DNA from: Nannocystis bainbridge
GTDB taxonomy: Bacteria > Myxococcota_A > Polyangia > Nannocystales > Nannocystaceae
NCBI RefSeq assembly: GCF_028368995.1
Contig: NZ_JAQNDL010000004.1
Location: 512,001 to 576,000, forward strand
Reading direction: 5' to 3'
Length of the DNA: 64,000 nt
Shown: in pieces, positions 1-64,000 of the stretch
Layout of the letters: each line of letters begins with the position of its first letter
Position numbering within the stretch: position 1 is the first letter of the stretch
Translations under genes and position numbers: made by a program
Notes under the pieces: model-generated
Told to the model about the DNA's origin: nothing
The model's input: the letters and a program-made list of their open reading frames with translations, nothing else
The model's database searches: none

Positions 1-1
1 C

Positions 2-736
2 CTCTATGCGACGATGGGCCGCTGCGAGCAGCAGGGCTCGTACCTGGCCGGGCAGCAGGACGCGCCGGTCGCCGAGGGCAAGGCCGACGACCTGTCGAGC
101 TACGTCGCCTACGCGCTCGACGACGTGCAGTCGTCGTGGCAGGCGCGCTCGCCGATCGCGGTGTCGGGCGCCGGGCCGACGCCGTACCAGAAGGCCAAGC
201 TGGTGCTGTTCACCGACCGGACCCCGACCGGCTGCGGCTACGGCGAGGCGGCGTCGGGTCCGTTCTACTGCCCGGCCGATCAGCGCGTGTACATCGACCT
301 CGGGTTCTACCGCGAGCTGCGCGACCGCCTCGGGGCCACCGGTGATTTCGCCCAGGCCTACGTGATCGCCCACGAGGTCGCGCATCACCTGCAGAACCTG
401 CTCGGGCTGTCCGACAAGGTCCACGCCGCGTCGCCGCGCCAGCTGCAGGGGCCCGGCGGGCTGTCGGTGCGGCTCGAGCTGCAGGCCGACTGCCTCGCCG
501 GCGTGTGGGCCCGCGACGCCGAGCTGCGCGGCAAGCTCGACCCGGGCGACATCGACGAGGCGATGCGCGCGGCCGAGGCGATCGGCGACGACCGCCTGCA
601 GAAGATGGCGCGCGGCACGGTCCAGCCGGAGTCGTTCAGCCACGGGACGTCGCAGCAGCGCGCGCGGTGGTTCGCCCGCGGCCACGACTCGCACGACCCG
701 GCCCGCTGCGACACCTTCAACGCGGCCGAGCTTTGA
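2..736 (+). CDS. Neutral zinc metallopeptidase (YpfJ-like family), 5'-truncated by window edge
   Basis: HEVAHH zincin motif, [22 protein letters not shown] and SHGTSQQR motifs typical of the YpfJ/Zn_peptidase family; the frame is open from base 2. Confidence 0.9.
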
Positions 737-782
737 TGTGAACCTCGGGACATGTCGTGTCGGACATGTCCCGAAGGTCACG
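737..782. repeat. 14-bp-phased TGTCC-N4-GGACA array (about 3 units)
   Basis: Junction tetramers at 737, 751, 765 and 779, immediately after the peptidase stop. Confidence 0.75.
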
Positions 783-973
783 CACCTGAGGAGTGCGGCG
801 CGCGTGGCGCGCGCCGCTCGAGGGCGAATGTCAAAGCAAGACATCCGTCCGCGGGGCGCTGGTGGAGGCGGGTGCGCGCGGCTTTATGAATGCGGCTTAA
901 CGCCGGGTTCACCGCGAGCCGCGAGTACAGCGTTCATGCTGGCCGGGCCGCGCAGCGCGGCGCTCGGTGCTTC

Positions 974-3900
974 ATGTCGACCGCCACGGCCCATCCGCTT
1001 TCGTTCGACGCGCCGCCGCAGCCCGCGGCGCGCCCCGACGTGCGCGAGCGCCTGCAGGCGGCGCTGGAGCACGCGTCGCACTACTTGCCGGCCCAGGCGC
1101 CGCTCGAGGTGTTCGTCCACCACAACACGCTGCACGCGTTCCAGCACCTGCCGTTCCACGCGGCGATCCGCGAGGCCCAGACCAAGCTGCGGGTCCGCGG
1201 GTACCTGACCAAAGAGACATATCGTGAGTTGTTGGCGAGCGGACGGATCCGCGAGGACGACCTCGACGCGGTGCTGGCCGACGAGCGGTTCCCGGGCGAG
1301 CCGATCGCGCCCGGGTTCCCGAGCCGCGACGTCGCCGCGGCGCTGGTGATCCGCCACGGGGTCGGCGCCGAGACGATCGCCCACCTGCGCTGGAACCTGG
1401 TCGAGAAGGACGCGGCCAACCGGTTCGACGGCGACATCCGCCAGGGGCCGCGCGACGCGATCGTCCGCAGCACGCGGGCCTGGCTCGAGCAGGAGGTCGC
1501 GGCCGCCGGCGGGCCGGCGGGCGCGCGCGAGGTCGCGGCCAAGGTCGTGAGCCCGACGCCCGGCGAGCGCGCCCTCGATCCGCTGCGCAAGCTCGGCGCG
1601 CTGCTCGGCCGCCGCGTCGACCCACGCGACCTGATGGGGGCGTTCGCGTGCAACCCGGAGCTGTTCTCGGTGCGCGCGCTGTGGACCGCCTGCGTCCGCG
1701 CGTGCGAGCACCTCGAGGGCCAGCCGTGCCCGCAGGACACGCCGGCGGTGTTTCATCGCGACCTGCTGCTGCGCACCAGCGGCGAGGATCCGAACGACCT
1801 GGTCCACGCCCACCTGATCCCGCTGTGCGCGGCGTTCCTCGACCGCGGGCAGTCGTACTGGACGATGCCGGACCGCGAGCGCGGGTTCTTCCGCGCGTGG
1901 TCGAAGGTGCTGTCGTCGGGCCTCGGCGTGCGCCCGGCGTGGCTGGCGGGCCTCGGCGAGCGTCTGCGCGACTGGGACGCGCGCAAGCTCGGGGCCGAGG
2001 ACGTGGTGGTCGAGCTGCTGGCCGAGCTCGGGATCGCCGACGACGAGCTCGCGGCGTTCGTCGAGCACACGCTGCTGCAGCTGCCGGGGTGGGCGGGGAT
2101 GTTCCACCGGCTGGAGAGCGCGCCGGGGCCGATCGGTCGCACGCGCGCGCAGGTCCACTTGATCGACTACATGGCGGTGCGGCTGACGCTCGACCTGTTC
2201 GCGTACTGCGACGTCGGGGCGCGGCTCGGCCTGCGCGGCCAGGCCCGCGCGATCCGGGCGGCCTGCGCCGGGCTGCCGCAGATCTCGGGGCCGAAGCAGC
2301 GCGGCCGCCACGACACCTCGTGGCCGCTGTTCCGCCTGTGTCAGCTCGCGGGGGTGTCGGCGGCGACGATCTACGCGGCCAGCCGGGCCGACGTCGAGGC
2401 GGTGCTGGCGTTCCTCGACGAGCTCGACGAGCCGACCCGGCTGCGCGTGCTCCACGAGGCGTACGAGCGCCGCTACCGGGTCGAGCTGCTCGACGCGCTG
2501 GCGGCCAACCTGGCCGCGCCGCCGCCGGTGACGACGCGGCCGCGGCATCAGGTGGTGTTCTGCATCGACGATCGCTTCGAGTCGTCGCGCCGCCACCTCG
2601 AGGAGATCGCGCCCGAGTGCGAGACCCTCGGCGCGGCCGGGTTCTTCGGCCTGGCGATCGCGTACCAGGGCATCGACGATCCGAGCACGTTCCCGCTGTG
2701 CCCGGTGGTGGTCGAGCCGCAGCACCGGATCGAGGAGCAGGCGCTGACGCGGCAGTTCAGCATCGCCGAGCTGCGCGCGAGCCGGCGCCGCCAGCTGGGC
2801 GAGATCGAGACGGCGTGGGGCCGGATGTCGCGCTCGCTGCTGCTCGGCTCGATCGTCACCGCGGTCGCCGGGTTCTTCGCCGCGATCCCGCTGCTGGCGA
2901 GCGTGTTCTCGCCGCGCGCGGCCGGGCGGATGCGCAAGGCGATCGCGCGCTGGTGGCTGCCCGAGCCGATGACCCGGCTGACGGAGCTGCGCGCCGAGCA
3001 GGACGGGACGCGCACGGCGCAGGTGATGTCGGGCTTCACGCTCGACGAGATGGCGACCCGGGTGGCGTCGCTGCTCGAGAACATGGGGATCGTGCACCGG
3101 TTCGGGAAGCTGATCGTGGTGCTCGGCCACGACTCGTCGAGCGTCAACAACCCGTACTTCCCGGCCTACTCGTGCGGGGCGTGCGGCGGCCGCTCGGGCG
3201 GGCCCAACGCGCGGCTGTTCGCGCGCATGGCCAATCAGTCGGGGGTGCGCGAGCGACTGGCAGCGCGCGGGATCGAGGTGCCGGCCGACACGGTGTTCGT
3301 CGGCGGGCTCTACGACACCGCCAACGACATGATCCGCCTCTACGACGCCGAGGACCTGCCCGACGCGGCGCTGCTCGAGCTGCGGGTGCTGTCGCCGCAG
3401 CTCGAAGAGATGTGCCGCCGCAACGCGCACGAGCGCTGCCGCCGGTTCGCGGCGGCGCCGCGGCGGGCCTCGCCCGAGCGCGACCAGCGGCACGTCGAGG
3501 GCCGCGCGTTCGACCTGGCGCAGGCGCGCCCGGAGCTCGGCCACGCGACCAATGCGGCCTGCTTCGTCGGCCGGCGCCCGCTGACCGCGGGCCTGTTCCT
3601 CGACCGGCGGGCGTTCCTCGTCTCGTACGATCCGGAGCAAGATCCGAAGGGCGCGATCCTCGAGCGGATCTTGCTGGCCGTCGGCCCCGTCGGCGCCGGC
3701 ATCAACCTCGAGTATTTCTTCTCGACCGTCGACGCCGAGCGGCTCGGCGCCGGGACCAAGCTGCCGCACAACGTCACCGGCCTGTTCGGGGTCATGAACG
3801 GGGCCAGCAGCGACCTGCGGACCGGGCTGCCGCGGCAGATGACGGAGATCCACGAGCCGGTGCGGCTGCACCTGGTGGTCGAGGCGACGCCGGCGACGCT

Positions 3901-4126
3901 GCTGGCGATCGCGGGCCGCCAGCCGATCGTCGCCGAGCTGGTGACGAACGAGTGGCTGCGGCTGTGCGCGGTCGACCCGGACACGCGCGCGATCCAGGTG
4001 TTCGACGCCCGCTTCGGCTTCCGCCCCTACACGCCCGTCAGCGCCGGGCTGCCGCGCGTCGCTCGCTCCGGCGACTGGTACGCCGGGCGCGACGGGTTCT
4101 TGCCGCCGGCGCTGATCCGTCCCTGA
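974..4126 (+). CDS. dabA: DabA/DUF2309 (UPF0753) inorganic carbon transporter subunit, beta-CA-like
   Basis: LPAQAPLEVFVHHNTLHAF N-terminus; FCIDDR (C,D ligands); GHDSSSVNNP...CGACGG (H,C ligands); RPELGHATNA, LDRRAFLVSYD, INLEYFFSTVD, GAGTKLPHNV, HEPVRL. ATG 974 preferred over 890. Confidence 0.92.
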   Translation: MSTATAHPLSFDAPPQPAARPDVRERLQAALEHASHYLPAQAPLEVFVHHNTLHAFQHLPFHAAIREAQTKLRVRGYLTKETYRELLASGRIREDDLDAVLADERFPGEPIAPGFPSRDVAAALVIRHGVGAETIAHLRWNLVEKDAANRFDGDIRQGPRDAIVRSTRAWLEQEVAAAGGPAGAREVAAKVVSPTPGERALDPLRKLGALLGRRVDPRDLMGAFACNPELFSVRALWTACVRACEHLEGQPCPQDTPAVFHRDLLLRTSGEDPNDLVHAHLIPLCAAFLDRGQSYWTMPDRERGFFRAWSKVLSSGLGVRPAWLAGLGERLRDWDARKLGAEDVVVELLAELGIADDELAAFVEHTLLQLPGWAGMFHRLESAPGPIGRTRAQVHLIDYMAVRLTLDLFAYCDVGARLGLRGQARAIRAACAGLPQISGPKQRGRHDTSWPLFRLCQLAGVSAATIYAASRADVEAVLAFLDELDEPTRLRVLHEAYERRYRVELLDALAANLAAPPPVTTRPRHQVVFCIDDRFESSRRHLEEIAPECETLGAAGFFGLAIAYQGIDDPSTFPLCPVVVEPQHRIEEQALTRQFSIAELRASRRRQLGEIETAWGRMSRSLLLGSIVTAVAGFFAAIPLLASVFSPRAAGRMRKAIARWWLPEPMTRLTELRAEQDGTRTAQVMSGFTLDEMATRVASLLENMGIVHRFGKLIVVLGHDSSSVNNPYFPAYSCGACGGRSGGPNARLFARMANQSGVRERLAARGIEVPADTVFVGGLYDTANDMIRLYDAEDLPDAALLELRVLSPQLEEMCRRNAHERCRRFAAAPRRASPERDQRHVEGRAFDLAQARPELGHATNAACFVGRRPLTAGLFLDRRAFLVSYDPEQDPKGAILERILLAVGPVGAGINLEYFFSTVDAERLGAGTKLPHNVTGLFGVMNGASSDLRTGLPRQMTEIHEPVRLHLVVEATPATLLAIAGRQPIVAELVTNEWLRLCAVDPDTRAIQVFDARFGFRPYTPVSAGLPRVARSGDWYAGRDGFLPPALIRP

Positions 4127-4221
4127 CCTTTCGGACATGTTATTCAAGACATGCTCGAATCCACCCCGCTGCTGCCGATCCGTCCCTGACCTTTCGGACA
4201 TGGTCTTCGCGTCATGCTCGA
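4114..4221 (+). repeat. Imperfect 45-bp direct duplication of the dabA-stop/dabB-start junction (period 63)
   Basis: gatccgtccctgacctttcggacatg is exact at 4114-4139 and 4177-4202, and each copy is followed by ...catgctcga. Confidence 0.9.
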
Positions 4222-5554
4222 CCCCAACACGCTCGCACACGTGATCGCGCTGGCCCCGGCCGCGCCGGCGCTCGGCGGCCTCGTCATCGCCGTCCTGCTG
4301 GCGGCGCGGCTGGCCGGCGAGCGCGTGGTGGCGGCGGTGGCCCAGACGGCGATCGGCCTGGGCCTGTTGGGCCTGCTGGTGGGCTTGGTCGGCTGGGCGC
4401 TCGGGCCCGCGGGTCCGCTCGAGCTCGGGTTCGGCTCGTGGTACTCGGGCGCGGGCTACGACTTCCGCATCGACCTGCTGATCGACGGCCGCTCGGCGGC
4501 GGTGTCGGCCCTGGTGTCGCTGCTGCTGCTGGCGACCAGCCGGTTCTCGATCGCGTACCTGCACCGCGAGCCGGGCTTCAACCGGTTCTTCCTGCTGATG
4601 CTGCTGTTCGGCGCGGGCATGCAGACGCTGGTGCTGGCGGGCAACCTCGAGCTGCTGTTCGTCGGCTGGGAGATCGTCGGCATGACCTCGGTGCTGCTGG
4701 TCGGGTTCTTCCACGACCGCCAGGGGCCGGTGAAGGCGGCGACCCGGGTGCTGGTGACGTACCGGCTGTGTGACATCGGCCTGCTGACCGCGGGGGTGTC
4801 GCTGCATCGCTGGCTGCACACGAGCGACTGGATGGCGGCCGAGCAGGCGGCGCTGACGAGCCCGTGGCCTGCGACGTTCGTCGGCCTGTCGCTGGTGTTC
4901 GCGGCGATGGGCAAGTCGGCCCAGTTCCCGCTCGGGGGCTGGCTGCCGCGGGCGATGGAGGGGCCGACGGCCTCGTCGGCGGTGTTCTACGGCAGCCTCT
5001 CGGTGCACGCGGGGGTGTACCTGCTGCTGCGCGCGGCGCCGCTGCTCGAGCACTCGCTGGCGGCGCAGACGATGATGATCACGGTCGGCGCGATCACGGC
5101 GGTGATCTCGGCGATGAGCAGCCAGGCGAGCCCGGACGCGAAGTCGGCGGTGGCCTACGCGACGGCCAGCCAGGTCGGGCTGATGTTCGTCGAGATCGGG
5201 TTCGGGCTCTACACGATCGCGACGGTCCACCTCGTGGCCCACGCGATGCTGCGCTACTACCAGTTCCTGCGCACGCCATCGGCCTTGCAGGACGCGCTGG
5301 CCCGCCGCGCGGCGCTCGGCCGCACGGAGGCCGACGAGGGCGCGGTCCGCTGGGAGGCGCTCGGGCTGCGCACGCGCCGTTACGTGTACCGCATGGCGAT
5401 CGAGCGCTTCGACGTCGAGATCGCGCTCGACCGCTATGTGGTGCGCCCGGTGATGGCGCTGTCGCGCCGGCTCGATCGCCTCGAGTCGCAGCTGCTGGCG
5501 CTGCACGGCGAGTCGGACCGGCGCGGGCGCGGGTCGAAGGAGGATCGGCGATGA
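4214..5554 (+). CDS. dabB: DabB-like proton-conducting membrane subunit (NuoL/MrpA family)
   Basis: Highly hydrophobic; LFVGWEIVG, YRLCDIGL, GKSAQFPLGGWLPRAMEGPTASSA, SQVGLMF, HLVAHA; adjacent to dabA. Confidence 0.85.
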   Translation: MLDPNTLAHVIALAPAAPALGGLVIAVLLAARLAGERVVAAVAQTAIGLGLLGLLVGLVGWALGPAGPLELGFGSWYSGAGYDFRIDLLIDGRSAAVSALVSLLLLATSRFSIAYLHREPGFNRFFLLMLLFGAGMQTLVLAGNLELLFVGWEIVGMTSVLLVGFFHDRQGPVKAATRVLVTYRLCDIGLLTAGVSLHRWLHTSDWMAAEQAALTSPWPATFVGLSLVFAAMGKSAQFPLGGWLPRAMEGPTASSAVFYGSLSVHAGVYLLLRAAPLLEHSLAAQTMMITVGAITAVISAMSSQASPDAKSAVAYATASQVGLMFVEIGFGLYTIATVHLVAHAMLRYYQFLRTPSALQDALARRAALGRTEADEGAVRWEALGLRTRRYVYRMAIERFDVEIALDRYVVRPVMALSRRLDRLESQLLALHGESDRRGRGSKEDRR

Positions 5555-7023
5555 ACGCGTGGGTGCAGTACTCGCTGATCGTGCTGTGGCTGATGCCGCT
5601 GCTGGCCGCGGCGGCGCTGCGCTGGGGGGTGCGCGGGGCGAGCAAGCAGCGCGCGCTGGCGCTGGGGTTCGCGCTGCCGATCTTCGTGATCGCGTGCGCG
5701 CTGTTCGTCCACGAGGGCACGCGCCACGCGTACGCGGAGGATCACCTCGAGCAGGGTCTGGGCTGGTGGCACAGTCACTTCGCGATCGACGGGCTGAACG
5801 CGGTGCTGCTGCCGCTGACGGCCGGGCTGACGCTGGTGGCGCTGCTGATGACGCCGCGCGCCGACATGCGCGCGGGGCTGGCGGCCAAGATCATGGTGGT
5901 CGAGGGGGCGCTGATGGGCAGCTTCCTCGCGCTCGACGCGGGGGTGCTGTCAGGCTTCGTGGTGCTGTCGCTGCTGCCGCTGTGGTTCGACGCCAGGCAC
6001 CGCGGGTCGCGGCCGCTGCAGGTGATCCTGAAGTCGCTGGTGGTGGCGACGGGGCTGGCGCTGACGGTGGCGATGGTCGGGCTGGCGCTCGAGGCGTCGG
6101 CGGCGGGGGTGCAAAACCCGCTGGACCTGGTGGCGCTGGCCAAGAGCACGTACACGCCGTCGCCGTGGATCGGGACGCTGGTCCTGGCGGTGGCGCTGCT
6201 GCGCATGGGGATCGTGCCGCTGCACCTGTGGTTCCCGGCGACGGCGCAGCACAGCACGCCGCACCTGGCCCTCGTGACATGTTTGACGCCGCTCGGGTCG
6301 TTCATGCTGGCCCGCCTGGCGCTGGCGATCTTCCCGCGGGTGTTCGGACCGGCGGCGCCGCTGCTGATGGCGCTGGGGGTGGTCACTGCGCTGTACGGGG
6401 CGTTCCTGGCGCTGGGACAGTTCGACCTGCGCCGGATCGTGGCGTGGTTCTGGGTCAGCCAGTCCGGGCTGGTGCTGGCAGGCTTCGCAGGGCTCGACGA
6501 CGCGAGCGTGTCCGGGGCGCTGCTGCAGGCGATGTCGACGGTGGTGGAGTGCGGGGGGCTGATGCTGCTGACGCTGGCGGTGGAGGTGCGGGCGAACACG
6601 ACGGACCTGCGCAAGCTCGGGGGGCTGGCCCACAATGCGCCGCGGATGGCGACGGCGTACCTGATCCTGGCAGCCGCGGCGGTGGGGTTCCCGGGGACGA
6701 TCTCGTTCGTGGCGGAGGACCTGGTCGGGCAAGGGCTGCTGCGCGAGCACCCGTTCGTGGTGGGGCTGCTGTTCATCGTGACGGCGGTGAACGGGATCAC
6801 GCTGTGGCGGGCGTTCAAGCGCACGTTCCTGGGGCCGCCGTCGCCGCACGCGGACGATCTGCGCGGGTTCGAGGATCTGCGGCAGTGGGAGACGTATGCG
6901 ATCGCGGGGATGATCGGGACGCTGCTGCTCGGGGGGTTCCTGCCGGAGCCGCTGCTGGCGGTGCGGCGCGGGGTAGTCGATGCGATTGGGCGTATCGAGG
7001 CGCCGGTGGTCGACGGGCATTGA
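5551..7023 (+). CDS. NuoM/MrpD-like proton-conducting membrane subunit
   Basis: ATG overlaps the upstream stop (ATGA) and follows an AGGAGG RBS; IDGLN, RMGIVPLHLWFP, LGGLAHNAP, GFPGTISFVAEDL motifs; multiple TM segments. Confidence 0.85.
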   Translation: MNAWVQYSLIVLWLMPLLAAAALRWGVRGASKQRALALGFALPIFVIACALFVHEGTRHAYAEDHLEQGLGWWHSHFAIDGLNAVLLPLTAGLTLVALLMTPRADMRAGLAAKIMVVEGALMGSFLALDAGVLSGFVVLSLLPLWFDARHRGSRPLQVILKSLVVATGLALTVAMVGLALEASAAGVQNPLDLVALAKSTYTPSPWIGTLVLAVALLRMGIVPLHLWFPATAQHSTPHLALVTCLTPLGSFMLARLALAIFPRVFGPAAPLLMALGVVTALYGAFLALGQFDLRRIVAWFWVSQSGLVLAGFAGLDDASVSGALLQAMSTVVECGGLMLLTLAVEVRANTTDLRKLGGLAHNAPRMATAYLILAAAAVGFPGTISFVAEDLVGQGLLREHPFVVGLLFIVTAVNGITLWRAFKRTFLGPPSPHADDLRGFEDLRQWETYAIAGMIGTLLLGGFLPEPLLAVRRGVVDAIGRIEAPVVDGH

Positions 7024-7045
7024 GCGGGCTCGCGTTTGCGGGGGG

Positions 7046-7420
7046 CGGGGGGTTCGCGTATTGCCGGATGTGACTCGCAAGGGGTCCGGGGATGACTCGG
7101 CTGCGAGTTCAGCGTCCCGATGACACCTCCTGCGTCGGGGTCATCCTGGCCTCGTATTCGCATCCGAGCCATCCCCGGACCCCGTGCACGACACAGCCGT
7201 GAGAAGCCGACCCTCCGTCGTGGGCTTCGATGTCGGCTGGTCTTCGGGACAGGTCGCTTGCGGCCTGTTCGACGGCCGTTCGGCCGCCGAACAGACCGCT
7301 TTCTGGGGTCCTTTCGGAGGGCCCCCGAGGGCCGGGGGGGCGCGTATTGCCGGATGAGCGGTTCGAGGGGTCCGGGGATGACTCGGCGGCGAGTTCAGCT
7401 TCCCGAGGACCCTCTTGCGT
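7046..7420. repeat. Duplicated ~85-bp element; the first copy is part of a long hairpin (MITE/REP-like)
   Basis: cgcgtattgccggatg...ggggtccggggatgactcggcNgcgagttcagcNtcccga at ~7055-7135 and ~7341-7420; arm 7081-7107 pairs with 7157-7183. Confidence 0.8.
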
Positions 7421-7478
7421 TCGGCTCGGTTCGGCTCGGGAGCGGCCTGGTGAGGCGATGAGAGAGGGCTTGATGGAG

Positions 7479-7583
7479 GATGGCCTTCAAGACATGTCGA
7501 TGAGGACATGTCTCGGGGCGTGATGCGCTGAGGACGATGTGGCCTTCGGGGCATGTTCATGAGGACATGTCTCGGAAGACTTG
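7479..7583. repeat. 14-bp-phased TGTCC-N4-GGACA arrays at a convergent junction
   Basis: Junction tetramers at 7479/7493/7507 and 7552/7566/7580. Confidence 0.8.
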
Positions 7584-7596
7584 TTGTGACGGCGAG

Positions 7597-10509
7597 TCAG
7601 GCGTCGGGGCGTTTGGCGGCGAGATCGGCGATGAAGGCTTCGATCTCGGCTTCGCAGGCGATCTGCGGCGAGCGGGATGGGTCGAAGGGGGGCAGTTCGG
7701 GCGGGGGCAGGCCGAGGGCGGCGAGTAGGCGAGTGCACAGGCGCAGCTCGTCGAACCAGGCGAACGGGGGGCCGTCGGCCCAGGCTTCGCGGTAGGCTTC
7801 GAGGGCCAGCGGGCGGGCGAGGTCGGGTTCGCCGAGGGCGAGGTGGGCTTCGGCGAGGGGGCGGTCGGCGGCGTCGTGGGCGTCGGCGAGGAACCGGCGG
7901 GCTTCGGCGGGGCGGCCGAGGTGGGCGAGGCAGGTGGCGAGGCGGGCGCGGTAGCCGGCGTGGGTGGCGCCCATGCGGCGCGCGAGCCGGAGGGCCTCGT
8001 TCAGGTGGGGCTCGGCGTCGGCGTAGGCGCCGGCAGCCATGGCGATGCGGGCGAGGAGCGCGTGCAGCTGGGCGGTGTCGAAGACGCGAGGGGTCCGTTC
8101 GAGCTCGCGCCAGGCGGCCGCGAGCCACGGCGCCGGATCGTCGCCGCGGTAGATCGCGAGCTCGATGCGGTTGCGGGTGAGGGTGAGGCGGTCGTTGGTG
8201 TCGAGCTCGCCGTCGTCGATCGCGGCGAGGTCGGCCTCGGCGTCGTGCCATCGTCCGAGCTCGATGGCGAGGCGGGCGCGGTGGCGCAGCGGGAGGGCCT
8301 GCTTGCCGCCGGCAGCGACGGCGAGGCGGTGGGCGAGGTCGAAGGTCCGCAGGGCCGCGTGGGTGTGGTCCTCGGCCTCGATCGAGAGGGCCCAGTTGAC
8401 GAGGCTGACGACCACGGCGTCGGGGTTGCGGCGTCGGAGGTTGATGCGGATGCTGAGCTCGCGCAGGGCCTCGGCGTCGCGGTCGCGCCCGACGAGCGCG
8501 AGCGCGTTGGAGAGGAGGGTGATCGCCACGCTCTGGCCCCAGGGGTCGGACAGCGCGGGCGGCTCGCGCAGGCCGCGGGTGAAGAGGGGGGTCAGCAGCT
8601 CGACGATGGTGGCGAAGGCCGAGAGGCGCTCGTCGAGCGGAGCGCTCAGACGGTCGTAGTACAGCTCGAAGGCGGCGTAGAAGTCGCCGGCGCCGATGAG
8701 CGCGCTGTAGATCTCGATGGTGCGCTGGAGGTCGGCGAGGCTGCGGACGCTGGCCTTGGGCTCGGGTGGGAGCTGCTCGAAGTGATCGCGGATCGCCTCG
8801 AAGGCGGCGGTGCGATCGGGGCCGGCGAGGCGCTCGAAGGCGTGGGCGCGGATGACCGGGTGGAGGTCGTGGCGGTTGCTGCCGCGGTCCCAGTGCAGGA
8901 AGCCGCGGGCCTCGAGCAGGCACAGGTCGGCGTGGACGCCGGCGTAGTGGGCGAGGACGCCGGGCAGGCGAGCGTAGGTGCCGGCGAGCGCGTGATAGAC
9001 GTCCCAGGCGTCTCGGCGGGCGCGGAGCTCGTCGTGGCGGTCCTGCAGATAGGTGAGGGTGCCCGGCGAGGTCTCGTCGGCGAGGGCGCGCTCGAGCTGG
9101 CGCAGCGGCGCGAGGGGCTGCGGAGGCGGGCGTCGCAGGCCGAGCGGGGGCGGATCGGCGAGGGCGAGCACGGTGTCGATGCCGACCGGCGCGCGCAGGG
9201 CGGCGATCCGCGACAGCAGCCGGGCGGCGCGGGCCGGCAAGAGCTCGAAGGCGGTGTCGAGGATGTGCGCGCGCAAGACGGCGGGCGCCTCGTGGGCGCG
9301 GCCGCTGATGGTCGTGGGCCGGGCGTAGTCGTGCATGCAGCCGGCGAGCAGGCGCCACAGCAGGCTGGAGTGGCCGAGCTTCGCCATCGTCTGCGTGGTC
9401 GAGTCGACCCACCACGCTTCGGGGTCGAGCCCGTGCGCGCGCAACAGGCCGGGGATGTCGGCGGGATCGAGGCCCTGGGCCGCGGAGAGCTCGACGCCGG
9501 GGACCAGCGCTTCACCGTCGCGCAGGTCGCTCGGGAAGATCCGCGAGGTCGCCAGCAGCCGCGACGGGCTGGCCTGGACCAGCGCGCGCAGGAACCTGCC
9601 ATCGCGCGGGTCGGTGCAGGCGTGAAGGTCGAGGGCGGCGTCGGCGACATCGTCCGGCAGGCGCGCGGCGTCGAGGCGGTGGTAGGCGACGAGGGCTCGC
9701 TCGAGGCCGTCGAGCACGAGCAGGAACGGGCGCGCCTGCAGGGCGGCGAGGATCCGCTGCTCGAGGGCGGGTCGGTCGGCGCGCAGGGCGTCGAGCGGCG
9801 CCATGCCGGTGGCGTAGATCGCAAGGTGGCGGATCAGGGCGTCGAAGTCGGCGCCGCCCTCGTAGAAGCTCCACCACAGGCAACCAGCCCAGGGCGCGTC
9901 GACGAGCCGCCGCTGCAGCCAGGCCCAGGCGAGGGCGCTCTTGCCGACGCCGCCGAGAGCGACGAGGACCCGCGCCGGCTGGCCATGCGCGAGCCAGAGG
10001 TCGAGCTCCGCGAGGTCGGCGGTGCGGCCGGTGAAGACGCGCGATTGAAAGTAGGGGTGGACGAGGTAGGGGGCCGGTAGCGGCGGCGGAGCGGGGAGAT
10101 GGGCGTCGAGGGCGGTGGTGGTGGCGTCGCCTTTGGCGGCGTCGTCCTCGTCCTCGTCCTCGTCATCGTCCTCGACGTCGTCATTGCCATCGTCATCATC
10201 ATCCTCATCGCCGGCATCCTCATCGACGTCGCCGACGTCATCGACGTCGGCATCCTCGCTGCTCTCTGCAGGCAAACCGAGCAGGCGCAGTTCGGCGTAG
10301 GCGGCGGGGCCGATGTTCGCGCCCTCCGGGAGGCGCAGGTCGGCGGGGCCGGGGTCATTGCCGATGCGGACGACCAGCGCGGTCTCGGCATCCTCGGTCT
10401 CTTCGGATATGTCGCATGGGACATGTCCTGCGCGCCATGCGGCGTCGAAGACGGCGGTATGGGCGGGTTCGGGGGCGAAGACGACGACGCGTCGGGGCGG
10501 CATCGCCAC
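7597..10509 (-). CDS. STAND-class (NB-ARC/AAA-like) NTPase with C-terminal TPR-like repeats and an N-terminal acidic tract
   Basis: FTGRTADL, Walker A ALGGVGKS, WWSFYE, Walker B FLLVLDGLE, LLATSR, DLHPVIR (MHD-like); helical repeats follow; long D/E run near the N-terminus. Confidence 0.8.
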   Translation of the reverse strand: MAMPPRRVVVFAPEPAHTAVFDAAWRAGHVPCDISEETEDAETALVVRIGNDPGPADLRLPEGANIGPAAYAELRLLGLPAESSEDADVDDVGDVDEDAGDEDDDDDGNDDVEDDDEDEDEDDAAKGDATTTALDAHLPAPPPLPAPYLVHPYFQSRVFTGRTADLAELDLWLAHGQPARVLVALGGVGKSALAWAWLQRRLVDAPWAGCLWWSFYEGGADFDALIRHLAIYATGMAPLDALRADRPALEQRILAALQARPFLLVLDGLERALVAYHRLDAARLPDDVADAALDLHACTDPRDGRFLRALVQASPSRLLATSRIFPSDLRDGEALVPGVELSAAQGLDPADIPGLLRAHGLDPEAWWVDSTTQTMAKLGHSSLLWRLLAGCMHDYARPTTISGRAHEAPAVLRAHILDTAFELLPARAARLLSRIAALRAPVGIDTVLALADPPPLGLRRPPPQPLAPLRQLERALADETSPGTLTYLQDRHDELRARRDAWDVYHALAGTYARLPGVLAHYAGVHADLCLLEARGFLHWDRGSNRHDLHPVIRAHAFERLAGPDRTAAFEAIRDHFEQLPPEPKASVRSLADLQRTIEIYSALIGAGDFYAAFELYYDRLSAPLDERLSAFATIVELLTPLFTRGLREPPALSDPWGQSVAITLLSNALALVGRDRDAEALRELSIRINLRRRNPDAVVVSLVNWALSIEAEDHTHAALRTFDLAHRLAVAAGGKQALPLRHRARLAIELGRWHDAEADLAAIDDGELDTNDRLTLTRNRIELAIYRGDDPAPWLAAAWRELERTPRVFDTAQLHALLARIAMAAGAYADAEPHLNEALRLARRMGATHAGYRARLATCLAHLGRPAEARRFLADAHDAADRPLAEAHLALGEPDLARPLALEAYREAWADGPPFAWFDELRLCTRLLAALGLPPPELPPFDPSRSPQIACEAEIEAFIADLAAKRPDA

Positions 10510-10511
10510 GC

Positions 10512-10900
10512 ATGATCGTCGATGCCGTGGTGGGTGGGAAGCAGGTCGCCCCGGAGGTCGTCCTTCGGTCCGCTGGGCGGCACGGACTGCTTCCTGATCG
10601 GGCGTCCGGGGTCGCCGGCGGGGACGCTGGAAGACGTCGAGGCGTTCCTCGCCGGCTGCTGCGTCCCTTGTCGGCTACCGGCGGACGACACGGCCGATGG
10701 CCCCGGGGCGTTCCCGCGCTGGCTGAGTGAACGGCGAGGTGCCCTGTGCCCCGGGTGGCCTGGGCGCGCTGCTGTCGCGCCTGACGTCGCAGCCGATCGC
10801 GGCGCTGTGGGACGAGCTCGAGCTGTTAGCGAGGCGCAGCTCGGCGTGGCGCGCGGTCGTACCCGCTGCAGCTCATGCGCTGCGGCTACGTGACCGCGGG
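10512..10900 (+). pseudogene. Probable frameshifted small hypothetical gene
   Basis: Protein-like FLIGRPGS...LEDVEAFLAGC...FPRWLSERRG in one frame seems to continue as PGGLGALLSRLTSQPIAALWDELE in another frame near 10740. Confidence 0.35.
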
Positions 10901-10931
10901 CACGGCGAAGCGGTCTGGATGACCGCAGGCA

Positions 10932-11005
10932 CATGTTTTAATGGACATGTTCCAGAGGACATGTCCTCGGCGGCATGTCGCGCGGGACATGCCGCTCAGG
11001 ACAGG
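10932..11005. repeat. 14-bp-phased array (5 units)
   Basis: CATG at 10932, 10946, 10960, 10974, 10988 and CAGG at 11002. Confidence 0.9.
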
Positions 11006-11006
11006 C

Positions 11007-15250
<4,244 letters not shown>

Positions 15251-15613
15251 GGGGACGATACGGCAGTTGCCCGCGAGCGGCACGTGATCTGCGCGAGAAA
15301 AAGCCTGTGCGCTAGTGTTTCTGCGCAACGAACGGCAAGGCCGAGGTCCCTGGACCCCGACTTCGGCGCGATTCGCCCCTGAGGGCACAAAATCGCGCAG
15401 AACGCCGTTTATTGTGCGTTTCGTCCGCTCATGGTCCGCCCGCGAGGGGTTGGATCGCCGCCTCGGGGATCGGAGCATTTCCCGTTGCAATTCGGCACTT
15501 CGCCGGCGCGTGCCCCAGCCGCGCCCGGCCCTGAGCGACGCGACGCGAACGCCTCGCCCGGCACTACGCCGGTCGAGGCTCGCGCCACCGGACTCGTACC
15601 CCGCAGGACCCCC

Positions 15614-17164
<1,551 letters not shown>

Positions 17165-17186
17165 GCGGCACGGCTGTACCTCGGGA

Positions 17187-17260
17187 CATGTCCCTGGCGG
17201 CATGTCCCGAGCGACATGGGCTCGAGGGCATGTCGCTTGGAGCATGTCCTCGAGGACAGG
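17187..17260. repeat. 14-bp-phased array (5 units) at a convergent junction
   Basis: CATG at 17187, 17201, 17215, 17229, 17243 and CAGG at 17257. Confidence 0.92.
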
Positions 17261-17303
17261 ACACGGCCCGAGCGCCGCGGACCAGGCGCGGCTGTCCAGG
17301 GCC

Positions 17304-19127
17304 TCAGGCGCGGGGGTTGACGAGGGCGCTGGCGAGGGCGTCGCCGAGGGCCTCGATGTGCTCGCCGGCCAGCGCCGGGACCAGGGTCGCCGGGGCGGCG
17401 GAGAAGATGACGCTGGCGCCGCGGGCGACCAGGCCGCGGGCGGCTTCCTGGACGGTCTCGGCGGTGGTCGGCTCGACGCCGGTGACGCCGGTGAAGTCGA
17501 CGATCAGCGTGCGTGGGCCGGGGGGCACGTCGGCGGTGGCCTCGAGCAGCTGCTGGGCGCGGGCGTCGTCGAGCGCGCCGGTCACCGGGATGACCGCGAG
17601 CTCGTCGATGATCGCCAGCACCGGCACGGCGCGGCGGGCCAGCAGGCCGCCCTGGCGCTCGAGCAGGACGTCGCGGCCCTCGAGCCGGTGGCGCTCGGCG
17701 CGGGCGTCCTCCGAGGTGTCGAGCAGGACGCCGACGGCCTTGCCGGCGACGCCCGCGAGCGGGGCGGCGAACACGGCCAGGGCCGGCTCGCCGACAAGGT
17801 CGCGGCGCAACTCGGCGCCGGCGCCGAGAGCCTCGGCGAGGGCGGCGGCGACCGGGAGGTGGGCGCCACCGGTCAGGCCGAGGGCGGTCCAGCGCGCATT
17901 GCCCTGCAGATCCTCGCCGGCGCCGATCACCGCCGCGACGGGCACGGCCTCGAGATCGTGGGGAGCAGCGGCGGCGGCCTCGGCGAGCAGCGCCCGGCCG
18001 GCCAGGCTGACCGCGGCGGGGCCCGCCAGCGCGACGTAGAGGCGGCGCAGGGCGGTCGGCAGCGGGCGCGGCGACGACCAGCCGAGCTCGAGCAGGGCGA
18101 CCTCACGCCCGCCCCAGGCCAGCGGCAGCAGCAGGGTGGCGCCGTGGGTGGCGCCGTCGGGACCCGTGGGCTCGGCCTGGCGGGGGGTCGGCGCGCCGGG
18201 CTCGATCTCGGACGGGGTGTCCGATCGGACCTGTTCGAACAGCCATGGCTCGTTGGGCCTGGCGAACAGGCCAGCCAGGTCGGCGAGCGGGCGCGTGGCC
18301 GGACCGGGGCCGGCGCGCAGCACCAGGTGGGTCGGGTCGGCGGGGTCGCGCAGCCACAGCGCGGCGGTCGAGGCGTCGATCGCCTGGGCCGGCTCGGCCA
18401 GCGCGGCCAGCGTCTCCTCGAGGTCAGCGGACTCGGTCAGCGCCAGCGCGGCCACGTACATCGTGTTGGCTTCGTCGATGGCGCGCTGGTGGTCGCGCAG
18501 GGCGTCGCGGGCGACCAGCAGCGAGGCGACGGCGGCGCCGAGCATGTCGTAGACGAGCCGCTCGCGCGGGCTCGGGATGTGGACGATCCGCCACGACAGC
18601 ACCAGCACACCGGGCCAGCGCGCCTCGGGGCCGCCGGTGGTGAGCGGCAGGACGACCAGGGCCTGGGCGCTGCGCTCGCTCGGGTGCGCGGCGGGGCGCG
18701 GGTCGGCCGAGAGGTCGTGCACCACCAGCGCTTGCCGCGGCGCCGCCAGCCAGCGCGCCAGCACCGGGTGGTCGGCGAGCGCGAACGGCCGCCCGAGCAG
18801 CGGGTCGGTGGCCGGGCAGATGCCGGCCTGCCACACGCTCGAGAGCTCGGCGTGGGTCGGCACGCTGGCGTCGGTCTGGGCCGGGCGCGGGCCGCTGCGG
18901 TCGATGAAGCGCGGGTCGTGCGAGCCGAGGTCGCCGGGGTCGTCGCGCAAAGTGTAGAGGCGGATCAGCGACGGGCCGTAGCTGCCGACCGCCGAGGCGA
19001 CGGCGCGCAGGACGGCGTCGTCGGTGTCGGCTTCGACGAGGGCGAGCAGGGCCCGGGCGAAGGTCGTGGCCAGTTCCACGCCCTGAGGGCCGTGGAAACC
19101 TGCTTCGGCGCGCGGGTCTGGGATCAT
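17304..19127 (-). CDS. GAF-domain(s) plus degenerate STAS (RsbR-like) protein
   Basis: ALVVLPL...WPGVLVLSW GAF-like segments; C-terminal VPVLAIIDELAVIPVTGALDDARA...LIVDFTGV; start uncertain. Confidence 0.7.
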   Translation of the reverse strand: MIPDPRAEAGFHGPQGVELATTFARALLALVEADTDDAVLRAVASAVGSYGPSLIRLYTLRDDPGDLGSHDPRFIDRSGPRPAQTDASVPTHAELSSVWQAGICPATDPLLGRPFALADHPVLARWLAAPRQALVVHDLSADPRPAAHPSERSAQALVVLPLTTGGPEARWPGVLVLSWRIVHIPSPRERLVYDMLGAAVASLLVARDALRDHQRAIDEANTMYVAALALTESADLEETLAALAEPAQAIDASTAALWLRDPADPTHLVLRAGPGPATRPLADLAGLFARPNEPWLFEQVRSDTPSEIEPGAPTPRQAEPTGPDGATHGATLLLPLAWGGREVALLELGWSSPRPLPTALRRLYVALAGPAAVSLAGRALLAEAAAAAPHDLEAVPVAAVIGAGEDLQGNARWTALGLTGGAHLPVAAALAEALGAGAELRRDLVGEPALAVFAAPLAGVAGKAVGVLLDTSEDARAERHRLEGRDVLLERQGGLLARRAVPVLAIIDELAVIPVTGALDDARAQQLLEATADVPPGPRTLIVDFTGVTGVEPTTAETVQEAARGLVARGASVIFSAAPATLVPALAGEHIEALGDALASALVNPRA

Positions 19128-19216
19128 GAGAGCCGCTAGAGACGATGAGCCGAGCGGCGGCCGAGCACAAGCGCTTTCTGTGGCGCGACCCTCTGCACCC
19201 GCGCTATAGCGCCGGC

Positions 19217-20281
19217 ATGCGCGAATGGGTGCTGTACGGCGCCAATGGTTACACCGGCGAGCTCATCGCCCGTCAGGCGGCCTCCGAGGGTCTGCGCCCG
19301 ATCCTGGCCGGCCGCGACGCGCCGGCGATCCGCCGGCTGGCCGGCGAACTCGGGCTCGAAGCGCGGGTGTTCGCCCTCGACGATCCGGAGGCCCTGCGCC
19401 GCGGGCTCGCAGGCGCCGCCCTGGTGCTGCACGCCGCCGGGCCGTTCTCGCGGACCAGCGCGCCGATGGTCGCGGCCTGCCTCGAGAGCGAAGTCCATTA
19501 CCTCGACATCACCGGTGAGATCCCCGTGTTCGAGGCCTGCAGGGCCCAGGACGCCCGCGCGCGCGAGCGCGGCGTGGTCCTGATGCCCGGCGTCGGCTTC
19601 GACGTGGTGCCCTCGGACTGCCTGGCCAAGGCGCTGGCCGAGGCCCTGCCGGAGGCGACGCGGCTCGAGCTGGCGATCCTGGCGCTCGGCGAGCTCAGCC
19701 GTGGCACCACCAAGACGATGATCGAGCACCTCGGCGCCGGCGGGGTGGTGCGCGAGGGCGGCCGCCTGGTCCCGATCGCCCCGGGCTCGCGCACCCGCAC
19801 CGTCCGCCTCGGCGGGCGCGAGCGCCTGGTGGTGGCGGTGCCGTGGGGCGATCTGGCGACCGCGTACGCGTCGACGGGGATCGAGAACATCACCACGTGG
19901 ATGAGCTTCCCGAAGGCGCAGATCCGCGGCATGCGGGCGCTCCGGCTGCTGGCGCCGCTGCTGCGCCTCCGGCCGGTGATCAAGGTGCTGCAGGCGCTGG
20001 TCGACCGCCGGGTCACCGGACCCGACGAGCAGGTCCGCGAGGCCGGCTCGAGCGAGATCTGGGGCCGCGTCGAGGCGCCCGACGGCCGGGCCGTGGAGGG
20101 CCGGGTGCGCACGCCCGAGGGCTACAAGTTCACGGTGATCGCGTCGCTGGCGAGCGTCCGTCGCATGCTCGAGGCGGCGCCGGCCGCCGGCTACCAGACG
20201 CCGGCGACGGCGTTCGGCAGCGGCTTCGTCGCCACGCTGCCGGGCTGCTCGCTGACGGTGCCCGAGACGGCTGGCGCTTAG
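19217..20281 (+). CDS. Saccharopine dehydrogenase-like NAD(P)-binding oxidoreductase
   Basis: LYGANGYTG, LAGR, HAAGPF, HYLDITGE, GVGFDVVPSD, GYQTPA. Confidence 0.9.
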   Translation: MREWVLYGANGYTGELIARQAASEGLRPILAGRDAPAIRRLAGELGLEARVFALDDPEALRRGLAGAALVLHAAGPFSRTSAPMVAACLESEVHYLDITGEIPVFEACRAQDARARERGVVLMPGVGFDVVPSDCLAKALAEALPEATRLELAILALGELSRGTTKTMIEHLGAGGVVREGGRLVPIAPGSRTRTVRLGGRERLVVAVPWGDLATAYASTGIENITTWMSFPKAQIRGMRALRLLAPLLRLRPVIKVLQALVDRRVTGPDEQVREAGSSEIWGRVEAPDGRAVEGRVRTPEGYKFTVIASLASVRRMLEAAPAAGYQTPATAFGSGFVATLPGCSLTVPETAGA

Positions 20282-20283
20282 GG

Positions 20284-20331
20284 CATGTTTGAACGGGCAT
20301 GTCCGAGCGGCCATGTCCGTTCGGGCATGTC
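20284..20331. repeat. 14-bp-phased array (3 units) at a convergent junction
   Basis: CATG at 20284, 20298, 20312 and 20326. Confidence 0.9.
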
Positions 20332-20344
20332 CGAGCGCGGTGGG

Positions 20345-20863
20345 TCACTGGTTCAGGTGCAGTGGAAACTCGCAGTCGTCGCACGGCTCGACGAGCTCGT
20401 AGGTGTATTCGCGGACCACGGTGCAGCCCTTGCCGGCCCAGGCGCAGCTGCCGTCGTCCTGCCAGTCGCTCGTGATCCGGCTGCGCACCGTCTCGCCGTC
20501 GACGGGCTCGACCTCGATGCGCTCGGTCCCCCGGCAACCGCTTGGCTGCCCCTCGTGGGCGTACTCGCCGGTCTGCGCGTCGCGGGCGACGTGCTCGAAG
20601 ACATAGCCGGTCAGGGCCACGCACGCCTCGCAGGAGGCGGAGATGCCGAGAAATTCGGTGTAGGGCACCTTGAACCCGTCTCTCTCGACGTGGACGACCT
20701 CTTCCCCGACGAAGCTGTCGTCGAGCTTCGGGTGGCAGTCGTTCTCGAGGGTGACGGCGGAGATCCGGTAGACCCCGGACGGCGGTGACGCTTCGGGCTC
20801 GGGGCCGCAACCGGGAGAGCCGACCAGGACAGCCGCGAGCGCGAGGGCAGGGCGAGCGAACAT
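20345..20863 (-). CDS. Hypothetical Cys-containing lipoprotein
   Basis: MFARPALALAAVLVGSPGC signal/lipobox; GC3-biased codons. Confidence 0.7.
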   Translation of the reverse strand: MFARPALALAAVLVGSPGCGPEPEASPPSGVYRISAVTLENDCHPKLDDSFVGEEVVHVERDGFKVPYTEFLGISASCEACVALTGYVFEHVARDAQTGEYAHEGQPSGCRGTERIEVEPVDGETVRSRITSDWQDDGSCAWAGKGCTVVREYTYELVEPCDDCEFPLHLNQ

Positions 20864-20909
20864 GGTGGCGAGGCTAGCGCGGCGACCCAGGTGGTGCACG
20901 TCGGGGCCG

Positions 20910-21680
20910 TCAGTCGGTGCGCAGGGCGGTGCAGTGGCCCTCGCCGTTGATGTGGCCGAGGGTGGCGGTCAGCTGCTCGACGAACGACCACAGGTCGGTG
21001 ATGTTCGTCAGGTTGCCGACTTGATAGCGCTCCTGGGTGGTGATGTCGACGCCGCGCAGGTCGTCGGCGGTCAGCTCGCCGTCGCCGTCGTCGCTGGCGG
21101 CGATCAGGTCGAAGGCGACCTTCGGGTTCTCGGCGAACAGGTCGTCGTAGAACAGGTGGTCGGCGTGGATGGTGAGCTGGACGTCGGTCGAGCCGGCCAG
21201 GTCGCAGCCGCTGTAGCGGGTGCGGGTCGAGAAGCCCCAGATGAAGTTCAGCGACTCGCCGCCGCGGGTGGCCTTGCCCTCGACGTAGATCGAGTGGCCG
21301 CCGGTCTTCATCAGCGCGACGTCGTCCTCGGTGGCGTTGCCGGCGATCACGTCGCTGCTCGGGCCGACGACGTAGTCGGCGCTGGGGTTCTCGGCGGTGA
21401 TCGTGCCGTCGATGATCGGGAAGCCAGCGCCATCGCTGGCCTGGGCGAGGTCGAAGATCCGGTACGGCTCGTCCTCTTCGCCGAGCGGCTGATCGGCGAC
21501 GCGGATGTCGCCGACGCTGACGAGGAACTTGTCGAAGCTGACGGACCAACCGTCGGAGAAGATGGCGGTGGGGATGCCCTCTTCGATGAACTCCTCGCCG
21601 TAGACGGAGGCCTCGTAGGTGCGCTCGGTGGCGGTGGTGCAGGCGCAGACGAGCAGGAGCGGGATCAGGACGGTGCGCAT
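20910..21680 (-). CDS. Hypothetical acidic lipoprotein (TonB-receptor associated)
   Basis: MRTVLIPLLLVCAC lipobox; GEEFIEEGIP, DGWSVSFDKF, TIHADHLFYD, GHINGEGHC; GGAG RBS. Confidence 0.8.
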   Translation of the reverse strand: MRTVLIPLLLVCACTTATERTYEASVYGEEFIEEGIPTAIFSDGWSVSFDKFLVSVGDIRVADQPLGEEDEPYRIFDLAQASDGAGFPIIDGTITAENPSADYVVGPSSDVIAGNATEDDVALMKTGGHSIYVEGKATRGGESLNFIWGFSTRTRYSGCDLAGSTDVQLTIHADHLFYDDLFAENPKVAFDLIAASDDGDGELTADDLRGVDITTQERYQVGNLTNITDLWSFVEQLTATLGHINGEGHCTALRTD

Positions 21681-21693
21681 GGCGATTCTCCGG

Positions 21694-22452
21694 TCAGAGA
21701 GGAGCGACAGTGTAGAACACGTGAGACTGTAAGGCGCGCCGGACGAGGTTGTGCGCGGGGTCGCCGGGGCCGATGCGCACCGGGGTGCCGTCGCCCGGAT
21801 CGAGGGCGGCGAAGTCGATGCCGTCGAACAGCGCGGCGCCGCTGCCGTCGTCGCGCAGGCGCAGCTGGAGGCCGAGCGTCTCGGTGGTGCCCTCGTCGAT
21901 CTCGAGGTCGAACGGCGCGCCGACGACGGCGGCGCTGTCGTCGAGGTCGAGGATCGCGGTGAAGCCGAGCTCACGGCCGTCCTTGCGGGCGGTGCCGACG
22001 AACTGGGCGGTGTGACCGGCGAGCGGGTCCGCGGCCGGCAGCTCGTCGGCGCGGCGGAAGGCGATGTTGCAGCCGTGGTAGTTGCCGGTCAGCAGCTCGG
22101 CGCGCCCGAGCTCGTCGCCGTCGCCGGCGACCCAGTCGAGCACGAAGCTGCCCGGCAAGGCGCCGGTGACGTCGCCGCCGGCGTAGTGCCCGGGGTGGGC
22201 GATCGCGGGCGGGACGAGCAGATCCCACAGGCGGGCGAGGGCGTGCATCTCGCCCTGGATCGTGAACTCGAGGTCGCCAGCGGCGATACGCGCGGTGTCG
22301 AGGTGGATCGTCCAGCCGAGGTCGGTGGCGGCGTCGACGAGCCGGCCGGCGTCGACGGCGACGGCGAGCTCGACCCGGGTGGCCTCCTGGCTGGGGGCGC
22401 ACGCGGTGGCGAGACAGGTCGCAAGGGACAGGGCGGAGAGGACAGGTCGCAT
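21694..22452 (-). CDS. Hypothetical lipoprotein with an HPGH motif
   Basis: Lipobox LATAC; AIAHPGHYAGGDVTG; alternative in-frame start at 22509. Confidence 0.75.
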   Translation of the reverse strand: MRPVLSALSLATCLATACAPSQEATRVELAVAVDAGRLVDAATDLGWTIHLDTARIAAGDLEFTIQGEMHALARLWDLLVPPAIAHPGHYAGGDVTGALPGSFVLDWVAGDGDELGRAELLTGNYHGCNIAFRRADELPAADPLAGHTAQFVGTARKDGRELGFTAILDLDDSAAVVGAPFDLEIDEGTTETLGLQLRLRDDGSGAALFDGIDFAALDPGDGTPVRIGPGDPAHNLVRRALQSHVFYTVAPL

Positions 22453-22500
22453 CGTGAGGCCCGAAGGACATGTCATGAGGGACAGGGCGTAAAGGACAGG
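22415..22500. repeat. 14-bp units inside an in-frame duplicated signal-peptide start
   Basis: Tetramers at 22415/22429/22443 and 22469/22483/22497; MHRPVLYALSLMTC versus MRPVLSALSLATC. Confidence 0.8.
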
Positions 22501-22513
22501 TCGATGCATGTCG

Positions 22514-24571
22514 TCACAACCACAGGGTGGCGCCGATCCGGGCGGTCAGCGGCGGGCCGGCGAGGAAGTGGAGGACGGGGATGGTGCTGCGCGGCTCGCT
22601 GCGGTCCCACCACGAGGCGTAGTGGTACTCGCCCTCTTTCCAGCCGGCGTTGGTGACGTTGTCGATCTGGAGGTCGAGCTGCAACGGGCCGACACGGTAG
22701 CCGAGGCTGAGGTCGAGCAGGGCGTAAGCCGAGGTGCGGGCGCCGTGCGGGAGGGCGCGGCTGCCGACGACGAGGAAGCGAGCGCCGGCGCGGAACCCCG
22801 AGGGGTGGACGACGGTGAGGCCCGTGGCCGACATGAACGGCGGGGCGAGCGGGACCGGGGCGCCCGAGTCGACGAAGCGGGCCTGCACGAGGCTCAGGTC
22901 CTGGCGCAGCTGTAGCCACCGCCGCGGCCACACGGCGAGGTCGAAGTCGATGCCGAGCCGACGGGTGCGGTTGAGCTCGATGTTGACGGCGGACACGTGA
23001 TCGAAGACGAGCTCGCGCGCGATCCAGGTGCCGAACAGCGACAGGCCGGCGCTGACGAGTTCGCGGTGCTGGAAGCGGGCGCCGACCTCGACGCTGTCGG
23101 AGGCGATGATGCGCGCCGGGCCGCCGCGGTAGCGATCGAGCGCGGTGTCCTCGGGCACGGCGGCGCCGCCGAGCACGGCGCGGGCCTCGGGGGCCCGCAG
23201 GCCGCGGCCGTAGGCGAGGAAGAGGTGGGCGAACGGGGCCAGGCGGACGCTGGCGTTGATGCGCGGCGAGGGCAGGGCGAGGACCTTGCGGGCGCGACGC
23301 TCTGGGTCGATAAGGTCGCGGACGTTGTAGGCGACGAGGTCGAGGCGGGCGCCGGCCTCGAGGACGAAGCGATCGACGGGCCGCCAGCGCAGGCCGGCGC
23401 GCGCGTGGGCCTGGTGCTGGCCGGCGCCGAGGTCCCAGTTGCGGGTGACGACCTCGTGGTGGGCGTCGACGCGCACGTCGTGCTGGCGGAGGAGGTCGCC
23501 CTGCCAGGCGCCGCCGGCCAGCAGCTCGACGGTGCGGTGGAGCGGGCGCCGGTACTCGAGCTGATAGCCGAGGCTGGCGAAGCGGTGCCGCTGGTTGCGA
23601 CGATCGCCGGCGAGCGGATCGAGGAGGTAGCCGGTGAAGTCCTCGACGAGGTCGAGGGCGCGCAGCTGGCCGTGGAGGCGGTGCTCGAGCTTGCCGACGC
23701 CGAGGTCGAGCTGGTGACGCAGGGCGGTGAAGAGGCGGTCGGAGCGGCCGCCGCCGTCGTCGCGGTAGACGCCGGCGAATCCGACGCGACCGCTGGCGAC
23801 GTCGTCGGCGCGCACGGCCCCGGGGGCGTCGAAGCGGGCGACGTAGACGCCGGCGGTGAGGTCGAGGGCGCCGTGGGTCTTGCTGTCGAGCAGGCGGATC
23901 TGGCCGAGGAAGGTGGCGCGCCGGGCGGCCCTGGCGGCGGCGAAGCCCTTGTCGGTCATGGCCTCGACCGCGAAGAATGTCTCTTTGGACATGTTCTTCG
24001 GGGCATGTACGAACACGCCGCGGTGCCGCAGGGTGCTGCCGAACTCGTAGCCGACCCGGCTGCCGCGCGCTTCAGGCTCGACGCCGAGGTCGAAGCGGAT
24101 GGTGCCGGCGTTGGCGAAGTTGCCCTGGTCGAGCAGGAACGGGCCCTTGTTGGCGGTGACGCGGCGGACGACCTCGGGGATGACGAAGCCGAGGTCGACG
24201 TAGCCCTGGCCGTGGATGTTGGAGAGCTCGTTGACGGTGACGCCGGCGACCTTGACCTCGATGTCGGCGCCGTGGGCCGCGTCGAAGCCGCGCATGAACA
24301 TCTGCTGGCCCTTGCCCTCGGCGCCGTGCTGGATCAGGAGGACGCCGGGCACGAGCCGCAGGAGGTCGTCGGCGCTGCGCCGACGCGGACTGGCGGCGAT
24401 CTCGGCGGGACCGACGACCCGCTGCGACGCCGTTCGCGGGCTGCGGTCGCTGACGACGACGGTGGCGTATCGCCTGTCCTTGGGGACATCATGCGCCGCG
24501 GCGGCCGCAGGGGCGGCCAGGACGGCGAGGAGCGCAAAGGCGCGCAACAGGGGCTCGCTCGGTCGGCGCAC
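22514..24571 (-). CDS. TonB-dependent outer membrane receptor
   Basis: Signal peptide; plug LLRLVPG...QHGAEGKGQQMFMRGFDAAHGADI...HGQGYVDLGFVIPE; KGPF; C-terminal amphipathic beta-strands (DNVTN, GATLWL). Confidence 0.9.
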   Translation of the reverse strand: MRRPSEPLLRAFALLAVLAAPAAAAAHDVPKDRRYATVVVSDRSPRTASQRVVGPAEIAASPRRRSADDLLRLVPGVLLIQHGAEGKGQQMFMRGFDAAHGADIEVKVAGVTVNELSNIHGQGYVDLGFVIPEVVRRVTANKGPFLLDQGNFANAGTIRFDLGVEPEARGSRVGYEFGSTLRHRGVFVHAPKNMSKETFFAVEAMTDKGFAAARAARRATFLGQIRLLDSKTHGALDLTAGVYVARFDAPGAVRADDVASGRVGFAGVYRDDGGGRSDRLFTALRHQLDLGVGKLEHRLHGQLRALDLVEDFTGYLLDPLAGDRRNQRHRFASLGYQLEYRRPLHRTVELLAGGAWQGDLLRQHDVRVDAHHEVVTRNWDLGAGQHQAHARAGLRWRPVDRFVLEAGARLDLVAYNVRDLIDPERRARKVLALPSPRINASVRLAPFAHLFLAYGRGLRAPEARAVLGGAAVPEDTALDRYRGGPARIIASDSVEVGARFQHRELVSAGLSLFGTWIARELVFDHVSAVNIELNRTRRLGIDFDLAVWPRRWLQLRQDLSLVQARFVDSGAPVPLAPPFMSATGLTVVHPSGFRAGARFLVVGSRALPHGARTSAYALLDLSLGYRVGPLQLDLQIDNVTNAGWKEGEYHYASWWDRSEPRSTIPVLHFLAGPPLTARIGATLWL

Positions 24572-24808
24572 GCGTCGGGCCAGGATACGCGAGGGGACGG
24601 GCGGCGGATCGGGCGAACGGGACGCGCGGCCGGAGGCTCGCAGGCGCGCGGGCGCTTGGGTCCGTCATTCGGAACTCGAGCGCGGTGCGTGGGCACGGTG
24701 CGGCGGACCGGGCGGCACGCTCGCGCACGCGAGCCATGGGAGGATGCGCGGTGAAGCGGGTGCACGAGCGCGGTCGCAGACGTGCCACGAGGAGCGGGCG
24801 AACAACGA

Positions 24809-24835
24809 GAGCACCCTCGCGGGGCGAGGGTGCTC
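24809..24835 (-). terminator. Probable intrinsic terminator
   Basis: Perfect 12-bp stem gagcaccctcgc/gcgagggtgctc followed on the minus strand by TCGTTGTT, just downstream of the 24864 stop. Confidence 0.6.
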
Positions 24836-24863
24836 GTGCGTGGACGCGGGGGCGCGCGCGGGC

Positions 24864-26936
24864 TCAGGCGAGCGGGTGCTCGAAGGCCGGCGGCTTGCCG
24901 CGGCTCATGGCGGTGACGCCGACCTTCGCGGCCGACTGGCACAGGCTGTCGGCCGCGCGCTGCTCCTCGAGGGCGCCGGCGGCGGCGACGTCGAGGGCGT
25001 TGGCGTCCGCGATCGTGCGGGCGAGGAGGTCGCGCAGCTGGGCGTCGAGCACGACCCCCTGCTCGTTGCGCGGATCGACGTCGCGGTCGACCTCGATCTC
25101 GGCGGGGCCGGTGCGGAACGGCGGGAGCGGAGCTGTCCCTCGGGCCAGGGCGAGGGCGAGCTCGCCGCTGGCGCGCGGCAGGTCGCGCACCGGGACGACG
25201 GCGCTGACGAGGCCGAGCTCCTGCGCGCGCGCGGCCGAGATGCTCTTGCCGGTCAGCAGCAGCTCGTTGAGGGCGGCGTAGTGCTCGGGGGCGCTGCTGC
25301 GGTGGAGCAGGTGGCAGCCGCCGAGGCCGGGGATGACGCCGACGGTCGGCTCGGGCTGGGCGATGACGGCGCCCTCGCCGGCGATGCGGGCGTGGCAGGA
25401 GCTGGCGAGCTCCATGCCGCCGCCGAGCGCGCGACCGACGATCGCGGCGACGGTCGGCTTGCCGGCGCGCAGCTTGGCGAGGGCGTGCTTCCAGCCCTGG
25501 ATCAGCGCGAGCGCGCCGTCCCGCTTGCCGAGCACGGGCACGAAGGCGCCGATGTCGGCGCCGTGGCCGAAATCGCGGTTGAAGAGGCCGTCAGGGGCGA
25601 CGACGATCGCCTCGACGGCCGGGTCGGCCTGGAGGGCGTCGACGGCCCGCCCGAGCTCGGCCAGCAAGGTGTGGCCGAGGGTCGAGCGCTTGAGCGAGAT
25701 CAGGCCGACGCCGCCGCTGACGCTGCGGCCGACGTAGATGCTGTCCCATCCGACATGTTCTCCGGGACCTGTCCGCGAGAACACGTCGAGCGGGGCGACC
25801 TCGTCGGCGCGGGTGATCTGCTGGTCGACGAGGAAGGCGCGGGTGAGCGCGGCGGCCTGCTCGAGGCCGAGCGCGGCGATCAGCGCGGGCGGGCCGTCGC
25901 GGAAGGCGAGGGCCTTCTCGGCCAGGTAGTTGAGGGCGTCGGCGCCGACGATCTTGTGGGCGAGCATGCGCGCGGTGAGGGCGAACAACATGCCGAACAT
26001 GCGCGCGCGGACGGTGGCGACGCCCTCGGGCGGGCACTTCTGGCCGCGCTCGTAGGGCCACTGCTTGCCGGGGTCGGCGATGTACGGCTTCCAGGCGTCG
26101 GGGATGGCGTAGAGGCTGCTGTCGACCTCCTCGCGCATGAGCTCCATGCAGTGGGCCGACAGGCTGTTGGCGCCGCGGATCAGGTTGTGGACGAAGAACG
26201 GCGAGGTGCCGAGCAGCTGCTTGCAGGCGTCGTCGATCTGCGCCGGGCTGAGGCCGGTGCTCTCGTGGATCCGCACGGCCTCGAGCATCATCCCGCAGAA
26301 CAGGCGGTCGGCGGCGAAGCTCGGCACGTCACCGACCGAGATCAGCGTCATGCCGGCGCGACCGAGGAAGGCCTTGATCTGCTTGAGCGTGGCGGCGCCG
26401 GTGACGGCGCCCTGCTCGGGCAGCTCCCACAACTTGTTGGTGAGGTGGGGGAAGAACGGGTGGAGGACGCCGCAGCGATCGGCGCCCGGCAGGCCGTCGA
26501 ACAGGTGACGGGTGGTGAAGCCGCTGGTGGCGGAGAAGATGAGGGCCTCGGGATCGCGGGCCCGGATGGCGGCGTAGAGCGGCTTCTTGATGGCGAGGCT
26601 CTCGGGCACGGCCTCGAACACGAGGCCGATCTTGAGCTCGGCGGGGATGTCGGCGATGCCGCCGCGGATCGGGATGATGGCCCGGGTGATGGCCTCGATC
26701 TCGGCCGGGGAGACGCGCGGGGCGAACTGCTCGGCGAGCTTGGCGGCGACCTGGTCGACGGCGGGCGAGAGGTCGAGGGCGATCACGGGCACGCCGTGGC
26801 GGGCGAGGATGCGCGCGAGCTGGCCCAGCTTGCCGAAACCGACGTTGCCGCAGCAGCCGGCGACGAGCAGGGCCCGCGGCGGACCCCCGTCGGGCTGAAA
26901 GATGGCTGCTACCGAGGGATCGCGCGCGTTTTCCAT
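24864..26936 (-). CDS. 3-hydroxyacyl-CoA dehydrogenase-like / enoyl-CoA hydratase fusion (HAD N-terminal, ECH C-terminal)
   Basis: VFEAVPESLAIKK, SATSGF, HPFFP, DVPSFAADRL (HAD-like); FGHGADI, ALGGGMELA, QPE...GVIPGLGG (crotonase). Confidence 0.85.
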   Translation of the reverse strand: MENARDPSVAAIFQPDGGPPRALLVAGCCGNVGFGKLGQLARILARHGVPVIALDLSPAVDQVAAKLAEQFAPRVSPAEIEAITRAIIPIRGGIADIPAELKIGLVFEAVPESLAIKKPLYAAIRARDPEALIFSATSGFTTRHLFDGLPGADRCGVLHPFFPHLTNKLWELPEQGAVTGAATLKQIKAFLGRAGMTLISVGDVPSFAADRLFCGMMLEAVRIHESTGLSPAQIDDACKQLLGTSPFFVHNLIRGANSLSAHCMELMREEVDSSLYAIPDAWKPYIADPGKQWPYERGQKCPPEGVATVRARMFGMLFALTARMLAHKIVGADALNYLAEKALAFRDGPPALIAALGLEQAAALTRAFLVDQQITRADEVAPLDVFSRTGPGEHVGWDSIYVGRSVSGGVGLISLKRSTLGHTLLAELGRAVDALQADPAVEAIVVAPDGLFNRDFGHGADIGAFVPVLGKRDGALALIQGWKHALAKLRAGKPTVAAIVGRALGGGMELASSCHARIAGEGAVIAQPEPTVGVIPGLGGCHLLHRSSAPEHYAALNELLLTGKSISAARAQELGLVSAVVPVRDLPRASGELALALARGTAPLPPFRTGPAEIEVDRDVDPRNEQGVVLDAQLRDLLARTIADANALDVAAAGALEEQRAADSLCQSAAKVGVTAMSRGKPPAFEHPLA

Positions 26937-27218
26937 GGCCCGGGAGCATAAAAGGCGCCCGCGGCGAGCCGCTCCCGGCCTAGGTTGAGCTTCCCCACGC
27001 CCTGGTCGGATTGTGTATTCGCCGTCATGTGCCATCTGCCGCCCGCTCCCGCGGCGAACGGCGAGAAGGGCCATGATCCTTCTATATAGCGGGTGTTCGC
27101 CCGCTTGCGCAACAGGCGCCGCTCTTTTCTCTCGATCGTTGCCGGATTGGCGGTGATCGGACTACAGTGCCGTTCACGACTCGATCGACCCTCGATCAAG
27201 GCACGTAGGAGACTCGTC

Positions 27219-27482
27219 ATGAAGCACACCAAGATCGCTCTTGCGGCCCTCGCCGCGATGTCCCTGTCCCTCCCGGCTTGCGGCGGGGACGCCAAGAAGG
27301 AAGAGAAGAAGGAAGAGAAGAAGGTCGAGACCAAGGTCGAGACCACCAAGACGGTCGAGACCCCGAAGCCGGTCGAGGCCAAGCCCGAGGTGAAGCCCGA
27401 GGACGCCAAGCCCGTGGATCCGGCCGCTCCGGCCCCCGGTGGCGCCGCGGTCCCGCCGCCCGCCCCCGAAGCCGGCAAGTAA
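27219..27482 (+). CDS. Small Lys/Glu/Pro-rich lipoprotein
   Basis: AGGAGA RBS; MKHTKIALAALAAMSLSLPAC lipobox; low-complexity tail. Confidence 0.8.
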   Translation: MKHTKIALAALAAMSLSLPACGGDAKKEEKKEEKKVETKVETTKTVETPKPVEAKPEVKPEDAKPVDPAAPAPGGAAVPPPAPEAGK

Positions 27483-27506
27483 TCGGCTCCTCTTCTCAGC
27501 CACCAA

Positions 27507-27552
27507 GCAAGACACGGCGAGGCGCCAGGATGGCACCTCGCCTTGTTTTTTG
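27507..27552 (+). terminator. Intrinsic terminator-like hairpin
   Basis: aagacacggcgaggcgcc...ggcacctcgccttgtttttt: stem followed by a T-tract. Confidence 0.65.
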
Positions 27553-27622
27553 GGTCGAGGTCGATGCGCGCCGCGTCACCGCGTGCACAGCGAAGAGCGG
27601 TCGGGTTTTGCTAGGGTGAGCC

Positions 27623-28369
27623 ATGCGCCACGACGGCCGCGCCCTCGATCAACTCCGTCCCTTCTCCCTCGAGCCCGGCTTCATCGGCTCGGCCCTCGGC
27701 TCCGTGCTGGTGGCCACCGGCCGCACCCGGGTGATCTGCACCGCGAGCCGCGAGGCCAAGCCGCCGGGCTGGCTGACCCATGGCGGCTGGGTGACCGCCG
27801 AGTACGCGATGCTGCCCGGCGCGGTCCGGCCGCGCGCACGCCGGGAGCCCGACGGCCGCGCGAAGGAGATCCAGCGGCTCATCGGCCGCTCGCTGCGAGC
27901 GGCGATCGATCTCGAGAAGCTGGTCGGTCCGCAGGGCCCGGTGGCGCTGACGGTCGATTGCGACGTGATCGAGGCCGACGGCGGGACGCGCACGGCGGCG
28001 ATCACCGGCGGGATGGTGGCGCTGGCGCTGGCGCTGCAGACGCTGCAACGCGACGGGGTGTTGACGGCCGATCCGGTGCGGGCGCTGGTGGCGGCGGTCT
28101 CGGTCGGCGTGTGCCCGCTGGACGGCGCCGAGGTGCCGATGCTCGACCTGGCTTACACGGAAGACAGCCAGGCGATCGTCGACTGCAACGTGGTGATGCT
28201 GGAGCGCGGCGGGCTGGTCGAGATCCAGGGCACCGGCGAGCGCGGCGGGTTCGACCGGTCGACGCTGTCGCGCATGCTCGACCTGGCCGAGTCCGGCGCG
28301 GCGTCGCTGTTCGCGGGCCAGCGGGCGGCGCTGGAAGGTGGCGGAGCAGGCAGGATCGTGAGTTCGTAG
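27623..28369 (+). CDS. rph: Ribonuclease PH
   Basis: MRHDGR..DQLRP, GWVTAEYAMLP, EIQRLIGRSLRA, DCDVIEADGGTRTAAITG, EIQGTGE. Confidence 0.97.
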   Translation: MRHDGRALDQLRPFSLEPGFIGSALGSVLVATGRTRVICTASREAKPPGWLTHGGWVTAEYAMLPGAVRPRARREPDGRAKEIQRLIGRSLRAAIDLEKLVGPQGPVALTVDCDVIEADGGTRTAAITGGMVALALALQTLQRDGVLTADPVRALVAAVSVGVCPLDGAEVPMLDLAYTEDSQAIVDCNVVMLERGGLVEIQGTGERGGFDRSTLSRMLDLAESGAASLFAGQRAALEGGGAGRIVSS

Positions 28370-28393
28370 ATGATCGCGCAGGAAGGTTCGGAC

Positions 28394-29032
28394 ATGTCCC
28401 GAAGGCTGGTGCTGGCGACCGGCAACCCGCACAAGGTGGCGGAGCTGGCGGCGATGGTGCGCGCGGCCGGGCTGCCGCTGACGGTCTGCTCGGCGCGCTC
28501 GCTCGGGCCGGCGCCGGAGATCGCGGAGGACCAGGGCAGCTTCGAGGCGCACGCGCGGCTCAAGGCGGAGGGGATCGCGGAGTGGCTGCGAGGTCGCGGC
28601 GAGCCGGGCTCGACGCTGGTGCTGGCCGACGATTCGGGGATCTGCGTGGCGGCGCTGGACGGGGCGCCAGGCGTCGATTCGGCGATCTTCGCGGGGCCGC
28701 AGGCAGACGACGCGGCCAACAACGCCCGGCTGGTGGCGGAGCTGGGCGCACGCGGGCTGGAGCGGTCGCCGGCACATTACCTGTGCGTGCTGGCGCTGAC
28801 GCGGGTCGACGCGGGCGCGGACGCGGTGCGGCTGTTCACGGGCCGCTGGGACGGCGAGGTCCGGACGACGCCGCGCGGGTCAGGCGGGTTCGGCTACGAC
28901 CCGTACTTCTGGCCCGACGGCAGCGCCCGCTCGTCGGCCGAGCTGCCGGCGGCCGAGAAGAACGCGCAGTCGCACCGCGGGCGGGCGACGGCGCTGCTGC
29001 TGGCAGCGCTGCCGGCGGTGCTGGAGGCGTAG
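28394..29032 (+). CDS. rdgB: Non-canonical purine NTP pyrophosphatase (RdgB/HAM1)
   Basis: LATGNPHK, LADDSG, APGVDSA, GGFGYDPYF, KNAQSHRG; follows rph (alternative start 28370). Confidence 0.95.
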   Translation: MSRRLVLATGNPHKVAELAAMVRAAGLPLTVCSARSLGPAPEIAEDQGSFEAHARLKAEGIAEWLRGRGEPGSTLVLADDSGICVAALDGAPGVDSAIFAGPQADDAANNARLVAELGARGLERSPAHYLCVLALTRVDAGADAVRLFTGRWDGEVRTTPRGSGGFGYDPYFWPDGSARSSAELPAAEKNAQSHRGRATALLLAALPAVLEA

Positions 29033-29237
29033 AGGGCGAGGGCGGCGATCGCCGGATGCGCGGCAGATGGCATCGCTGCGGCGGCGGAGGTGAGGACGTG
29101 GTGGCGCTGCGATGGCGCGGAGGTCGCGGAGAATCGGCGAGGACGCGGCGCGAGGCCGTCTCGCGCGCGCGAGGCTGCGGGGCGCGTGCTTCGTGGCGCT
29201 GGATCGCAGCCCGGGGGTCGTGTATGGTCCGGCCGCT

Positions 29238-29314
29238 CGGGGCGTAGCGCAGTCTGGTAGCGCGCCTGCTTTGGGAGCAGGATGCCGGAGGTTCGAATCC
29301 TCTCGCCCCGACCA
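29238..29314 (+). tRNA. tRNA-Pro(TGG)
   Basis: Cloverleaf CGGGGCG...CGCCCCG ACCA; anticodon arm cctgc-tttggga-gcagg; GTTCGAATC T-loop. Confidence 0.97.
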
Positions 29315-29363
29315 TTTTTGTTTCACGGCCCTTCGGGGCCTGTTCCACGGCCCTTCAGGCCCG

Positions 29364-29437
29364 GCGCCCATAGCTCAGTTGGATAGAGCATCGGCCTTCT
29401 AAGCCGAGGGTCCCAGGTTCGATTCCTGGTGGGCGCG
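29364..29437 (+). tRNA. tRNA-Arg(TCT), CCA not encoded
   Basis: GCGCCCA...TGGGCGC G; anticodon arm tcggc-cttctaa-gccga; GTTCGATTC T-loop. Confidence 0.96.
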
Positions 29438-29456
29438 TCGCGTTCGCGCCCAGGCG

Positions 29457-30245
29457 TCACGCGTGGGCGCGAGCGGCCCGGTAGGCGTCGGCGAAGCGAC
29501 GCGCGCGCTCGGGATCGACGGGGCCGCCGGCGCGACCGTCGGCCCGCAGGGCGCTGCCGACGATGACGCCGTCGCACAGGCCGGCGAGGATCGGCAGGGC
29601 GGCCTCGGTGGCGCCGCTGGCGACGTAGAGCGGGACGCCGCCGGCGGCCGCCCGCACGCGCCGCAGGTGCTCGGGGTCGACGGCCTCGCCGGTGCCGCTG
29701 CCGGTGACGAGGACGGCGTCGGCGAGGCTGCGCTGGACGAGGTCGCGGGTCTCGTCGGCGAGGTCGCGCGCGGCCAGCGGGGCGGAGTGCTTGACCGCGA
29801 CGTCGCCCCAGATCCGCAGGTCGGGTCGGCCGAGCTCGCGGCGCAGGCGGACGACCTCGGCGGCCTGGCCCTCGACGAGGCCCTGATCGGTGACGCGGGC
29901 GCCCGAGAGCACGTTGATGCGCACGCACTCGGCGCCGACGACGACGGCGACGGCGACCGCGGCGAGGCCGTCGTTGCGCAGGACGTTGATGCCGAGCGCG
30001 AGGTCGGGGCAGGCGTCGCGCACGGCGAGGGCGCAGGCGGTGATGCCGGCGATCGTGACCGGAGGGACAGGTCCCTTGAAGAAGGGGATGTCGCCGAAGT
30101 TCTCGACGACGGCGAGGTCGAAGCCGGCGGCGGCGAGGGCCTGGGCGTCGCGGGCGACGGCGCGGGCGATCGCGGCGACGGGCTCGCGGCTGCGCGGGCT
30201 GCCGGGCAGCGGCGGGAGGTGCAGGACGCCGACGAGGCTGCGCAT
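29457..30245 (-). CDS. BtpA/SgcQ family TIM-barrel protein
   Basis: VGVLHLPPLPGSP, VVENFGDIPF, GINVLRND, TDQG.VEG, DVAVKHS, LVTGSGTG, DGVIVGS. Confidence 0.92.
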   Translation of the reverse strand: MRSLVGVLHLPPLPGSPRSREPVAAIARAVARDAQALAAAGFDLAVVENFGDIPFFKGPVPPVTIAGITACALAVRDACPDLALGINVLRNDGLAAVAVAVVVGAECVRINVLSGARVTDQGLVEGQAAEVVRLRRELGRPDLRIWGDVAVKHSAPLAARDLADETRDLVQRSLADAVLVTGSGTGEAVDPEHLRRVRAAAGGVPLYVASGATEAALPILAGLCDGVIVGSALRADGRAGGPVDPERARRFADAYRAARAHA

Positions 30246-30581
30246 GGCGGCGAAGGTAGCAGCGATGCCGCGCGCATGCAGCCGCGCGGCTTCGCGGAAC
30301 CGACGCGGGCGAGCTCTGCGAGGAACGTCGCGGATGATGAGATGCGAGATCCGTCGGGCGCCGGCTCGCGGGAGTCGATGCCGGGCGTGGGTGTGCGCAG
30401 CGGGCTGCGCCGCGACGATGGAGACAGAGGTCGCCCCGCGGCGCGCCGTGGGCGAAGGGACCGATCTGCGGCCTCGCGTGCGCGCGTGGCCGCGATCGCC
30501 GTTGCCGGGGTCCGGCGGTGATCGCCCGCACTTCAGGCGCACACGCGGCGACGCTAGCGTCGGACGCAGGAGGTGTTCGGC

Positions 30582-31661
30582 ATGCGGGGGACGTGGACGA
30601 TCGCGGCGGTGTTGGTGCTCGGAGGTTGTGGCGACAGCGGGCCGGGGACCGGCACGGGAGGGATCAGCGAGGGCACGACGACGGCGGCGTCGACCGATCC
30701 GATGACGACGACGACGGGGCCGACGACCTCGGAGCCGGAGCCGACGACATCGACGACGACCACCACCACGATGACGCCGACGACGACCTCGCCGACCACC
30801 GGCGAGCCGGCGGAGTGTCAGACGGCCGCCGATTGTCAGGCGCCGACCTGCCAGGCGCCGACCTGCGAGGCGGGGGCGTGCGGGACGATGAACATGGCCG
30901 AAGGGACAGCCGTGGACGACCTGCCCGGCGACTGTCGGGCCACGGTGTGCGACGGGGCCGGCGGGACCAAGGAGATCCCGATCGACGATCCGCCGTCGCA
31001 GGCCGCGGGCGACTGCAAGCTGGTGGGATGTCTTCAGGGACAGGTGGAGTACACGCCGGCCGACGACGATCTGCCCAGCGACGGCAACGACTGCACGATC
31101 GACACCTGCATGACCGGCGAGGCGGTGTTCACGGCCAAGCCGATGCACAGCCCGTGCGGGCCGATGGGGTCGCAGTTCTGCCACGCCGACGCGAGCTGCC
31201 AGGCGTGCAAGGAGGTCACCGACGCGTGCGAGGACTACGGGTCGGAGCCGCACGAGACGCAGGCGACCGCCCACAGCCTCGGCGAGATCACCGACGCCGA
31301 CGCCAACGGGTCGTTCGCGTGCGGCACGGTCCAGGGCGCCGGCGACGTCGACTGGTTCACGTTCTCCGGCGTCGACGCGTTCCTCAACATGGTCGACCCG
31401 TCGCGCACGCTGGTGGCCGAGAACGACGCGGGGCGGCTGTGCGTGTACATGCAGTGCGAGAAGGGCACGACGACGGTGACGTGCGGGGCCAACGACACGC
31501 CCGACACCGCGCCGCTGGGCCAGAAGGGCTGCTGCGGGCAAGGCACGGTGTCGCCAGGGCTGAACTGCACGGGCCTCGACGACTCGGCCAAGGTGTGGAT
31601 CAAGGTCGACAACCCGGACATGCTGGCCTGCGTGCCGTACCGGCTCGACTATCACTTCTAG
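30582..31661 (+). CDS. Thr-rich, Cys-rich lipoprotein
   Basis: AGGAGG RBS; LVLGGC lipobox; Thr linker; GDC...C repeats, DGNDCTIDTC; GDVDWF (pre-peptidase C-like). Confidence 0.8.
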   Translation: MRGTWTIAAVLVLGGCGDSGPGTGTGGISEGTTTAASTDPMTTTTGPTTSEPEPTTSTTTTTTMTPTTTSPTTGEPAECQTAADCQAPTCQAPTCEAGACGTMNMAEGTAVDDLPGDCRATVCDGAGGTKEIPIDDPPSQAAGDCKLVGCLQGQVEYTPADDDLPSDGNDCTIDTCMTGEAVFTAKPMHSPCGPMGSQFCHADASCQACKEVTDACEDYGSEPHETQATAHSLGEITDADANGSFACGTVQGAGDVDWFTFSGVDAFLNMVDPSRTLVAENDAGRLCVYMQCEKGTTTVTCGANDTPDTAPLGQKGCCGQGTVSPGLNCTGLDDSAKVWIKVDNPDMLACVPYRLDYHF

Positions 31662-31735
31662 GCGCGGGGCTGCGGAGCGGCAGCGGCGGGACGGGCTGCA
31701 TCGCGGGGCGGGGACGCAGTGGCGCTCCTGCTGGT

Positions 31736-31854
31736 GATGTCTCGAGGGGCGAGTGTGCTTCGATGTGTCCCAAGGGACATGTTGATCTCTCGTGCCTCGA
31801 TATGTCCCGAAGGACAGACGATCGCGCTTGCATCGAAGTGTCTCGAAGGACAGG
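31736..31854. repeat. Degenerate cluster of 14-bp units
   Basis: tgtcccaagggaca, tgtcccgaaggaca and tgtctcgaaggaca downstream of the 31661 stop. Confidence 0.75.
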
Positions 31855-32375
31855 TGGTCGAGGGCGCGATGCGAGGGGCAGGCTCGGCGAGGGGGGCCGA
31901 CGTCACCGCGCGCTCGCGTGGCTCCGCGCGTCGTTCGGCAGCGGCGACGTCGGCGCCCGTCCGCCAGCGCGGCGATGATCTCGCGGGGGCATGGCTGCGA
32001 GGCGCTGCGTCAGCACCTGCAGTCGTCGCCAGCTCCGCGCAGTTGCGAACGTAACGGGCGCGCGTGAAGGCGTTTCATGCTCCAGGTTCTCGCCGCGCAG
32101 ATCGGGGCCGACCGGGTTCGTGGCATCAGCAAGAATCTCCGAGCGACGCGGCCTGGCCAGCAGACACGCGGCGGCGAGGTCGCCGGCGAGCGGTCCTCTG
32201 TACGAGCTTGCCGCGCCGTGCAGGCTCTCGATCGCGGGCCGTCCGCGGCGCGCCGACTGTTCAGATGGGCTGTAAGCAAAGGTCCCGGGCGCGCGCGGGC
32301 GGAACTGCAAAGGCCTTGCGACACCGTCGGCAACGACGTTCGGCTGTACGCTGGCGCGAGGTAGCAGGACGACGA

Positions 32376-33518
32376 ATGGCGATGCTCGAGCGACTCGATG
32401 CGGTGCGTGCGATCTTCAACAACCTCGAGGTCATCGTCTGGGCCGTCGACACCGAGGGCACCATCGTCGTCTCGGAGGGCGGCGGGTTGAAGTACCTCGG
32501 CCTGCCGCCCGGCGCGATAGTCGGCCAGAGCTTCTACGAGCTGTACGGGCAGAGCAGCGACGGCGTGAACAACCTGCAGCGCTCGCTCGCCGGCGAGACG
32601 CTGATCGTCCAGCACAACGATCACGGCCGGGCCCTCGAGTCGCGCTTCGTGCCGGTCCGCAGCGAGAGTGACGAGGCGGTGGTGGGCGTCATCGGCGTCA
32701 CCCAGGACATCACCGAGCGCCTGCGCAGCCAGGCCGAGCTGCGCGAGCAGGCGGAGCTGCTGGACCTGGCCCACGACGCGATCGTGGTCCGCCGGCTCGA
32801 CGGCACTGTCACGTACTGGAACCACGGGGCGGCGCAGATCTACGGCCACAGCCGCGAGGAGGCGCTCGGTCGCGACGTGCACGCGCTGCTGCGCACGAGC
32901 GGCGATCTGCAGGAGCCGCGGCGCCGGCTGCTGGCAGAGGGCTTCTGGGACGGCGAACAGACGCACACGCGACGCGACGGCCAGGAGGTGCTGGTGGCCT
33001 CGCGCTGGGTGCTGAAGCGCGACGCGAACGGTCAGTCGGCGACGATCCTGCAGATCGACACCGACATCACGGCGCGCAAGCAGGCGGAGCAGGCGGAGGC
33101 CCGCCGGCGCGAGGATCTCATCCGCGCCCAGGCGCTCGCCATCGAGGAGCTCTCGACGCCGCTGATCCCGATCACCGACGACATCTTCGTGATGCCGCTG
33201 ATCGGGATGATGGACTCGATGCGCGCGCAGCAGGTGCTGCAGACCCTGCTCGACGGGCTGGCCAACGGGCGCGGCAGGTTCGTGATCCTCGACATCACGG
33301 GGGTGCCGGTGGTGGATACGGCCGTTGCCCACGCGCTGCTGCGCTCGGCCCAGGCGGCCCGCCTGCTCGGGGCCGAGGTGATCCTGACGGGCATCCGCCC
33401 GGAGGTCGCGCAGACGCTGGTGAGCATCGAGGCCAACTTCACCAACGTGATCACGCGCGGCACGCTGCAGAGCGGCATCGCCTACGCGCTCGGGCGGCGC
33501 GGGCAGAGGACGCTGTGA
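32376..33518 (+). CDS. PAS-PAS-STAS protein (RsbR-like)
   Basis: Two PAS/PAC units (QDITER; YWNHGA..IYG...DITARK); ELSTPLIPI, PLIG..DS.RA, LDITGVPVVDT, LTGIRPEVAQTLV. Confidence 0.92.
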   Translation: MAMLERLDAVRAIFNNLEVIVWAVDTEGTIVVSEGGGLKYLGLPPGAIVGQSFYELYGQSSDGVNNLQRSLAGETLIVQHNDHGRALESRFVPVRSESDEAVVGVIGVTQDITERLRSQAELREQAELLDLAHDAIVVRRLDGTVTYWNHGAAQIYGHSREEALGRDVHALLRTSGDLQEPRRRLLAEGFWDGEQTHTRRDGQEVLVASRWVLKRDANGQSATILQIDTDITARKQAEQAEARRREDLIRAQALAIEELSTPLIPITDDIFVMPLIGMMDSMRAQQVLQTLLDGLANGRGRFVILDITGVPVVDTAVAHALLRSAQAARLLGAEVILTGIRPEVAQTLVSIEANFTNVITRGTLQSGIAYALGRRGQRTL

Positions 33519-33542
33519 CGCGGGGAGCGGTCGCGTGAGTGG

Positions 33543-33670
33543 CAGGGTCTTCGGGACATGCTTGAAAGGGCATGTCCTCGAGGACGGCGTGGTGAGCGAT
33601 CGCGCCGTGGAAACGTGAAAACAGTCTGGCCCTCAGGACATGCTCCTTCGGGCATGTCCTGAGGAGCAGG
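33543..33670. repeat. Two 14-bp-phased arrays at a convergent junction
   Basis: Tetramers at 33543/33557/33571/33585 and 33625/33639/33653/33667. Confidence 0.88.
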
Positions 33671-33675
33671 CGCGA

Positions 33676-34299
33676 TCAGGCGGTCGTGATCAGCGACGGC
33701 GGCAGGTGGCCGGTGTCGTTGTAGGTGATCAGCGCCTCGAAGTCTTCCTGGTAGACCCGGAGCTCGGTGATCCCGCAGTGCGAGCAGTCGAACCGGCTCC
33801 ACGCCTCGTAGGGCAGGCGCAGGGTGTGGGCGACGAGGTAGCGGATCAGGTTGCCGTGGGTGAAGATGACCGCGAAATTGGTCTGCTTCGGGGTGCGGAA
33901 GAAGCGGTCGCGGACCTTGTCGACCTGCTTGACGGTCATGGCCCGGTCCTCGGGGCTGGTGAACGGCAGGCCGGGGTGGACGCCGAACTCGGCCACGCGG
34001 TTGGCGTCGACCACCGGCAGGACCTCGTGCAGGTACGGCTTGACCTTGATCCGGTCGATGTGGAGCTCGTGGGCGGCGATCTCGGCGGTCTGCAGGGCGC
34101 GCGGCCAGGGGCTCGAGAACAGGCCCTCGAACTTGCCTTGCGCGGCGTCGAGGATCTGCGCCAGGCGCCGACCGGTGCGCACGGCCTGGCGCCGGCCCAG
34201 CGGGGTGAGGCCCCAGACGGTGTCGCCCTCGTCGCCGATCCGCTCGTAGTGGCCGTGCCGGACGAGGATGACCCGGCTGTGGACGACTTCGAGGCTCAT
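33676..34299 (-). CDS. Histidine phosphatase family protein (PGAM5-like)
   Basis: LVRHGHY, LTPLGRRQA, SSPWPRALQTA, THGNLIRY, NDTGHLP. Confidence 0.9.
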   Translation of the reverse strand: MSLEVVHSRVILVRHGHYERIGDEGDTVWGLTPLGRRQAVRTGRRLAQILDAAQGKFEGLFSSPWPRALQTAEIAAHELHIDRIKVKPYLHEVLPVVDANRVAEFGVHPGLPFTSPEDRAMTVKQVDKVRDRFFRTPKQTNFAVIFTHGNLIRYLVAHTLRLPYEAWSRFDCSHCGITELRVYQEDFEALITYNDTGHLPPSLITTA

Positions 34300-34333
34300 G
34301 CGCGGCGGCGCTTGTAACACGGCGTCGCCGCGC

Positions 34334-34633
34334 TCACAAAGGAGTCACGGCGAGCCGCCGCAGCCGGCGCCACAGGGCCAGGTCGCCGGCGACGAGCCGC
34401 TCCTTGTCGGCCCGCCGGAGGGCCTTGAGCGCGTATTCCAGCTGCCGGGCGTGGCGCGGCAGCTGCTGGCCGCGCTTCCAGGCGACCGCCACCGGCAGCC
34501 GCCCGCGCGTGTACTTGGCGCCCTTGCCGGCGTTGTGCGCGGCGAGGCGGCGGTCCAGGTCGTCGGTGATGCCGGCGTAGAGCGAGCCGTCGGCGCAGCG
34601 GAGGAGGTAGACGATGTAGCGCCGCTCGGCCAC
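34334..34633 (-). CDS. GIY-YIG nuclease family protein (YhbQ/UPF0213-like)
   Basis: [41 protein letters not shown]; GTG start. Confidence 0.9.
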
Positions 34634-34689
34634 GGGAGGGCTCCGACGATACACGCGATCGGGCCGGGGCGCGGAAGCGTCACGGGCGC

Positions 34690-36714
34690 TCAGCCGGCGG
34701 CCGCGATCACCTCGAGCAGGCCGGCGCCGTACTTGTCGGCCTTGGCCGGGCCGATCCCGTGGGCGAGCAGCAGCTGGTCGCGGGTGCGCGGGCGCAGCAG
34801 CGCGAGGTCGCGCAGGCTGCGGTCGCTGGCGACCACGTAGGGCGGGACCCCGTCGCGGCTGGCGACCTGCATGCGGTGGGCGCGGAGGCGCTCGAACAGC
34901 GCCAGGGCGGCGGCGTCGAGCACGGCCTCGGGCTCGTGCGTCTTTCTGTCCTTCGGGACATGTCCCAAGGGACCTGCCCCGGGGAGCATGTCCTTTGCGG
35001 CAGGTCGATGGCGCGGCGGCAGCAGCAGGCGGGCCGGCACGGCGCCGCGCATGACCTGGCGGCCGATGTCGGTGAGGACGACGACGGGGCGGTCGTCGCC
35101 GGTGAAGTCGACCCAGCCGGCGACGACGCAGCGGCGCAGCAGGCGGAGCAGCCAGGGGCCGTCGTGATCGCGCAGGGCGCCGAAGGTCGGGGTGTTGACG
35201 AGGCCAGTGCGCTCGAGCCGCTCGTCGGCGGCGCCGCGCAGCAGGCTGACGGCCGCCTGTAGGCCGAAGCGGCGGTGGATCCGGGCGACCGCGCTGAGCG
35301 CCTTGCGCACGATCAGGGTCGTGGCCTCCGGGTCGTCGTCGGCCTCGGCCGAGAGCTGGCGGCACACGTCGCAGCGGGCGCAGCCGCCGAGCGCCTCGCC
35401 CTCGTCGCCGAAGTGGCGGAGGATCGCGTCGTGGCGGCACGAGCCGCCCTCGGCCCAGCGCATCAGCTCGAGGAAGGTGTTCCACTTGTGCTCGACCACC
35501 GCCGGCGCGGGCGGGCTGTCGTCGCCGCCGCCGCGCTCGATCAGCCGGCGCCGCAGCGGCAGGTCGCCCGGGGCGATCAGCAGCAGACCGAGCGCGTCGC
35601 GGCCGTCGCGGCCGGCGCGACCGACCTCCTGGTAGTAGGCCTCGATCGAGCCCGGCGGGGCCAGGTGGATCACCGCCCGCACGTCGCCGCGGTCGATGCC
35701 CATGCCGAAGGCGTTGGTGGCGACGACGATGTCGAGCTCGCCGCGCGAGAAGCGGGCCTGGACCCGATCGCGCTGCGGACCCTCGAGGCCGGCGTGGTAG
35801 GCCTCGGCCCGCCAGCCGCGGGTGACCAGGCGCACCGACTCCTGCTCGGTGACCTTGCGGGTGGGGGCGTAGATGATGGCTGTCCCGTAGGACATGTCCT
35901 CGGCGTCATGTCCCGAAGGACGGGCGCCGGGGGCCCGGCCGAGCGCCGCCTCGAGCGTGTGGTCGATGAGGCGCTCGCGCGACCGGCGGTCCTCCTCCTC
36001 GGCGACGTGCAGGGCCAGGTTGGGGCGGGCGAAGCCGCGGACGATCTGCGGGGTGTCGGCCGGCAGGCCCAGGCGCGACAGGATCTCGTCGCGCACCACC
36101 GGGGTGGCGGTGGCGGTGCAGGCGAGCACGCGCGCGCGCGGCAGGTCGGCCAGGAGCTCGCCGATCTGCAGGTACTCCGGGCGAAAGTCGTGGCCCCACT
36201 CGCTGATGCAGTGGGCCTCGTCGATGGCGATCAGCGGGACGGCGATCCGGCGGCAGATGTCGCGGAAGGCCGGGGCGCCGAGCCGCTCGGGGGCGACGTA
36301 GACGAGCTTGTAGTGGCCACGCGCCATGGCCCCGAGGCGGGCGCTGATCTCGGGCCCGGGCAAGGTGCTGGCGAGGAAGGTGGCCGTGACGCCGCGCGCC
36401 TCGAGGGCCCGCACCTGGTCGGCCATGAGGGCGATCAGCGGCGAGAGGACGATGGTGGTGCCCGGCAAGGCGCTGCCCGGGAGCTGGAAGGTGAGGCTCT
36501 TGCCGCCGCCGGTGGGCGCGACGAGCAGCAGCCGCCGCCGCTGCATGAGGACCTCGATGGCCTCGGCTTGACCTGGCCGAAAGGACTGGTAGCCGAGCCG
36601 CTGCAGGGCGCCCAGGAAATCGGGCCCGTCGCCCGCGCCAGGCTCCTGACGGGGGCCTCCGGGGCCGGCAGGCCGAACCGTCGCGTCGGGCTCGTGGGCG
36701 CCAGGAGAGGTCAC
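34690..36714 (-). CDS. recQ: RecQ-family ATP-dependent DNA helicase (RQC + HRDC)
   Basis: [49 protein letters not shown]...C..CD.C Zn motif, [15 protein letters not shown]. Confidence 0.93.
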
Positions 36715-36764
36715 GGGCCGACAGGGTGGGCGCTCGCGCGCGCACGCGCAAGCAGGATCGCGCG

Positions 36765-36842
36765 GGCGCGAGCGCGGCGGGGGCCTGGCGCGAGCGCGGC
36801 GGGGACCTGGCGCGAGCGCGGCGGGAGCCTGGCGCGAGCGCG
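36765..36842. repeat. 22-bp tandem repeat (about 3.5 copies)
   Basis: ggcgcgagcgcggcgggRRcct starting at 36765, 36787, 36809 and 36831. Confidence 0.85.
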
Positions 36843-36964
36843 TGGACCGGAGGGGCGAGGCCCTGGGTGACCGGCGATGGTGGACGAGAGGGAAACGAGC
36901 TCCCCGCGGGCGGGCGGAGGGAGGCGAATGCGGTTCGTTCGAGAGGCCGGGAGCGCGGCGGGCC

Positions 36965-37804
36965 TCAGGGGGCGGGCTCGGCGGCAGCCTCGGCAGCGGC
37001 TTCGGCGGCGGGGTCGACGGGTTCGGTCGGGCCGCCGCCGAGGCGGAAGATGCGGGCGATGAGGCCGTTGGGGACCACGAAGGCGGCGATGCGCTGGCGG
37101 TCGACGGTCAGCTGCGGGCACTCGGGCGTGCGCCGGTCGGGCCAGATGTCGACGCCGGAGGCGAACACGCTGAAGCCCGGCTCGCCGGTGGCGCACTGGC
37201 CCGAGAGCCAGGCGTCGCGCGCCTCGTGATCCGCGAGCGCGGCCATGACGACGAGGCGCGGGCTGAGGGCGGGCAGCAAGATGTCGGCCCAGGTCAGCGC
37301 GACGACGTGAGCGCCGTCGACGGCGAAGGTGCGCGCGACGATCTCGGGGCCGGACGGCGGGTCGGCGTCGGCGGCCTTGGGATCGACGGTGGTGTCGATG
37401 CGCTCGCACACGAGGCTGACGATCTGGGTGGTGGCGAGCGGGGTGACGCAGGTGATGGCGACGCTGCCGACCTTGCCCTCGAGCTTCTCGTCGGTCCACA
37501 CGTCGAGCATGGCGGCCTCGCGGATCTGCGCGGCCAGCTCGCGCTCGCGGTCGTCGTCGGCGAGGTCGACCTCGGGGTAACTGATAGCGAGGGTGACCTG
37601 GCCGGGCCGGCGGGCGATCGATTTCTCCACCACGGGCACGTAGGCGAGGCCGTCGCTCAGCGGGGCGGTGGTGTAGAGCCGATCGGAGGTGGCGACGAAC
37701 AGCGGCGGAGCCCCGCGCGGCTGGCTCGACTCGGCCGGCGGCGGCCGACAGGTGGGCAGCGCGAGCAGGAGGAGGGCGAGGCCTGTATTTCGGGACAGGT
37801 GCAT
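36965..37804 (-). CDS. Hypothetical lipoprotein
   Basis: GLALLLLALPTC signal/lipobox-like sequence; ISYPEV segment; GC3-biased codons. Confidence 0.65.
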   Translation of the reverse strand: MHLSRNTGLALLLLALPTCRPPPAESSQPRGAPPLFVATSDRLYTTAPLSDGLAYVPVVEKSIARRPGQVTLAISYPEVDLADDDRERELAAQIREAAMLDVWTDEKLEGKVGSVAITCVTPLATTQIVSLVCERIDTTVDPKAADADPPSGPEIVARTFAVDGAHVVALTWADILLPALSPRLVVMAALADHEARDAWLSGQCATGEPGFSVFASGVDIWPDRRTPECPQLTVDRQRIAAFVVPNGLIARIFRLGGGPTEPVDPAAEAAAEAAAEPAP

Positions 37805-37974
37805 CGAGACAGGTCGGCGGACGGACCGGACGCTCGAGAGTGCGACGAACCGCCGGTCGCCGCAAGCGGGCCGGCGACCTCAGGCGGAGGGTGCTGCGGA
37901 GGCGGGGGCCGGTGTGAGGGCCGGCGGCGATGGCGCTGGATGCGGGGCAGGGGAGCCGAGCGGGTGGGGTTCAT

Positions 37975-38022
37975 GCTGTCTATTGCGACATGTCTAAAAG
38001 GGCATGGTCATAAGGACATGTT
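37975..38022. repeat. 14-bp-phased array (3 units, AT-rich spacers)
   Basis: Tetramers at 37975, 37989, 38003 and 38017. Confidence 0.8.
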
Positions 38023-38147
38023 GAAAGTCAAGAGGCGAGGGCGACGCCCCTGCAAGACGAAGAGGATGGCGACCTCGCCGCGGGTCGTCCAGCGCATCGG
38101 GGCGTAGAGGCGAAGGGCGCCGACGCGGACCTCGTGGAAGGGATCTG

Positions 38148-39683
38148 TCACTTGCGGCGGCGGCGACGAAGCAGCGGCAGAAGCCAGGCCAGGGCCGGGC
38201 TGCCGGTGCGGCAGCCGCCGCAGGCGTCGTCGCCGGGCGGGTCGGACTCGCCGGCGGTGTCGGACTCGCCCGGATCGTCGCCGGTGCTCGAATCATCACC
38301 GGTGCTGTCGCCGCTGCTCTCGTCGCCGGTGGTCTCGGGCGCGGGCAGTGGTTCGACGCAGGCGAGCCCGTCGCGGGTGTCCGCGGCGCACAGGTGGGCG
38401 CGGATCGACATGTCCGAGAGGACAGGGTTGACGACGGCCAGCCAGTAGCCGCCGGCGGGCAGCTCGGCGAGGATCCGCGGCTCGGGTTCGGCGCCGTCCC
38501 AGGCGAGCGCCTCCGGCTCGACGGGGCCGTCGGCCGCGCCGCCGGCGACCGCCTGAAGCGTGAACTCGAGGCCGGGCGCGGGCGCGGCGAGGCCGAACCA
38601 CAGCGGGCCGCCGGGGTGGTCGAGGCGGTAGTAGCGGGCGGTCAGCGAGAAGAAGCGGTCGTCGTCGGCGAGCGGGAACACCTCCTGTTCGGCGGCCACG
38701 CCCGCGAGCTCGGCGGCGTACGGGTGGCTGTCGCGGGCGCCGGCGTGCTCGCCGGTGGCGAGGTTCCAGGCGGCGAACTCGAGCCAGGCCGGGCGCAGGT
38801 CGTCGGCGTGCGCCTGCAGCAGCCCGGCGATCGCGGCCGGCAGCTCGGCGGCGCCGCCGATCTGCAGCAGGGCGTCGACGAACTCGGGGCCGCGGCGGGC
38901 GATCAGGAAATCCCACCACAGCCCGGTGCCGTAAGCGAAGCTCGGCACCGGACCGGCGGGGGGCTTGAAGAGGGAGCGGCCGGTGTCGGCGAGGTAAGCA
39001 TCGCAGAAGCGCAGGAAATCGCGCGAGTCGGCGCGATAGGACCGCTCGGCCCACACGGCGGTGCCCTCGGAGAACCACACCGGGAGGTCGACGGCGTACG
39101 CGGCCTGGACGGCGTGGAACAGCTCGTGACTGACGACGGTGTCGACGGCCTCCGCGAGGTCGGCGTAGCCGTAGCCGGCGAAATCGTTCTCGAGCACGAG
39201 GTGGCCGGCGCAGGCGTCGGGGTCGCAAGCGTCGTGGCCGAAGTGGCCGTCGGCGGAGCCGCCGAAATCGACGAGGTAGATGTCGAGTGCCTCGCTGCCG
39301 CCGAGCAGGCCGAGGTCGTGCTCGGCCTCGCTGCGCGGGGGCCGGAGGTCAAAGGCGTCGCGGTAGAGCGCGAGCACGGCGGCGGCGGTGTCGGCGACGC
39401 GGACGACGTAGTCGGGCACGCCGTCGCCGTCGAGGTCGGCGAGCGGGACGACGCTGGGGCCGTCGGCGCTGTAGTGGACGCGCAGGCCGCCGCCCGGGTG
39501 ATCGAAAAAGACGAGGCTGTCCTTTGGGTCATACGGCCACAGGCCGCCCTCGGTCGGCCGCTCGGCGCGCGCGAGGCCCGGGACGAGCAGGGCGGCGAGC
39601 AGGGCGGCGAAGCACGCGGGGACCGGCGAGCGAGTGGGACGCGCGCGGCGCTTCGGCTCGACGGCGGAGTGATTTCCACGCAC
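38148..39683 (-). CDS. Secreted zinc metalloprotease (MXAN_6640-like) with a MYXO-CTERM-like tail
   Basis: Signal peptide; DLDGDGVPDYV; SHELFHAVQ; WFSEGTAVW; C-terminal GGC...LAWLLPLLRRRRRK; start uncertain. Confidence 0.8.
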   Translation of the reverse strand: MRGNHSAVEPKRRARPTRSPVPACFAALLAALLVPGLARAERPTEGGLWPYDPKDSLVFFDHPGGGLRVHYSADGPSVVPLADLDGDGVPDYVVRVADTAAAVLALYRDAFDLRPPRSEAEHDLGLLGGSEALDIYLVDFGGSADGHFGHDACDPDACAGHLVLENDFAGYGYADLAEAVDTVVSHELFHAVQAAYAVDLPVWFSEGTAVWAERSYRADSRDFLRFCDAYLADTGRSLFKPPAGPVPSFAYGTGLWWDFLIARRGPEFVDALLQIGGAAELPAAIAGLLQAHADDLRPAWLEFAAWNLATGEHAGARDSHPYAAELAGVAAEQEVFPLADDDRFFSLTARYYRLDHPGGPLWFGLAAPAPGLEFTLQAVAGGAADGPVEPEALAWDGAEPEPRILAELPAGGYWLAVVNPVLSDMSIRAHLCAADTRDGLACVEPLPAPETTGDESSGDSTGDDSSTGDDPGESDTAGESDPPGDDACGGCRTGSPALAWLLPLLRRRRRK

Positions 39684-39880
39684 CCCGAGCGAGTGGCACG
39701 CGACGAGCGCGGGATGCTCGCGCGTCGACGCGAAGGCGAAGTGATTCCTGCGGCTCGTCGAATCGGCGCATGAGTGCTGCGCGGGCATCGTCGCTTCGAC
39801 GGGCGAGCGATGCCCGCGCATCGTCGCTGCTTCGGCCGATGGATCCGCCGTCGCCTCGCGCTCCGCGGCGTCGCGGCGCT

Positions 39881-40792
39881 TCACGGGAGGAAGCTCCAGC
39901 GCCAGGTCATGATCGCCGAGCCCGTGCCCATGGTGCCGTTCTCGTTGCAGTCGGCCTGGCCCTGTTCGTAGTAGGCCTCGATCACCAGCTTGACGGCGCG
40001 ACCGTCGGCGAGGCGGAGGGCGAACGGGAAGCCGGTGGTGGTGACGCAGCCGGTGTAGCCCCACCAGCTGGCCATGCGGTACGCGGGGCTGCCGGGCAGG
40101 CCGGAGCCGTCCTCTTGCAGGGTGCAGGCGTCGTCGTAGTAGCTCTCGGGCGCGAACTCGGCGTCGGGCGGGGCGGCGTCGAGGTCGGCGTACTGGCCGG
40201 CGGGCGCGGCGACGGTGACGCACGACGGGCCCGAGCTGCCGCTGTTGGCGCGGATGCCGAAGCGCTTGGCGGCGATGTCCCAGGCGCCGCTCTCGAGCGC
40301 CGCGACGTCGTCGAGGTCGACCCGCGCGAGGCCGTCGTCGGTGAAGCGGAGGTAGACCCACGGATTCATCGCCGCGGCCATGGTCCCGCCGGCGGAGGCG
40401 TCGAGGGTCGAGACCCAGTCGTCGCCGTCGCGCACGCTGGCGACCTCGGCGTCGCTGACCTTGTCGTCTTGCAGCGACAGGTCCTGGATCGAGGCGTCGA
40501 TGCAGGGGACGGGGGCCAGCGGGCAGGCGTTCGGGTCGACCGGCTCGTCGGTGGTGCCGGGGTCGGTGGTGGTCGGTGGCTCGGCGGTGGTGCCGGTCTC
40601 GGTCGTGGTGCCGGGTTCGGTGGCGGCCGAGCTCTCGTTGCCGGTCTCGGCAGTGCCGCCGGTCCCGGCATCGTTGCCGGTCGCGGCCTCGGTGCCGGTG
40701 CCGGTGTCGGCCGGATCGCCCTGGTCGCCGCAGGCGCCGACGAGCATGGCGAAGAGGATGAGGTGTAACTTGGGACAGGTCGTGAGGGACAT
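39881..40792 (-). CDS. HmuY-family heme-binding lipoprotein
   Basis: LVGAC lipobox; WVYLRF, WDIAAKRFGIRANSGSSG, WWGY, KLVIEAYY; located downstream of heme ABC genes. Confidence 0.82.
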   Translation of the reverse strand: MSLTTCPKLHLILFAMLVGACGDQGDPADTGTGTEAATGNDAGTGGTAETGNESSAATEPGTTTETGTTAEPPTTTDPGTTDEPVDPNACPLAPVPCIDASIQDLSLQDDKVSDAEVASVRDGDDWVSTLDASAGGTMAAAMNPWVYLRFTDDGLARVDLDDVAALESGAWDIAAKRFGIRANSGSSGPSCVTVAAPAGQYADLDAAPPDAEFAPESYYDDACTLQEDGSGLPGSPAYRMASWWGYTGCVTTTGFPFALRLADGRAVKLVIEAYYEQGQADCNENGTMGTGSAIMTWRWSFLP

Positions 40793-40938
40793 GGGATGCG
40801 CGATCCTGGTGCGAGGTGATCTGAACTTTTGGACAGGTCCCCGGGCCCGACGAGCGGGCGGGCGAGATGAACCTTTGGACAGGTCCCCGGGGACAGGCGC
40901 GTGGGGCGCGTGCCGCGGCAGGACGGCCGCGGCCACGG

Positions 40939-41748
40939 TCACGCGTGGAGGTCGTCGGGCGGGCGCGGGAGGACGGCGAAGCCGCGGCCCGCGGGCGCGG
41001 GTACGAGGTCGAAGCGGGCGCCGAAGCACGCCTCGAGGCGCTCGGGGGTGAGGACGTCGGCCGGTTCACCGTGGGCGACGCAGCGGCCGGCGTGGAGCAG
41101 GGCGAGGTCGTCGGCGCACTGGCTGGCGGCGCCGAGGTCGTGGAGGACGAGCACGAGGGCGGTGTCGGTGGCGCGCACGAACTGGCGCAGGCGCGCGAGG
41201 ATCCGGACGGCGTGGCCGGGGTCGAGGTTGGCGGTCGGCTCGTCGAGCAGGAGGTAGCGGCGCGGGTGCTCGGGGCTGGGCTCCCAGATCTGGGCGAGCA
41301 CCCGGGCCAGCTGGACGCGCTGCTGCTCGCCGCCGGACAGGGTCGGGGCGAGGCGCTCGGCGAGGTGGGCGACCTCGGCCAGCTCGAGCGCGGCCCAGGC
41401 GATGTCGCGGTCGCGCCGGGTCTCGCCGCGGCCGGGGTGCGGGAGGCGCCCCAGGGTAGCGACCTCGAGCGCGGTCAGCGGGAAGCGCAGGGCGCTGGCC
41501 TGCGGCAGGACGGCCCGCATGCGCGCGAGGGAGGTGGGGTGGACCTGGGCGAGCGGGCGACCGTCGAAGCGCAGCTCGCCGGCGCTGGGGGCCTGCTCGC
41601 CGGCCCAGACGCGCAGCAGGGTCGATTTTCCGGCTCCGCTGGGGCCGACGACGGCGAGCACGCGGGCGCACTCGGCCACGAGCGAGAGGTCGCGCAGGAG
41701 CTCGGCGCGCCCGACGGTGACGCCGATGCGCGAGGCGACCAGGCTCAC
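40939..41748 (-). CDS. hmuV: Heme ABC transporter ATP-binding protein
   Basis: GPSGAGKST, LARMRAVLPQ, LSGGEQQRVQLARVLAQIW, LLLDEPT, VLHDL. Confidence 0.9.
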   Translation of the reverse strand: MSLVASRIGVTVGRAELLRDLSLVAECARVLAVVGPSGAGKSTLLRVWAGEQAPSAGELRFDGRPLAQVHPTSLARMRAVLPQASALRFPLTALEVATLGRLPHPGRGETRRDRDIAWAALELAEVAHLAERLAPTLSGGEQQRVQLARVLAQIWEPSPEHPRRYLLLDEPTANLDPGHAVRILARLRQFVRATDTALVLVLHDLGAASQCADDLALLHAGRCVAHGEPADVLTPERLEACFGARFDLVPAPAGRGFAVLPRPPDDLHA

Positions 41749-42005
41749 GCGACCTCCGATTGGGGGGCGGCGAAGCGAGGGGGATCGACCTCGGCCCCGG
41801 CGCGCCCGGGCGCATGGTCTTCGGGACAGGTCGAGCCGGGCCGCGCGTCGTGCGAGCCCGGGACCGGGGCCGGGCGGGGCGTGCGCATCAGGATGGCCTT
41901 CGGGACAGGTGGGGGCGCGACCGGGGGCGATCGCCTGGGTTCGACCCTTGGTTGCGATCGTTCTTCATAAGTATTCAGAACCAAAGATCTTACGGCGCTG
42001 CTCAT
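41745..42005 (-). CDS. Putative 86-aa Pro-rich spacer ORF coupling hmuU to hmuV
   Basis: ATG overlaps the hmuU stop and TGA overlaps the hmuV GTG; atypical codon use; contains two 14-bp units. Confidence 0.35.
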   Translation of the reverse strand: MSSAVRSLVLNTYEERSQPRVEPRRSPPVAPPPVPKAILMRTPRPAPVPGSHDARPGSTCPEDHAPGRAGAEVDPPRFAAPQSEVA

Positions 42006-43054
42006 GCGAACTCCGAGGCGCGCACGCGGGCGAGCAGGGCGAGGAACACCGGGGCGCCGAGCAGCGAGGTCAGGATGCCGACGGGCAGCTCGGCGGGGGC
42101 GAGCATGGTGCGGGCGGCGGCGTCGGCGAACAGCAGCAGGGCGGCGCCGCCGAGCGCGGCCGCGGGGATGAGGACGCGATGGCGCGGACCGACGAGCCCG
42201 CGCAGCAGGTGCGGGACGACCAGACCGACGAAGCCGATGATGCCGGTGAAGGCGACGCACACGCCGACGGCCAGGGCGACCTCGGTGATCACGCGCCGGC
42301 GTAGGCGCTCGACGTCGACGCCGAGGTGGAACGCCTCGGCCTCGCCGAGCAAGAGGGCGTCGAGCTCACGCGCGCGGCGCCACAAGAGGACGCCGGACAG
42401 GCCGACGAGGGGCACGAGGATGAGGCCGACGCTGTGGGTGATGCCGCCGAGCCCGCCGAGCAGCCACAGGCTGAGGTCGCGCAGCTGGCGGTCGTCGGCG
42501 AGGTAGCCGAGCAGGCCGATCGCGGCGCTGGCCAGGGCGCTGACGGCGATGCCGGCGAGCAGCAGGCCGACCACCGAGGTCTGGCCGCGGACCCGGGCGA
42601 GGGCGTGCACGATCCACGTGGCAACGAGCCCGCCGAAAAAGGCGAAGACCGGCTGGGTGAGGCCGCCGGGGAGCACGGGCAAGGCGCGGCCGAGCACGAT
42701 GGCGAGGCCGGCCCCGAGCGCGGCGCCGCTGCTGACGCCGACGAGGCTCGGGTCGGCCAGCGGGTTGCGGAACAGGCCCTGCATGGCGCAGCCGGACACC
42801 GCCAGGCCGGCGCCGACGACCATGGCGCCGAGGGTCCGCGGCAGGCGCAGGGCGGTGAGGATGTAGCGCTCGCTCGGCTCGCAGGTCGGGTCGGGCGAGA
42901 CGAGGCAGCCGACCGCGTGCGCGAGGTCGAGCGGGGCGGCGCCGACGGCCAGCTGCAGCAGCGCGCCGAGGACGACGAGGACGGCGAGGCCCACGAGGAC
43001 CGGGCGCACGCGCCGGGCTGTCCCGGCGGACAGGCTCGCCCGGGCGGCGGTCAC
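42002..43054 (-). CDS. hmuU: Heme ABC transporter permease (FecCD family)
   Basis: LRLPRT, QGLFRNPLADPSLVGVSSGA, LLLGEAEA.HLG, IGFVGLVVPH, ELPVGI. Confidence 0.92.
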   Translation of the reverse strand: MTAARASLSAGTARRVRPVLVGLAVLVVLGALLQLAVGAAPLDLAHAVGCLVSPDPTCEPSERYILTALRLPRTLGAMVVGAGLAVSGCAMQGLFRNPLADPSLVGVSSGAALGAGLAIVLGRALPVLPGGLTQPVFAFFGGLVATWIVHALARVRGQTSVVGLLLAGIAVSALASAAIGLLGYLADDRQLRDLSLWLLGGLGGITHSVGLILVPLVGLSGVLLWRRARELDALLLGEAEAFHLGVDVERLRRRVITEVALAVGVCVAFTGIIGFVGLVVPHLLRGLVGPRHRVLIPAAALGGAALLLFADAAARTMLAPAELPVGILTSLLGAPVFLALLARVRASEFA

Positions 43055-43230
43055 ACGGCCGCTCCTGCGCCTGCGGACATGTGCGAACAGACAGGGACCG
43101 CCGAGGACCTGCGCGAAGAGACAGGTGACCGGGACCTGCGCGAAGCGACAGGTGCTCGGCTGAGGCCGGGCCGGGCGCCGGAGCTGCGCGGAGCGACAGG
43201 CGCGCCGTCGCGGAGGCGGCACCGCGTCAC
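43051..43230 (-). CDS. Putative 59-aa spacer ORF coupling hmuT to hmuU
   Basis: GTG overlaps the hmuT stop and TGA overlaps the hmuU GTG; mostly built from four 14-bp units. Confidence 0.3.
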   Translation of the reverse strand: MTRCRLRDGAPVAPRSSGARPGLSRAPVASRRSRSPVSSRRSSAVPVCSHMSAGAGAAV

Positions 43231-44129
43231 GGCGCCGCTCCTTCGCCGAGCTCGGGGTGGAGGGCGACCAGCAGCTCGCGCACGCCCTGGCCGATCCGCG
43301 GGCCGAAGCCGAGCAGCTTGAGGTCGTCGATGGCGACGATCCGCTGGTCGCGGCCGGCGGGCGTCTCGGCCAGGCCGGGGAGGGCGAGCAGGCCCGGGAC
43401 GCCGCCCATGCTCTCGAGGCCGCGGCTCGGCAGGACGACCACGTCGGGCGCGGCGGCGACCACCGCCTCGGCGCTCCACGGCTTCATGCCGGTGAGGGCG
43501 CCGCCCGCGTTCTCGCCAGCGGCGAGGCGCACCAGCTCGGCGCCGGCGGTCTCGCGCCCGGCCACCAGCAGGCGGCCCGGCCCGCGCGCGTAGACGAACA
43601 GGACCCGCGGCCGCGAGGTGACGCGAGCGCGCATGCGGTCGGCCTCGGCCAGGTCGGCCTCGAGCGTGGCGAGCACCGTGGCCGCCGCTTCGGGCCGGCC
43701 GAGCGCGGCGGCGATGGCCGTGATGTTGCCGCGCGCGGCGTCGAGGTTCTCGCCCGACGGCAGCAGCTCGAGGCGGATGCCGGCGCTGCGCAGCTGCTCG
43801 ACCGCGGTGGCCGGACCGGACGCGTCGCTGGCGAGCACCAGGTCCGGCCGGAGCCCGAGCACGCCCTCGGCGGAGAACTGCCGGTAGTAGCCGACCCGCG
43901 GGAGGGCAGCGGCGGTCTCGGGATAGAGGCTCGAGAGGTCGACGCCGACGACGCGATCCCCGGCCCCAAGCGCAAATACCGCTTCGGTGACCGAGCTGCC
44001 GAGGGTGACGATGCGCTGGGGAGCCGTGACCTCGGCCGTCGCGGGGGCTGGACCGTCGCCCGGGGCGGCGCAGGCCGGGAGCAGCACCGCAGCGAGGACG
44101 AGCGAGCGAAGGACGGTCGAGGCGAGCAT
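43227..44129 (-). CDS. hmuT: Heme ABC transporter substrate-binding lipoprotein
   Basis: LLPAC lipobox; RIVTLGSSVTE.VFALG, GVDLSSLYP, VGYYRQFSAEGVL (heme Tyr), TPAG, LLGFGPR. Confidence 0.9.
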   Translation of the reverse strand: MLASTVLRSLVLAAVLLPACAAPGDGPAPATAEVTAPQRIVTLGSSVTEAVFALGAGDRVVGVDLSSLYPETAAALPRVGYYRQFSAEGVLGLRPDLVLASDASGPATAVEQLRSAGIRLELLPSGENLDAARGNITAIAAALGRPEAAATVLATLEADLAEADRMRARVTSRPRVLFVYARGPGRLLVAGRETAGAELVRLAAGENAGGALTGMKPWSAEAVVAAAPDVVVLPSRGLESMGGVPGLLALPGLAETPAGRDQRIVAIDDLKLLGFGPRIGQGVRELLVALHPELGEGAAP

Positions 44130-44187
44130 GCAGATCCAGACCGATGACACCGCGAGGCGCGCGGGCCAGAGTGGTGGCTACCACATT

Positions 44188-44204
44188 TTGAAAATGCAAA
44201 TCAA
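44188..44204. promoter_or_regulatory. Fur-like box (hmuT-proximal)
   Basis: TTGAAAATGCAAATCAA, a 17-bp imperfect palindrome resembling the deltaproteobacterial Fur consensus WTGAAAATNATTTTCAW; AT-rich island upstream of heme uptake genes. Confidence 0.75.
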
Positions 44205-44259
44205 AGCTAATTTCGTGAGCGAACCGCGCAACTGGGGTGTCACGGCCCTGGAGTTTGGC

Positions 44260-44290
44260 TTGACACGAGATTTTGAAAACTGTTATCAAT
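44260..44290 (+). promoter_or_regulatory. Sigma70-like promoter for rpsD overlapped by a second Fur-like box
   Basis: TTGACA at 44260-44265; TATCAA at 44284-44289; box TTGAAAACTGTTATCAA at 44273-44289. Confidence 0.72.
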
Positions 44291-44315
44291 CCACCCCCTC
44301 GCTCGGAAGCGCACC

Positions 44316-44933
44316 ATGAGTCGTTACACCGGACCCCGTCTCCGCATCCTCCGCCGCCTCGACGTCGACCTCCCGGGTCTGACCGCCAAGTCGCGCGAGA
44401 AGCGGCCCTATCCACCCGGACAGCACGGGCAGGCGCGGCGCAAGCGGCCGTCCGCCTACGGCATGCAGCTCGCCGAGAAGCAGAAGCTCTGCTTCAACTA
44501 CGGCGTCAGCGAGCGGCAGATGCGGCGCCTGTTCGCCGAGGCGATCGCGGCCAAGGGCGTCACCGGTGAAGTGCTGCTCGAGCTGCTCGAGCGCCGCCTC
44601 GACAACGTCGTGTTCCGCTCCGGCCTCGCGCCGACGATCCCCGCGGCGCGGCAGCTCGTGACCCACGGGCACGTCCGCGTCGACGGCCATCGCGTCGACA
44701 TCGCCTCGTTCCGCGTGCGCACCGGCGCCGAGATCACGCTGCGCCCGCGCAGCGTCGACCTCGACATCGTCCAAAAGGCCGTGGGCACGCCGGTCCGCAT
44801 CCCGCTGCCGACGTGGCTCGAGACCGATCTGCCGCAGCGTCGGGTGAAGATGGTCGGCAAGCCGAGCGGCAACTCGGCTCCGTTCGAGCTCGATGTCCAG
44901 CTGGTGGTCGAGTACTACGCCCGCTTCTTCTAG
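44316..44933 (+). CDS. rpsD: 30S ribosomal protein S4, stand-alone form lacking the N-terminal Cys motif
   Basis: MSRYTGP, PPGQHG, YG.QL.EKQK, LERRLDNVVFR, ARQLVTHGH, VVEYY; not in the alpha operon. Confidence 0.96.
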   Translation: MSRYTGPRLRILRRLDVDLPGLTAKSREKRPYPPGQHGQARRKRPSAYGMQLAEKQKLCFNYGVSERQMRRLFAEAIAAKGVTGEVLLELLERRLDNVVFRSGLAPTIPAARQLVTHGHVRVDGHRVDIASFRVRTGAEITLRPRSVDLDIVQKAVGTPVRIPLPTWLETDLPQRRVKMVGKPSGNSAPFELDVQLVVEYYARFF

Positions 44934-44940
44934 GAGTGCC

Positions 44941-45345
44941 ATGCCGCGCCCCTCGACCCCCGACAATTCGTTGATGGCGCTGATCGTGCGCCGCTGCGGT
45001 CTCGACGCGGTGGCAGCCGAGCTGCTGCAGCGAATCGAGGCCGCCGCGTGGGACCTCGTCGCCGACGGCGTGACGCCGGACGTGCTGCGCGCGGTGCTCG
45101 CGGTGGTCGCCGACGTGGCACCGGCTCCGGCGGGCCTGCCGTTCCGCGCGCGCCGGCTGCTGCGGAAGTTCGCCCGCGCCCGCGACGCCGGCGTGCCGCC
45201 CGACGTGGTCTCCAGCTTCACCGAGGACGCGCTGCGCATGGCGCTGCTGATCGACGACGCGTTCCACCGCGGCCACGCGCTCGGCCGCGCCGAGGCGACG
45301 ACGCCGATCGAAGACGCGCCGCCGCCCGGGACCTGGCCGCACTGA
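44941..45345 (+). CDS. Hypothetical protein co-oriented with rpsD
   Basis: AGGAG RBS 8 nt after the rpsD stop; helical composition; GC3 bias. Confidence 0.7.
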   Translation: MPRPSTPDNSLMALIVRRCGLDAVAAELLQRIEAAAWDLVADGVTPDVLRAVLAVVADVAPAPAGLPFRARRLLRKFARARDAGVPPDVVSSFTEDALRMALLIDDAFHRGHALGRAEATTPIEDAPPPGTWPH

Positions 45346-45359
45346 GGCGCAAGCGCACC

Positions 45360-45528
45360 GGATGTCTGAAGGGACATGGCCGCGAGGTCATGTCCCTTTT
45401 GCGTGCATGGTTCACCGAGCCCGAGTCGGATGTCTGAAGGGACATGGCCGCGAGGTCATGTCCCTTCGTGCATGTGCTTCGCATTGGATGTCCGAAGAGA
45501 CATGGCCGCGAGGTCATGTCCCTTCGTG
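45360..45528. repeat. Three ~39-bp direct repeats, each built of two 14-bp units, at a convergent junction
   Basis: ggatgtcYgaagRgacatggccgcgaggtcatgtccctt at 45360, 45428 and 45486. Confidence 0.92.
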
Positions 45529-45541
45529 CGCCCGGCTCGGG

Positions 45542-47113
45542 TCAGAGCGCCTGCGCGGCGATCCAGCGGAACACGCCGGGCCCGGTGCCGCGCATCAGCT
45601 CGGGGTCGGGCTCGAGCGCGTCGATGCGCGCCAGCTCGCCGGTCACCGAGAGCACGTACAGGTTGCGCGGGGCCGACGGCGGCAGCAGCAGCTCGACGCT
45701 GAAGCCCTGGTCGTCGCGGCTGTGGAGCAGCAGGTCGCCGTCGTCGTCGATCGCCAGCGCCCACATCGGCACGCCCTGGAACCGCTCCATGCCCGCCGAC
45801 GACACGCGGACGATCTCCCCCGCCGTCACCCCGCCGACGTCCTGCGTGTCGCTGGCGCACGTCCAGGCGACGAAGCGGGCGTTCGGCGAGGCCACCGGCG
45901 GCTGGCCGCCGACGCATGGGCTCTGCTCCGCGCTCAGCAGCTCGAGCCGGTCGGCGTCGACGCGCAGCGCGGCCCCGCGGACCGTCACGAACAGCAGCGC
46001 GCGGCCGTCGGCGCTGACGCGGGTGAACAGCTCGCCGGTGTCGCCGATCAGCGGCCGGCCGTCGTGCTCGCCGGTCGTGTGGTCGTAGCGGCGGATCGCC
46101 AGGCCGTCACGGAACACGTAGTGGCGGGGCGAGACGGCGGCGACCAGGCGCGAAGGGTCGGCCCACGCGGGGGCGTCGCCCGGGACCGCGCAGGCGACCC
46201 CGGGCTCGTCGACGGCCCAGCGCCACACGCGGCAGAGGCCGTCGGCGCCGCCCAGGCTCAGCGCGCCGCCGTCGGGGTCGACCACGCCGAGGCCGCAGCT
46301 CGGGCCCGGGCCGGCGCAGCGGGCCCGCTGCAGCCGCGCGAGCGGGGCGTCGGGCAGGCGGGCCGCGCCCAGCTCGGTCAACGCGGGCGCGGCGTCGTAG
46401 CCCTCGGCTGGCCTCGGGTACCTGATTGCAAGGACATGTCCTTTGGGACCTGGCCGTAAGAACCCGTCCTCGGGGACACCTTGCACGGCGAACAGCACCG
46501 GGGCGTCGGCGGCGCCCACGACCCCCCAGACCTCGGCGCAGCCGGCCGGCAGCGGCCACGCGAGCGGCACGATCGCGGCCGGATCGCCGGCGCTGGTGGT
46601 GGCGACCCGGGGCGACAGCGGCACCAGCTGCAGCGCGGCCGGGCAGCCGGCGGTCCACCACAGCGCGCCGCCGGCGGGGGCGAAGCCGGTGGCGTCAGGG
46701 GCCAGGCGGGCGGGCAGGGCGAGCGGCAGGGTGCGCGCGCCGACGAGGTCGACGAAGCCGGCGCGCAGCGTGCCGAAGCTGTCCCCGAGTTCATGTTGCC
46801 AGCCGCCGTCGCCGGCGCGGATAAGGGCGCCCTGACCGCGCGGATCGAGCTCGACCACGAGGGGCTGCGCGTCGGCCTCGGGGCCCGGTTCGGCGGGCAA
46901 GAGCTCGCGGAAGGCGAGGTCGCCGGCGTCGTAGATCGTCAGGGTCCGGGCCCCCTCCTTGCCGCGCTGCGACGCGATCCACACCGCGCGCGCGTCGACC
47001 GTGGGCGGGCCGCACGCGACGAGGCCAACGACGGTCAGGACGGTCAGGATCGCCGCGCCCGCGCGAGCGCGAAGGCCCGCGGGCGGGCGCGGGGGCGTCG
47101 CTTGTGACTTCAC
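45542..47113 (-). CDS. Hypothetical lipoprotein, possibly a beta-propeller
   Basis: GTG after a GGGGGA RBS; LTVVGLVAC lipobox; LDPRG, VSADGR and ASPNARFVAW blade-like segments. Confidence 0.65.
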   Translation of the reverse strand: MKSQATPPRPPAGLRARAGAAILTVLTVVGLVACGPPTVDARAVWIASQRGKEGARTLTIYDAGDLAFRELLPAEPGPEADAQPLVVELDPRGQGALIRAGDGGWQHELGDSFGTLRAGFVDLVGARTLPLALPARLAPDATGFAPAGGALWWTAGCPAALQLVPLSPRVATTSAGDPAAIVPLAWPLPAGCAEVWGVVGAADAPVLFAVQGVPEDGFLRPGPKGHVLAIRYPRPAEGYDAAPALTELGAARLPDAPLARLQRARCAGPGPSCGLGVVDPDGGALSLGGADGLCRVWRWAVDEPGVACAVPGDAPAWADPSRLVAAVSPRHYVFRDGLAIRRYDHTTGEHDGRPLIGDTGELFTRVSADGRALLFVTVRGAALRVDADRLELLSAEQSPCVGGQPPVASPNARFVAWTCASDTQDVGGVTAGEIVRVSSAGMERFQGVPMWALAIDDDGDLLLHSRDDQGFSVELLLPPSAPRNLYVLSVTGELARIDALEPDPELMRGTGPGVFRWIAAQAL

Positions 47114-47197
47114 TCCCCCGCCTGGTGTCGCCGCGGCCACCACCCCCAGGGTACCAGCCTTGCGCGCCCGATGCGGGTTTGGCAGGCTTCGCGCCTC

Positions 47198-49213
47198 ATG
47201 TCCGGCGACCCCAAAGACCCTGATTACGACGACACCGAAGCCGCCCTCGAGCCCGGCGAGCTGATGTTCGACGACGGCGACGAGGACGAGGTCGCGGCCT
47301 CCGAAGAGGAGATCCAGGAGGCGGCCCAGGCGATCGAGCTCGTCACGCTGCCGGTCTCGTGCACCAACGAGGGCAAGGGCGCGCCGCTCGGCATGGGCAT
47401 CCAGCGCTTCTGGGCCCAGGAGCTGGCCGAAGCCGGGGTCCGGGCCGCCGCGCCGGTATTCACCGCGATCCAGGAGCAGGAGGGCCGCCGCGCGCCGGCG
47501 CTGATGATCTTCCGCGAGCCGTGGACCGACGAGCGCGCGCTCGAGGGCATCAACCGGTTCGCCAACGCCAAGTTCGGCCTGGCGACCGACATGTTCGCGC
47601 AGGAAGAGAAGGTCACGCTGACGGCCCGCCTGGTCGCCATCAGGCCGGGGCCCGCGCTCGAGACCGTCGACACCTTCGTCGCCGAGACCACCGCCGAGCA
47701 GCTGCCCGGCGAGGTGTTCGTGCTGACGCAGAAGATCGCCGCCGCGCTCGGCAAGCAGGTCGAGAAGAAGACCTGGCAGGAGGCGTTCGGCACCGAAAAC
47801 GTGCAGGCGATCATCTCGTTCCTGGTCGGCCTCGGCAACCTCAGCGCGCTCCAGGGCCGCTGCGTGCCGACGACCTCGGACCAGCTGCTGTCGCCGCTGA
47901 TGGACGCCCTCGGCCGCGCGCCGGAGATGGACGTGACCATGCAGGCGCTGCACGCGATGACCGACATCCTCATCGCCGGCCAGCCCGACCAGGCCGCCAT
48001 CCCGCTGTCGGTGCAGGCGCTGTCGATCGCGGCGCAGAAGCGCAAGAACGATCAAGGCGCGTGGCACCACCTCGCGCTGGTCCTGCGCCGCGTCGGCGAC
48101 CTCGGCTCGGCGGTCCAGGCGTTCCAGCAGGCGATCAACCTCGGGCCGCAGAACGCCGCGGTCGCGGCCGGCTTCGTCGACACCCTGCGGGCCGCCGGCG
48201 ACCTCGAGAACGCGCTCAAGGTGGCCCAGTTCGCGGTCGAGAACGGCAACGAGGGCGTCCTGTTGATGGCCCAGCTCGGCAGCCTCCTGATCGAGAACGA
48301 TCAGTTCGACGAGGCCGAGCCGTTCCTCCGCCGCGCGGTCGAGGAGGGCAAGGTCCCCAGCGCCTACGGCGACCTCGCCAACGTGCTGTGGGAGACCACC
48401 GAGGACGACCCGAAGAAGGTCCAGGAGGACCGCGACGAGGCGCTCGCGCTGCTGGCCCAGGCCATCGAGCAGCCCACGCTGCACAAGAGCGCGCTCGACA
48501 TCCTGCTCGACCTCCACGAGGAGGAGAAGCTCGAGAAGGCGACGCTGCTGATGCTGCGCGCCGCCGAGAAGCACGCCGAGAACGCGACCGTGCTGCGCTA
48601 CGTCGCCAGCATGTACCTCGAGGGCGACGAGCCGGCCCGCGCGCGCCCGTACCTCGATTCGATCCTCAAGCTGCAGCGCCGCAGCCTCGACGACGACGCG
48701 TTCGCGCGCCGGGCGATCCTCACCCTCGACGTCGAGGGCTTCGAGGACCGCTACGACCAGGCCATCGACTACGTGCGCAGCGGCGACCCGCAGAAGCACC
48801 TCGCCGCGGCCAAGTTCCTGCGCGAGATGATCGGCCGTGACCCGCGCTACTGGCAGCCGCACCTGATGCTGGCCCTGGCGGTGCGCGACAGCGAGGGCGA
48901 CGCCTCGGCGCTGTCGCACCTCAACGACGCCGTCCGCCTGCGCCCGAACGACGCCGAGATCCGCAACCTCATGTCGGCGATCCTGCGCAAGCAGGGCCGC
49001 GCGCGCGAGGCCGTGGAGCACCTGCGCGCGGTCGTGGCGATCAACCCGCGCGAGATCGAGCCGGTCGTCAACCTCGCCTCGGCGATGCGCGACGCCAACA
49101 TGTTCGACGAGGCGCGCCAGGTCTGCACCGCGGCGCTGCAGATGATCCCGGACCACCCGGAGTTCAAGCGCATCCTCGACAGCCTGCCGCCGCCGCGCCA
49201 GCGCCAGAACTGA
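47198..49213 (+). CDS. Tetratricopeptide repeat protein
   Basis: AWHHLALVLRRVGD...AFQQAINLGP; AVRLRPND; AVEHLRAVVAINP; MIPDHP; strong GC3 bias. Confidence 0.88.
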   Translation: MSGDPKDPDYDDTEAALEPGELMFDDGDEDEVAASEEEIQEAAQAIELVTLPVSCTNEGKGAPLGMGIQRFWAQELAEAGVRAAAPVFTAIQEQEGRRAPALMIFREPWTDERALEGINRFANAKFGLATDMFAQEEKVTLTARLVAIRPGPALETVDTFVAETTAEQLPGEVFVLTQKIAAALGKQVEKKTWQEAFGTENVQAIISFLVGLGNLSALQGRCVPTTSDQLLSPLMDALGRAPEMDVTMQALHAMTDILIAGQPDQAAIPLSVQALSIAAQKRKNDQGAWHHLALVLRRVGDLGSAVQAFQQAINLGPQNAAVAAGFVDTLRAAGDLENALKVAQFAVENGNEGVLLMAQLGSLLIENDQFDEAEPFLRRAVEEGKVPSAYGDLANVLWETTEDDPKKVQEDRDEALALLAQAIEQPTLHKSALDILLDLHEEEKLEKATLLMLRAAEKHAENATVLRYVASMYLEGDEPARARPYLDSILKLQRRSLDDDAFARRAILTLDVEGFEDRYDQAIDYVRSGDPQKHLAAAKFLREMIGRDPRYWQPHLMLALAVRDSEGDASALSHLNDAVRLRPNDAEIRNLMSAILRKQGRAREAVEHLRAVVAINPREIEPVVNLASAMRDANMFDEARQVCTAALQMIPDHPEFKRILDSLPPPRQRQN

Positions 49214-49456
49214 GCCGCCCCCGACGGCTCCGACCTGGAGCCGAGACACGACGCGCATGCCGGCGAGCCGGGGTGCGCGTCGTCGGTCTTCGTGGGCACG
49301 AGCGAGAGCGAGTGAACATCGTTCGCCACGGATGTCGTGAGCGAGCGGCCGACGCCTGGCGATGGTGCTGCGCCGCGAACTCGTTCAGCCTGTCACGACG
49401 GCGTGGGGCGCTCTCCGAGGGGCTTCTCCGCGATCGTCCCACCGGGAGTCAACGTG

Positions 49457-51292
49457 ATGCGAGCGCTTAAATTGAAGTGTGCGTGGAGTCGGGCCCTGAC
49501 CCTTGGCATCGGGCTCGGCGCGGGCTGGACCCTGGCGATGCCGCAGACGGCCGAGGCCTGCGGCGGCGTGTTCTGCGACGGCGGGCTGCCGAACTCGATG
49601 CCCGTCAACCAGGACGGCGAGAACGTGCTGTTCGTGCTCGACCAGAACGAGGTCGAGGTCCACATCCAGATCAGCATCGATCCCAACACCAACGCGCAGA
49701 AGTTCGCGTGGCTGATCCCGATCGCCCAGATCCCCGAGTTCGAGGTCGGCTCGCAGCCCCTGTTCGACGCGCTGCTGAACTCGTCGGTGCCGACCTACCA
49801 GGTCCAGCAGACCTTCGAGGTCTGCGGCGAGAGCGGCCTCTCCGGCGGGTTCACGACCGGCGGCAGCGGCGACCCGGGCCTCAGCAGCGACAGCAACGGG
49901 ACCGGCACCGACGGCAACGAGAGCGCCGGCGAGGACCCGGTGCTGTTCAAGACCACCGCCGGCGCGTTCGAGATCGTGGTCCTGCAGGACAAGCAGATCG
50001 GGCCGATCAAGGACTGGCTGATCGACAACGACTACCAGTGGATCGACGGCTCGGAGACGGTGCTGCAGCAGTACCTCGACGAGGGCCAGGTGATCGTCGC
50101 GCTCAAGCTGGCGGCCGGGTCCGACGGCGGTGACGTGCACCCGATCGTGCTGCGCTACCCGTCGAACGAGAACTGCTTCCCGCTGCGGCTGACGCGGTTC
50201 GCGTCGATCGAGAACATGGACATCCGTGTGTTCGTGCTCGGCGACAAGCGGGCGGCGCCGACCAACTACCGCCACGTCCTCGTCAACCCGCTGAAGATCG
50301 ACTGGCTGTCGTTCGCGACCAACTACAAGGAGGTCATCACCAAGGCGGTCGACGACCTCGAGGCCGACGGGCTGGCGTTCGTGACCGAGTTCGCCGGGGC
50401 GTCGAGCGTGGTCCAGCCGTTCGCGTTCAACTTCTACAGCACGTCGTGGAACGAGGCGGCGTTCATCGGCATCCCGCCCGAGCAGGTGGTCCAGGTGCTG
50501 AACGAGCAGGGGCTGACGCAGTGCTTCGACCCCGAGTTCTGCTTCTACAACCACCCGCTGGTCGAGAGCCTGCTGAACGATTTCCTGCCGGTGCCCGACG
50601 GCCTGACGGCGGAGGAGTTCTACTGGAACCTGCCCGCCTACGTCGACCAGATCGACGCGATGGCGTGGGGCGACGGCAGCGCGTTCGCGCAGGCGCTCGA
50701 CAGCCGGATCATCGCGCCGGGCGAGCACGCGCAGGAGCTGATCGACACGTATCCGTACCTGACGCGCATGTACACGGTGATCTCGCCCAACGAGATGATC
50801 GCGGACCCGATCTTCCACATCAACCCGGACTTGCCCGACGTGGCGAGCTTCCGCTCGGCGACCGAGTACAACCTGTGCGACGGCAACAGCGTGGTGACGC
50901 TGCCCGACGAGCGCGAGATCTTCGTGCCGAACGGCGGGCCGTGGCCGGAGTTCATCGGCGAGATGTGGTGGGCCGAGGAGGTCCAGCAGGTCGCCCTCAA
51001 GGGCAAGCCGATGCACCTCGTCAACAACACCGCGGCGATCAACAAGAAGATCGAGGAGTGGAACCTGGCCCACGGCTGGCCGCGCTTCCCCGACGCTCCG
51101 ACGACCAGCGCCAGCGACACGGACACCGACAGCTCGGGCTCGGGCTCGAGCGGCGGGCCCGACTCTGCCACCGGCGGGGGACAGAACGACAGCAGCGGCT
51201 GCGGCTGCCGCAGCGACGGGACCCCGGGCGCCGGGATGCTGGCGCTCGTGGGGCTGGGGCTGCTGGCGCAGCGGCGCCGGCGGCGGGCGTGA
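49457..51292 (+). CDS. DUF2330 domain protein with MYXO-CTERM
   Basis: AEACGGVFC, VNQDGENVLF, FAWLIP, PLRLT, AFVTEFAG, YLTRMYT.ISP.EM..DP.F; tail GCGC...LALVGLGLLAQRRRRRA. Confidence 0.88.
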   Translation: MRALKLKCAWSRALTLGIGLGAGWTLAMPQTAEACGGVFCDGGLPNSMPVNQDGENVLFVLDQNEVEVHIQISIDPNTNAQKFAWLIPIAQIPEFEVGSQPLFDALLNSSVPTYQVQQTFEVCGESGLSGGFTTGGSGDPGLSSDSNGTGTDGNESAGEDPVLFKTTAGAFEIVVLQDKQIGPIKDWLIDNDYQWIDGSETVLQQYLDEGQVIVALKLAAGSDGGDVHPIVLRYPSNENCFPLRLTRFASIENMDIRVFVLGDKRAAPTNYRHVLVNPLKIDWLSFATNYKEVITKAVDDLEADGLAFVTEFAGASSVVQPFAFNFYSTSWNEAAFIGIPPEQVVQVLNEQGLTQCFDPEFCFYNHPLVESLLNDFLPVPDGLTAEEFYWNLPAYVDQIDAMAWGDGSAFAQALDSRIIAPGEHAQELIDTYPYLTRMYTVISPNEMIADPIFHINPDLPDVASFRSATEYNLCDGNSVVTLPDEREIFVPNGGPWPEFIGEMWWAEEVQQVALKGKPMHLVNNTAAINKKIEEWNLAHGWPRFPDAPTTSASDTDTDSSGSGSSGGPDSATGGGQNDSSGCGCRSDGTPGAGMLALVGLGLLAQRRRRRA

Positions 51293-51307
51293 GGCTGTTT
51301 TCTCGCG

Positions 51308-51383
51308 CCTGACCTCGAGGGCATGTCCGTAAGGGCATGCTCTCGAGGCGCTGTTCGTAAGGACATGTCCTCGGCGACATGTC
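51308..51383. repeat. 14-bp-phased array (5 units) at a convergent junction
   Basis: Tetramers at 51308, 51322, 51336, 51350, 51364 and 51378. Confidence 0.9.
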
Positions 51384-51396
51384 CGTGCGGTCAGCC

Positions 51397-51816
51397 TCAG
51401 AAATCGATGACGACGGAGCGGGCCGAGACCTTGGCCGGGCCGTGGAACACCGCCTCGACGTTGTTGCCGGCGGGGTCGAGCAGGAACGCGGCGTAGTAGC
51501 CGGGGTGATACGGGCGCTCGCCGGGGGCCCCGTTGTCGCGGCCGCCCGCGGCCAGGCCGGCGGTGTGGAAGCGTTCGACGGCGCCACGATCGGGGGCCTG
51601 GAAGGCCAGGTGGACCCGCCCGGTGGTCTGACCCTGGGCCGCCTTGCTCTCGGCGGTGGAGATGAAGAGCTCGTCGTACCACACGTGGTCGTCGGCCTCG
51701 CCCCCGCGCGGGACGCCGAGAGCGCCGAGCACCGCGGCGTAGAAGCGCTTGGCCGCGGGGAGGTCGGTGACGACGAGCTGGATGTGATCGATGAGGCGAC
51801 CGCGGTGGAGCTGCAT
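51397..51816 (-). CDS. VOC/glyoxalase family protein
   Basis: GRLIDHIQL, HLAFQA, GGRDNGAPGERPYHPGYYAAFLLDPAGNNVEAV. Confidence 0.92.
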   Translation of the reverse strand: MQLHRGRLIDHIQLVVTDLPAAKRFYAAVLGALGVPRGGEADDHVWYDELFISTAESKAAQGQTTGRVHLAFQAPDRGAVERFHTAGLAAGGRDNGAPGERPYHPGYYAAFLLDPAGNNVEAVFHGPAKVSARSVVIDF

Positions 51817-51856
51817 GCCCCACCGTAGCCGATCGTTCGGCGCGCGCAACGCCGAG

Positions 51857-53332
51857 TCAGGCGACGGCCTGGTAGTCGCGCAGGTCGAGCTGACGGGTGC
51901 GGAGCCAGTAGCTGACCGTAAAGCCAGGCCACAGCGCGGCGGCCCGACCATCGGCGGTCTGATACCAGCTCTTGCAGCCCGAAGACCACACCGTGCGGCC
52001 GAGCTGCTCGTAGAGCTCGCTGGCGAAGGCACTCTGGACCTCGGGGCGGACGTCGAGGGTCCGCAGGCCGCGGTCGCGGAGCGCCAGGATGCACTGCAGC
52101 GCGTAGCGGACCTGGGCCTCGATCATGAAGATCATCGAGTTGTGGCCGAGACCGGTGCCGGGGCCCATGAGCAGGTAGAGGTTGGGGAAGCCCGCGACGG
52201 TGATCCCGAGGTAGGTCTCGGGCTTGCCGCGCCAGTGGGCGTTGAGCTCGTGGCCGTCGGCGCCGACGATTGTGATGGCCGAGAGATAATCGGTGGCACG
52301 GAAGCCAGTGCCGAGGACGATGGCGTCGACCTCGCGCAGCACGCCGTCGCTGGTGCGCACGCCGGTCGGCTCGATGCGCTCGATCGCATCGGTCACCAGC
52401 TCGACGTTGGGCCGCGTCAGCGCCGGGTAGAAATCGTCGGAGATCAGGACGCGCTTGCAGCCCATGCGGTAGTCGGGCCGCAGGCGGGCGCGCAGGGCCG
52501 GATCGGCGATCTGGCGCGCGAGGTGCCGGCGCGCCAGCGGCTCGACCAGGCGCATGATCGCGGGCCGCATGAAGGCCAGCGCGCGCGCCTCGTGCTGCCA
52601 GTAGAGGCCGCTCCGCACCAGCCGCTGCAGGGCCGGCGCGCGGGCGTAGACGCGGCGCGCCAGCGGGCCGATCGGGTGGTCGGGCTTGGGCACGATCCAC
52701 GCGGGGGTGCGCTGGAACAGGTGCAGCCGCTGCACCTTCGGGGCGATCTGCGGCACGAACTGGATCGCGCTGGCGCCGGTGCCGATGACGGCGACTGTCT
52801 TTTGAGACATGTCGTAGCCGTGGTCCCAGCGGGCCGAGTGGAAGGTCTTGCCGGCGAAGCTGTCGAGCCCCGGCAGCTCGGGGTAAGCGGGCAGGTGGAG
52901 GGCTCCGTTGCCGAGCACGAGGGCGCGGGCGCTGTACTGCTCGCCTGCTTTGGTGCGCACGCGCCAGCGGCCGGCGGCGCGGTCGAACGCGGCGTGCTCG
53001 ACCTCGGCGCCGAAGCGGATGTGGCGGCGGACGTCGTACTTGTCGGCGCAGCGCTCGAGGTAGGCCTGGATCTCCGCCTGCAGCGGGAAGGCGCGGGTCC
53101 ACGCCGGGTTCTGCTCGAACGAGAACGAGTAGAGGTGCGAGGGGATGTCGCAGGCGGCCCCGGGATAGGTGTTGTCGCGCCAGGTGCCGCCGACGCTCGT
53201 GGCCTTCTCGAGCACGACGAAATCGGTGACGCCGACGCGGCGCAGCTGGATAGCCATGCACAGGCCGGAGAAGCCGGCGCCGACGATCACCACGTCGACG
53301 TCGCGGGAGGTGCTCGCAGCGAGTTCGGTCAT
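51857..53332 (-). CDS. Baeyer-Villiger-type flavin monooxygenase
   Basis: GAGFSG, GGTWRDNTYPG, FAGKTFHSARWD (FxGxxxHxxxWD), GTGASA, GTGF. Confidence 0.93.
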   Translation of the reverse strand: MTELAASTSRDVDVVIVGAGFSGLCMAIQLRRVGVTDFVVLEKATSVGGTWRDNTYPGAACDIPSHLYSFSFEQNPAWTRAFPLQAEIQAYLERCADKYDVRRHIRFGAEVEHAAFDRAAGRWRVRTKAGEQYSARALVLGNGALHLPAYPELPGLDSFAGKTFHSARWDHGYDMSQKTVAVIGTGASAIQFVPQIAPKVQRLHLFQRTPAWIVPKPDHPIGPLARRVYARAPALQRLVRSGLYWQHEARALAFMRPAIMRLVEPLARRHLARQIADPALRARLRPDYRMGCKRVLISDDFYPALTRPNVELVTDAIERIEPTGVRTSDGVLREVDAIVLGTGFRATDYLSAITIVGADGHELNAHWRGKPETYLGITVAGFPNLYLLMGPGTGLGHNSMIFMIEAQVRYALQCILALRDRGLRTLDVRPEVQSAFASELYEQLGRTVWSSGCKSWYQTADGRAAALWPGFTVSYWLRTRQLDLRDYQAVA

Positions 53333-53362
53333 CGGCCGCAGTGTAGCGTGGGGCGACGCGGG

Positions 53363-54265
53363 TCACGGCGCTCTCGCGCTGCGCACGTCGAGGGCGACGA
53401 GCCGCTCGCGCAGGCGCGAGGCCGCGGGCGGCAAGCTGGCGCCGCGCCGCCACATCAGGCGGTACGTCACGTGGCCGAGCTCGGGCACCGGGCGCGCGAC
53501 GGCGCCGCGAGGCAGGCTGCAGCTGCCGTTGACGATGGCGACGCCGAGGCCGAGGCCGGCGAGGTGCAGCATCAGCGGCCAGCCGTCGGCCTCGATCGGC
53601 GGCGCGCCGACGTCTGCCAGGCCGGCCAGCGCGCGGCCGACGAACGCGCGGTGCGACTGGCCCGCGGGGGCGAGGATCAGCCGCTCCCCCGCGAGGTCGG
53701 CCAGGCGCACGCGACGACGCCGGGCCAGGCGGTGACTGGCGGCCATCGCCACGCACAGCGGGGTGCGCAGGAGATCGCGGGCGACCAACTCCTCGGGCAC
53801 GAGGTCGACGACACCCACTGCCAGGTGAGCCGCGCCCTCACGCACGGCCTCGGCGGCGTCGGGCCCGCCGCGGGTGATCGGGCACAGCGTGGCGTCGGGC
53901 TCGTCGCGCGCGAAGGCCCGCAGGCTCGGGCCGAGCAGGTAGAGGTACGCGCCCTCGCCGGCGGCCAGGACGACGCGCTCGCGCCGGGCCTCGCCGCGCA
54001 GCTCGGCGAGGAAGCTCCGGGTACGCGCCAGCTCCTCGCGGGCGAACGCGGCCACCCGCACGCCGGCGTCGGTGAGCCGCAACTGACGGCCCTCGCGCTC
54101 GTACAGCGCCGCGCCGACCTCCTGCGCGAGGCGGGCGATCCGCTCGAACAGGGCCGGCTGCGACAGGCCGACCACCTTGGCCGCGCGGGTGAGGTTGAGG
54201 GCGTCGGCGAAGGCCACGAACGCGCGCAGCAGCTCACCGTCGAGTATCGGCACGACCGATGACAT
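53363..54265 (-). CDS. LysR-family transcriptional regulator
   Basis: NLTRAAKVVGLSQPAL...LYEREGRQLRLTDAG; GLGVAI. Confidence 0.9.
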   Translation of the reverse strand: MSSVVPILDGELLRAFVAFADALNLTRAAKVVGLSQPALFERIARLAQEVGAALYEREGRQLRLTDAGVRVAAFAREELARTRSFLAELRGEARRERVVLAAGEGAYLYLLGPSLRAFARDEPDATLCPITRGGPDAAEAVREGAAHLAVGVVDLVPEELVARDLLRTPLCVAMAASHRLARRRRVRLADLAGERLILAPAGQSHRAFVGRALAGLADVGAPPIEADGWPLMLHLAGLGLGVAIVNGSCSLPRGAVARPVPELGHVTYRLMWRRGASLPPAASRLRERLVALDVRSARAP

Positions 54266-54315
54266 ATCGAAGCATTCTAGACGACGCCGATAGCTCGCGG
54301 GGCCACCCTTCCAGC

Positions 54316-54867
54316 ATGCACGACGCCACCGCCGCTCCTCGCAGCTCGGCCGCCTGGTGGGCCGAGACCAAGGCCGACCCCGCGCGCCTGCTCGCCTGGC
54401 TGTTCGCGCAGTACCGCGGCGAGGTCACCGCCGCGCAGCGGATCGCCCGTCTGCGCGACGCCCACGCGACCCCGGGCAGCCGGGCTTACCGGCTGCTGAC
54501 GGCGATCGCCGGGCAGGAGCGCGACCACGCCGAGTGGGTCGGGGCGCTGCTGCAGGCCCGCGGCCACGCGCCCGCGGTGGTCGGCCCGGCCGAGGCGCGC
54601 TACTGGCGAGCGACGCTGCCCGGCATCGACGACCTCGAGACCGGCTGCGCCGTGGGGGCCCACGCCGAGGCGATGCGGCTGGCGCGGATCGAGGCGATCG
54701 CGGGCGATACGACGGCGCCGGCCGACATCCGCGCGGTGTTCGCCCGCATCCTGCCGCAGGAGCGCTTCCACGAGCGGGCGTTTCGCTCGCTGGCGACGCC
54801 GGCGAGCCTGGCCGCGACGCGCGGGGCCCACGAGCTCGGCCGCGCGGTGCTCGGGCTCGAGGCGTGA
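54316..54867 (+). CDS. Ferritin-like di-iron four-helix-bundle protein
   Basis: GE...QERDH and AE...QERFH paired E...ExxH motifs; divergent from LysR. Confidence 0.8.
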   Translation: MHDATAAPRSSAAWWAETKADPARLLAWLFAQYRGEVTAAQRIARLRDAHATPGSRAYRLLTAIAGQERDHAEWVGALLQARGHAPAVVGPAEARYWRATLPGIDDLETGCAVGAHAEAMRLARIEAIAGDTTAPADIRAVFARILPQERFHERAFRSLATPASLAATRGAHELGRAVLGLEA

Positions 54868-54879
54868 GGCGGCAGATCG

Positions 54880-54953
54880 GCTGTCTGCGAGAGCATGTCT
54901 CCGAGGGCATGTCTCGAAGAGCATGTCGTGAAGGACATGGCCTCGAGGTCTTG
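54880..54953. repeat. 14-bp-phased array (5 units) at a convergent junction
   Basis: Tetramers at 54880, 54894, 54908, 54922, 54936 and 54950. Confidence 0.92.
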
Positions 54954-54985
54954 TGGTGTGCGGTGCGTCCCGACCGGCTCCGGCC

Positions 54986-56893
54986 TCATGCGCCCGGCGA
55001 GTACCAGATCGGGCTGGTCCAGGCGCGCTCCTGGATGGTGCGCGGGACGGTCGGGTCGCTGCACGCGGGCGGGCGGGCGTCCTCGGCGAGGCCGAGGCAG
55101 TCGCGCCAGCTCCAGCGGCACACCGGGTCCTCGATCACGCGCACGTAATAAAAGGCGGGGCGCGCCGGGTCGAATTCGGGGTCGCGCCAGACCCCGCACA
55201 GGAGGGCCGCGCCGCGCTGCTCGGCGGCGCAGGTGGCCTCGTCGACGCTCGAGCCGTCGGGTCCGCCGGCGACGTCGATCACCGCGATCTGGCCGACGCC
55301 GTCCTCGTCTTGCCAGCCCTTGATCACCTGGATCCGCTCGAGCCGCGACCCGGGCGCGCCGGCGCTGCCGGGGTCCATCTGCGCGCTGACGGCGATGACC
55401 GGGCCCGACGTACCTGTCCTTTCAGGCAGGATCGCCCCCATCGGCACGCCGCGAGCGTCGGCGGCCGCGACGAAGTCGCCGGCGCCGCACAGATCTTCGG
55501 GCAGGCCCCAGCCGCCGAACACCCGCACGGCCATGCGCGGGCCGCTGGTGCCGTAGACCTCGCGGCGGCGGAGCGCGTCCCAGATCGACTCGCGGCTGTT
55601 CTCCTCGGCCCACACCGCGACCAGGCCGCCGGGGCTGTTGCGCGCGCCCGCGGGCACGTTGCCGGTGAGGCGGGTGACGGGGTCGCTCTCGCGGGCGCCG
55701 AAGTGGCCGGGGTAGGTCGCCTCCTCGACGTTGCCGGGCGTGCCGTTGTGGGTGTCGGTGCTGGCGATGACGCCGAGGCGGAACGGGTTGACGCCGAGGC
55801 GCTGCTCGGCGCCGAGGCCGGCGAGCAGGATCCCGCGCAGGAAATCGAGGCGCGACACGCAGCCGCGGCCGACCATGCCCTGGCTGCCGGTGCCGTCGCC
55901 GCAGTCGTCGAACGGCAGCACGCGCAGCTTCTCGAAGTCGCACAGCTCGTCGGGCGGGCCGAGGCCGACGACCCCGCGCGAGCACTCCGAGTCGCCCTTG
56001 TGCTGGTAGATCTCGAGCAGCGGCTCGAGGTCGGCGCGGACCTCGGCGAGCTCGGTCTCGTCGGCGCCGGCGGGCAACTCGGGCGTGAACAGGTTGCCGT
56101 TCGACCAGTTGCTGTTGTGCGGGATCGCCAGCACGTCGCAGCCCTCGCGGCCCTCGCGGCACTCGCCCTGCAGCCGCTGCCACAGCTCGCCGGCGGTCGG
56201 CGCCTCGAAGTGCGTGACCGGCAGCGCGGGTACGCGGCTCGAGCGGAAGATGACGTTGCGGTGGAGGTTCGACAGCATGCGCGAGCCCGACCACTCGTAG
56301 GCGACGAAGCTGGTGAAGCGGCAGGCGGCGGAGCGGTCGTAGGCGGCCTCGGCGGCCTCCTGCACGCGCTTCCACACCGCCCCGGCCCGCGCCTCGCAGT
56401 CGAGCCCGCCCTTGCCGCACAGGTCGTCCCAGCGGGTCGCGTCGTCGCCGTCGAGGCCGAGGCCGAAGTTGACGAGCGCCGCGGTGGTGCCGGCGCGGAA
56501 GTCCTGGCAGCGGTCGCTGTCGTAGACGGCCGAGCCCGGGGTGGTGCAGCCCTCGACCTCGGCCAGGTATTCGGCGTGATCGGTGACGGCGGCGAAGTCG
56601 AGCGGGCGCGCGAGCTTCATGCCGGCGACCTGCTCGCCGCGGGCGAACCGGTAGGCGCCGGCCGGATCGGTGCGCACGTCGTTGATCCAGGCGTCGAACG
56701 AGTAGGCGGTGTGGACGTGGAGATCGCCGAAGTAGAGGTTGCGCTGCGGGTTGCGGTCGCTGCACGCCTCGCGGCGGTCGACGAACGGCTCCGGCTCGGG
56801 GCGACAGGCGAGCTGACCCATCAGGCATGTCGTCAGAGACATGGCCGAAACGACAGGGCGAAGAGAACAGGTTCGATGGGACAGGCCGGTCAT
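54986..56893 (-). CDS. DUF3604 domain protein (PHP-like metal-dependent hydrolase), probable lipoprotein
   Basis: YFGDLHVHTAYSFDA, PLDFAAVTDHAE, YEWS, NLHRNVIF, IPHNSN.SNG, EIYQHKGDSE, STDTH, YGTSGPR, QERAWTSPIWY; start uncertain. Confidence 0.9.
   Translation of the reverse strand: MTGLSHRTCSLRPVVSAMSLTTCLMGQLACRPEPEPFVDRREACSDRNPQRNLYFGDLHVHTAYSFDAWINDVRTDPAGAYRFARGEQVAGMKLARPLDFAAVTDHAEYLAEVEGCTTPGSAVYDSDRCQDFRAGTTAALVNFGLGLDGDDATRWDDLCGKGGLDCEARAGAVWKRVQEAAEAAYDRSAACRFTSFVAYEWSGSRMLSNLHRNVIFRSSRVPALPVTHFEAPTAGELWQRLQGECREGREGCDVLAIPHNSNWSNGNLFTPELPAGADETELAEVRADLEPLLEIYQHKGDSECSRGVVGLGPPDELCDFEKLRVLPFDDCGDGTGSQGMVGRGCVSRLDFLRGILLAGLGAEQRLGVNPFRLGVIASTDTHNGTPGNVEEATYPGHFGARESDPVTRLTGNVPAGARNSPGGLVAVWAEENSRESIWDALRRREVYGTSGPRMAVRVFGGWGLPEDLCGAGDFVAAADARGVPMGAILPERTGTSGPVIAVSAQMDPGSAGAPGSRLERIQVIKGWQDEDGVGQIAVIDVAGGPDGSSVDEATCAAEQRGAALLCGVWRDPEFDPARPAFYYVRVIEDPVCRWSWRDCLGLAEDARPPACSDPTVPRTIQERAWTSPIWYSPGA
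56812..56885. repeat. 14-bp-phased array (5 units) in the DUF3604 5' region
   Basis: Tetramers at 56812, 56826, 56840, 56854, 56868 and 56882. Confidence 0.8.
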
Positions 56894-58074
56894 GCGGGGC
56901 TCCAGAAGGCGAGGACGCGCTCGATGGTCCAGGCGACGGCGACGGCGCCGAGGGCGAGGGCCGGGAGGGCGCGCAGCGGGGCGCGCGCGCGGGTCGGCAG
57001 GCGAGCGAGGCCGGCGCGGGCGAGGGCGGCGAGGGCGAGCACGACGGCGGCGACCAGCAACTGGCCGAGCTCGACGCCGGCGTTGAAGGCCAGCAGCGCC
57101 GGCACGGCGGCCCCCTGCGGCAGGCCGATCTCGGCCAGCGCGCCGGCGAAGCCGAGGCCGTGGAGCAGCCCGCAGGCGCCGGCGAGGCGCCAGGCGGCGC
57201 CGGTCGAGGGCTTCTCGCCGAGGGCGAGGGCGCGGGCCAACAGCACCAGCGAGACGGCGATGCAGGCCTCGACGGGCGCCTGCGGCAGCGCGAGCAGGCC
57301 GAGCGCCGCGAGCGCGAGGGTGAGGCTGTGGGCCGCCGTGAAGGCCGTGAGGGCGCCAGCGAGCCGCAGCGCCGGGCGCACGAGCAGCGTGAGGCCGGCG
57401 ACGAACAGCAGGTGATCGGCGCCGCCGAGGATGTGCTCGACGCCGAGGGCGAGGTAGCCGGGCGGCGGGCCGGGGCTCGGGTCGAGCGGGGCGGTGGTTT
57501 GACCTGGCCGGAGGACCATGGTCTGAAGGCCAGCCTCGGGGCGGCGCAGGTGGACGATCAGCTCGCCGCGCGCGAGGCCGGTGACGCCGAGCTCGCCGCG
57601 CAGGCCGTCGGGACCGCAGTTGGCGCGCAGGCGGCCGGGCGGGGCGGGCGAGGGCCGACAGTGCGGCGGGAGCTCGACGCGCAGGGCCTGGAGGTCGGGC
57701 TCGGGCGGGAGCTCGAGGCGGCCCTGGACGCGGCCGTCGGCGGCCTGCTCGAGCACGAGCACGGCCGGGCGGAACTCGTGGGCGCGGGCAACCGAGGCGT
57801 GGAGCAGCAGCGGCGCGGCGATGATCGCGGCGAGTGCTTTTGAGCCCGCCGCGGGCGGCGTCGGACGCGAGATCGAGGTGGCCGAAAGGACAGGTAATTC
57901 AGAAAGTTTCGCAGGGATCGCGGGCTGCGGCGCCGCGCACCGGGTCCGAGCGGAGGTTGAGATGGCCGAAGGGACAGGTAGGCCTCCGGGAGCGGTGCCT
58001 GCGAGCCGCGACGGGCGGGCGAGCGCCATGTCCGAAGGGACATGTGATGCGCCCGGTATGACTTCGGCGGTCAC
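56890..58074 (-). CDS. HupE/UreJ-like membrane protein with a periplasmic N-domain
   Basis: ARAHEFRP, YLALGVEHILGGADHLLF, AFTAAHSLTL, VEACIAVS, GLLHGLGFA, FNAGVELGQ; start uncertain (GTG 58074 is coupled to the upstream stop). Confidence 0.88.
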   Translation of the reverse strand: MTAEVIPGASHVPSDMALARPSRLAGTAPGGLPVPSAISTSARTRCAAPQPAIPAKLSELPVLSATSISRPTPPAAGSKALAAIIAAPLLLHASVARAHEFRPAVLVLEQAADGRVQGRLELPPEPDLQALRVELPPHCRPSPAPPGRLRANCGPDGLRGELGVTGLARGELIVHLRRPEAGLQTMVLRPGQTTAPLDPSPGPPPGYLALGVEHILGGADHLLFVAGLTLLVRPALRLAGALTAFTAAHSLTLALAALGLLALPQAPVEACIAVSLVLLARALALGEKPSTGAAWRLAGACGLLHGLGFAGALAEIGLPQGAAVPALLAFNAGVELGQLLVAAVVLALAALARAGLARLPTRARAPLRALPALALGAVAVAWTIERVLAFWSPA

Positions 58075-58925
58075 AGGTCGTGCTCCGCGAGCATCGCGGC
58101 GAGGTCGGCCGGCAGGTCGGTCAGGTCGGCGGGGTCGCTGCGGCGCAGCTCGGCGAGCGCGGCCTCGACGGCCTCGGCGCGGCGGCGCTCGGCCAGGTCG
58201 GCGGCCAGCCGCGGGCGCGCGGCGGCGAGCGGCAGCAGCTCGGCGGGCGCGCGGGCGTCGACGCGGACGGCGTGGGCGCCGAGCGGAGACTGTACGATCG
58301 ACCATGTCCCTGCGGGCATGTCCGTGAGGGCAGCCGCGAACTCGGGCCCGAACAGGCCGGCGTAGTCGCTGGCGGGGCGCAGGCCGAAGCGGCGGGCGTG
58401 CGGGCCCGGATCGCCGAGCGCGGCCGGATCGGCGCCGGCTTCGAGGAGGCGGACCAGCTCGCCCGCGGCGGCCGCGGGATCGGGGTGACGCCCGCGCGCG
58501 GCGAGCACCTGCGTCAGCGCGAGCCGGGCAGGCGCGGAGTAGCGGGCCGGTTCGGCGTCGCGCAGGGCCAGCAGGGCGGCGTCGGCGAAGGAGTCGACGT
58601 CGGCGGTCGATTCGTGGGCGAGGCGCAGCTTCTGGATCAGGCGCCGGCGCACGATCGGGTCGTCACGATCGAGGCCGAGGCGCACGGCCTCGCGGGCCAT
58701 GCGCTCGTCGTCGAGCGCGTCGCGCAGGGCCGCGGCCAGCTCGCGGTCGTCGGGGGCTCGCGCGAGCCGCTCGGTCAGCCCGGCCCGGGTCGACTCGACG
58801 CGGTCGCGGTCGACCCGCATGCCCGCGTCCGGATCGGGGCGCACTTGCGCGTGCAGGGCGAACAGGGCCAGCCCCGCGACGAGGAATTGGACGAGCGGTT
58901 CGCGGACGAGGGCGCGCCAGGTCAA
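58071..58925 (-). CDS. PpiC/parvulin-like peptidyl-prolyl isomerase-domain membrane protein
   Basis: REPLVQFLVAGLALF, REAVRLGLDRDDPIVRRRLIQKL, FGPEFA, W...SPLGAH. Confidence 0.85.
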   Translation of the reverse strand: MTWRALVREPLVQFLVAGLALFALHAQVRPDPDAGMRVDRDRVESTRAGLTERLARAPDDRELAAALRDALDDERMAREAVRLGLDRDDPIVRRRLIQKLRLAHESTADVDSFADAALLALRDAEPARYSAPARLALTQVLAARGRHPDPAAAAGELVRLLEAGADPAALGDPGPHARRFGLRPASDYAGLFGPEFAAALTDMPAGTWSIVQSPLGAHAVRVDARAPAELLPLAAARPRLAADLAERRRAEAVEAALAELRRSDPADLTDLPADLAAMLAEHDL

Positions 58926-59042
58926 GGCGCGGAACTATCCCTCGCGGGCGCCCGCGCGGGCAAGGGGCGGCCGCGCGGTGTCCGGCAATTCGACCGCAAT
59001 CGCGTGCTGGCGGCGGCGACGGGGTGGCGTACGATCGGCGGC

Positions 59043-59861
59043 ATGTCACTCGCAGGGCTGGCCAAGGACACGGTGGCGATCGTCGAGCGCGGCAGTTACA
59101 CCGGTCCTTCGGGACAGGTGGTGTCGATCGCCGCGGCGGTCGCGGCGGCGCAGGCAGGGACGGTGCTGTATCGGCCGCAAGACTTCGACGATCTGCCGAT
59201 CCCCGCCGGCGCCGGGCAGGGGCCGAAGATCGAGGTGTGGGCCGACACCACCGGCGGGGCGGCGCGCCGGCTGGTCGAGAAGGAGGGCGTGGCCGAGGTC
59301 GCGGCGCTCAACTTCGCCTCGGCCCGCAACCCCGGGGGCGGGTTCCTCGGCGGCGCCAAGGCGCAGGAGGAGGAGCTCGCCCGCTGCTCGGCGCTCTACC
59401 ACTGCTTGCTCGAGGCCCGCGAGTACTACGACGTCAACCGCGCCAACGAGTCGGTGCTCTACACCGACCACGTGATCTGGTCGCCGGGGGTCCCGTTCTT
59501 CCGCGACGAGCGGCTCGACCTGCTGGAGCGGCCGTTCCATGTCGGCGTCGTCACGGCGCCGGCTCCCAACGCGGGCGAGCACCTGCGCCGGGCGCCGAAC
59601 GGGCGCAAGGATGTCTCGACGGCGCTGCAGCGTCGGGCCGAGCGGGTGCTGCGGGTGCTGGCGCGTCACGGGCAGCACACGCTGGTCCTGGGGGCGTGGG
59701 GTTGCGGGGTGTTCCGCAACGATCCGAAGGAGGTCGCCCAGGTGTTCGCCGATCTGCTGCGCACGACCTACGCGAAGTCGTTCGCCCGGGTGGTGTTCGC
59801 GATCTACGACCGGACCCGCGACAGGGCCACGCTGGGGGCGTTCGAGCGCGTGTTCGGCTGA
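59043..59861 (+). CDS. TIGR02452/DUF2263 bacterial PARG-type macrodomain protein
   Basis: LNFASARNPGGGFLGGAKAQEEELAR (GGG-x6-QEE), YTD..IWSP.VPFFRD, LVLGAWGCGVFRNDP. Confidence 0.92.
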   Translation: MSLAGLAKDTVAIVERGSYTGPSGQVVSIAAAVAAAQAGTVLYRPQDFDDLPIPAGAGQGPKIEVWADTTGGAARRLVEKEGVAEVAALNFASARNPGGGFLGGAKAQEEELARCSALYHCLLEAREYYDVNRANESVLYTDHVIWSPGVPFFRDERLDLLERPFHVGVVTAPAPNAGEHLRRAPNGRKDVSTALQRRAERVLRVLARHGQHTLVLGAWGCGVFRNDPKEVAQVFADLLRTTYAKSFARVVFAIYDRTRDRATLGAFERVFG

Positions 59862-59953
59862 GCCGCGGCGCCGGGTGGTTCGGGGCATCGGGGGCACGGA
59901 GCAGATCCGTGCAGTGCTGCGCGCGGGTACCCGTTCTGGTATCGCTGGCGGCG

Positions 59954-62548
59954 ATGAAGAAGCCTCCCCCCAGGTCGACCATCCCCAACTTCAACGACCT
60001 CACCGAAAAGAAGCTGCGCTCGCTCGGGCAGAAGCTGGACAAGCTCGTCGACGCCAACGCGTTCAAGCACAACAGCCTGCTGCGCAAGAGCGACAGCGAC
60101 TCGACCGCGCTGCTGTGGCACCTGGCCCGCCACGGGCTCGTGCTGCATTCGGTGATCTCGGTCGGCATGTTCCGGACGCTCAGCGAGAACACCCGCGGGA
60201 TCCCGGCGGACGACATCCTCACCGTGCTGCGCCGCGTGCCCGACGACATGGGCGCGCTCGACAAGGGCCAGGGGCGCTCCTGGCCGTCGTACACGCCCGG
60301 AATCTCGACGGAGGTCGATACGCTGATCACCGCGGCGTACGTGGCCGACCCGGCGGCCGTGACGGCGCTGCGCGACGAGCTGCCGGAGAACATGCAGCTG
60401 GCGATCGACTTCGTCCGCGGCCGCGCCGGCGAGACGATCCCGCCGGCGTCGAGCGTGAAGATCCTGCGTCACCTCGTGACGACCCACCTGGTGCGCGGTC
60501 TGGCGACCGGCTGGGACTGCCCGTGGATCGTCGAGGGGCGACTGGTCGAGTTCCGTCTGAATTCGACGGCGCAGGTGGAGCTGCTGGCCGCCCGGTTCGG
60601 CTCGTCGTGGGCCGAGGAGGCGCACGCGTGGATCCTGCCGCGCGTCAACGAGTTCCGCGCGCGCGCCGGCGACATCGGCCGCAACGGCGTGGCCGGGCTG
60701 CGGCTGGCGACGCTGGCGGACGTGATCTATCTGTTCGGCGACGGCTGGTGGGACCCGCGCTCGCTGCTGGAAGTGCTCGACGCCCGCGACGATGCGCCGG
60801 CGGCCCTGTTCGCGGCGGCGCTCAAGCTGCGCGCCGAGGGCACTTCGGCGTTCAAGATCACGGTGCCGCAGGTGCGGCCGGAGCCGCCGCAGAAGCCGTC
60901 CGCCGGCGATGAGGACGCGGACGACGGCGACGACGGCGACGACGATTACGCCGGTGACGGCGACGAGTACGACGAGTACGGCGGCGGCGGCGGCGGCGGC
61001 GAGGTCGATGCGGACGCGGAGCCGGAGATCGAGGAGGCGAGCGGCGACGAGGAGCGGGTAGTGTTGCTGGCGACGCTGCTGACGGCGGTGGGCATCGAGC
61101 GCGCGCACGCGAGTGGGCAGGCGATCCCGCTCGAGGTGGACGCGGTGATCGACCTCGACAAGGTCTACGACAGCGAGCCGCAGCTGATCGCGCGGCTGCG
61201 CGGGGTGATGGCGATCCTCGGGCCGGCGCGCACGCACGCGATCCTGCGCAGGCAGCTGGCCAAGGAGTTCTGGTTCGGCAAGGTCAGCGCGTTCCTCGAC
61301 GTCCACTTCGACCGCGCGCTGGTCGAGGAGGCGTTCGCCCGCCTCGCCGCTGGCAAGTACGCGGCCGACGCCGGGCTGCTCGGGTTCTGCACGCCGGCGC
61401 TGGTGCCGTTCGTGGTCCAGGCGCAGGCGCAGGCGAGGACGCCCGAGATCAAGGCGATGTTCGGCGAGGCGATCCTTTACATCCTGGCCCGCGCGGCGGC
61501 AGGCGGCGAGACGTGGGACCCGGCGCTCGAGCAGCACCTGCAGCTCGACCAGATCCGGTTCGACTACGGCGGCCCCAAGGTCGACCCGGTGCTGGCGCTG
61601 CTCGACAAGCTGCCGCTGGCGCGGTGGGTCAAGGTCATCGAGGCCAACCGCGAGCGCTGCGCCGAGGAGCCGGTGCGGCTGCTCAAGCTGCTGCGGACCG
61701 ACATGCCGCCTGCACTCCTGGCCGAGATCTTGAAGGACGCGGTGGCCAGGCAACAGAAGCTCGGTTCCGGCGGGTTGGGCGACCGCCTGCGCAAGTTCGG
61801 GCCCGAGATCGTGACGCCGTTGCTGCAGGCGATCGGCGACGCGCCGGCCACCAACACGCTGATGAAGGATCTCGATCGCTCGCTCGACTACCTGGTGTTC
61901 ACGGCGGTAAAGGAGGGGCTCGGCAAGGCGATCGAGACGCCGGAGCAGGAGCTGCGGCGGCTGGCGGCCAGCGTGCCGGGAGAGACGATCCGGATCTATC
62001 GCCTGCGTCGCGGCCAGGGCGAGCCTTCGGCGGACGCGGTGGCGCGGATCGGCGGGGCGCCGCGCGGGGTGGTGACGCCGCCGGTCGATCGCAAGGAGCC
62101 GATGACGCACGTCATCACGCTCGACCTGGCGCAGCTGCCCGAGCTGGCGGCGCGTCGCCCGGGCGCGCGTTCGCTGTCGCTCTACTTGCCCGACCCCGAC
62201 ACCGGTGAGCGGCACCGCCACGGCGCGCTGGTGTGGACGAGCGAGGCGGAGCTGGGCGGCGCGCCGGGTTCGACCGCGGACGCGCGGCCGCTGGTGGTCG
62301 AGGCGTTCGACGTGCCGGCGCAGATCTTCGGCGGCGAGGAGCTCACGGGTCCGGCCAAGCGGGTACGCGGGATCGTCTACGGCTCGCCGGGATACGTCGG
62401 CGGCGGCCCGCTGTGGCTGCAGGACGGCGAGCCAGGGGTCGATCCGCGCTTCGTGTTCCAATTTGACGAGAGCCTGTGCGGCATCAACCTCGGCGACTCG
62501 GGGGTGATGTACGTGTTCGAGGGAGACATCGACTGGCAGTGCCATTGA
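59954..62548 (+). CDS. Large hypothetical helical protein with a C-terminal YwqG/DUF1963-like domain
   Basis: C-terminal RIGGAP...PMTHVITLDL..LP...GG.PLWLQ...FVFQFD...NLGDSGVMYVF; internal acidic Gly/Asp linker. Confidence 0.7.
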   Translation: MKKPPPRSTIPNFNDLTEKKLRSLGQKLDKLVDANAFKHNSLLRKSDSDSTALLWHLARHGLVLHSVISVGMFRTLSENTRGIPADDILTVLRRVPDDMGALDKGQGRSWPSYTPGISTEVDTLITAAYVADPAAVTALRDELPENMQLAIDFVRGRAGETIPPASSVKILRHLVTTHLVRGLATGWDCPWIVEGRLVEFRLNSTAQVELLAARFGSSWAEEAHAWILPRVNEFRARAGDIGRNGVAGLRLATLADVIYLFGDGWWDPRSLLEVLDARDDAPAALFAAALKLRAEGTSAFKITVPQVRPEPPQKPSAGDEDADDGDDGDDDYAGDGDEYDEYGGGGGGGEVDADAEPEIEEASGDEERVVLLATLLTAVGIERAHASGQAIPLEVDAVIDLDKVYDSEPQLIARLRGVMAILGPARTHAILRRQLAKEFWFGKVSAFLDVHFDRALVEEAFARLAAGKYAADAGLLGFCTPALVPFVVQAQAQARTPEIKAMFGEAILYILARAAAGGETWDPALEQHLQLDQIRFDYGGPKVDPVLALLDKLPLARWVKVIEANRERCAEEPVRLLKLLRTDMPPALLAEILKDAVARQQKLGSGGLGDRLRKFGPEIVTPLLQAIGDAPATNTLMKDLDRSLDYLVFTAVKEGLGKAIETPEQELRRLAASVPGETIRIYRLRRGQGEPSADAVARIGGAPRGVVTPPVDRKEPMTHVITLDLAQLPELAARRPGARSLSLYLPDPDTGERHRHGALVWTSEAELGGAPGSTADARPLVVEAFDVPAQIFGGEELTGPAKRVRGIVYGSPGYVGGGPLWLQDGEPGVDPRFVFQFDESLCGINLGDSGVMYVFEGDIDWQCH

Positions 62549-62556
62549 GGACGTAG

Positions 62557-62591
62557 CCAAACGCCTCCGTCGCGGAGATGGAGGCGTTTGG
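62557..62591. terminator. Strong hairpin after the stop codon
   Basis: ccaaacgcctccgtc-gcgga-gatggaggcgtttgg, 15-bp stem; no U-tract. Confidence 0.55.
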
Positions 62592-62604
62592 AGACACTGG
62601 CTGG

Positions 62605-64000
62605 ATGCACCATGTGAAGCGGTTGGGATGGATGGTCGCGGTCGTGGCCGCGTGTGGAGATTCGAGCGCCAGCACCGATGCTCTGCTGGAGACGACGACA
62701 TCGACATCGACATCGACCACGACGATGACGACGGACCCGGCGACCACGGACGAGCCGGGCACGACCGTCGCGCCGACGACGACGGACCCGACAACGACCT
62801 CGACTTCGACTTCGACCTCGACGACAGAGCCGGGTACGACGACGTCATCGACGACGGAGCCGGATACGACGACGACCTCCTCGACGACGGAGTCGGACAC
62901 GACGACGACGACGACGGACACGACGACGGACACGACGACCGGGACCGACACGAGCACTTCGACGACGACCGGGACCGACGATGACGCCGACGACGACGGC
63001 GTGGCGGACGCGGACGACAACTGCGTCGACGTCGCCAACGCGGGCCAGGAGGACGGCGACGAGGACGGGGCCGGCGACGCGTGTGACAACTGTGCCGGCG
63101 ATCCGAACCCCGATCAGGGCGACGGGGACGGGGACGGAGTCGGCGACCTTTGCGACGAGGAGGCGATCAACAACGGCGACGTGCTCTACGTGCCCGAGGG
63201 GACATCGATCGATCTCGGCGGGTCGCACTGCTACGGGCTGTGGGTGAAGATCGACGGCACGGTCACGGTGCCGGCGTACGCGAACAACCCGAACACCGGC
63301 ACGTTGACGCTCAAGTCGCAGACGATCCGGATCGGCGCGACCGGCAAGATCGTGGCCGACAACGCGGGCATGGCCGGCGGCACGCCGTCGCAGCAGAACA
63401 CGGTCGGCGGGTTCGCCGGGCAGGGCGTGGGTGCGGGCTGCGGCGGCGGTCCGGGCAGCTCGGTCGGGCAAGGCGGCTCGGGCGCGGGCTACGGCGGCGT
63501 CGGCGGCGCGCCCGGGAACACCTACGCGATGAACAACGCCTGCAACAGCTGCAGCGAGCCGACCATCTCGCACTGCGGCGGCGCGGTCGGCACGGTCGTC
63601 GGCACCGACATGGGCGAGGACGTGGCGCTCGGCGTCGGCGGCGGCGCGGGCGGCAACTCGAGCGGCTGCAGCAACGCCGGCGGTCGCGGCGGTCGCGGCG
63701 GCGGCTCGGTGCTGCTGCTGGCCAACGACTGGGTGCAGGTCGACGGCTCGGTGAGCGCGCGCGGCGAGGAGCCCCCGCCCGACAATTCGGCGTGCGGTTA
63801 TCGACCCGGGGGCGGCGGCGGCTCGGGCGGCGGCATCGTCGTCGCCGCGGACGAGGTGCTCGGCGCGGGCACGCTCGACGCCCGCGGCGGCAACGGCGGA
63901 CCGGCGCTCGGCGAGACGCAGAGCCAGACGTGGGCGTGGGGCGGCGGCGGCGGCGGCGGCGGCCGGATCAAGGTGTTCTCGCCGGCCGACGCGTTCAGCG
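62605..64000 (+). CDS. Thr-rich lipoprotein with thrombospondin type-3-like repeats and a Gly-rich domain (3'-truncated)
   Basis: MHHVKRLGWMVAVVAAC lipobox; Thr tract; DADDDGVADADDNC...NAGQEDGDEDGAGDACDNC; GGGSGGG segments; open to the window end, so it is absent from the ORF track. Confidence 0.85.
   Translation, partial: MHHVKRLGWMVAVVAACGDSSASTDALLETTTSTSTSTTTMTTDPATTDEPGTTVAPTTTDPTTTSTSTSTSTTEPGTTTSSTTEPDTTTTSSTTESDTTTTTTDTTTDTTTGTDTSTSTTTGTDDDADDDGVADADDNCVDVANAGQEDGDEDGAGDACDNCAGDPNPDQGDGDGDGVGDLCDEEAINNGDVLYVPEGTSIDLGGSHCYGLWVKIDGTVTVPAYANNPNTGTLTLKSQTIRIGATGKIVADNAGMAGGTPSQQNTVGGFAGQGVGAGCGGGPGSSVGQGGSGAGYGGVGGAPGNTYAMNNACNSCSEPTISHCGGAVGTVVGTDMGEDVALGVGGGAGGNSSGCSNAGGRGGRGGGSVLLLANDWVQVDGSVSARGEEPPPDNSACGYRPGGGGGSGGGIVVAADEVLGAGTLDARGGNGGPALGETQSQTWAWGGGGGGGGRIKVFSPADAFS

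Follow-up and report, generated by a model that had tools for sequence, protein, structure and literature searches.

The repeats considered here raise the question of what an array of short palindromes, kept in exact 14 bp phase, is doing between converging genes. In the 64,000 nt stretch of the Nannocystis bainbridge genome that was analysed (the window), the CATG starts of one array given in the initial annotation (17187, 17201, 17215, 17229 and 17243) are read directly in the sequence, as are those of a second array placed at 10932–11002 (10932, 10946, 10960, 10974 and 10988). Tandem Repeats Finder reports period-14 arrays at 10957–11003, 17185–17218, 20281–20337, 51318–51370 and 54882–54939. 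With one mismatch at most, there are 59 matches to TGTCCNNNNGGACA (TGTCC-N4-GGACA) in the window; 100 shuffles gave 1.68 on average and never more than 5. Across the 11 Mb genome the exact dyad occurs 1,987 times with the N4 gap and 0–16 times with gaps of 0–3 and 5–10, which places the repeat family beyond chance, as had been proposed. Its array form is the 10 bp palindromic word GGACATGTCC with a period of 14 bp; this word has 956 genome copies, compared to 9–94 for five control 10-mer palindromes. The distance peak at 14 bp that the initial annotation suggested looking for is found genome-wide, there being 3,736 CATG–CATG spacings of 14 bp, 72 of 13 bp and 262 of 15 bp. Half-words on their own show no enrichment (1,037, where words of equal composition have a median of 660) and the unit is therefore the dyad itself, with the consensus (C)ATGTCC-N4-GGACAT(G). 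Further genome-wide peaks in the distances between units, at 36, 72 and 108, reflect a higher-order repeat, and composite higher-order repeats are also present. About 2.9% of this Nannocystis genome is taken up by units and arrays together with short flanks. The arrays consist of copies of one dyad, highly iterated and specific to the clade; no published description of it was found in a literature search, and the family is apparently undescribed.

Arrays had been said to mark almost every convergent gene junction. A convergent bias is present genome-wide, but this wording is too strong, as the element is found at 816 of 1,500 convergent junctions (54%), 1,099 of 5,177 tandem junctions (21%) and 278 of 1,498 divergent junctions (19%), where the classes come from crude in-house gene calls made with a caller that has known errors and produced visible mis-calls. 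Enrichment by junction class, which the initial annotation had also proposed to examine, is seen in the densities of 5.2 per kb at convergent, 1.9 at tandem and 0.62 at divergent junctions, with 0.28 in coding sequence. Arrays of at least 4 units number 375, 192, 12 and 28 in these same locations, so the scarcity in divergent regions holds beyond the window. Approximately 65% of gene 3' ends facing a convergent gap of 60–250 bp have the element. Most units are 10–80 nt downstream of stop codons, the median distance from stop codon to array start being 20 nt (n = 1,313 ends), and at tandem junctions 71% of 1,808 matches are closer to the upstream stop than to the downstream start. These tandem 3' end units, and the approximately 1,500 of 5,382 clusters (about 28%) that are in-frame and intragenic, were missed in the initial annotation. 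Convergent arrays of 2 to 7 slots number 260, 99, 140, 151, 87 and 20, with a peak at 4–5, and stacks of 4–6 words are the typical form there, whereas at tandem junctions the number of arrays falls steadily with size. Of 102 tRNA genes, 9 have the motif in the 150 nt downstream and 3 have it upstream. U-tracts are found at 21 of 1,390 array flanks, compared to 1.8% of 5,000 background 16-mers, in agreement with the earlier view that the convergent arrays have no U-tract terminators. The elements of the window are listed in Table 1.

Table 1. Dyad elements in the window, with their gene context and the features of individual copies.
Positions	Strand	Element	Context	Remarks
745..780	none	Short array, 2–3 words	Just past the stop of the gene ending at 736	Units 753–766 and 767–780; orthologous junction has units in 4 of 4 other species
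4124..4200	none	Two single hairpin units (TGACC-TTTC-GGACA)	Unit 1 overlaps the dabA stop codon	Unit 2 within a 63 bp duplication unique to this genome; unit kept in 3 of 4 other species; loop 1 base shorter in genome G007
7481..7575	none	Two composite units	Convergent junction 7023/7597	
10932..11003	none	Array, five CATG-phased words	Adjoins the stop of a sulfatase-like gene (11007–13430, minus strand)	Minus-strand RNA fold −38.4 kcal/mol, z = −5.7
17175..17260	none	Array, five to six words	Convergent junction 17164/17304	RNA fold −63.5 kcal/mol for the plus strand (z = −7.3), −49.6 for the minus strand
20281..20337	none	Array, four words	Convergent junction 20281/20345; begins inside the stop codon	Other species have 3–5 units in equal phase from the stop codon
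31755..31853	none	Three single units, 36 bp period (higher-order repeat)		
33559..33660	none	Two short arrays	Convergent junction 33518/33676	
34947..34993	minus	In-frame intragenic array, encodes 17 residues	recQ	Protein stretch falls in the RQC-HRDC interdomain linker
35881..35922	minus	In-frame intragenic array, three words	recQ	In an interdomain linker; within an 11-codon insertion absent from three sister genera
45363..45530	none	Three copies of a ~66 bp composite repeat	Convergent junction 45345/45542	Each copy is one unit plus an 18 bp-spaced CATG palindrome
51308..51393	none	Array, six words	Convergent junction 51292/51397	RNA fold −59 kcal/mol (plus strand), −47.5 (minus strand)
54880..54950	none	Array, five words	Convergent junction 54867/54986	
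57879..58042	none	Three spaced single units	Downstream of a minus-strand rotamase-like gene (58071–58925)	Wrongly classed as divergent by the gene caller
58305..58332	minus	In-frame intragenic unit pair	Within gene 58071–58925	Kept without indels in 4 of 4 other species

At anchored orthologous junctions in four other species the element is kept in 31 of 32 cases, with differences in spacers and unit numbers. The words of orthologous arrays are retained and the spacers have diverged beyond alignment, as expected from the original description of a conserved phase and core words with free spacers. The number of units varies among species in unit multiples, and neighbouring spacers have a slight excess of direct identity. 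The exact phase had been ascribed to selection for cooperative binding rather than slippage, a preference that these two observations contradict, since slippage can generate exact phase without cooperative binding. A survey of related genomes, likewise suggested beforehand, gives a graded distribution. The motif is abundant in Nannocystis (114–2,090 exact units per genome), weaker in two sister genera (67–696 and 87–169) and down to background in the rest of the family, most other genera having no more than 11 exact units.

Sites within coding sequences are divided between the three frames as 457, 278 and 64. For the 25 coding sites of the window (324 site-by-species comparisons in total), the arms have 17 differences at third codon positions where 91.5 are expected, taking equal codons elsewhere as the reference, and the deficit is present in each of four species. 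At third positions the arms diverge by 6.1%, compared to 23.7% for loops and 15.3% for the rest of the coding sequence, and the conservation of intragenic arms is about 5-fold better than that of matched codons. These comparisons indicate that the in-frame copies are under constraint at the nucleotide level, which is left unexplained if the element is only a terminator or roadblock. A gap is present within 6 residues of 22 of 58 intragenic sites, compared to 13% of background windows, and amino acid identity at the sites is 0.44 against 0.61. Among ungapped sites, 31 of 36 have at least 3 arm mismatches in the sister genus, therefore most of these came about through several substitutions in the lineage.

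When ten array strands from the window were folded, seven were equalled by none of 200 shuffles (z from −4.0 to −7.3); for the remaining three, z is from −1.8 to −2.6. For 137 tandem arrays, folding of the RNA gives −29.9 kcal/mol in the sense and −27.1 in the antisense direction (p = 0.005). Sense-strand variants that are compatible with G·U pairing outnumber their mirror images in tandem-junction arrays (1,343 units; p = 2e-7 at the position before CATG), with spacer positions symmetric (p ~0.6). Likewise, one-mismatch units of the G·U-compatible type exceed mirror types at convergent (342 vs 210, p = 2e-8) and tandem (328 vs 278, p = 0.046) junctions, and in coding sequence the bias is reversed (303 vs 384). 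Although modest, the sense-strand bias in stems persists after control for replication strand, with odds calculated from the counts of approximately 1.4 for tandem and 2.0 for convergent junctions. Free loops have no skew on the sense strand (3,569 G, 3,659 C) and no strand preference for UUCG (163 vs 143 for its complement) or GNRA (196 vs 190); their composition is dyad-symmetric, Y-N-N-R. Compensatory covariation is absent from the stems, mutual information being 0.008–0.013 bits across the loop and no more than 0.023 bits within the unit, and permutation of the spacers of 438 arrays does not weaken folding (−30.4 vs −30.1 kcal/mol, p = 0.47). The conserved feature is sequence identity rather than pairing.

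The explanation preferred here, although held tentatively, is that the arrays are REP/BIME-like, orientation-free stacks of 3' end hairpins, made from a HIP1-like conserved palindrome and growing by 14 bp slippage. Every word reads identically on both strands, and neighbouring words in a transcript could pair in stems of up to 10 bp that close around the free 4 nt spacer. As self-complementary words would pair whichever strand is transcribed, an array would form a stack of stable 3' hairpins in either orientation. Such stacks may set where transcripts end, protect these 3' ends and restrict read-through from one converging gene into the other, through a block to 3' exonucleases or through pause or insulator action, in a role like that of REP/BIME elements in E. 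coli. Without a U-tract, arrays would be expected to take part in 3' end definition or protection rather than to be canonical intrinsic terminators. Growth and shrinkage would occur by replication slippage between words spaced 14 bp apart, which by itself could keep the phase exact. A sequence-specific reader or drive, HIP1-like in behaviour, is inferred in addition, because sequence and not pairing is conserved and intragenic copies are held at synonymous sites. In favour of the hairpin stacks are the enrichment of the family, the position shortly after stop codons, the peak in convergent array size, the folding of array strands, the sense-strand G·U bias, the constraint across species and the signs of slippage. 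Against them, the stems do not covary, spacer permutation leaves folding intact, the loops lack a strand preference, U-tracts are absent, and the G·U bias is modest and reversed in coding sequence. In addition, the N4 gap (1,987 vs no more than 16) is stricter than hairpin stability needs, and the synonymous-site constraint within genes is not explained by a 3' end role. Of the functions first offered (roadblock, topoisomerase or nucleoid site, RNA 3' end element), the sequence evidence slightly favours one at the RNA level at 3' ends, with a DNA-binding dimer as a close rival.

In that rival, which is possible rather than probable, the dyad is a site in double-stranded DNA where TGTCC-N4-GGACA would be read by a clade-specific dimeric protein. 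This could be a nucleoid-associated protein or a roadblock or terminator factor, or the dyad could be a loading site for gyrase or another topoisomerase; convergent-end arrays would be sites of high occupancy and single intragenic copies sites of low occupancy. A 5-N4-5 dyad of strictly fixed spacing suits such a reader, FNR-type sites having this same layout and the BIME-2 elements of E. coli binding gyrase. Conservation of sequence rather than pairing, the symmetry of loop composition on both strands, the contrast within genes between constrained arms and free or fast loops, the unenriched half-words and the scarcity at divergent junctions are all consistent with it, and a gradient across taxa is in keeping with a reader that arose inside the clade. 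The candidate protein itself was not found, there being no PadR-domain ORF in the genome and no regulator or nuclease indicated by upstream regions and unit-flanked genes. A centre-to-centre spacing of 14 bp would be cramped for side-by-side helix-turn-helix dimers and would turn successive sites by approximately 120 degrees. Neither is the G·U bias of the sense strand predicted by a DNA site, and relief of supercoils does not require placement directly after stops rather than at the centre of the junction.

Molecular drive without cis function, through biased repair or through a DUS/USS-like preference in DNA uptake that would involve a dyad-reading receptor, is unlikely. The motif would accumulate and persist by the biased process, piling up where least harmful, after stops, at convergent junctions and in protein linkers. 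Clade-specific, graded abundance would be expected from this, as would coding copies in permissive frames, intragenic sites in indel-prone stretches and the origin of most ungapped sites by substitution. In Neisseria, inverted pairs of DUS form terminator-like hairpins. Conservation of sites between species, as reported for HIP1 (PMC5861425), is also in keeping with drive. The half-words alone are unenriched, unlike asymmetric uptake words, the size of convergent arrays peaks at 4–5 slots with no geometric fall, and drive alone does not predict the sense-strand stem bias. A classical mobile REP or MITE family, with units copied by a RAYT or other transposase and decaying neutrally after insertion, is very improbable, in spite of the high copy number, palindromic unit, 3' intergenic bias and composite repeats, and of some intragenic copies that are insertions relative to sister genera (the 11 codons in recQ, and the 22 of 58 sites near gaps). 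A search of the genome found no Y1/RAYT domain, for which 6 of 14 control genomes gave matches, in line with the initial annotation having set the repeat apart from described REP elements. Unit flanks have neither a GTAG nor a CGTC tag, and the genes that have units on either side belong to ordinary paralogue families rather than encoding nucleases or transposases. Retention of words in orthologous arrays and the conservation of intragenic arms are unlike neutral decay, and most ungapped intragenic sites come from substitution, not insertion.

Among known systems, REP/BIME elements are reported to bind gyrase and to make the upstream mRNA more stable. The Nannocystis element resembles these as a short GC-rich palindrome that has hundreds to thousands of copies, occurs in head-to-tail clusters, is found mostly in transcribed 3' intergenic regions and where genes converge, and forms hairpins in RNA. 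It differs in its unit of only 14–18 bp, a perfect dyad and hence without orientation, in its strict 14 bp phase, in that no RAYT gene was found and the GTAG or CGTC tag is absent, and in its in-frame intragenic share of clusters, conserved at synonymous sites, which contradicts the description 'extragenic'. General background on REP/BIME in enterobacteria and pseudomonads, including REPIN-RAYT, is available in PMC3184786. HIP1 (GCGATCGC) of the cyanobacteria is likewise a clade-wide, hyper-abundant short palindrome found within and between ORFs. HIP1 is tied to two orphan methyltransferases (PMC4390886). From the conservation of HIP1 sites between genomes, selection rather than neutral replenishment has been inferred (PMC5861425). 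Nannocystis sites are also conserved, with the N4 gap enriched more than 100-fold over other gaps. HIP1 is a contiguous octamer, whereas the Nannocystis motif is a gapped dyad of other sequence, as was recognised initially, present in phased tandem arrays and strongly polarised to gene 3' ends, convergent above all. DNA uptake sequences (Neisseria DUS, Pasteurellaceae USS) are lineage-specific words whose inverted pairs form hairpins after genes. They are matched here by a lineage-specific word at roughly one per 2–5 kb, with coding copies in permissive frames and a dialect-like gradient of abundance across related genera, but the Nannocystis unit is itself a dyad, with unenriched half-words and phased arrays. 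Rickettsia palindromic elements (RPE), of approximately 100–150 bp and with no 14 bp arrays, are in-frame in protein-coding genes, typically in surface or linker regions. In-frame palindromes are similarly tolerated in Nannocystis, both recQ arrays being in linkers and one of them an 11-codon insertion; unlike RPE, the unit forms 14 bp arrays and most ungapped intragenic sites have arisen by substitution.

The dyad family TGTCC-N4-GGACA is real, abundant and constrained. The initial annotation had described arrays with an exact 14-bp phase, and this is borne out in the sequence by CATG starts at 17187, 17201, 17215, 17229 and 17243 and, in a second array, at 10932, 10946, 10960, 10974 and 10988. 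Tandem Repeats Finder gives a period of 14 at the places of the other arrays that had been named. Searching the window for TGTCCNNNNGGACA with at most one mismatch returned 59 matches, where 100 dinucleotide-preserving shuffles averaged 1.68 and never exceeded 5. The genome assembly (11.05 Mb in 5 contigs, 71-72% G+C) has 1,987 exact units, and 6,245 when one mismatch is allowed; all other gaps from 0 to 10 have 0-16 exact and 101-330 near-exact copies. The abutting form, GGACATGTCC, is present 956 times, compared with 4-19 times for other spacings and 9-94 times for five control palindromes. The autocorrelation expected of such arrays is found throughout the genome, with distances between units peaking at 14, 28, 42, 56, 70 and 84 bp. 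There are 3,736 CATG pairs at a spacing of 14 bp, compared with 72 and 262 at spacings of 13 and 15 bp, and chaining of phased CATGs generates 2,074 arrays of at least two words. Together, units, arrays and short flanks make up 2.9% of the genome.

The extended single unit is R-C-A-TGTCC-N4-GGACA-T-G-Y, and it is because neighbouring units have a CATG in common that the period is 14 bp. Letters are most strongly constrained in G.CATG.C and least at the third (T/A) and fifth (C/G) arm positions. Outside units and arrays there are 1,037 copies of the half-word GGACATG, compared with a median of 660 for 242 words of the same composition. Isolated half-words are thus barely enriched and the dyad should be seen as the unit; an asymmetric self-enriched word, as in DUS/USS, is absent. 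The spacers are nearly free of information, and pairing between them is not seen. There is no cross-loop covariation of the stems (mutual information 0.008-0.013 bits), and the arms of each unit do not co-vary, mirrored positions pairing no more than expected: Watson-Crick pairing at -4/+7 and -5/+8 is 0.285 and 0.262, with 0.276 and 0.262 expected. Permuting spacers within 438 arrays left folding essentially the same (-30.4 versus -30.1 kcal/mol, p = 0.47). In the absence of stem covariation and spacer complementarity, the long nested hairpins of the window arrays are attributable to the words themselves. The loop letters are dyad-symmetric, Y-N-N-R, with TTCG/CGAA the most frequent pair and neither strand favoured, and no sense-strand preference for RNA tetraloops was seen.

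Genes were called with a codon log-odds model, giving 8,180 genes and 82-85% coding sequence. The caller mis-called 58080-59861 and missed a minus-strand gene at 45542, therefore the counts by junction class that follow are approximate. Units are densest in convergent junctions (5.2 per kb), followed by tandem (1.9) and divergent (0.62) junctions and coding sequence (0.28). Arrays of at least four units number 375, 192, 12 and 28, respectively. An element is present in 816 of 1,500 convergent, 1,099 of 5,177 tandem and 278 of 1,498 divergent junctions, so that the convergent enrichment claimed from the window extends to the genome, although the claim that almost every convergent junction is marked does not. 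Among gene 3' ends bordering a convergent gap of 60-250 bp, approximately 65% have the element, and most convergent junctions with room for arrays carry them. The size distribution of arrays has a peak at 4-5 unit slots in convergent junctions, with a drop beyond 6, and declines steadily in tandem junctions. The median distance from the stop codon to the array start is 20 nt, and for 71% of the matches in tandem junctions the upstream stop is nearer than the downstream start. Motif matches lie downstream of 9 of the 102 tRNA genes and upstream of 3. Genes with 3' arrays have a median codon-quality score of 0.537, against 0.467 for those without, a difference confounded by spurious gene calls in the latter class.

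The arrays have the GC-rich hairpin of intrinsic terminators and lack the directly following U-tract. As the initial annotation had noted, U-tracts are lacking here: they occur in 21 of 1,390 array 3' flanks (1.5%), compared with 1.8% of 5,000 background intergenic 16-mers. The first 20 kb of the window contain 5 canonical terminator-like sites, with 2.8 expected. Fold energies of 10 array strands from the window range from -22 to -63.5 kcal/mol; for seven of these none of 200 shuffles folds as well (z -4.0 to -7.3), and the other three have z of -1.8 to -2.6. In units of arrays at tandem junctions, the sense strand has more G·U-compatible variants than mirror images of them (p = 2e-7 at the position before CATG), and the spacer positions are symmetric between the strands. 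One-mismatch units are G·U-compatible rather than mirror in 342 versus 210 cases at convergent and 328 versus 278 at tandem junctions. The effect of the replication strand is stronger, at about 2:1 towards the G-rich strand, yet calculation from the counts leaves an independent sense-strand effect, with odds of about 1.4 for tandem and 2.0 for convergent junctions. Transcription-linked mutation bias is unlikely to be its cause, since the free loops have no sense-strand skew. For 137 tandem arrays the sense RNA folds more stably than the antisense, by 2.8 kcal/mol (p = 0.005). Contigs from four metagenomic runs came from relatives and break at divergent junctions, leaving 3' ends uncovered; a search for a pure-culture RNA run found none.

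Genome-wide, the free 4-nt loops have a replication-strand skew far above the bulk GC skew of 0.05-0.10. Counts on the G-rich strand are 173 for GAAG and 43 for CTTC, and 42 for TTGG and 7 for CCAA; near-neutral loop sites may expose the underlying mutation bias. GC skew flips from +0.09 to -0.09 inside contig C3 of this genome, at about 1.45 Mb, a sign change that marks an origin or terminus of replication. Throughout, genes show little preference for a strand, each strand carrying about 50% of them.

The dyad is not confined to intergenic DNA. Called genes fully contain 799 of the 1,987 exact units, which are evenly spread along gene length and use the three frames 457, 278 and 64 times. A count that does not rely on the gene calls finds 1,504 of 5,382 clusters flanked on both sides by coding signal that agrees in strand and frame, and only 139 with flanks on the same strand in different frames. 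Both recQ arrays of the window are in interdomain linkers. Intragenic sites were compared with a 400-kb sample of a sister-genus genome (G013), in which a gap falls within six residues at 22 of 58 sites, compared with 13% of background windows. Amino-acid identity is 0.44 at the sites and 0.61 gene-wide, and 31 of 36 ungapped sites have at least three arm mismatches. These gaps and mismatches show that most intragenic sites arose by substitution in this lineage and a minority by insertion. The repeated peptides encoded by two neighbouring units on contig C3 (see table) are not found in the sister genus, which suggests that arrays can expand in frame within genes in 42-nt steps.

Between species, the syntenic region was taken from four other Nannocystis (G001, G005, G007 and G010), with 80-94% identity to the window by HSP. 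The element is kept in 31 of 32 anchored orthologous junctions, often with its start at the identical base after the stop codon, while spacers are unalignable and unit number is variable. Among 28 sites checked, 25 of them coding, those covered by the alignment are indel-free with few exceptions. Divergence at third codon positions amounts to 6.1% for arms and 23.7% for loops, compared with 15.3% for the rest of the coding sequence. The arm third positions have 17 differences where 91.5 are expected from the same codons elsewhere; the deficit is seen in each of the four species, whose relatedness makes its p-value too optimistic. Rare codons such as ACA, GGA and CAT are retained in the arms. 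This conservation excludes neutral decay of a selfish insert, therefore selection or continuing drive holds the words.

Looking wider, as the initial annotation had proposed, the double unit is carried by 9 of the 10 further genomes examined from the genus and by none of 30 genomes of other genera. Across all species representatives there are 49 double-unit loci, 32 titled Nannocystis, 14 from Mesorhizobium and 3 from unrelated MAGs. Exact units number 114-2,090 per genome in 11 Nannocystis including the one studied, 67-696 and 87-169 in sister genera g4 and g2, 5-20 in genus g32 and at most 11 in all other genera of the Nannocystaceae, with 0-10 for a reversed-pattern control. Both units and 14-bp CATG pairs are rarer in the G013 sample than in the studied genome, about 7-fold and about 45-fold respectively. 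The dyad is therefore older than the genus, and the arrays are a Nannocystis expansion. Four other genera of the family, sampled over 21.6-100 kb, have no analogous motif in the sampled sequence. The one Mesorhizobium locus examined as a lead to a reader (L007) is a perfect palindrome and not the operator of a regulator, and it offered no such lead; the 13 further Mesorhizobium loci match the double unit as well.

In being clustered and enriched at 3' ends and between convergent genes the dyad resembles REP/BIME. It departs from their extragenic-only location through the recQ array and the clusters with in-frame coding flanks, and the GTAG or CGTC tag beside the REP hairpin is absent from the flanks, where the consensus is R-C-A before TGTCC and T-G-Y after GGACA. 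HIP1 is GCGATCGC, a cyanobacterial element reported to have cognate orphan methyltransferases (PMC4390886). The dyad is like it in reaching the 15- to 300-fold over-representation of such short palindromes and in keeping its sites within and between ORFs, as seen in the window's syntenic region in five species; it differs in its distinct, gapped sequence and its myxobacterial host. The comparison with the Rickettsia RPE is mixed: recQ has an in-frame insertion and 22 of 58 intragenic sites lie near gaps, but 31 of 36 ungapped sites arose by substitution, and the dyad unit is far shorter. By analogy, the family seems most like REP/BIME at gene 3' ends and like HIP1 inside genes, and it fails the defining tests of both. 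Literature searches, with supplementary files outside their scope, found no published description of the motif, of Nannocystis repeats or of myxobacterial REPs, and for the word itself returned p53 only; as far as they reach, the family is undescribed. In the window only two tRNAs and the TPP riboswitch reach the Rfam threshold, and the arrays are covered by no Rfam family.

Judged from sequence, the single best mechanism would be that arrays are orientation-free stacks of 3' hairpins that grow by 14-bp slippage, an account we favour tentatively and at somewhat less than even confidence. A purely structural role is opposed by the covariation-free stems, the strict N4, the dyad-symmetric loops and the constrained intragenic copies. 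All four are compatible with a reader that recognises the sequence, in the simplest case a dimer bound to DNA. Such a DNA-bound dimer is possible, if on the unlikely side: the sense-strand G·U excess in the stems counts for an RNA role instead, and no candidate emerged. The PadR operator, which we take to be ATGT-N8-ACAT, fits ATGTCC-N4-GGACAT, and there is no PF03551 match in the genome. Genes with units in divergent upstream regions, where an autoregulated reader might be sought, have no pattern, and the top entry is a gene-caller error. The 260 genes flanked by units on both sides include, in their largest families, products resembling secreted Cys-rich proteins, Ser/Thr kinases, histidine kinases and PAS/STAS-type proteins, an assignment made by visual inspection of six sequences alone.

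No nuclease- or transposase-like product was seen among the flanked-gene families examined, and RAYT (Y1 transposase, PF01797) has no match in the genome (90.5% complete, 5 contigs); the same search is positive in 6 of 14 control genomes. A classical mobile element is accordingly very improbable, the more so as arm conservation speaks against a decaying selfish insert. Drive without function, which could hold the words as selection would, is unlikely. Beyond the hairpin stack, it is conceivable, though doubtful as a whole, that the dyad is a genome-wide 'punctuation' signal that arose with a dedicated putative reader in one small clade of the Nannocystaceae. On this view a dimer with sequence specificity would read the word in DNA or in the folded transcript, and stacks of 4-6 words would serve, free of orientation, as transcript-end or insulator elements replacing U-tract terminators; more than 1,000 single intragenic sites would be kept under purifying selection by the same reader. 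If so, this would be a new cis-element and reader system and more than another selfish repeat. To our knowledge, how transcripts end in high-GC bacterial genomes is a long-standing open question, for which U-tract-free junctions with one shared, easily mutated sequence offer several hundred natural test cases. Although the intragenic copies use rare codons, their third positions have changed about five times less than those of the same codons elsewhere, which makes them a clear example of a palindrome selected at the nucleotide level; the case is comparable to the unsolved HIP1 problem, here with a strong positional clue to function. Nannocystis is a producer of natural products, and native transcript-end or insulator elements and slippage expansion of arrays would be relevant to strain engineering, genome assembly and annotation.

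Features with coordinates in the window, or in the contig or record named
Feature	Location	Strand	Description
dabA and Proton_antipo_M genes	974-7023		dabA (probable inorganic carbon transporter subunit, PF10070), then two Proton_antipo_M genes
Duplication	4127-4213		63-bp duplication of dabA end and hairpin unit in the studied genome
thiC	13427-15121	-	
TPP riboswitch	15159-15251	-	Rfam RF00059, 61.6 bits; directly upstream of thiC
DUF4215 gene	15614-17164		Cys-rich protein
Coding tandem repeats	15916-16351		96 and 192 bp, in DUF4215 gene
Higher-order repeat	31755-31853		36-bp period
recQ array	35881-35922		inside 11-codon insertion absent from three sister genera
22-bp tandem repeat	36765-36842		GGCGCGAGCGCGGCGGGGGCCT, 3.5 copies, 94% matches, just upstream of recQ
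Composite higher-order repeat	45363-45530		~66 bp
Two intragenic units	C3:1609386-1609441		42 nt apart (three units, 14 codons); encode repeated ETGPSGHV peptides
Palindrome, Mesorhizobium	L007 290-337		48 bp, perfect, containing two abutting TGTCC-N4-GGACA units

The 22-bp repeat upstream of recQ is unrelated to the dyad family. The end of dabA is single-copy in four compared species, with 54 or 53 bp between anchors, and dabA with the Proton_antipo_M genes looks like a DAB-type CO2-uptake operon. TCGA pairs 24 bp apart are in excess in the window and the syntenic regions, for which the repeats of the DUF4215 gene may account.

Follow-up and report, generated by a model that had tools for sequence, protein, structure and literature searches.

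An iterated interrupted palindrome behind and within the genes of Nannocystis bainbridge

Described words of similar behaviour

HIP1 and the DNA uptake sequences are rare cases of a genome-wide DNA signal that visibly competes with the protein code. HIP1, the word GCGATCGC of cyanobacteria, contains the sites of two known methyltransferases, and its function is still debated after three decades. Two accounts describe it as a palindrome that is hyper-abundant, reaches about one copy per gene within genes and is conserved at orthologous positions beyond what codons explain, its function being a matter of debate (PMC5861425, PMC13756078). The uptake sequences (USS of Pasteurellaceae, DUS of Neisseria) are asymmetric, oriented words present in thousands of copies, many of them in genes, that accrue by substitution. 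Pairs of them behind genes can act as terminators. Their frame bias and their placement at poorly conserved residues and genes are described in one study (PMC2817400). REP and BIME elements of enterobacteria and pseudomonads are clustered palindromic repeats behind genes and between convergent genes, extragenic by definition. REPs are longer, imperfect hairpins and are tied to RAYT transposases.

The genome of the myxobacterium Nannocystis bainbridge (71.5% GC) carries a word with some of the traits of each. Its unit, TGYCC-N4-GGRCA, is an interrupted palindrome of 14 letters with two-fold symmetry, and a literature search returned no description of such an element in Nannocystis. As with HIP1, the palindrome lies far above expectation genome-wide: 2828 copies of TG[TC]CC-N4-GG[AG]CA are present with the four-letter spacer, other spacers (0-3 or 5-8 nt) giving 23-93. 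Units were scored with a matrix derived from array-internal units, with 10 bits as the main line; in a shifted form, the matrix finds 10012 units of at least 10 bits in the genome and 1439 in a reversed-genome control. The outermost TG...CA is the best conserved portion of the word, and within N4 the first letter tends to be C and the fourth G. A perfect two-unit pattern was matched in 10 of the 11 genomes from the genus, in none of the 10 from elsewhere, and not at all in the reversed control.

In behaviour the word is closest to HIP1 and the uptake sequences, as a preliminary description of this DNA had suggested in calling it a genome-wide signal; the excess over shuffled genes, the rare codons, the origin in place and the maintenance at synonymous sites reported below all agree with that proposal. 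The analogy is one of behaviour and not of membership, because the word itself, its interrupted form, its roughly 20-fold higher density behind genes and its phased arrays differ. HIP1 is a contiguous octamer of another phylum, whereas the Nannocystis word is a 5+4+5 palindrome about 20 times denser behind genes and strictly phased there. Unlike the uptake sequences, its matrix is two-fold symmetric and its N4 shows no strand preference. The Nannocystis word is a second, independent example from another phylum, and it offers handles not available for HIP1: its length, specificity and interrupted palindromic form should make its reader easy to fish out, and there are, besides, a clear home behind genes, phased arrays and sister species with gains and losses in progress.

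Units inside genes: abundance, register and codon cost

The window, that is, the whole stretch of 64,000 nucleotides that was analysed, contains the following units (bit scores in brackets), together with one array outside genes that serves as a reference.

1206..1219, dabA, unit TGACCAAAGAGACA (12.6), inside the Pfam DabA envelope; kept in 5/5 species
6266..6279, NuoM-like gene, weak unit (8.2); below 10 bits in 4/5 species
10410..10423, TPR/STAND-like gene, unit (14.7), 86 nt from the called start; too few orthologues to align
12143..12156, sulfatase gene, unit (12.9)
12894..12907, sulfatase gene, unit (11.6); kept in 5/5 species
13562..13575, thiC C-terminal tail, unit (15.6), after the ThiC domain (residues 85-505)
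17175..17258, reference array outside genes, six units, beginning just past the stop codon of gene 15614-17164
18218..18245, GAF-STAS gene, two in-phase units (11.3, 11.5); both kept in 5/5 species
23978..24005, TonB-dependent receptor, two in-phase units (16.1, 14.4) between Plug and barrel domains
24475..24488, TonB receptor gene near its 5' end, unit (17.3); kept in 5/5 species
25134..25147, end of the ECH domain, unit (11.4)
25742..25783, 3HCDH-ECH linker, three in-phase units (14.4, 9.2, 15.0); gap-free against motif-free G009 and G011
30056..30069, gene 29457-30245, unit (11.3)
30895..30908, gene 30573-31661, unit (13.4)
31029..31042, gene 30573-31661, unit (15.9)
34947..35002, RecQ linker between RQC and HRDC domains, four-unit in-phase run
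35881..35922, RecQ linker between DEAD and Helicase_C domains, three-unit run
38411..38424, gene 38148-39788, unit (16.8)
39518..39531, gene 38148-39788, unit (15.2)
46423..46450, gene 45542-47197 (minus strand), two in-phase units (11.8, 13.5)
49978..49991, gene 49472-51292, unit (10.3), in G000 only; a terminal gain by one substitution
51913..51926, BVMO gene near its 3' end, unit (10.2); against G008, three synonymous changes and one replacement
52796..52809, BVMO, unit (16.1) encoding MSQKT right before VAVIGTG; gap-free against G008 and G011
55415..55428, inside the DUF3604 domain, unit (15.4); gap-free against G009 and G011
57505..57532, HupE gene, two in-phase units (7.2, 10.4)
58305..58332, N-terminal part of ORF 58080-59861, two in-phase units (13.7, 15.2)
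59103..59116, inside the PARG catalytic domain, unit (11.2)
63191..63204, gene 62725-64140, unit (13.5)

The motif is real at all 20 places given in the preliminary description; the register needed correction, each coordinate pair bracketing one unit that begins 2 nt after the coordinate. Of the 27 units listed there, 24 reach at least 10 bits, the weak ones being those at 6266 (NuoM-like, 8.2), 25756 (middle unit of HAD-ECH, 9.2) and 57505 (HupE, 7.2). Further units, absent from that list, lie at 12143, 25134, 30056, 34947-35002, 35881, 37784, 40764, 43019, 49978 and 51913. Two of its gene labels, 'protease' for gene 38148-39788 and 'PPIase' for ORF 58080-59861, found no Pfam support. Gene 45542-47197 was skipped by the codon-likelihood caller (coding log-likelihood 196.9, GC3 0.93). 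The units at 10410, 24475 and 58305/58319 lie 86-240 nt from called gene starts; the coding status of the 58305/58319 pair is doubtful, the stretch being unaligned in 3 of 4 orthologues and a Pfam search of 58305..58332 returning no family.

Counts inside genes were compared with those in synonymous shuffles, for a gene set made up of the codon-likelihood caller's own 7418 predictions rather than a curated annotation. In the 41 genes of the window there are 33 units of at least 10 bits, against 4.1 ± 1.9 (maximum 10) in 200 shuffles, and 22 of at least 12 bits against 1.15. Over the 7418 genes (three shuffles) the counts are 4098 against 733 at 10 bits or more, 2681 against 201 at 12 or more and 1436 against 54 at 14 or more. 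This 5.6- to 46-fold excess over protein- and codon-preserving controls, another trait shared with HIP1, runs counter to the outcome named beforehand as refuting the signal, counts no higher than in shuffled genes. A frequency of about once per gene had also been claimed. It fits the window, with 34 units in called genes and at least one in about half of the genes, but not the genome, where there are about 0.55 units of at least 10 bits per gene and where 1608 of 7418 genes (22%) contain a unit of at least 12 bits. Unlike REP and BIME elements, units are common inside genes: 4693 of the 11572 units of at least 10 bits fall in called genes, and 3570 come no closer than 150 nt to a gene end.

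The 14-bp spacing reported for neighbouring units inside coding sequences proved exact, with 454 in-gene pairs at a step of 14 nt, none at 13 and one at 15. The three reading frames are used unequally (329, 1174 and 1178 units). The depleted frame is the one that reads Cys-Pro-x-Gly, which argues that the protein filters where units can sit.

The units also carry a codon cost. A/T-ending codons make up 31.8% of codons within units and 5.8% elsewhere, in keeping with the rare, A/T-ending codons first noticed at these sites, and codons with less than a 10% share of their family account for 30.2% in units against 5.1% outside. Units create local rare-codon patches and stable stems inside genes, and they disturb codon-based gene finding, the caller's score dipping there. 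Optimising the codons of Nannocystis biosynthetic genes for expression in another host would erase them.

Origin by substitution and conservation between species

Where the alignment is clean, copies inside genes have arisen by point substitution and not by insertion. For the BVMO site this had been supposed from the normal spacing of conserved motifs, and comparison with motif-free orthologues bears it out. At alignment column 523 the clade of G000 reads DMSQKT (aca TGTCTCAAAAGACA gtc), and the motif-free orthologues read DLTGRD (G008) and DLRGRT (G011) with no gap, adjoining the conserved VAVIGTG. The same gap-free alignment with motif-free orthologues, the check that had been proposed for separating substitution from insertion, is seen at BVMO columns 523 and 1412, DUF3604 column 1468, HAD-ECH columns 1156 and 1184 and in ThiC. 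All six units in cleanly alignable sequence are free of gaps in this comparison. Linker sequence (RecQ, the ThiC tail) aligns only with many indels, and substitution is there indistinguishable from replacement.

At ThiC column 198, G001 and G005 have five consecutive synonymous rare codons, GGT CCT CAA GGA CAT, and G000 has GGG CCG CAG GGT CAC for the same protein sequence; at ThiC column 1298, inside the conserved GPGHVPM core, G003 has acquired a unit. A graded, stepwise approach to the word across species is found at ThiC column 198 and at column 401 of gene 47198. Turnover is still under way and involves no indels; gains (6 terminal) and losses (8 terminal) are both seen, the gains being made by small steps from near-matches. 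Most gains alter the protein; residue differences average 2.2, and just 3 of the 26 events are silent. Neighbourhoods of units are slightly less conserved than elsewhere (0.646 vs 0.702 invariant columns, p = 0.03, n = 31).

Once present, units tend to be kept, as are HIP1 sites. In one 64-kb region of five related species, which are 7-13% apart and not independent of each other, 72 of 85 comparisons at A/T-ending four-fold sites within stems show identity, against 311 of 1159 outside; for G/C-ending four-fold sites the counts are 142 of 150 and 28061 of 33849. All five species keep the unit at 22 of 51 gap-free site columns, the corresponding figures being 1.9 of 11.7 for column-permuted matrices and 0 of 3 for the reversed matrix. 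This conservation at synonymous sites fits purifying selection and, equally, a motif-directed repair or drive by which decayed sites are restored, and it cannot separate the two.

Arrays behind genes and the possible reader of the word

The density of units is highest behind genes. Intergenic regions between convergent, tandem and divergent genes hold 10.8, 3.45 and 1.28 units per kb (2.2, 0.86 and 0.44 per region), and genes about 0.5 per kb, so that density behind genes is about 20-fold that within them. Units behind genes form phased arrays of 4-6, head to tail. Among 2410 units between tandem genes, N4 is balanced between the strands, CGAA and TTCG occurring 112 and 102 times and CTCG and CGAG 99 and 94 times. 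The word being palindromic, it yields an identical hairpin on either strand, which is a counterpoint to a protein reader.

Strand symmetry and independent half-sites point to a two-fold reader of double-stranded DNA, and on balance we think it probable that one reading joins these observations. The word is a genus-wide, highly iterated interrupted palindrome that resides mainly right behind genes, its units stacked there head to tail in an exact 14-bp register. In-gene copies arise in place, by synonymous changes to rare A/T-ending codons and by tolerated replacements, and are more frequent in linkers and less conserved stretches, the constraint that holds them acting on the DNA word and not on the protein. 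A putative two-fold symmetric (dimeric), sequence-specific protein would read the word as double-stranded DNA, with gene-end arrays as its putative high-occupancy sites and in-gene units as extra sites along the chromosome. We would favour as its purpose a role at the level of the chromosome, exercised where transcription units end, for example in topology or nucleoid organisation. Enrichment, phasing, codon cost, origin by substitution, conservation at synonymous sites and restriction to the genus are observed; the reader, from symmetry arguments, and its purpose we infer.

More tentatively, and with distinctly less confidence, the word may serve as a chromosome-wide address for a dimeric protein, peculiar to the genus and so far undescribed, which would polymerise behind genes in the 14-bp register (three units span 42 bp, or four helical turns). 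Selection for a minimum density of sites would then write a second, non-protein layer of information into genes through rare codons and tolerated replacements. Should the reader turn out to be part of a DNA-uptake or self-recognition machine, uptake or self signals would extend beyond Pasteurellaceae, Neisseriaceae and (as proposed) cyanobacteria, the groups for which such words are described.

It seems unlikely that the word spreads by molecular drive of the uptake type, in which a DNA-uptake or recombination machine prefers it and better-matching alleles spread by transformation without benefit to the cell. The frame bias resembles that reported for uptake sequences (PMC2817400), the less conserved neighbourhoods and the stepwise improvement in ThiC and gene 47198 are of the kind expected, and a recent paper proposes HIP1 itself as an uptake signal (PMC13756078). 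The palindromic form nevertheless departs from the asymmetry of known uptake sequences, and phased arrays of 4-6 units behind genes are foreign to them. We know of no phased 14-bp arrays of uptake sequences. Nor are the genes of lowest GC3, a rough proxy for recent arrival, depleted of units (0.52 per kb against 0.28-0.63 in the other classes).

That the word acts as a hairpin in RNA or single strands, the arrays being bidirectional terminators or stems protecting 3' ends and in-gene units small mRNA hairpins that affect stability or the pace of translation, we regard as quite unlikely. Density per region tracks gene 3' ends. Arrays have predicted stems far better than those of shuffles (-63.5 and -48.5 kcal/mol, z -8.0 and -6.9; z -7.3 in a further array) and are 1.9 kcal/mol more stable than loop-shuffled versions (98 of 150 lower, p = 4e-8), and single in-gene units with their flanks have predicted stems of -9.8 and -13.7 kcal/mol. 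Mirrored stem positions show a modest complementary covariation, such as C-G at pair 3-12, seen 354 times outside genes where about 221 were expected. In genes, however, stem covariation is mixed (T-A pair 4-11, 39 against 38 expected; pair 5-10, 62 against 81), and the flanks of 1846 isolated in-gene units show no pairing covariation, their complementarity against the independent half-site expectation being 1015/1007, 661/777 and 601/677. The N4 loop has no preference for the transcribed strand, and its C1/G4 preference, if paired, would leave an impossible 2-nt loop. That the outermost TG...CA is the most conserved portion is not the usual pattern of a stem, in which inner pairs matter as much as outer ones, and none of the three arrays inspected is followed by the T run that, with a G+C-rich stem, marks an intrinsic terminator.

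A neutral bias of very-short-patch-type repair, with an enzyme that corrects near-matches to the word so that copies accumulate without function, would account for gains by small steps, for gains and losses side by side and for persistence at synonymous sites through continual correction. We hold it improbable, since it leaves unexplained the 20-fold concentration behind genes and the exact phasing, and most gains change the protein. In addition, searches of G000, which is 90.5% complete, matched neither the Vsr endonuclease (PF03852) nor a C5 DNA methyltransferase (PF00145), while the same control searches matched in 3 and 9 of 14 genomes.

In-frame insertion of mobile array DNA (REP-, MITE- or BIME-like) deserves hardly any credence and is already contradicted for single units. 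Runs of three or four units do lie in linkers between the domains of RecQ, HAD-ECH and the TonB receptor, and in RecQ the linker exceeds that of orthologues from outside the genus by 11-17 residues. But no Y1 (RAYT-type) transposase (PF01797) was matched in G000 at its 90.5% completeness (6 of 14 genomes in the control search), run lengths show no excess of multiples of three units, and the difference between the RecQ linkers and those of a sister clade that lacks the units is only 3-12 nt. Single 14-nt units, moreover, make up 2708 of the 3116 in-gene runs, and inserting one would shift the frame.

The unit, its arrays and its genomic setting

The repeated element of the Nannocystis bainbridge genome (11.05 Mb, 71.5% GC, five contigs) is a 14-bp interrupted palindrome, TGYCC-N4-GGRCA, and its arrays are head-to-tail series of such units, CATG being the junction between one unit and the next. 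Tandem Repeats Finder and direct reading of the window place 14-bp arrays outside genes, for example at 17182-17251, 20279-20334 and 54889-54944. Genome-wide, seed words recur 2135 times at exactly 14 nt, compared with 17 times at 13 nt and 20 times at 15 nt, with additional peaks at 28, 42 and 56 nt. The spacer is equally strict: 2828 copies have N4 (1969 of them solitary), against 23-93 for spacers of 0-3 or 5-8 nt. The best-conserved part of the unit is the outermost TG...CA.

The contiguous palindrome GGRCATGYCC was rejected as the unit, as the spacer count gives the interrupted form. In that contiguous register, single in-gene units were merely 1.1-1.7 times as frequent as in synonymous shuffles (codons exchanged with the protein sequence preserved), about six of the places named in the preliminary description were convincing and most looked weak; in-phase in-gene doublets numbered 993 against 68 in shuffles, and triplets 376 against 7.6.

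The units are tied to the 3' ends of genes. Convergent intergenic regions carry 10.8 units per kb (831 of 1304 regions hold one), tandem regions 3.45 (1218 of 3639) and divergent regions 1.28 (344 of 1438), the density within genes being about 0.5 per kb. The perfect two-unit pattern is present in 10 of the 11 genomes of the genus, the sole exception being 64% complete, and was found in none of 10 genomes from other genera, of which two belong to the same family; nothing turned up with the reversed control.

Runs outside genes most often comprise five units, and more than six are rare (166, 229, 124, 15, 3 and 1 runs of 4, 5, 6, 7, 8 and 9 units, respectively, across the genome). This sharp ceiling at about six units amounts to a size limit near 70-84 bp, which may be set by a putative reader of the word or by the mode of array growth. 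Two loci of the window depart from the simple array. At 45363-45523, in the gap where genes 44941-45345 (+) and 45542-47197 (-) converge, a higher-order repeat of three copies with steps of 68 and 58 nt holds two palindrome units per copy (TGTCTGAAGGGACA TGGCCGCGAGGTCA TGTCCCTT...). Directly behind gene 30573-31661, a tandem repeat with a 36-nt period (31755-31853, 2.7 copies) has one unit per copy (31766, 31803 and 31839), spaced 36-37 nt instead of 14.

Copies inside genes: excess, codon cost and placement

Copies of the unit had also been described inside many coding sequences, and 24 of the 27 so listed score at least 10 bits on a matrix built from array-internal units, the exceptions being those at 6266 (8.2 bits), 25756 (9.2) and 57505 (7.2). 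Every pair of coordinates listed in that description encloses one interrupted palindrome. The window contains 98 units of at least 10 bits, 34 of them within called genes, the calls coming from a codon-likelihood caller and not from curated annotation (7990 genes genome-wide, 84% coding). Two further units lie in the minus-strand gene 45542-47197, which is absent from those calls. Pfam backs 12 of the 16 window proteins scanned, and the labels "protease" and "PPIase" used for two genes lack Pfam support. The units at 58305 and 58319 fall in the N-terminal part of their ORF, which three of four orthologues do not align with, and are thus possibly upstream of the true start.

In-gene units far outnumber those in protein-preserving shuffles. 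Forty-one window genes hold 33 units, compared with 4.1 ± 1.9 (maximum 10) in 200 synonymous shuffles; at 12 bits or more the same genes hold 22, against 1.15. Across the genome (7418 genes no shorter than 400 nt, with 60 nt removed at either end; three shuffles), the counts by score are as follows:

Units within genes of the whole genome, observed and after synonymous shuffling
Minimum score (bits): observed; shuffled
8: 5810; 2332
10: 4098; 733
12: 2681; 201
14: 1436; 54
16: 474; 10

The signal is genome-wide, as proposed from the window alone. The estimate of about one copy per gene is roughly right for the window and too high for the genome, where the mean is 0.55 per gene (at least 10 bits) and units of at least 12 bits occur in 1608 of 7418 genes. 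Deep within genes, at least 150 nt from both ends, 3570 units remain. The array step is retained there: 454 pairs are spaced at 14 nt, none at 13 nt and one at 15 nt. In-gene runs comprise 2708 singles, 372 doublets, 28 triplets and 8 of greater length.

These copies are indeed written in rare codons. Among codons wholly within units of at least 12 bits, 31.8% of 12,318 end in A or T, compared with 5.8% of some 3.0 million outside, and 30.2% against 5.1% account for less than 10% of their synonymous family. The three reading frames are used unequally (329 units in the frame TGT CCn ..., 1174 and 1178 in the others), so that the encoded protein restricts the positions open to the word. Protein neighbourhoods of units are slightly less conserved (fraction of invariant columns 0.646 against 0.702; n = 31, p = 0.03), and in-gene runs of the window occupy interdomain linkers: two in RecQ, one at the Plug-barrel junction of the TonB receptor and one at the 3HCDH-ECH junction. 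Genes in the top GC3 quarter are the poorest in units, at 0.28 per kb; the remaining classes range over 0.49-0.63. Slow translation of rare codons at domain borders was rejected as the main cause, because pausing demands no one specific palindrome.

In-gene units are rarest 100-300 nt upstream of stop codons behind which a unit or an array stands (0.19-0.29 per kb, compared with 0.34-0.41 in genes without one), and farther in, 800 nt or more from the stop, their density climbs to about 0.8 per kb. This scarcity before arrays hints at spacing between sites, a comparison confounded with gene length.

Origin by substitution and maintenance

It is settled that in-gene units are created by substitutions, at the price of rare codons and altered residues, and are thereafter kept at the level of the DNA, by selection or by a motif-directed drive. 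The syntenic region was taken from four close species (G010, G001, G005 and G003; 7-13% nucleotide divergence), giving 38 codon alignments, to which more distant orthologues were added for five genes. In cleanly aligned stretches of protein, nothing but substitutions sets the units apart from motif-free orthologues. The BVMO gene, for which an origin in place had been suggested, is a case in point: at column 523 DMSQKT stands opposite DLTGRD in G008 (sister clade) and DLRGRT in G011 (a further motif-free orthologue), without gaps and adjoining VAVIGTG. Its second unit (column 1412) required one replacement and three synonymous changes, and substitutions alone likewise separate DUF3604 (column 1468) and HAD-ECH (columns 1156 and 1184) from motif-free orthologues. 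At column 198 of ThiC the peptide GPQGH is constant, G001 and G005 spelling it GGT CCT CAA GGA CAT (13.4 bits), N. bainbridge GGG CCG CAG GGT CAC (3.0 bits), and G010 and G003 in intermediate ways; at column 1298 of the same gene, TGTTCCGATGAACA in G003 (14.6 bits) is derived from CGTGCCGATGCACA, retained in N. bainbridge and in G009 of the sister clade. All five close species share both RecQ runs. The sister clade of the genus lacks them, and its linkers are only 3-12 nt longer or shorter; the variability of these stretches is too great for replacement to be distinguished from substitution. As a lone 14-nt insertion would shift the frame and single units make up 87% of in-gene runs, insertion is excluded for the bulk of the sites.

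The HAD-ECH unit at column 1156 (window 25770-25783) is shared by the five close species and by L048 from G008, where its N4 differs (TGCTCCAAAAGACA), whereas G009 of the same sister clade lacks it; the unit is either ancient with one loss or a parallel gain at the identical spot.

Once formed, the units are maintained. At four-fold degenerate third positions with A or T in N. bainbridge, the base is shared by the four other close species in 72 of 85 comparisons within unit stems, against 311 of 1159 outside (odds ratio 15; the comparisons are not independent, the species being related, and the effect is nonetheless large). For G or C the corresponding counts are 142 of 150 and 28061 of 33849. 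Conservation of A/T-ending codons is opposite to the effect of codon preference. In addition, 22 of 51 gap-free site columns (at least 10 bits in at least one species) reach 10 bits in all five species, compared with an average of 1.9 of 11.7 columns for 20 column-permuted matrices and none of 3 for the reversed matrix.

Turnover is visible as well. Parsimony on the tree (G003,(G000,(G001,(G010,G005)))), G000 being N. bainbridge, gives six gains and eight losses on terminal branches, together with rows of ambiguous direction (six units in G003 only, three missing from G003 alone) and three other patterns; two rows reflect a 3-nt alignment shift and are not real events. Gains are often stepwise and mostly protein-changing (mean 2.2 residue differences; 3 of 26 events silent). 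Depletion in recently arrived DNA was considered and rejected: segments present in at least three copies (29, totalling 77 kb) have 1.08 units per kb, equal to the genome mean, and low-GC3 genes are not depleted. Slow accumulation after transfer is therefore unsupported, both proxies being weak.

Symmetry, candidate machinery and known systems

In 2410 units from tandem-gene regions, oriented by transcription, no strand preference of N4 was found (CGAA 112 against TTCG 102, CTCG 99 against CGAG 94, CTTC 97 against GAAG 74), and its composition is mirror-symmetric, with C favoured as the first base and G as the fourth, which would leave a hairpin an impossible loop of 2 nt. Around 1846 isolated in-gene units, three flanking positions per side show a symmetric preference (R-C-C/A ... 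G/T-G-Y), with no excess of complementarity over the expectation for independent half-sites (1015 against 1007, 661 against 777, 601 against 677). Covariation between mirrored positions of the stem is modest outside genes and inconsistent within them. Together with the strong conservation of the outermost TG...CA, these features speak for a putative two-fold symmetric reader of double-stranded DNA and make a selected hairpin less probable. Arrays do fold stably (-48 to -64 kcal/mol, z -6.9 to -8.0), two of them as long, near-perfect hairpins. In 150 of the 538 arrays, shuffling the N4 loops cost a mean of only 1.9 kcal/mol, so that stability comes mostly from the palindromic cores; dyad symmetry of the whole array was rejected on the same ground. 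Searches of the 90.5%-complete N. bainbridge genome found neither a RAYT-type (Y1) transposase nor Vsr nor a C5 methyltransferase, all with matches in control genomes, and both a mobile element and Dcm/Vsr-type repair were accordingly rejected.

Among known systems, HIP1, the highly iterated palindrome of cyanobacteria, is reported to reach up to about one copy per gene, to be 15- to 300-fold over-represented and to be more conserved in ORFs than its codons are elsewhere, and it is argued to be under selection (PMC5861425); a DNA-uptake role was recently proposed (PMC13756078). Uptake sequences accumulate in genes with a frame bias and at poorly conserved residues (PMC2817400). The in-gene copies match both in behaviour, as the preliminary description had anticipated; its overall observation is real and its interpretation supported. 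However, word, interrupted form and phylum differ from both, uptake sequences are oriented whereas the Nannocystis word is symmetric, and the main home of the element is a phased array behind genes, unlike either. It is a member of neither. REP/BIME resemble the arrays, but are extragenic. They are linked to RAYT transposases. A limited full-text literature search found no description of such a palindrome in Nannocystis.

Several other loci of the window deserve mention. Gene 45542-47197 (-) has a strong coding signal (log-likelihood 196.9, GC3 0.93) and was missed by the caller because the open frame continues antisense through the next gene; three further ORFs around it, all in other frames, matched no Pfam family. 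Inside gene 15614-17164, a 96-nt (32-residue) tandem repeat at 15916-16351, with 4.6 copies and abundant codons for Cys, Asp and Asn, presumably encodes a cysteine-rich repeat domain of the kind typical of myxobacterial secreted proteins. In the stretch from recQ to gene 36965-37804, a 22-nt tandem repeat at 36765-36842 (GGCGCGAGCGCGGCGGGGGCCT; 3.5 copies, 94% matches) has no relation to the palindrome. The closest named RecQ relatives (L052-L060, 59-64% identity) bear Gemmatimonadetes, Latescibacterota, Thermoleophilia, Methylomirabilota, Nannocystaceae and Sandaracinaceae labels, a mixture that points either to transfer of this type of recQ or to metagenome bins with wrong labels. Finally, the stretch 890-7023 resembles a locus for inorganic carbon uptake of the DAB type: its DabA gene (PF10070, E 2.8e-236) precedes two others, of which the second has a proton-antiporter M domain.

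What the first reader, a model, noticed from the sequence alone, without database searches (positions are those of the whole stretch)
44188..45345. Cys-motif-free ribosomal protein S4 apparently under Fur-like control, sharing a divergent promoter with heme uptake: iron-sparing ribosome remodelling?
Seen: rpsD lies outside the alpha operon and lacks the N-terminal Cys cluster (GPRLRILRR in place of GPxCxxCRR). Its TTGACA/-10 promoter is overlapped by TTGAAAACTGTTATCAA, and a second box sits before hmuT. Established: Cys-minus r-protein paralogues are normally Zur-regulated zinc-sparing copies, while the Cys-plus S4 in Thermus thermophilus ribosome structures is modelled with a 4Fe-4S cluster. 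Inference: this is a second S4 induced by iron starvation to replace an Fe-S-binding primary S4, with an unknown 134-aa gene following it.
Basis: partly seen in the sequence, partly recalled or inferred. Interest (0 to 1): 0.8.

Follow-up and report, generated by a model that had tools for sequence, protein, structure and literature searches.

The report
Iron-box-controlled spare ribosomal protein S4
This soil myxobacterium carries a second, cysteine-free copy of ribosomal protein S4 whose promoter sits under the same DNA box as its iron-uptake genes, which suggests that it rebuilds its ribosomes when iron runs short.

Summary
Window 44316-44933 encodes a full-length, Cys-cluster-free uS4. The same Nannocystis genome keeps a four-Cys uS4 inside rpsM-rpsK-rpsD-rpoA-rplQ.

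The box over the rpsD2 promoter (44274-44288) belongs to a real genome-wide motif: 14 sites against about 0.3 expected. Other sites precede a siderophore synthetase, a TonB receptor, ferritin and imelysin. This is a Fur-type iron regulon.

Both boxes and the -35 are conserved in 6 of 6 Nannocystis genomes, while the spacer drifts.

- In genomes with both S4 forms, 14 of 19 have such a box within 1.5 kb upstream of the Cys-free copy, and 17 of 19 within 3.5 kb. It often sits with heme or TonB genes.
- In genomes where the Cys-free S4 is the only one, 1 of 32 has a box.

The paralogue pair has been in print since 2009. Its regulation was unsolved there, and I found no paper linking it to iron.

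Not shown: Fur binding, induction by iron starvation, the metal in the primary S4, and incorporation into ribosomes.

Verdict: a likely iron-responsive alternative uS4, a new variant of the Zur-type paralogue switch. Interest 0.75.

The parts
39881..40792 (-). HmuY-like lipoprotein gene, last gene of the heme-uptake cluster
   Evidence: Pfam HmuY 3e-07 (31.1 bits, cut-off 27) on ORF 39881..41029. The start at 40792 is inferred from a lipoprotein-type signal.
40939..41748 (-). hmuV, heme ABC transporter ATPase
   Evidence: Pfam ABC_tran. NCBIfam NF010068 heme ABC transporter ATP-binding protein, 261.4 bits against cut-off 261.
42002..43222 (-). hmuU, FecCD-type permease (ORF as listed; the true start is probably further in)
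   Evidence: Pfam FecCD 7.5e-88, residues 83-399.
43227..44129 (-). hmuT, periplasmic binding lipoprotein
   Evidence: Pfam Peripla_BP_2 2.2e-28. Conserved at 81-89% aa identity next to rpsD2 in the 6 Nannocystis genomes with the Cys-free copy, this one included.
44189..44203 (.). Box 1 (TGAAAATGCAAATCA), upstream of hmuT
   Evidence: It has 3 mismatches to TGAWAAYNRTTWTCA here and 2 in three congeners. It is conserved with its flanks in 6 of 6 Nannocystis genomes.
44260..44265 (+). -35 hexamer TTGACA of the inferred rpsD2 promoter
   Evidence: Read directly. Invariant in 6 of 6 Nannocystis genomes. The same TTGAC-then-box layout is seen at other sites of the genome.
44274..44288 (.). Box 2 (TGAAAACTGTTATCA), a Fur-type 7-1-7 inverted repeat over the spacer and -10 of rpsD2
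   Evidence: One of 14 sites in the genome with at most 1 mismatch, against 0.29 expected. Conserved at -41/-42 in 6 of 6 Nannocystis genomes.
44284..44289 (+). -10-like hexamer TATCAA (18-nt spacer)
   Evidence: Read directly. It is TATCAA or TATCAG in congeners. It fails the strict scanner rule of T at position 6.
44316..44933 (+). rpsD2: accessory Cys-free ribosomal protein uS4, C-(IV) type
   Evidence: Pfam and NCBIfam. 47% identical to the alpha-operon C+ copy. Full-length alignment to solved uS4 chains. dN/dS about 0.20 within the genus.
44941..45345 (+). orf134: 134-aa protein of unknown function, 7 nt after the rpsD2 stop
   Evidence: No Pfam or NCBIfam family. Among the loci searched it was found only in Nannocystis, at 84-90% aa identity. 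dN/dS 0.24-0.31 against the window copy. The Atlas gave no usable hit.
45371..45522 (+). Three copies of a 26-nt hairpin (GGGACATG-N10-CATGTCCC), a possible terminator or REP-like element after orf134
   Evidence: 3 matches in the window against 0 in 100 shuffles. 91 hairpins of this form genome-wide.

Best explanation
rpsD2 encodes an accessory, cysteine-free uS4. The housekeeping uS4 of this Nannocystis genome is the four-Cys form in the alpha operon.

Proposed mechanism:
1. When iron is sufficient, a Fur-family repressor, most likely Fur loaded with Fe(II), sits on the 7-1-7 box that covers the spacer and -10 of the rpsD2 promoter. A second box 85 bp away shuts the divergent hmuTUV-hmuY heme-uptake operon.
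2. When iron is short, both are released.
3. The Cys-free uS4 is then made with orf134 and enters newly assembled 30S subunits in place of, or beside, the Cys-plus uS4.
4. The Cys-plus uS4 has the same Cys4 site that is modelled with an Fe4S4 cluster in T. thermophilus. The swap would keep 30S assembly going without that cofactor, or spare iron.

Shown: the paralogue pair, the box and its regulon, and its conservation and recurrence across genera.

Inferred: the binding protein, the iron response, the metal in the C+ protein, and incorporation into ribosomes.
For: Paralogue pair:
- Both pass the rpsD_bact equivalog cut-off.
- The C+ copy aligns 1-209 with T. thermophilus S4, with all 4 Cys aligned.

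The motif is real:
- Sites with 0, at most 1 and at most 2 mismatches number 3, 14 and 32. The iid expectations are 0.005, 0.29 and 7.9. Markov simulations gave at most 1 site at 1 mismatch or fewer.

Genes behind other sites in the same genome:
- an IucA/IucC+FhuF siderophore synthetase;
- a TonB-dependent receptor, behind a perfect TGATAATCATTATCA;
- ferritin;
- imelysin.
- The divergent ABC system next to rpsD2 scores as a heme transporter.

The regulator: one Fur-like gene is present, scoring best against the Fur models.

Footprint: in 6 of 6 Nannocystis genomes the two boxes and TTGACA are kept while the sequence between them diverges.

Recurrence:
- Of 19 genomes with both S4 forms (10 genera), 14 have a box with at most 2 mismatches within 1.5 kb upstream of the Cys-free copy, and 17 have one within 3.5 kb. 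The other 2 have a 3-mismatch box.
- Of 32 loci from genomes where only a Cys-free S4 was found, 1 has such a box, a poor G+C-rich match.

Contexts in other genera:
- G157: box, TonB receptor, HmuY, small ORF, then S4.
- G350: box at -29, with a TonB receptor upstream and hmuTUV downstream.
- G357: a divergent PepSY_TM gene.
- G018: a TonB receptor.
- G020: HmuY downstream.

The gene is under purifying selection, with dN/dS about 0.20 over 15 pairs.
Against: - There are no expression or binding data. The only RNA-type runs were soil metatranscriptome contigs of relatives, which cannot show regulation.
- The -10 is imperfect, and the strict promoter scan finds nothing.
- Box 1 is weak in this genome (3 mismatches).
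- A second Fur-family gene of unclear type exists, so the binder is not assigned.
- In G011 and G024 the gene lies behind an AhpC-type peroxiredoxin. That fits a peroxide rather than an iron signal.
- The metal of the Cys4 site is unsettled in print. Chen et al. 2009 call it zinc (PMC3087516). Helena-Bueno et al. 2023 call it Fe4S4 (PMC10450194).
- By my reading, more than 100 of the 295 phylum genomes with a match have no C+-like S4. The C- form is therefore a competent sole S4, which leaves the benefit of keeping C+ unexplained.
- In M. xanthus the two S4 paralogues are reported to differ by developmental stage, with no iron link stated in the main text (PMC9548883).
- Related genomes are not independent, so the Fisher values overstate.
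Confidence: 0.6

Rival explanations
1. Peroxide or Fe-S damage response. The box is read by a PerR-like Fur-family protein, or by Fur as part of an oxidative-stress programme. The Cys-free uS4 replaces a Cys4 or Fe-S uS4 that is damaged by oxidants, not one that lacks iron.
For: In G011 the order is box, small ORF/DUF3501, AhpC-type peroxiredoxin, then S4. In G024 it is AhpC, PepSY_TM, then S4. The second Fur-family protein of the genome scores best against a PerR model, though weakly and far below its cut-off: 40.8 bits against 180.
Against: In the window's genome none of the annotated genes behind the 14 best sites is a peroxidase or catalase. They are a siderophore synthetase, a TonB receptor, ferritin, imelysin and heme uptake. 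Most other genera pair the gene with TonB, HmuY or Hmu ABC genes.
Confidence: 0.12
2. Classical zinc sparing. The box is a Zur box, and the Cys-free uS4 replaces a zinc-ribbon uS4 under zinc starvation, as for L31, L33, L36, S14 and S18.
For: All C- ribosomal paralogues whose regulation has been tested are zinc-responsive, through Zur or, for two Streptomyces genes, a sigma factor (PMC3087516 section 8; PMC11672702 passages). Chen et al. describe the T. thermophilus S4 site as zinc-binding. Fur and Zur boxes are alike in form.
Against: The genes sharing the box are for siderophore, heme, ferritin and TonB functions, and no zinc uptake gene was seen. Chen et al. found no Zur sites near S4 paralogues in 26 genomes. 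This genome has single, Cys-free S14 and L31 genes with no AT-rich box, and a single L33. There is therefore no other sign of a zinc-sparing ribosome switch.
Confidence: 0.05
3. The boxes serve only the neighbouring uptake genes. rpsD2 is expressed constitutively or under other control, and its position is an accident of insertion next to an iron locus.
For: In Nannocystis the gene is divergent from hmuT, so any box in the 186-bp gap lies near both genes. The sigma-70 scan gives no promoter. In G011, G352 and G157 the box is 1.6-3.1 kb away, with other genes between.
Against: Box 2 lies 8 nt after a perfect TTGACA and over the -10-like hexamer, 27 nt before the rpsD2 ATG and 145 nt from the hmuT ATG, which has its own box. 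G080 (-59), G350 (-29), G357 (-37), G362 (-61), G116 (-186) and G020 (-34) have boxes right before S4 in different gene neighbourhoods. Sole-copy Cys-free S4 genes lack boxes: 1 of 32 has one.
Confidence: 0.08
4. The protein is not a ribosome component in practice. It is an S4-derived RNA-binding regulator, since S4 is known as a translational repressor and antitermination factor (recalled), and it acts on iron-regulon or alpha-operon mRNAs.
For: The accessory copies sit on long branches, 0.6-0.9 and 1.6 for G116, against a median of 0.14. dN within the genus is about tenfold that of the primary copy, 0.039 against 0.004. The G116 copy lacks the PGQHG motif.
Against: The protein is full length, passes the equivalog cut-off and aligns over both domains with solved uS4 chains. 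The same clade serves as the only S4 in G012, G036 and G039, whose alpha operons run rpsK-rpoA without rpsD.
Confidence: 0.1

Closest known systems
Zur-regulated Cys-minus alternative ribosomal proteins (L31B, L36B, S14, S18, L28, L33 paralogues of E. coli, B. subtilis, mycobacteria, Streptomyces)
   Same: A Cys-free paralogue lies outside the main operon beside a Cys4 primary copy. A Fur-family-type palindrome covers its promoter. It is co-regulated with uptake genes for the limiting metal.
   Different: The protein is uS4, which is not among the tested Zur-controlled set. The box shares its regulon with siderophore, heme, ferritin and TonB genes, not zinc genes. uS4 is a primary assembly protein of the 30S subunit (recalled), not a late peripheral one. 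The metal spared would be iron, as an Fe-S cluster.
S4 C+/C-(IV) paralogue pairs described by Chen, Roberts and Luthey-Schulten 2009 (PMC3087516), listed there for Myxococcus xanthus, Sorangium cellulosum, Bdellovibrio and Nitrosomonas europaea among others
   Same: The architecture is the same: C+ in the alpha operon, and C-(IV) outside with the PGxHG motif kept and the Cys loop deleted.
   Different: That paper searched only for Zur sites and found none, and the word iron does not occur in it. Here a Fur-type box and iron-uptake linkage are found. The pair is also shown to be patchy within Nannocystaceae: both forms in 15 of 73 genomes.
Clostridial C-(V) S4 paralogues, reported as up-regulated during sporulation (PMC3087516 section 8), and the M. 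xanthus pair MXAN_6908/MXAN_3325 with opposite developmental profiles (PMC9548883)
   Same: Two S4 genes with condition-dependent use.
   Different: The signal there is developmental, not metal-linked as far as stated. The C-(V) type lacks PGxHG, which rpsD2 keeps.
Fur-controlled iron-sparing substitutions such as flavodoxin for ferredoxin or Mn-SOD for Fe-SOD (recalled, no call)
   Same: An iron-free isoform is derepressed with the uptake genes when Fur loses iron.
   Different: Those are enzymes or electron carriers. Here the swapped part would be a structural ribosomal protein.

Membership tests
Bacterial ribosomal protein uS4 (Pfam PF00163 + PF01479; NCBIfam TIGR01017) | N-terminal S4/S9 domain and C-terminal S4 RNA-binding domain | tested here: met
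   PF00163 7.8e-27 (residues 3-92) and PF01479 2.8e-19 (residues 93-140).
Bacterial ribosomal protein uS4 (Pfam PF00163 + PF01479; NCBIfam TIGR01017) | Score above the curated equivalog cut-off | tested here: met
   TIGR01017 230.8 bits against 177.2, and NF003717 240.2 against 116.
Bacterial ribosomal protein uS4 (Pfam PF00163 + PF01479; NCBIfam TIGR01017) | Full-length likeness to uS4 chains seen in solved ribosomes | tested here: met
   Residues 1-203 align with 41 distinct PDB uS4 sequences at E of 1e-30 or better, best 7.7e-50.
Bacterial ribosomal protein uS4 (Pfam PF00163 + PF01479; NCBIfam TIGR01017) | Physical presence in the 30S subunit | not testable with these tools
   Needs ribosome mass spectrometry. 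Indirect support: the same clade is the only S4 in G012, G036 and G039.
C-(IV) type S4 (Chen et al. 2009) | All four Cys of the CxxC...CxxxxC motif absent | tested here: met
   N-terminus GPRLRILRR...PGLTAKSREKR.
C-(IV) type S4 (Chen et al. 2009) | Loss of the indel that carries the second Cys pair | tested here: met
   Gaps of 2 and 4 columns against T. thermophilus S4 in that loop. The paper speaks of seven residues, so the count differs by one in this alignment.
C-(IV) type S4 (Chen et al. 2009) | PGxHG motif kept (absent in C-(V)) | tested here: met
   YPPGQHGQ at residues 32-39.
Fur regulon member | 15-bp 7-1-7 inverted repeat of Fur type overlapping the promoter | tested here: met
   TGAAAAC-T-GTTATCA at 44274-44288, between TTGACA and over TATCAA. 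The Fur 7-1-7 consensus itself is recalled.
Fur regulon member | Same motif before iron-acquisition and iron-storage genes of the same genome | tested here: met
   IucA/IucC+FhuF, TonB receptor, ferritin, imelysin and the heme ABC operon.
Fur regulon member | A fur gene in the genome | tested here: met
   PF01475 at 112.1 bits. The three identical hits are repeats at contig ends, so this counts as one gene. A second, weaker family member is also present.
Fur regulon member | Fur binding and iron-dependent repression | not testable with these tools
   Needs EMSA or footprinting, and expression under chelation.
Zur-regulated zinc-sparing ribosomal paralogue | Co-regulation with zinc uptake genes, or a Zur-specific box | tested here: not met
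   The genes sharing the box are iron-related. Chen et al. found no Zur site at S4 paralogues. No Zur box of this genome could be defined, because it has no other C-/C+ pair among S14, L31 and L33.
Zur-regulated zinc-sparing ribosomal paralogue | The primary copy binds zinc | not testable with these tools
   The literature is split: zinc (PMC3087516) against Fe4S4 (PMC10450194) for T. thermophilus uS4.

The most novel reading that the evidence does not exclude
This would be the first iron-controlled alternative ribosomal protein. In myxobacteria of the class Polyangia, Fur would switch the protein that nucleates 30S assembly from a Cys4 uS4 carrying an Fe-S cluster to a cofactor-free uS4. That would mean the Fe4S4 cluster modelled in Thermus uS4 is a real and physiologically costly cofactor in mesophiles too, and that ribosome biogenesis is wired directly to iron status. 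A small Cys-x-Cys protein, found under the same box and next to the gene in three genera, could be a dedicated helper of the switch.
Probability: 0.4. Interest if true: 0.9.

Novelty: new variant of a known kind. Interest (0 to 1): 0.75.

Why it matters
Metal-dependent remodelling of bacterial ribosomes is so far a zinc story, told through Zur and C- paralogues of small peripheral proteins. A Fur-type switch for uS4 would extend it to iron and to a primary assembly protein.

It would also bear on two open points:
- It would give a physiological reading to the disputed Fe-S cluster in uS4.
- It would address a question left open in 2009, namely what regulates the S4 paralogues.

The case is directly testable in cultivable Nannocystis strains. 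By a rough estimate from memory, one Fe4S4 per ribosome in some 10^4-10^5 ribosomes would be a sizeable share of a cell's iron. This is an inference, not a result.

Tried and rejected
- Rfam, permissive scan of 43900-45700: only three chance-level hits. No riboswitch and no S4 leader.
- Strict sigma-70 scan: 0 promoters. The one terminator-like site lies in the intergenic gap at chance level.
- RNA evidence: the 5 runs found hold only 7-9% of the words. The four I laid are contigs of relatives in soil metatranscriptomes. One RNA-library contig spans 44883-45104, from the S4 end into orf134, and another covers 45082-45345. DNA carry-over cannot be excluded, and nothing about regulation follows.
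- A Zur box for comparison could not be defined. S14, L31 and L33 are single-copy here, and S14 and L31 are Cys-free forms lying side by side with no AT-rich box.
- The neighbourhood of the second Fur-family gene holds no metal transporter that I could recognise.
- orf134: no Pfam or NCBIfam family. The Atlas gave no usable feature hit, and its structure hits reached TM 0.53 at most.
- Small Cys-x-Cys protein: no Pfam family. The Atlas gave only unnamed clusters scoring below 0.9.
- Five genomes of family f46 were searched with PF00163 for a hidden second S4. Each has one.
- The hmuT dN/dS figures printed are invalid, because I cut the gene two bases out of frame. They are not used.
- My regex missed some S4 starts. 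The counts used are those, which place the gene by tblastn.
- G020 has a box at -34 and HmuY downstream, but no rpoA was found in its assembly. Whether it also has a C+ copy is unknown, so it is in neither count. The MAG locus L064 (hmuTUV upstream of S4) is also left out for unknown status. G343 (two C+-like hits) and G273 (two weak hits) were not followed.
- Literature: no paper linking an S4 paralogue to Fur or iron. The held part of a 2024 metallostasis review has no uS4 or rpsD. Supplementary Table S2A of PMC9548883, a list of Fur-box genes in M. xanthus, could bear on this and could not be seen.
- Named genomes with known S4 pairs (M. xanthus, Sorangium, Bdellovibrio, Nitrosomonas) could not be fetched. 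The one genome-contig scan returned mostly sole-copy S4 genes of other phyla.
Full report
**1. What is there.**
The window is G000:C4:512001-576000 of an 11.05-Mb, 5-contig, 71.5% G+C genome. Its S4 paralogue is 93-94% identical to those of Nannocystis exedens, N. pusilla, N. punicea and Nannocystis sp. RBIL2, so the organism is a Nannocystis.

ORF 44316..44933 (+) gives a 205-aa protein with the Pfam Ribosomal_S4 and S4 domains. It scores above the NCBIfam rpsD_bact equivalog cut-off. It aligns over residues 1-203 with solved uS4 chains. Its N-terminus has no CxxC...CxxxxC motif.

On the minus strand, divergent from it, lie four genes:
- a Peripla_BP_2 lipoprotein (43227..44129);
- a FecCD permease;
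- an ATPase that just reaches the cut-off for heme ABC transporter ATPase (261.4 bits against 261);
- an HmuY-like protein.

Seven bases after the S4 stop starts a 134-aa ORF (44941..45345). It is followed by three 26-nt hairpins.

**2. It is a second S4.**
The genome holds a second S4 at C2:2103657-2104283, 47% identical. That copy lies in the order rpsM-rpsK-rpsD-rpoA-rplQ. It begins MARYIGPVCRLCRRE...KGDRCFTDKC, which is the CxxC-x13-CxxxxC pattern. It aligns 1-209 with T. thermophilus S4, with all four Cys in register.

**3. The box is part of a Fur-type regulon.**
The 15-mer over the rpsD2 promoter (TGAAAACTGTTATCA, 44274-44288) is an inverted repeat of the form TGAWAAY-N-RTTWTCA. The genome has 3, 14 and 32 sites with 0, at most 1 and at most 2 mismatches. 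The iid expectations are 0.005, 0.29 and 7.9. Three 3rd-order Markov genomes gave 0/0/11, 0/0/11 and 0/1/12.

I sent 20 ORFs flanking the 14 best sites and two weaker ones to Pfam. The ORFs found were:
- an IucA/IucC+FhuF siderophore synthetase;
- a TonB-dependent receptor, behind a perfect TGATAATCATTATCA;
- a ferritin;
- an imelysin;
- a DUF3570 protein;
- an LCM methyltransferase next to the siderophore genes;
- other methyltransferases;
- an RCC1-repeat protein;
- several ORFs without a family.

The iron-acquisition and iron-storage genes among them mark the motif as a Fur-type box. The Fur consensus itself is recalled.

Four PF01475 hits reduce to two genes. Three of the hits lie in 99.5%-identical repeats at the ends of contigs C1 and C2. 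One gene scores best against the Fur models and the other is ambiguous; both are far below the equivalog cut-offs.

**4. Layout at rpsD2.**
TTGACA (44260-44265) is followed by an 18-nt spacer and TATCAA, and box 2 covers the spacer and this -10-like hexamer. Several other sites of the genome show the same TTGAC-then-box layout. The strict scanner reports no promoter, because the -10 lacks the final T.

Box 1 (44189-44203) lies 60-74 nt before the hmuT ATG and has 3 mismatches here. The two genes therefore have separate boxes 85 bp apart.

**5. Conservation in the genus.**
In the six Nannocystis genomes that carry the gene, both boxes, the TTGACA and the leader before the ATG are kept, while the 40-50 nt between the boxes differ freely. 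The whole hmuY-V-U-T / rpsD2-orf134 arrangement is kept.

The other five genomes of this genus group are all incomplete (64-88%). Three show only the C+ copy, and two show no S4 at all.

**6. Across the family, class and phylum.**
In the family, 15 of 73 genomes hold both forms. Two more hold a Cys-free copy: G012 as its sole S4, and G020 with status unknown.

In a 301-genome sample of the phylum, both forms were found in G000, G080, G108, G157 and G116. By my reading of the table, more than 100 genomes have no C+-like S4. In G012, G036 and G039 the alpha operon runs rpsK-rpoA with no rpsD, and the Cys-free gene elsewhere is the only S4.

With one rule for all loci (a box with at most 2 mismatches, upstream of the Cys-free S4):

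| Set | Box within 1.5 kb | Box within 3.5 kb |
|---|---|---|
| 19 genomes with both forms (10 genera) | 14 | 17 |
| 32 loci from genomes with only a Cys-free S4 | 1 (poor G+C-rich match) | not scored |

The remaining two genomes with both forms have 3-mismatch boxes: G372 at -52 behind a TTGAC, and G024 about 1.6 kb upstream. Related genomes are not independent, so the Fisher values are only a rough guide.

Where the box is far from S4, co-directional genes fill the gap:
- G157: box, TonB receptor, HmuY, small ORF, S4.
- G011 and G352: box, then the small ORF. In G011 a DUF3501 ORF and an AhpC-type peroxiredoxin follow before S4. The remainder of the G352 gap was not annotated.
- G018: TonB receptor, box, small ORF, S4.
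- G108: tandem boxes, a 267-aa ORF of no family, S4.

Where the box is close, the neighbours are a TonB receptor and hmuTUV (G350), PepSY_TM (G357) or an S41 peptidase (G361, G362).

The box is thus a property of accessory Cys-free S4 genes. It is not a property of Cys-free S4 genes as such, and it travels with iron-uptake genes.

**7. Is the gene alive?**
Within the genus, rpsD2 has median dN 0.039, dS 0.21 and dN/dS 0.20 over 15 pairs. The primary copy has 0.004, 0.07 and 0.11. The gene is under purifying selection but evolves about ten times faster at the protein level.

In a quick IQ-TREE of 105 S4 sequences, the C+ copies of the phylum form one clade (99). The Cys-free copies, accessory and sole, form a loose separate group that also holds three sequences from other phyla. 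The accessory copies sit on long branches, 0.6-0.9 against a median of 0.14. The tree does not settle whether they have one origin.

**8. orf134.**
Among the loci searched it was found only in Nannocystis, at 84-90% identity. In N. pusilla the match falls into two pieces in different frames. Against the window copy, dN/dS is 0.24-0.31 in the four intact copies compared. It has no family and no usable Atlas hit. It is probably co-transcribed with rpsD2, given the 7-nt gap. An RNA-library contig of a relative bridges the junction, which is weak evidence.

**9. Iron, zinc or peroxide?**
- For iron: the content of the regulon and the recurrent TonB, HmuY, Hmu ABC and PepSY_TM neighbours.
- Against zinc: no zinc genes were seen behind the box. 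Chen et al. found no Zur sites at S4 paralogues. This genome already uses single Cys-free S14 and L31 and has no other paralogue pair among those tested.
- For peroxide: the AhpC genes in G011 and G024.
- I cannot assign the binding protein.

**10. What is in print.**
Chen, Roberts and Luthey-Schulten 2009 (PMC3087516; outline, section 12 and passages read) classified S4 into C+ and five C- types. They listed 26 genomes with both, among them M. xanthus, S. cellulosum, Bdellovibrio and N. europaea. They placed C+ in the alpha operon, proposed horizontal transfer of C-(IV), searched for Zur sites and found none. The word iron does not occur in the paper.

Helena-Bueno et al. 2023 (PMC10450194, passages read) state that T. 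thermophilus uS4 coordinates an Fe4S4 cluster. They assume that C- isoforms are zinc-starvation forms.

A 2022 M. xanthus transcriptome paper (PMC9548883, passages read) notes opposite developmental profiles of the two S4 paralogues and calls their role unexplored.

Nine further searches gave no paper linking an S4 paralogue to Fur or iron. Supplements were closed.

**11. Mechanism.**
Shown:
- the paralogue pair;
- a Fur-type box over the promoter;
- a shared regulon with iron-uptake genes;
- conservation of the box, and its recurrence only where the gene is accessory.

Inferred:
- repression by Fur with iron, and release under iron starvation;
- entry of the Cys-free protein into new 30S subunits;
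- an Fe-S cluster in the primary uS4 as the reason for the switch;
- possibly cross-repression of the alpha operon by the alternative S4, by analogy with L31B (PMC11672702 passage).

I put the iron-responsive alternative uS4 at 0.6 and the full iron-sparing Fe-S reading at about 0.4.

Noticed in passing
L011:37-282 (G000:C1:2356693-2356938); also L139:9943-10242 (-), L145:3582-3845 (+), L194:4764-5033 (-): A small protein of about 80-100 aa carries the motif C-x-C-[GT]-x-x-H-L-x-x-G-A. It lies just upstream of the accessory S4 in G011, G352, G018 and G157. In the window's own genome it sits elsewhere, but directly behind one of the 14 best boxes. It has no Pfam family. It may be a further member of the same regulon, or a partner of the alternative S4.
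   Followed up: partly
window 45371-45522; also 747 and 17183: Hairpins of the form GGGACATG-N4-14-CATGTCCC occur three in a row after orf134, 4 exact copies in the window and 91 in the genome. The palindrome GGACATGTCC occurs 956 times in 11 Mb. This looks like a REP-like repeat family.
   Followed up: partly
L196/L197 (G000:C3:1278472-1279186): The only S14 and L31 genes found in the genome are Cys-free long forms lying side by side, away from the main ribosomal operons, with no AT-rich box. L33 is single too. The ribosome seems to be zinc-independent at these positions already.
   Followed up: partly
G000:C1:4515656-4536530 and C2:3021502-3033751: The ends of contigs C1 and C2 share 99.4-99.9% identical direct and inverted repeats of 3.6-17 kb that include the fur gene. 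This is either an assembly artefact or a real duplication, and it makes fur look like three genes.
   Followed up: partly
L184, L185, L186 (G036, G012, G039): The alpha operons run rpsM-rpsK-rpoA-rplQ with rpsD missing, and a Cys-free S4 elsewhere is the sole copy. This looks like replacement of the primary gene by the accessory type, within the same family as the window's genome for G012.
   Followed up: yes
L061:5626-6022 and L029:2126-2522 (N. pusilla): The orf134 match is split into two pieces in different frames. This is a frameshift or a sequencing error in that genome.
   Followed up: no
L008 (G000:C1:2223706-2224557) and L204:3860-5008 (-): An LCM-type methyltransferase recurs behind boxes. 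In the own genome it lies next to the IucA/IucC cluster. In G350 it lies divergent from the accessory S4.
   Followed up: no
L178:956-1540 (-) (G116): A very divergent second S4, with branch length 1.6 and no PGQHG motif, has a box at -186. The genome's C+ copy is in the alpha operon.
   Followed up: partly
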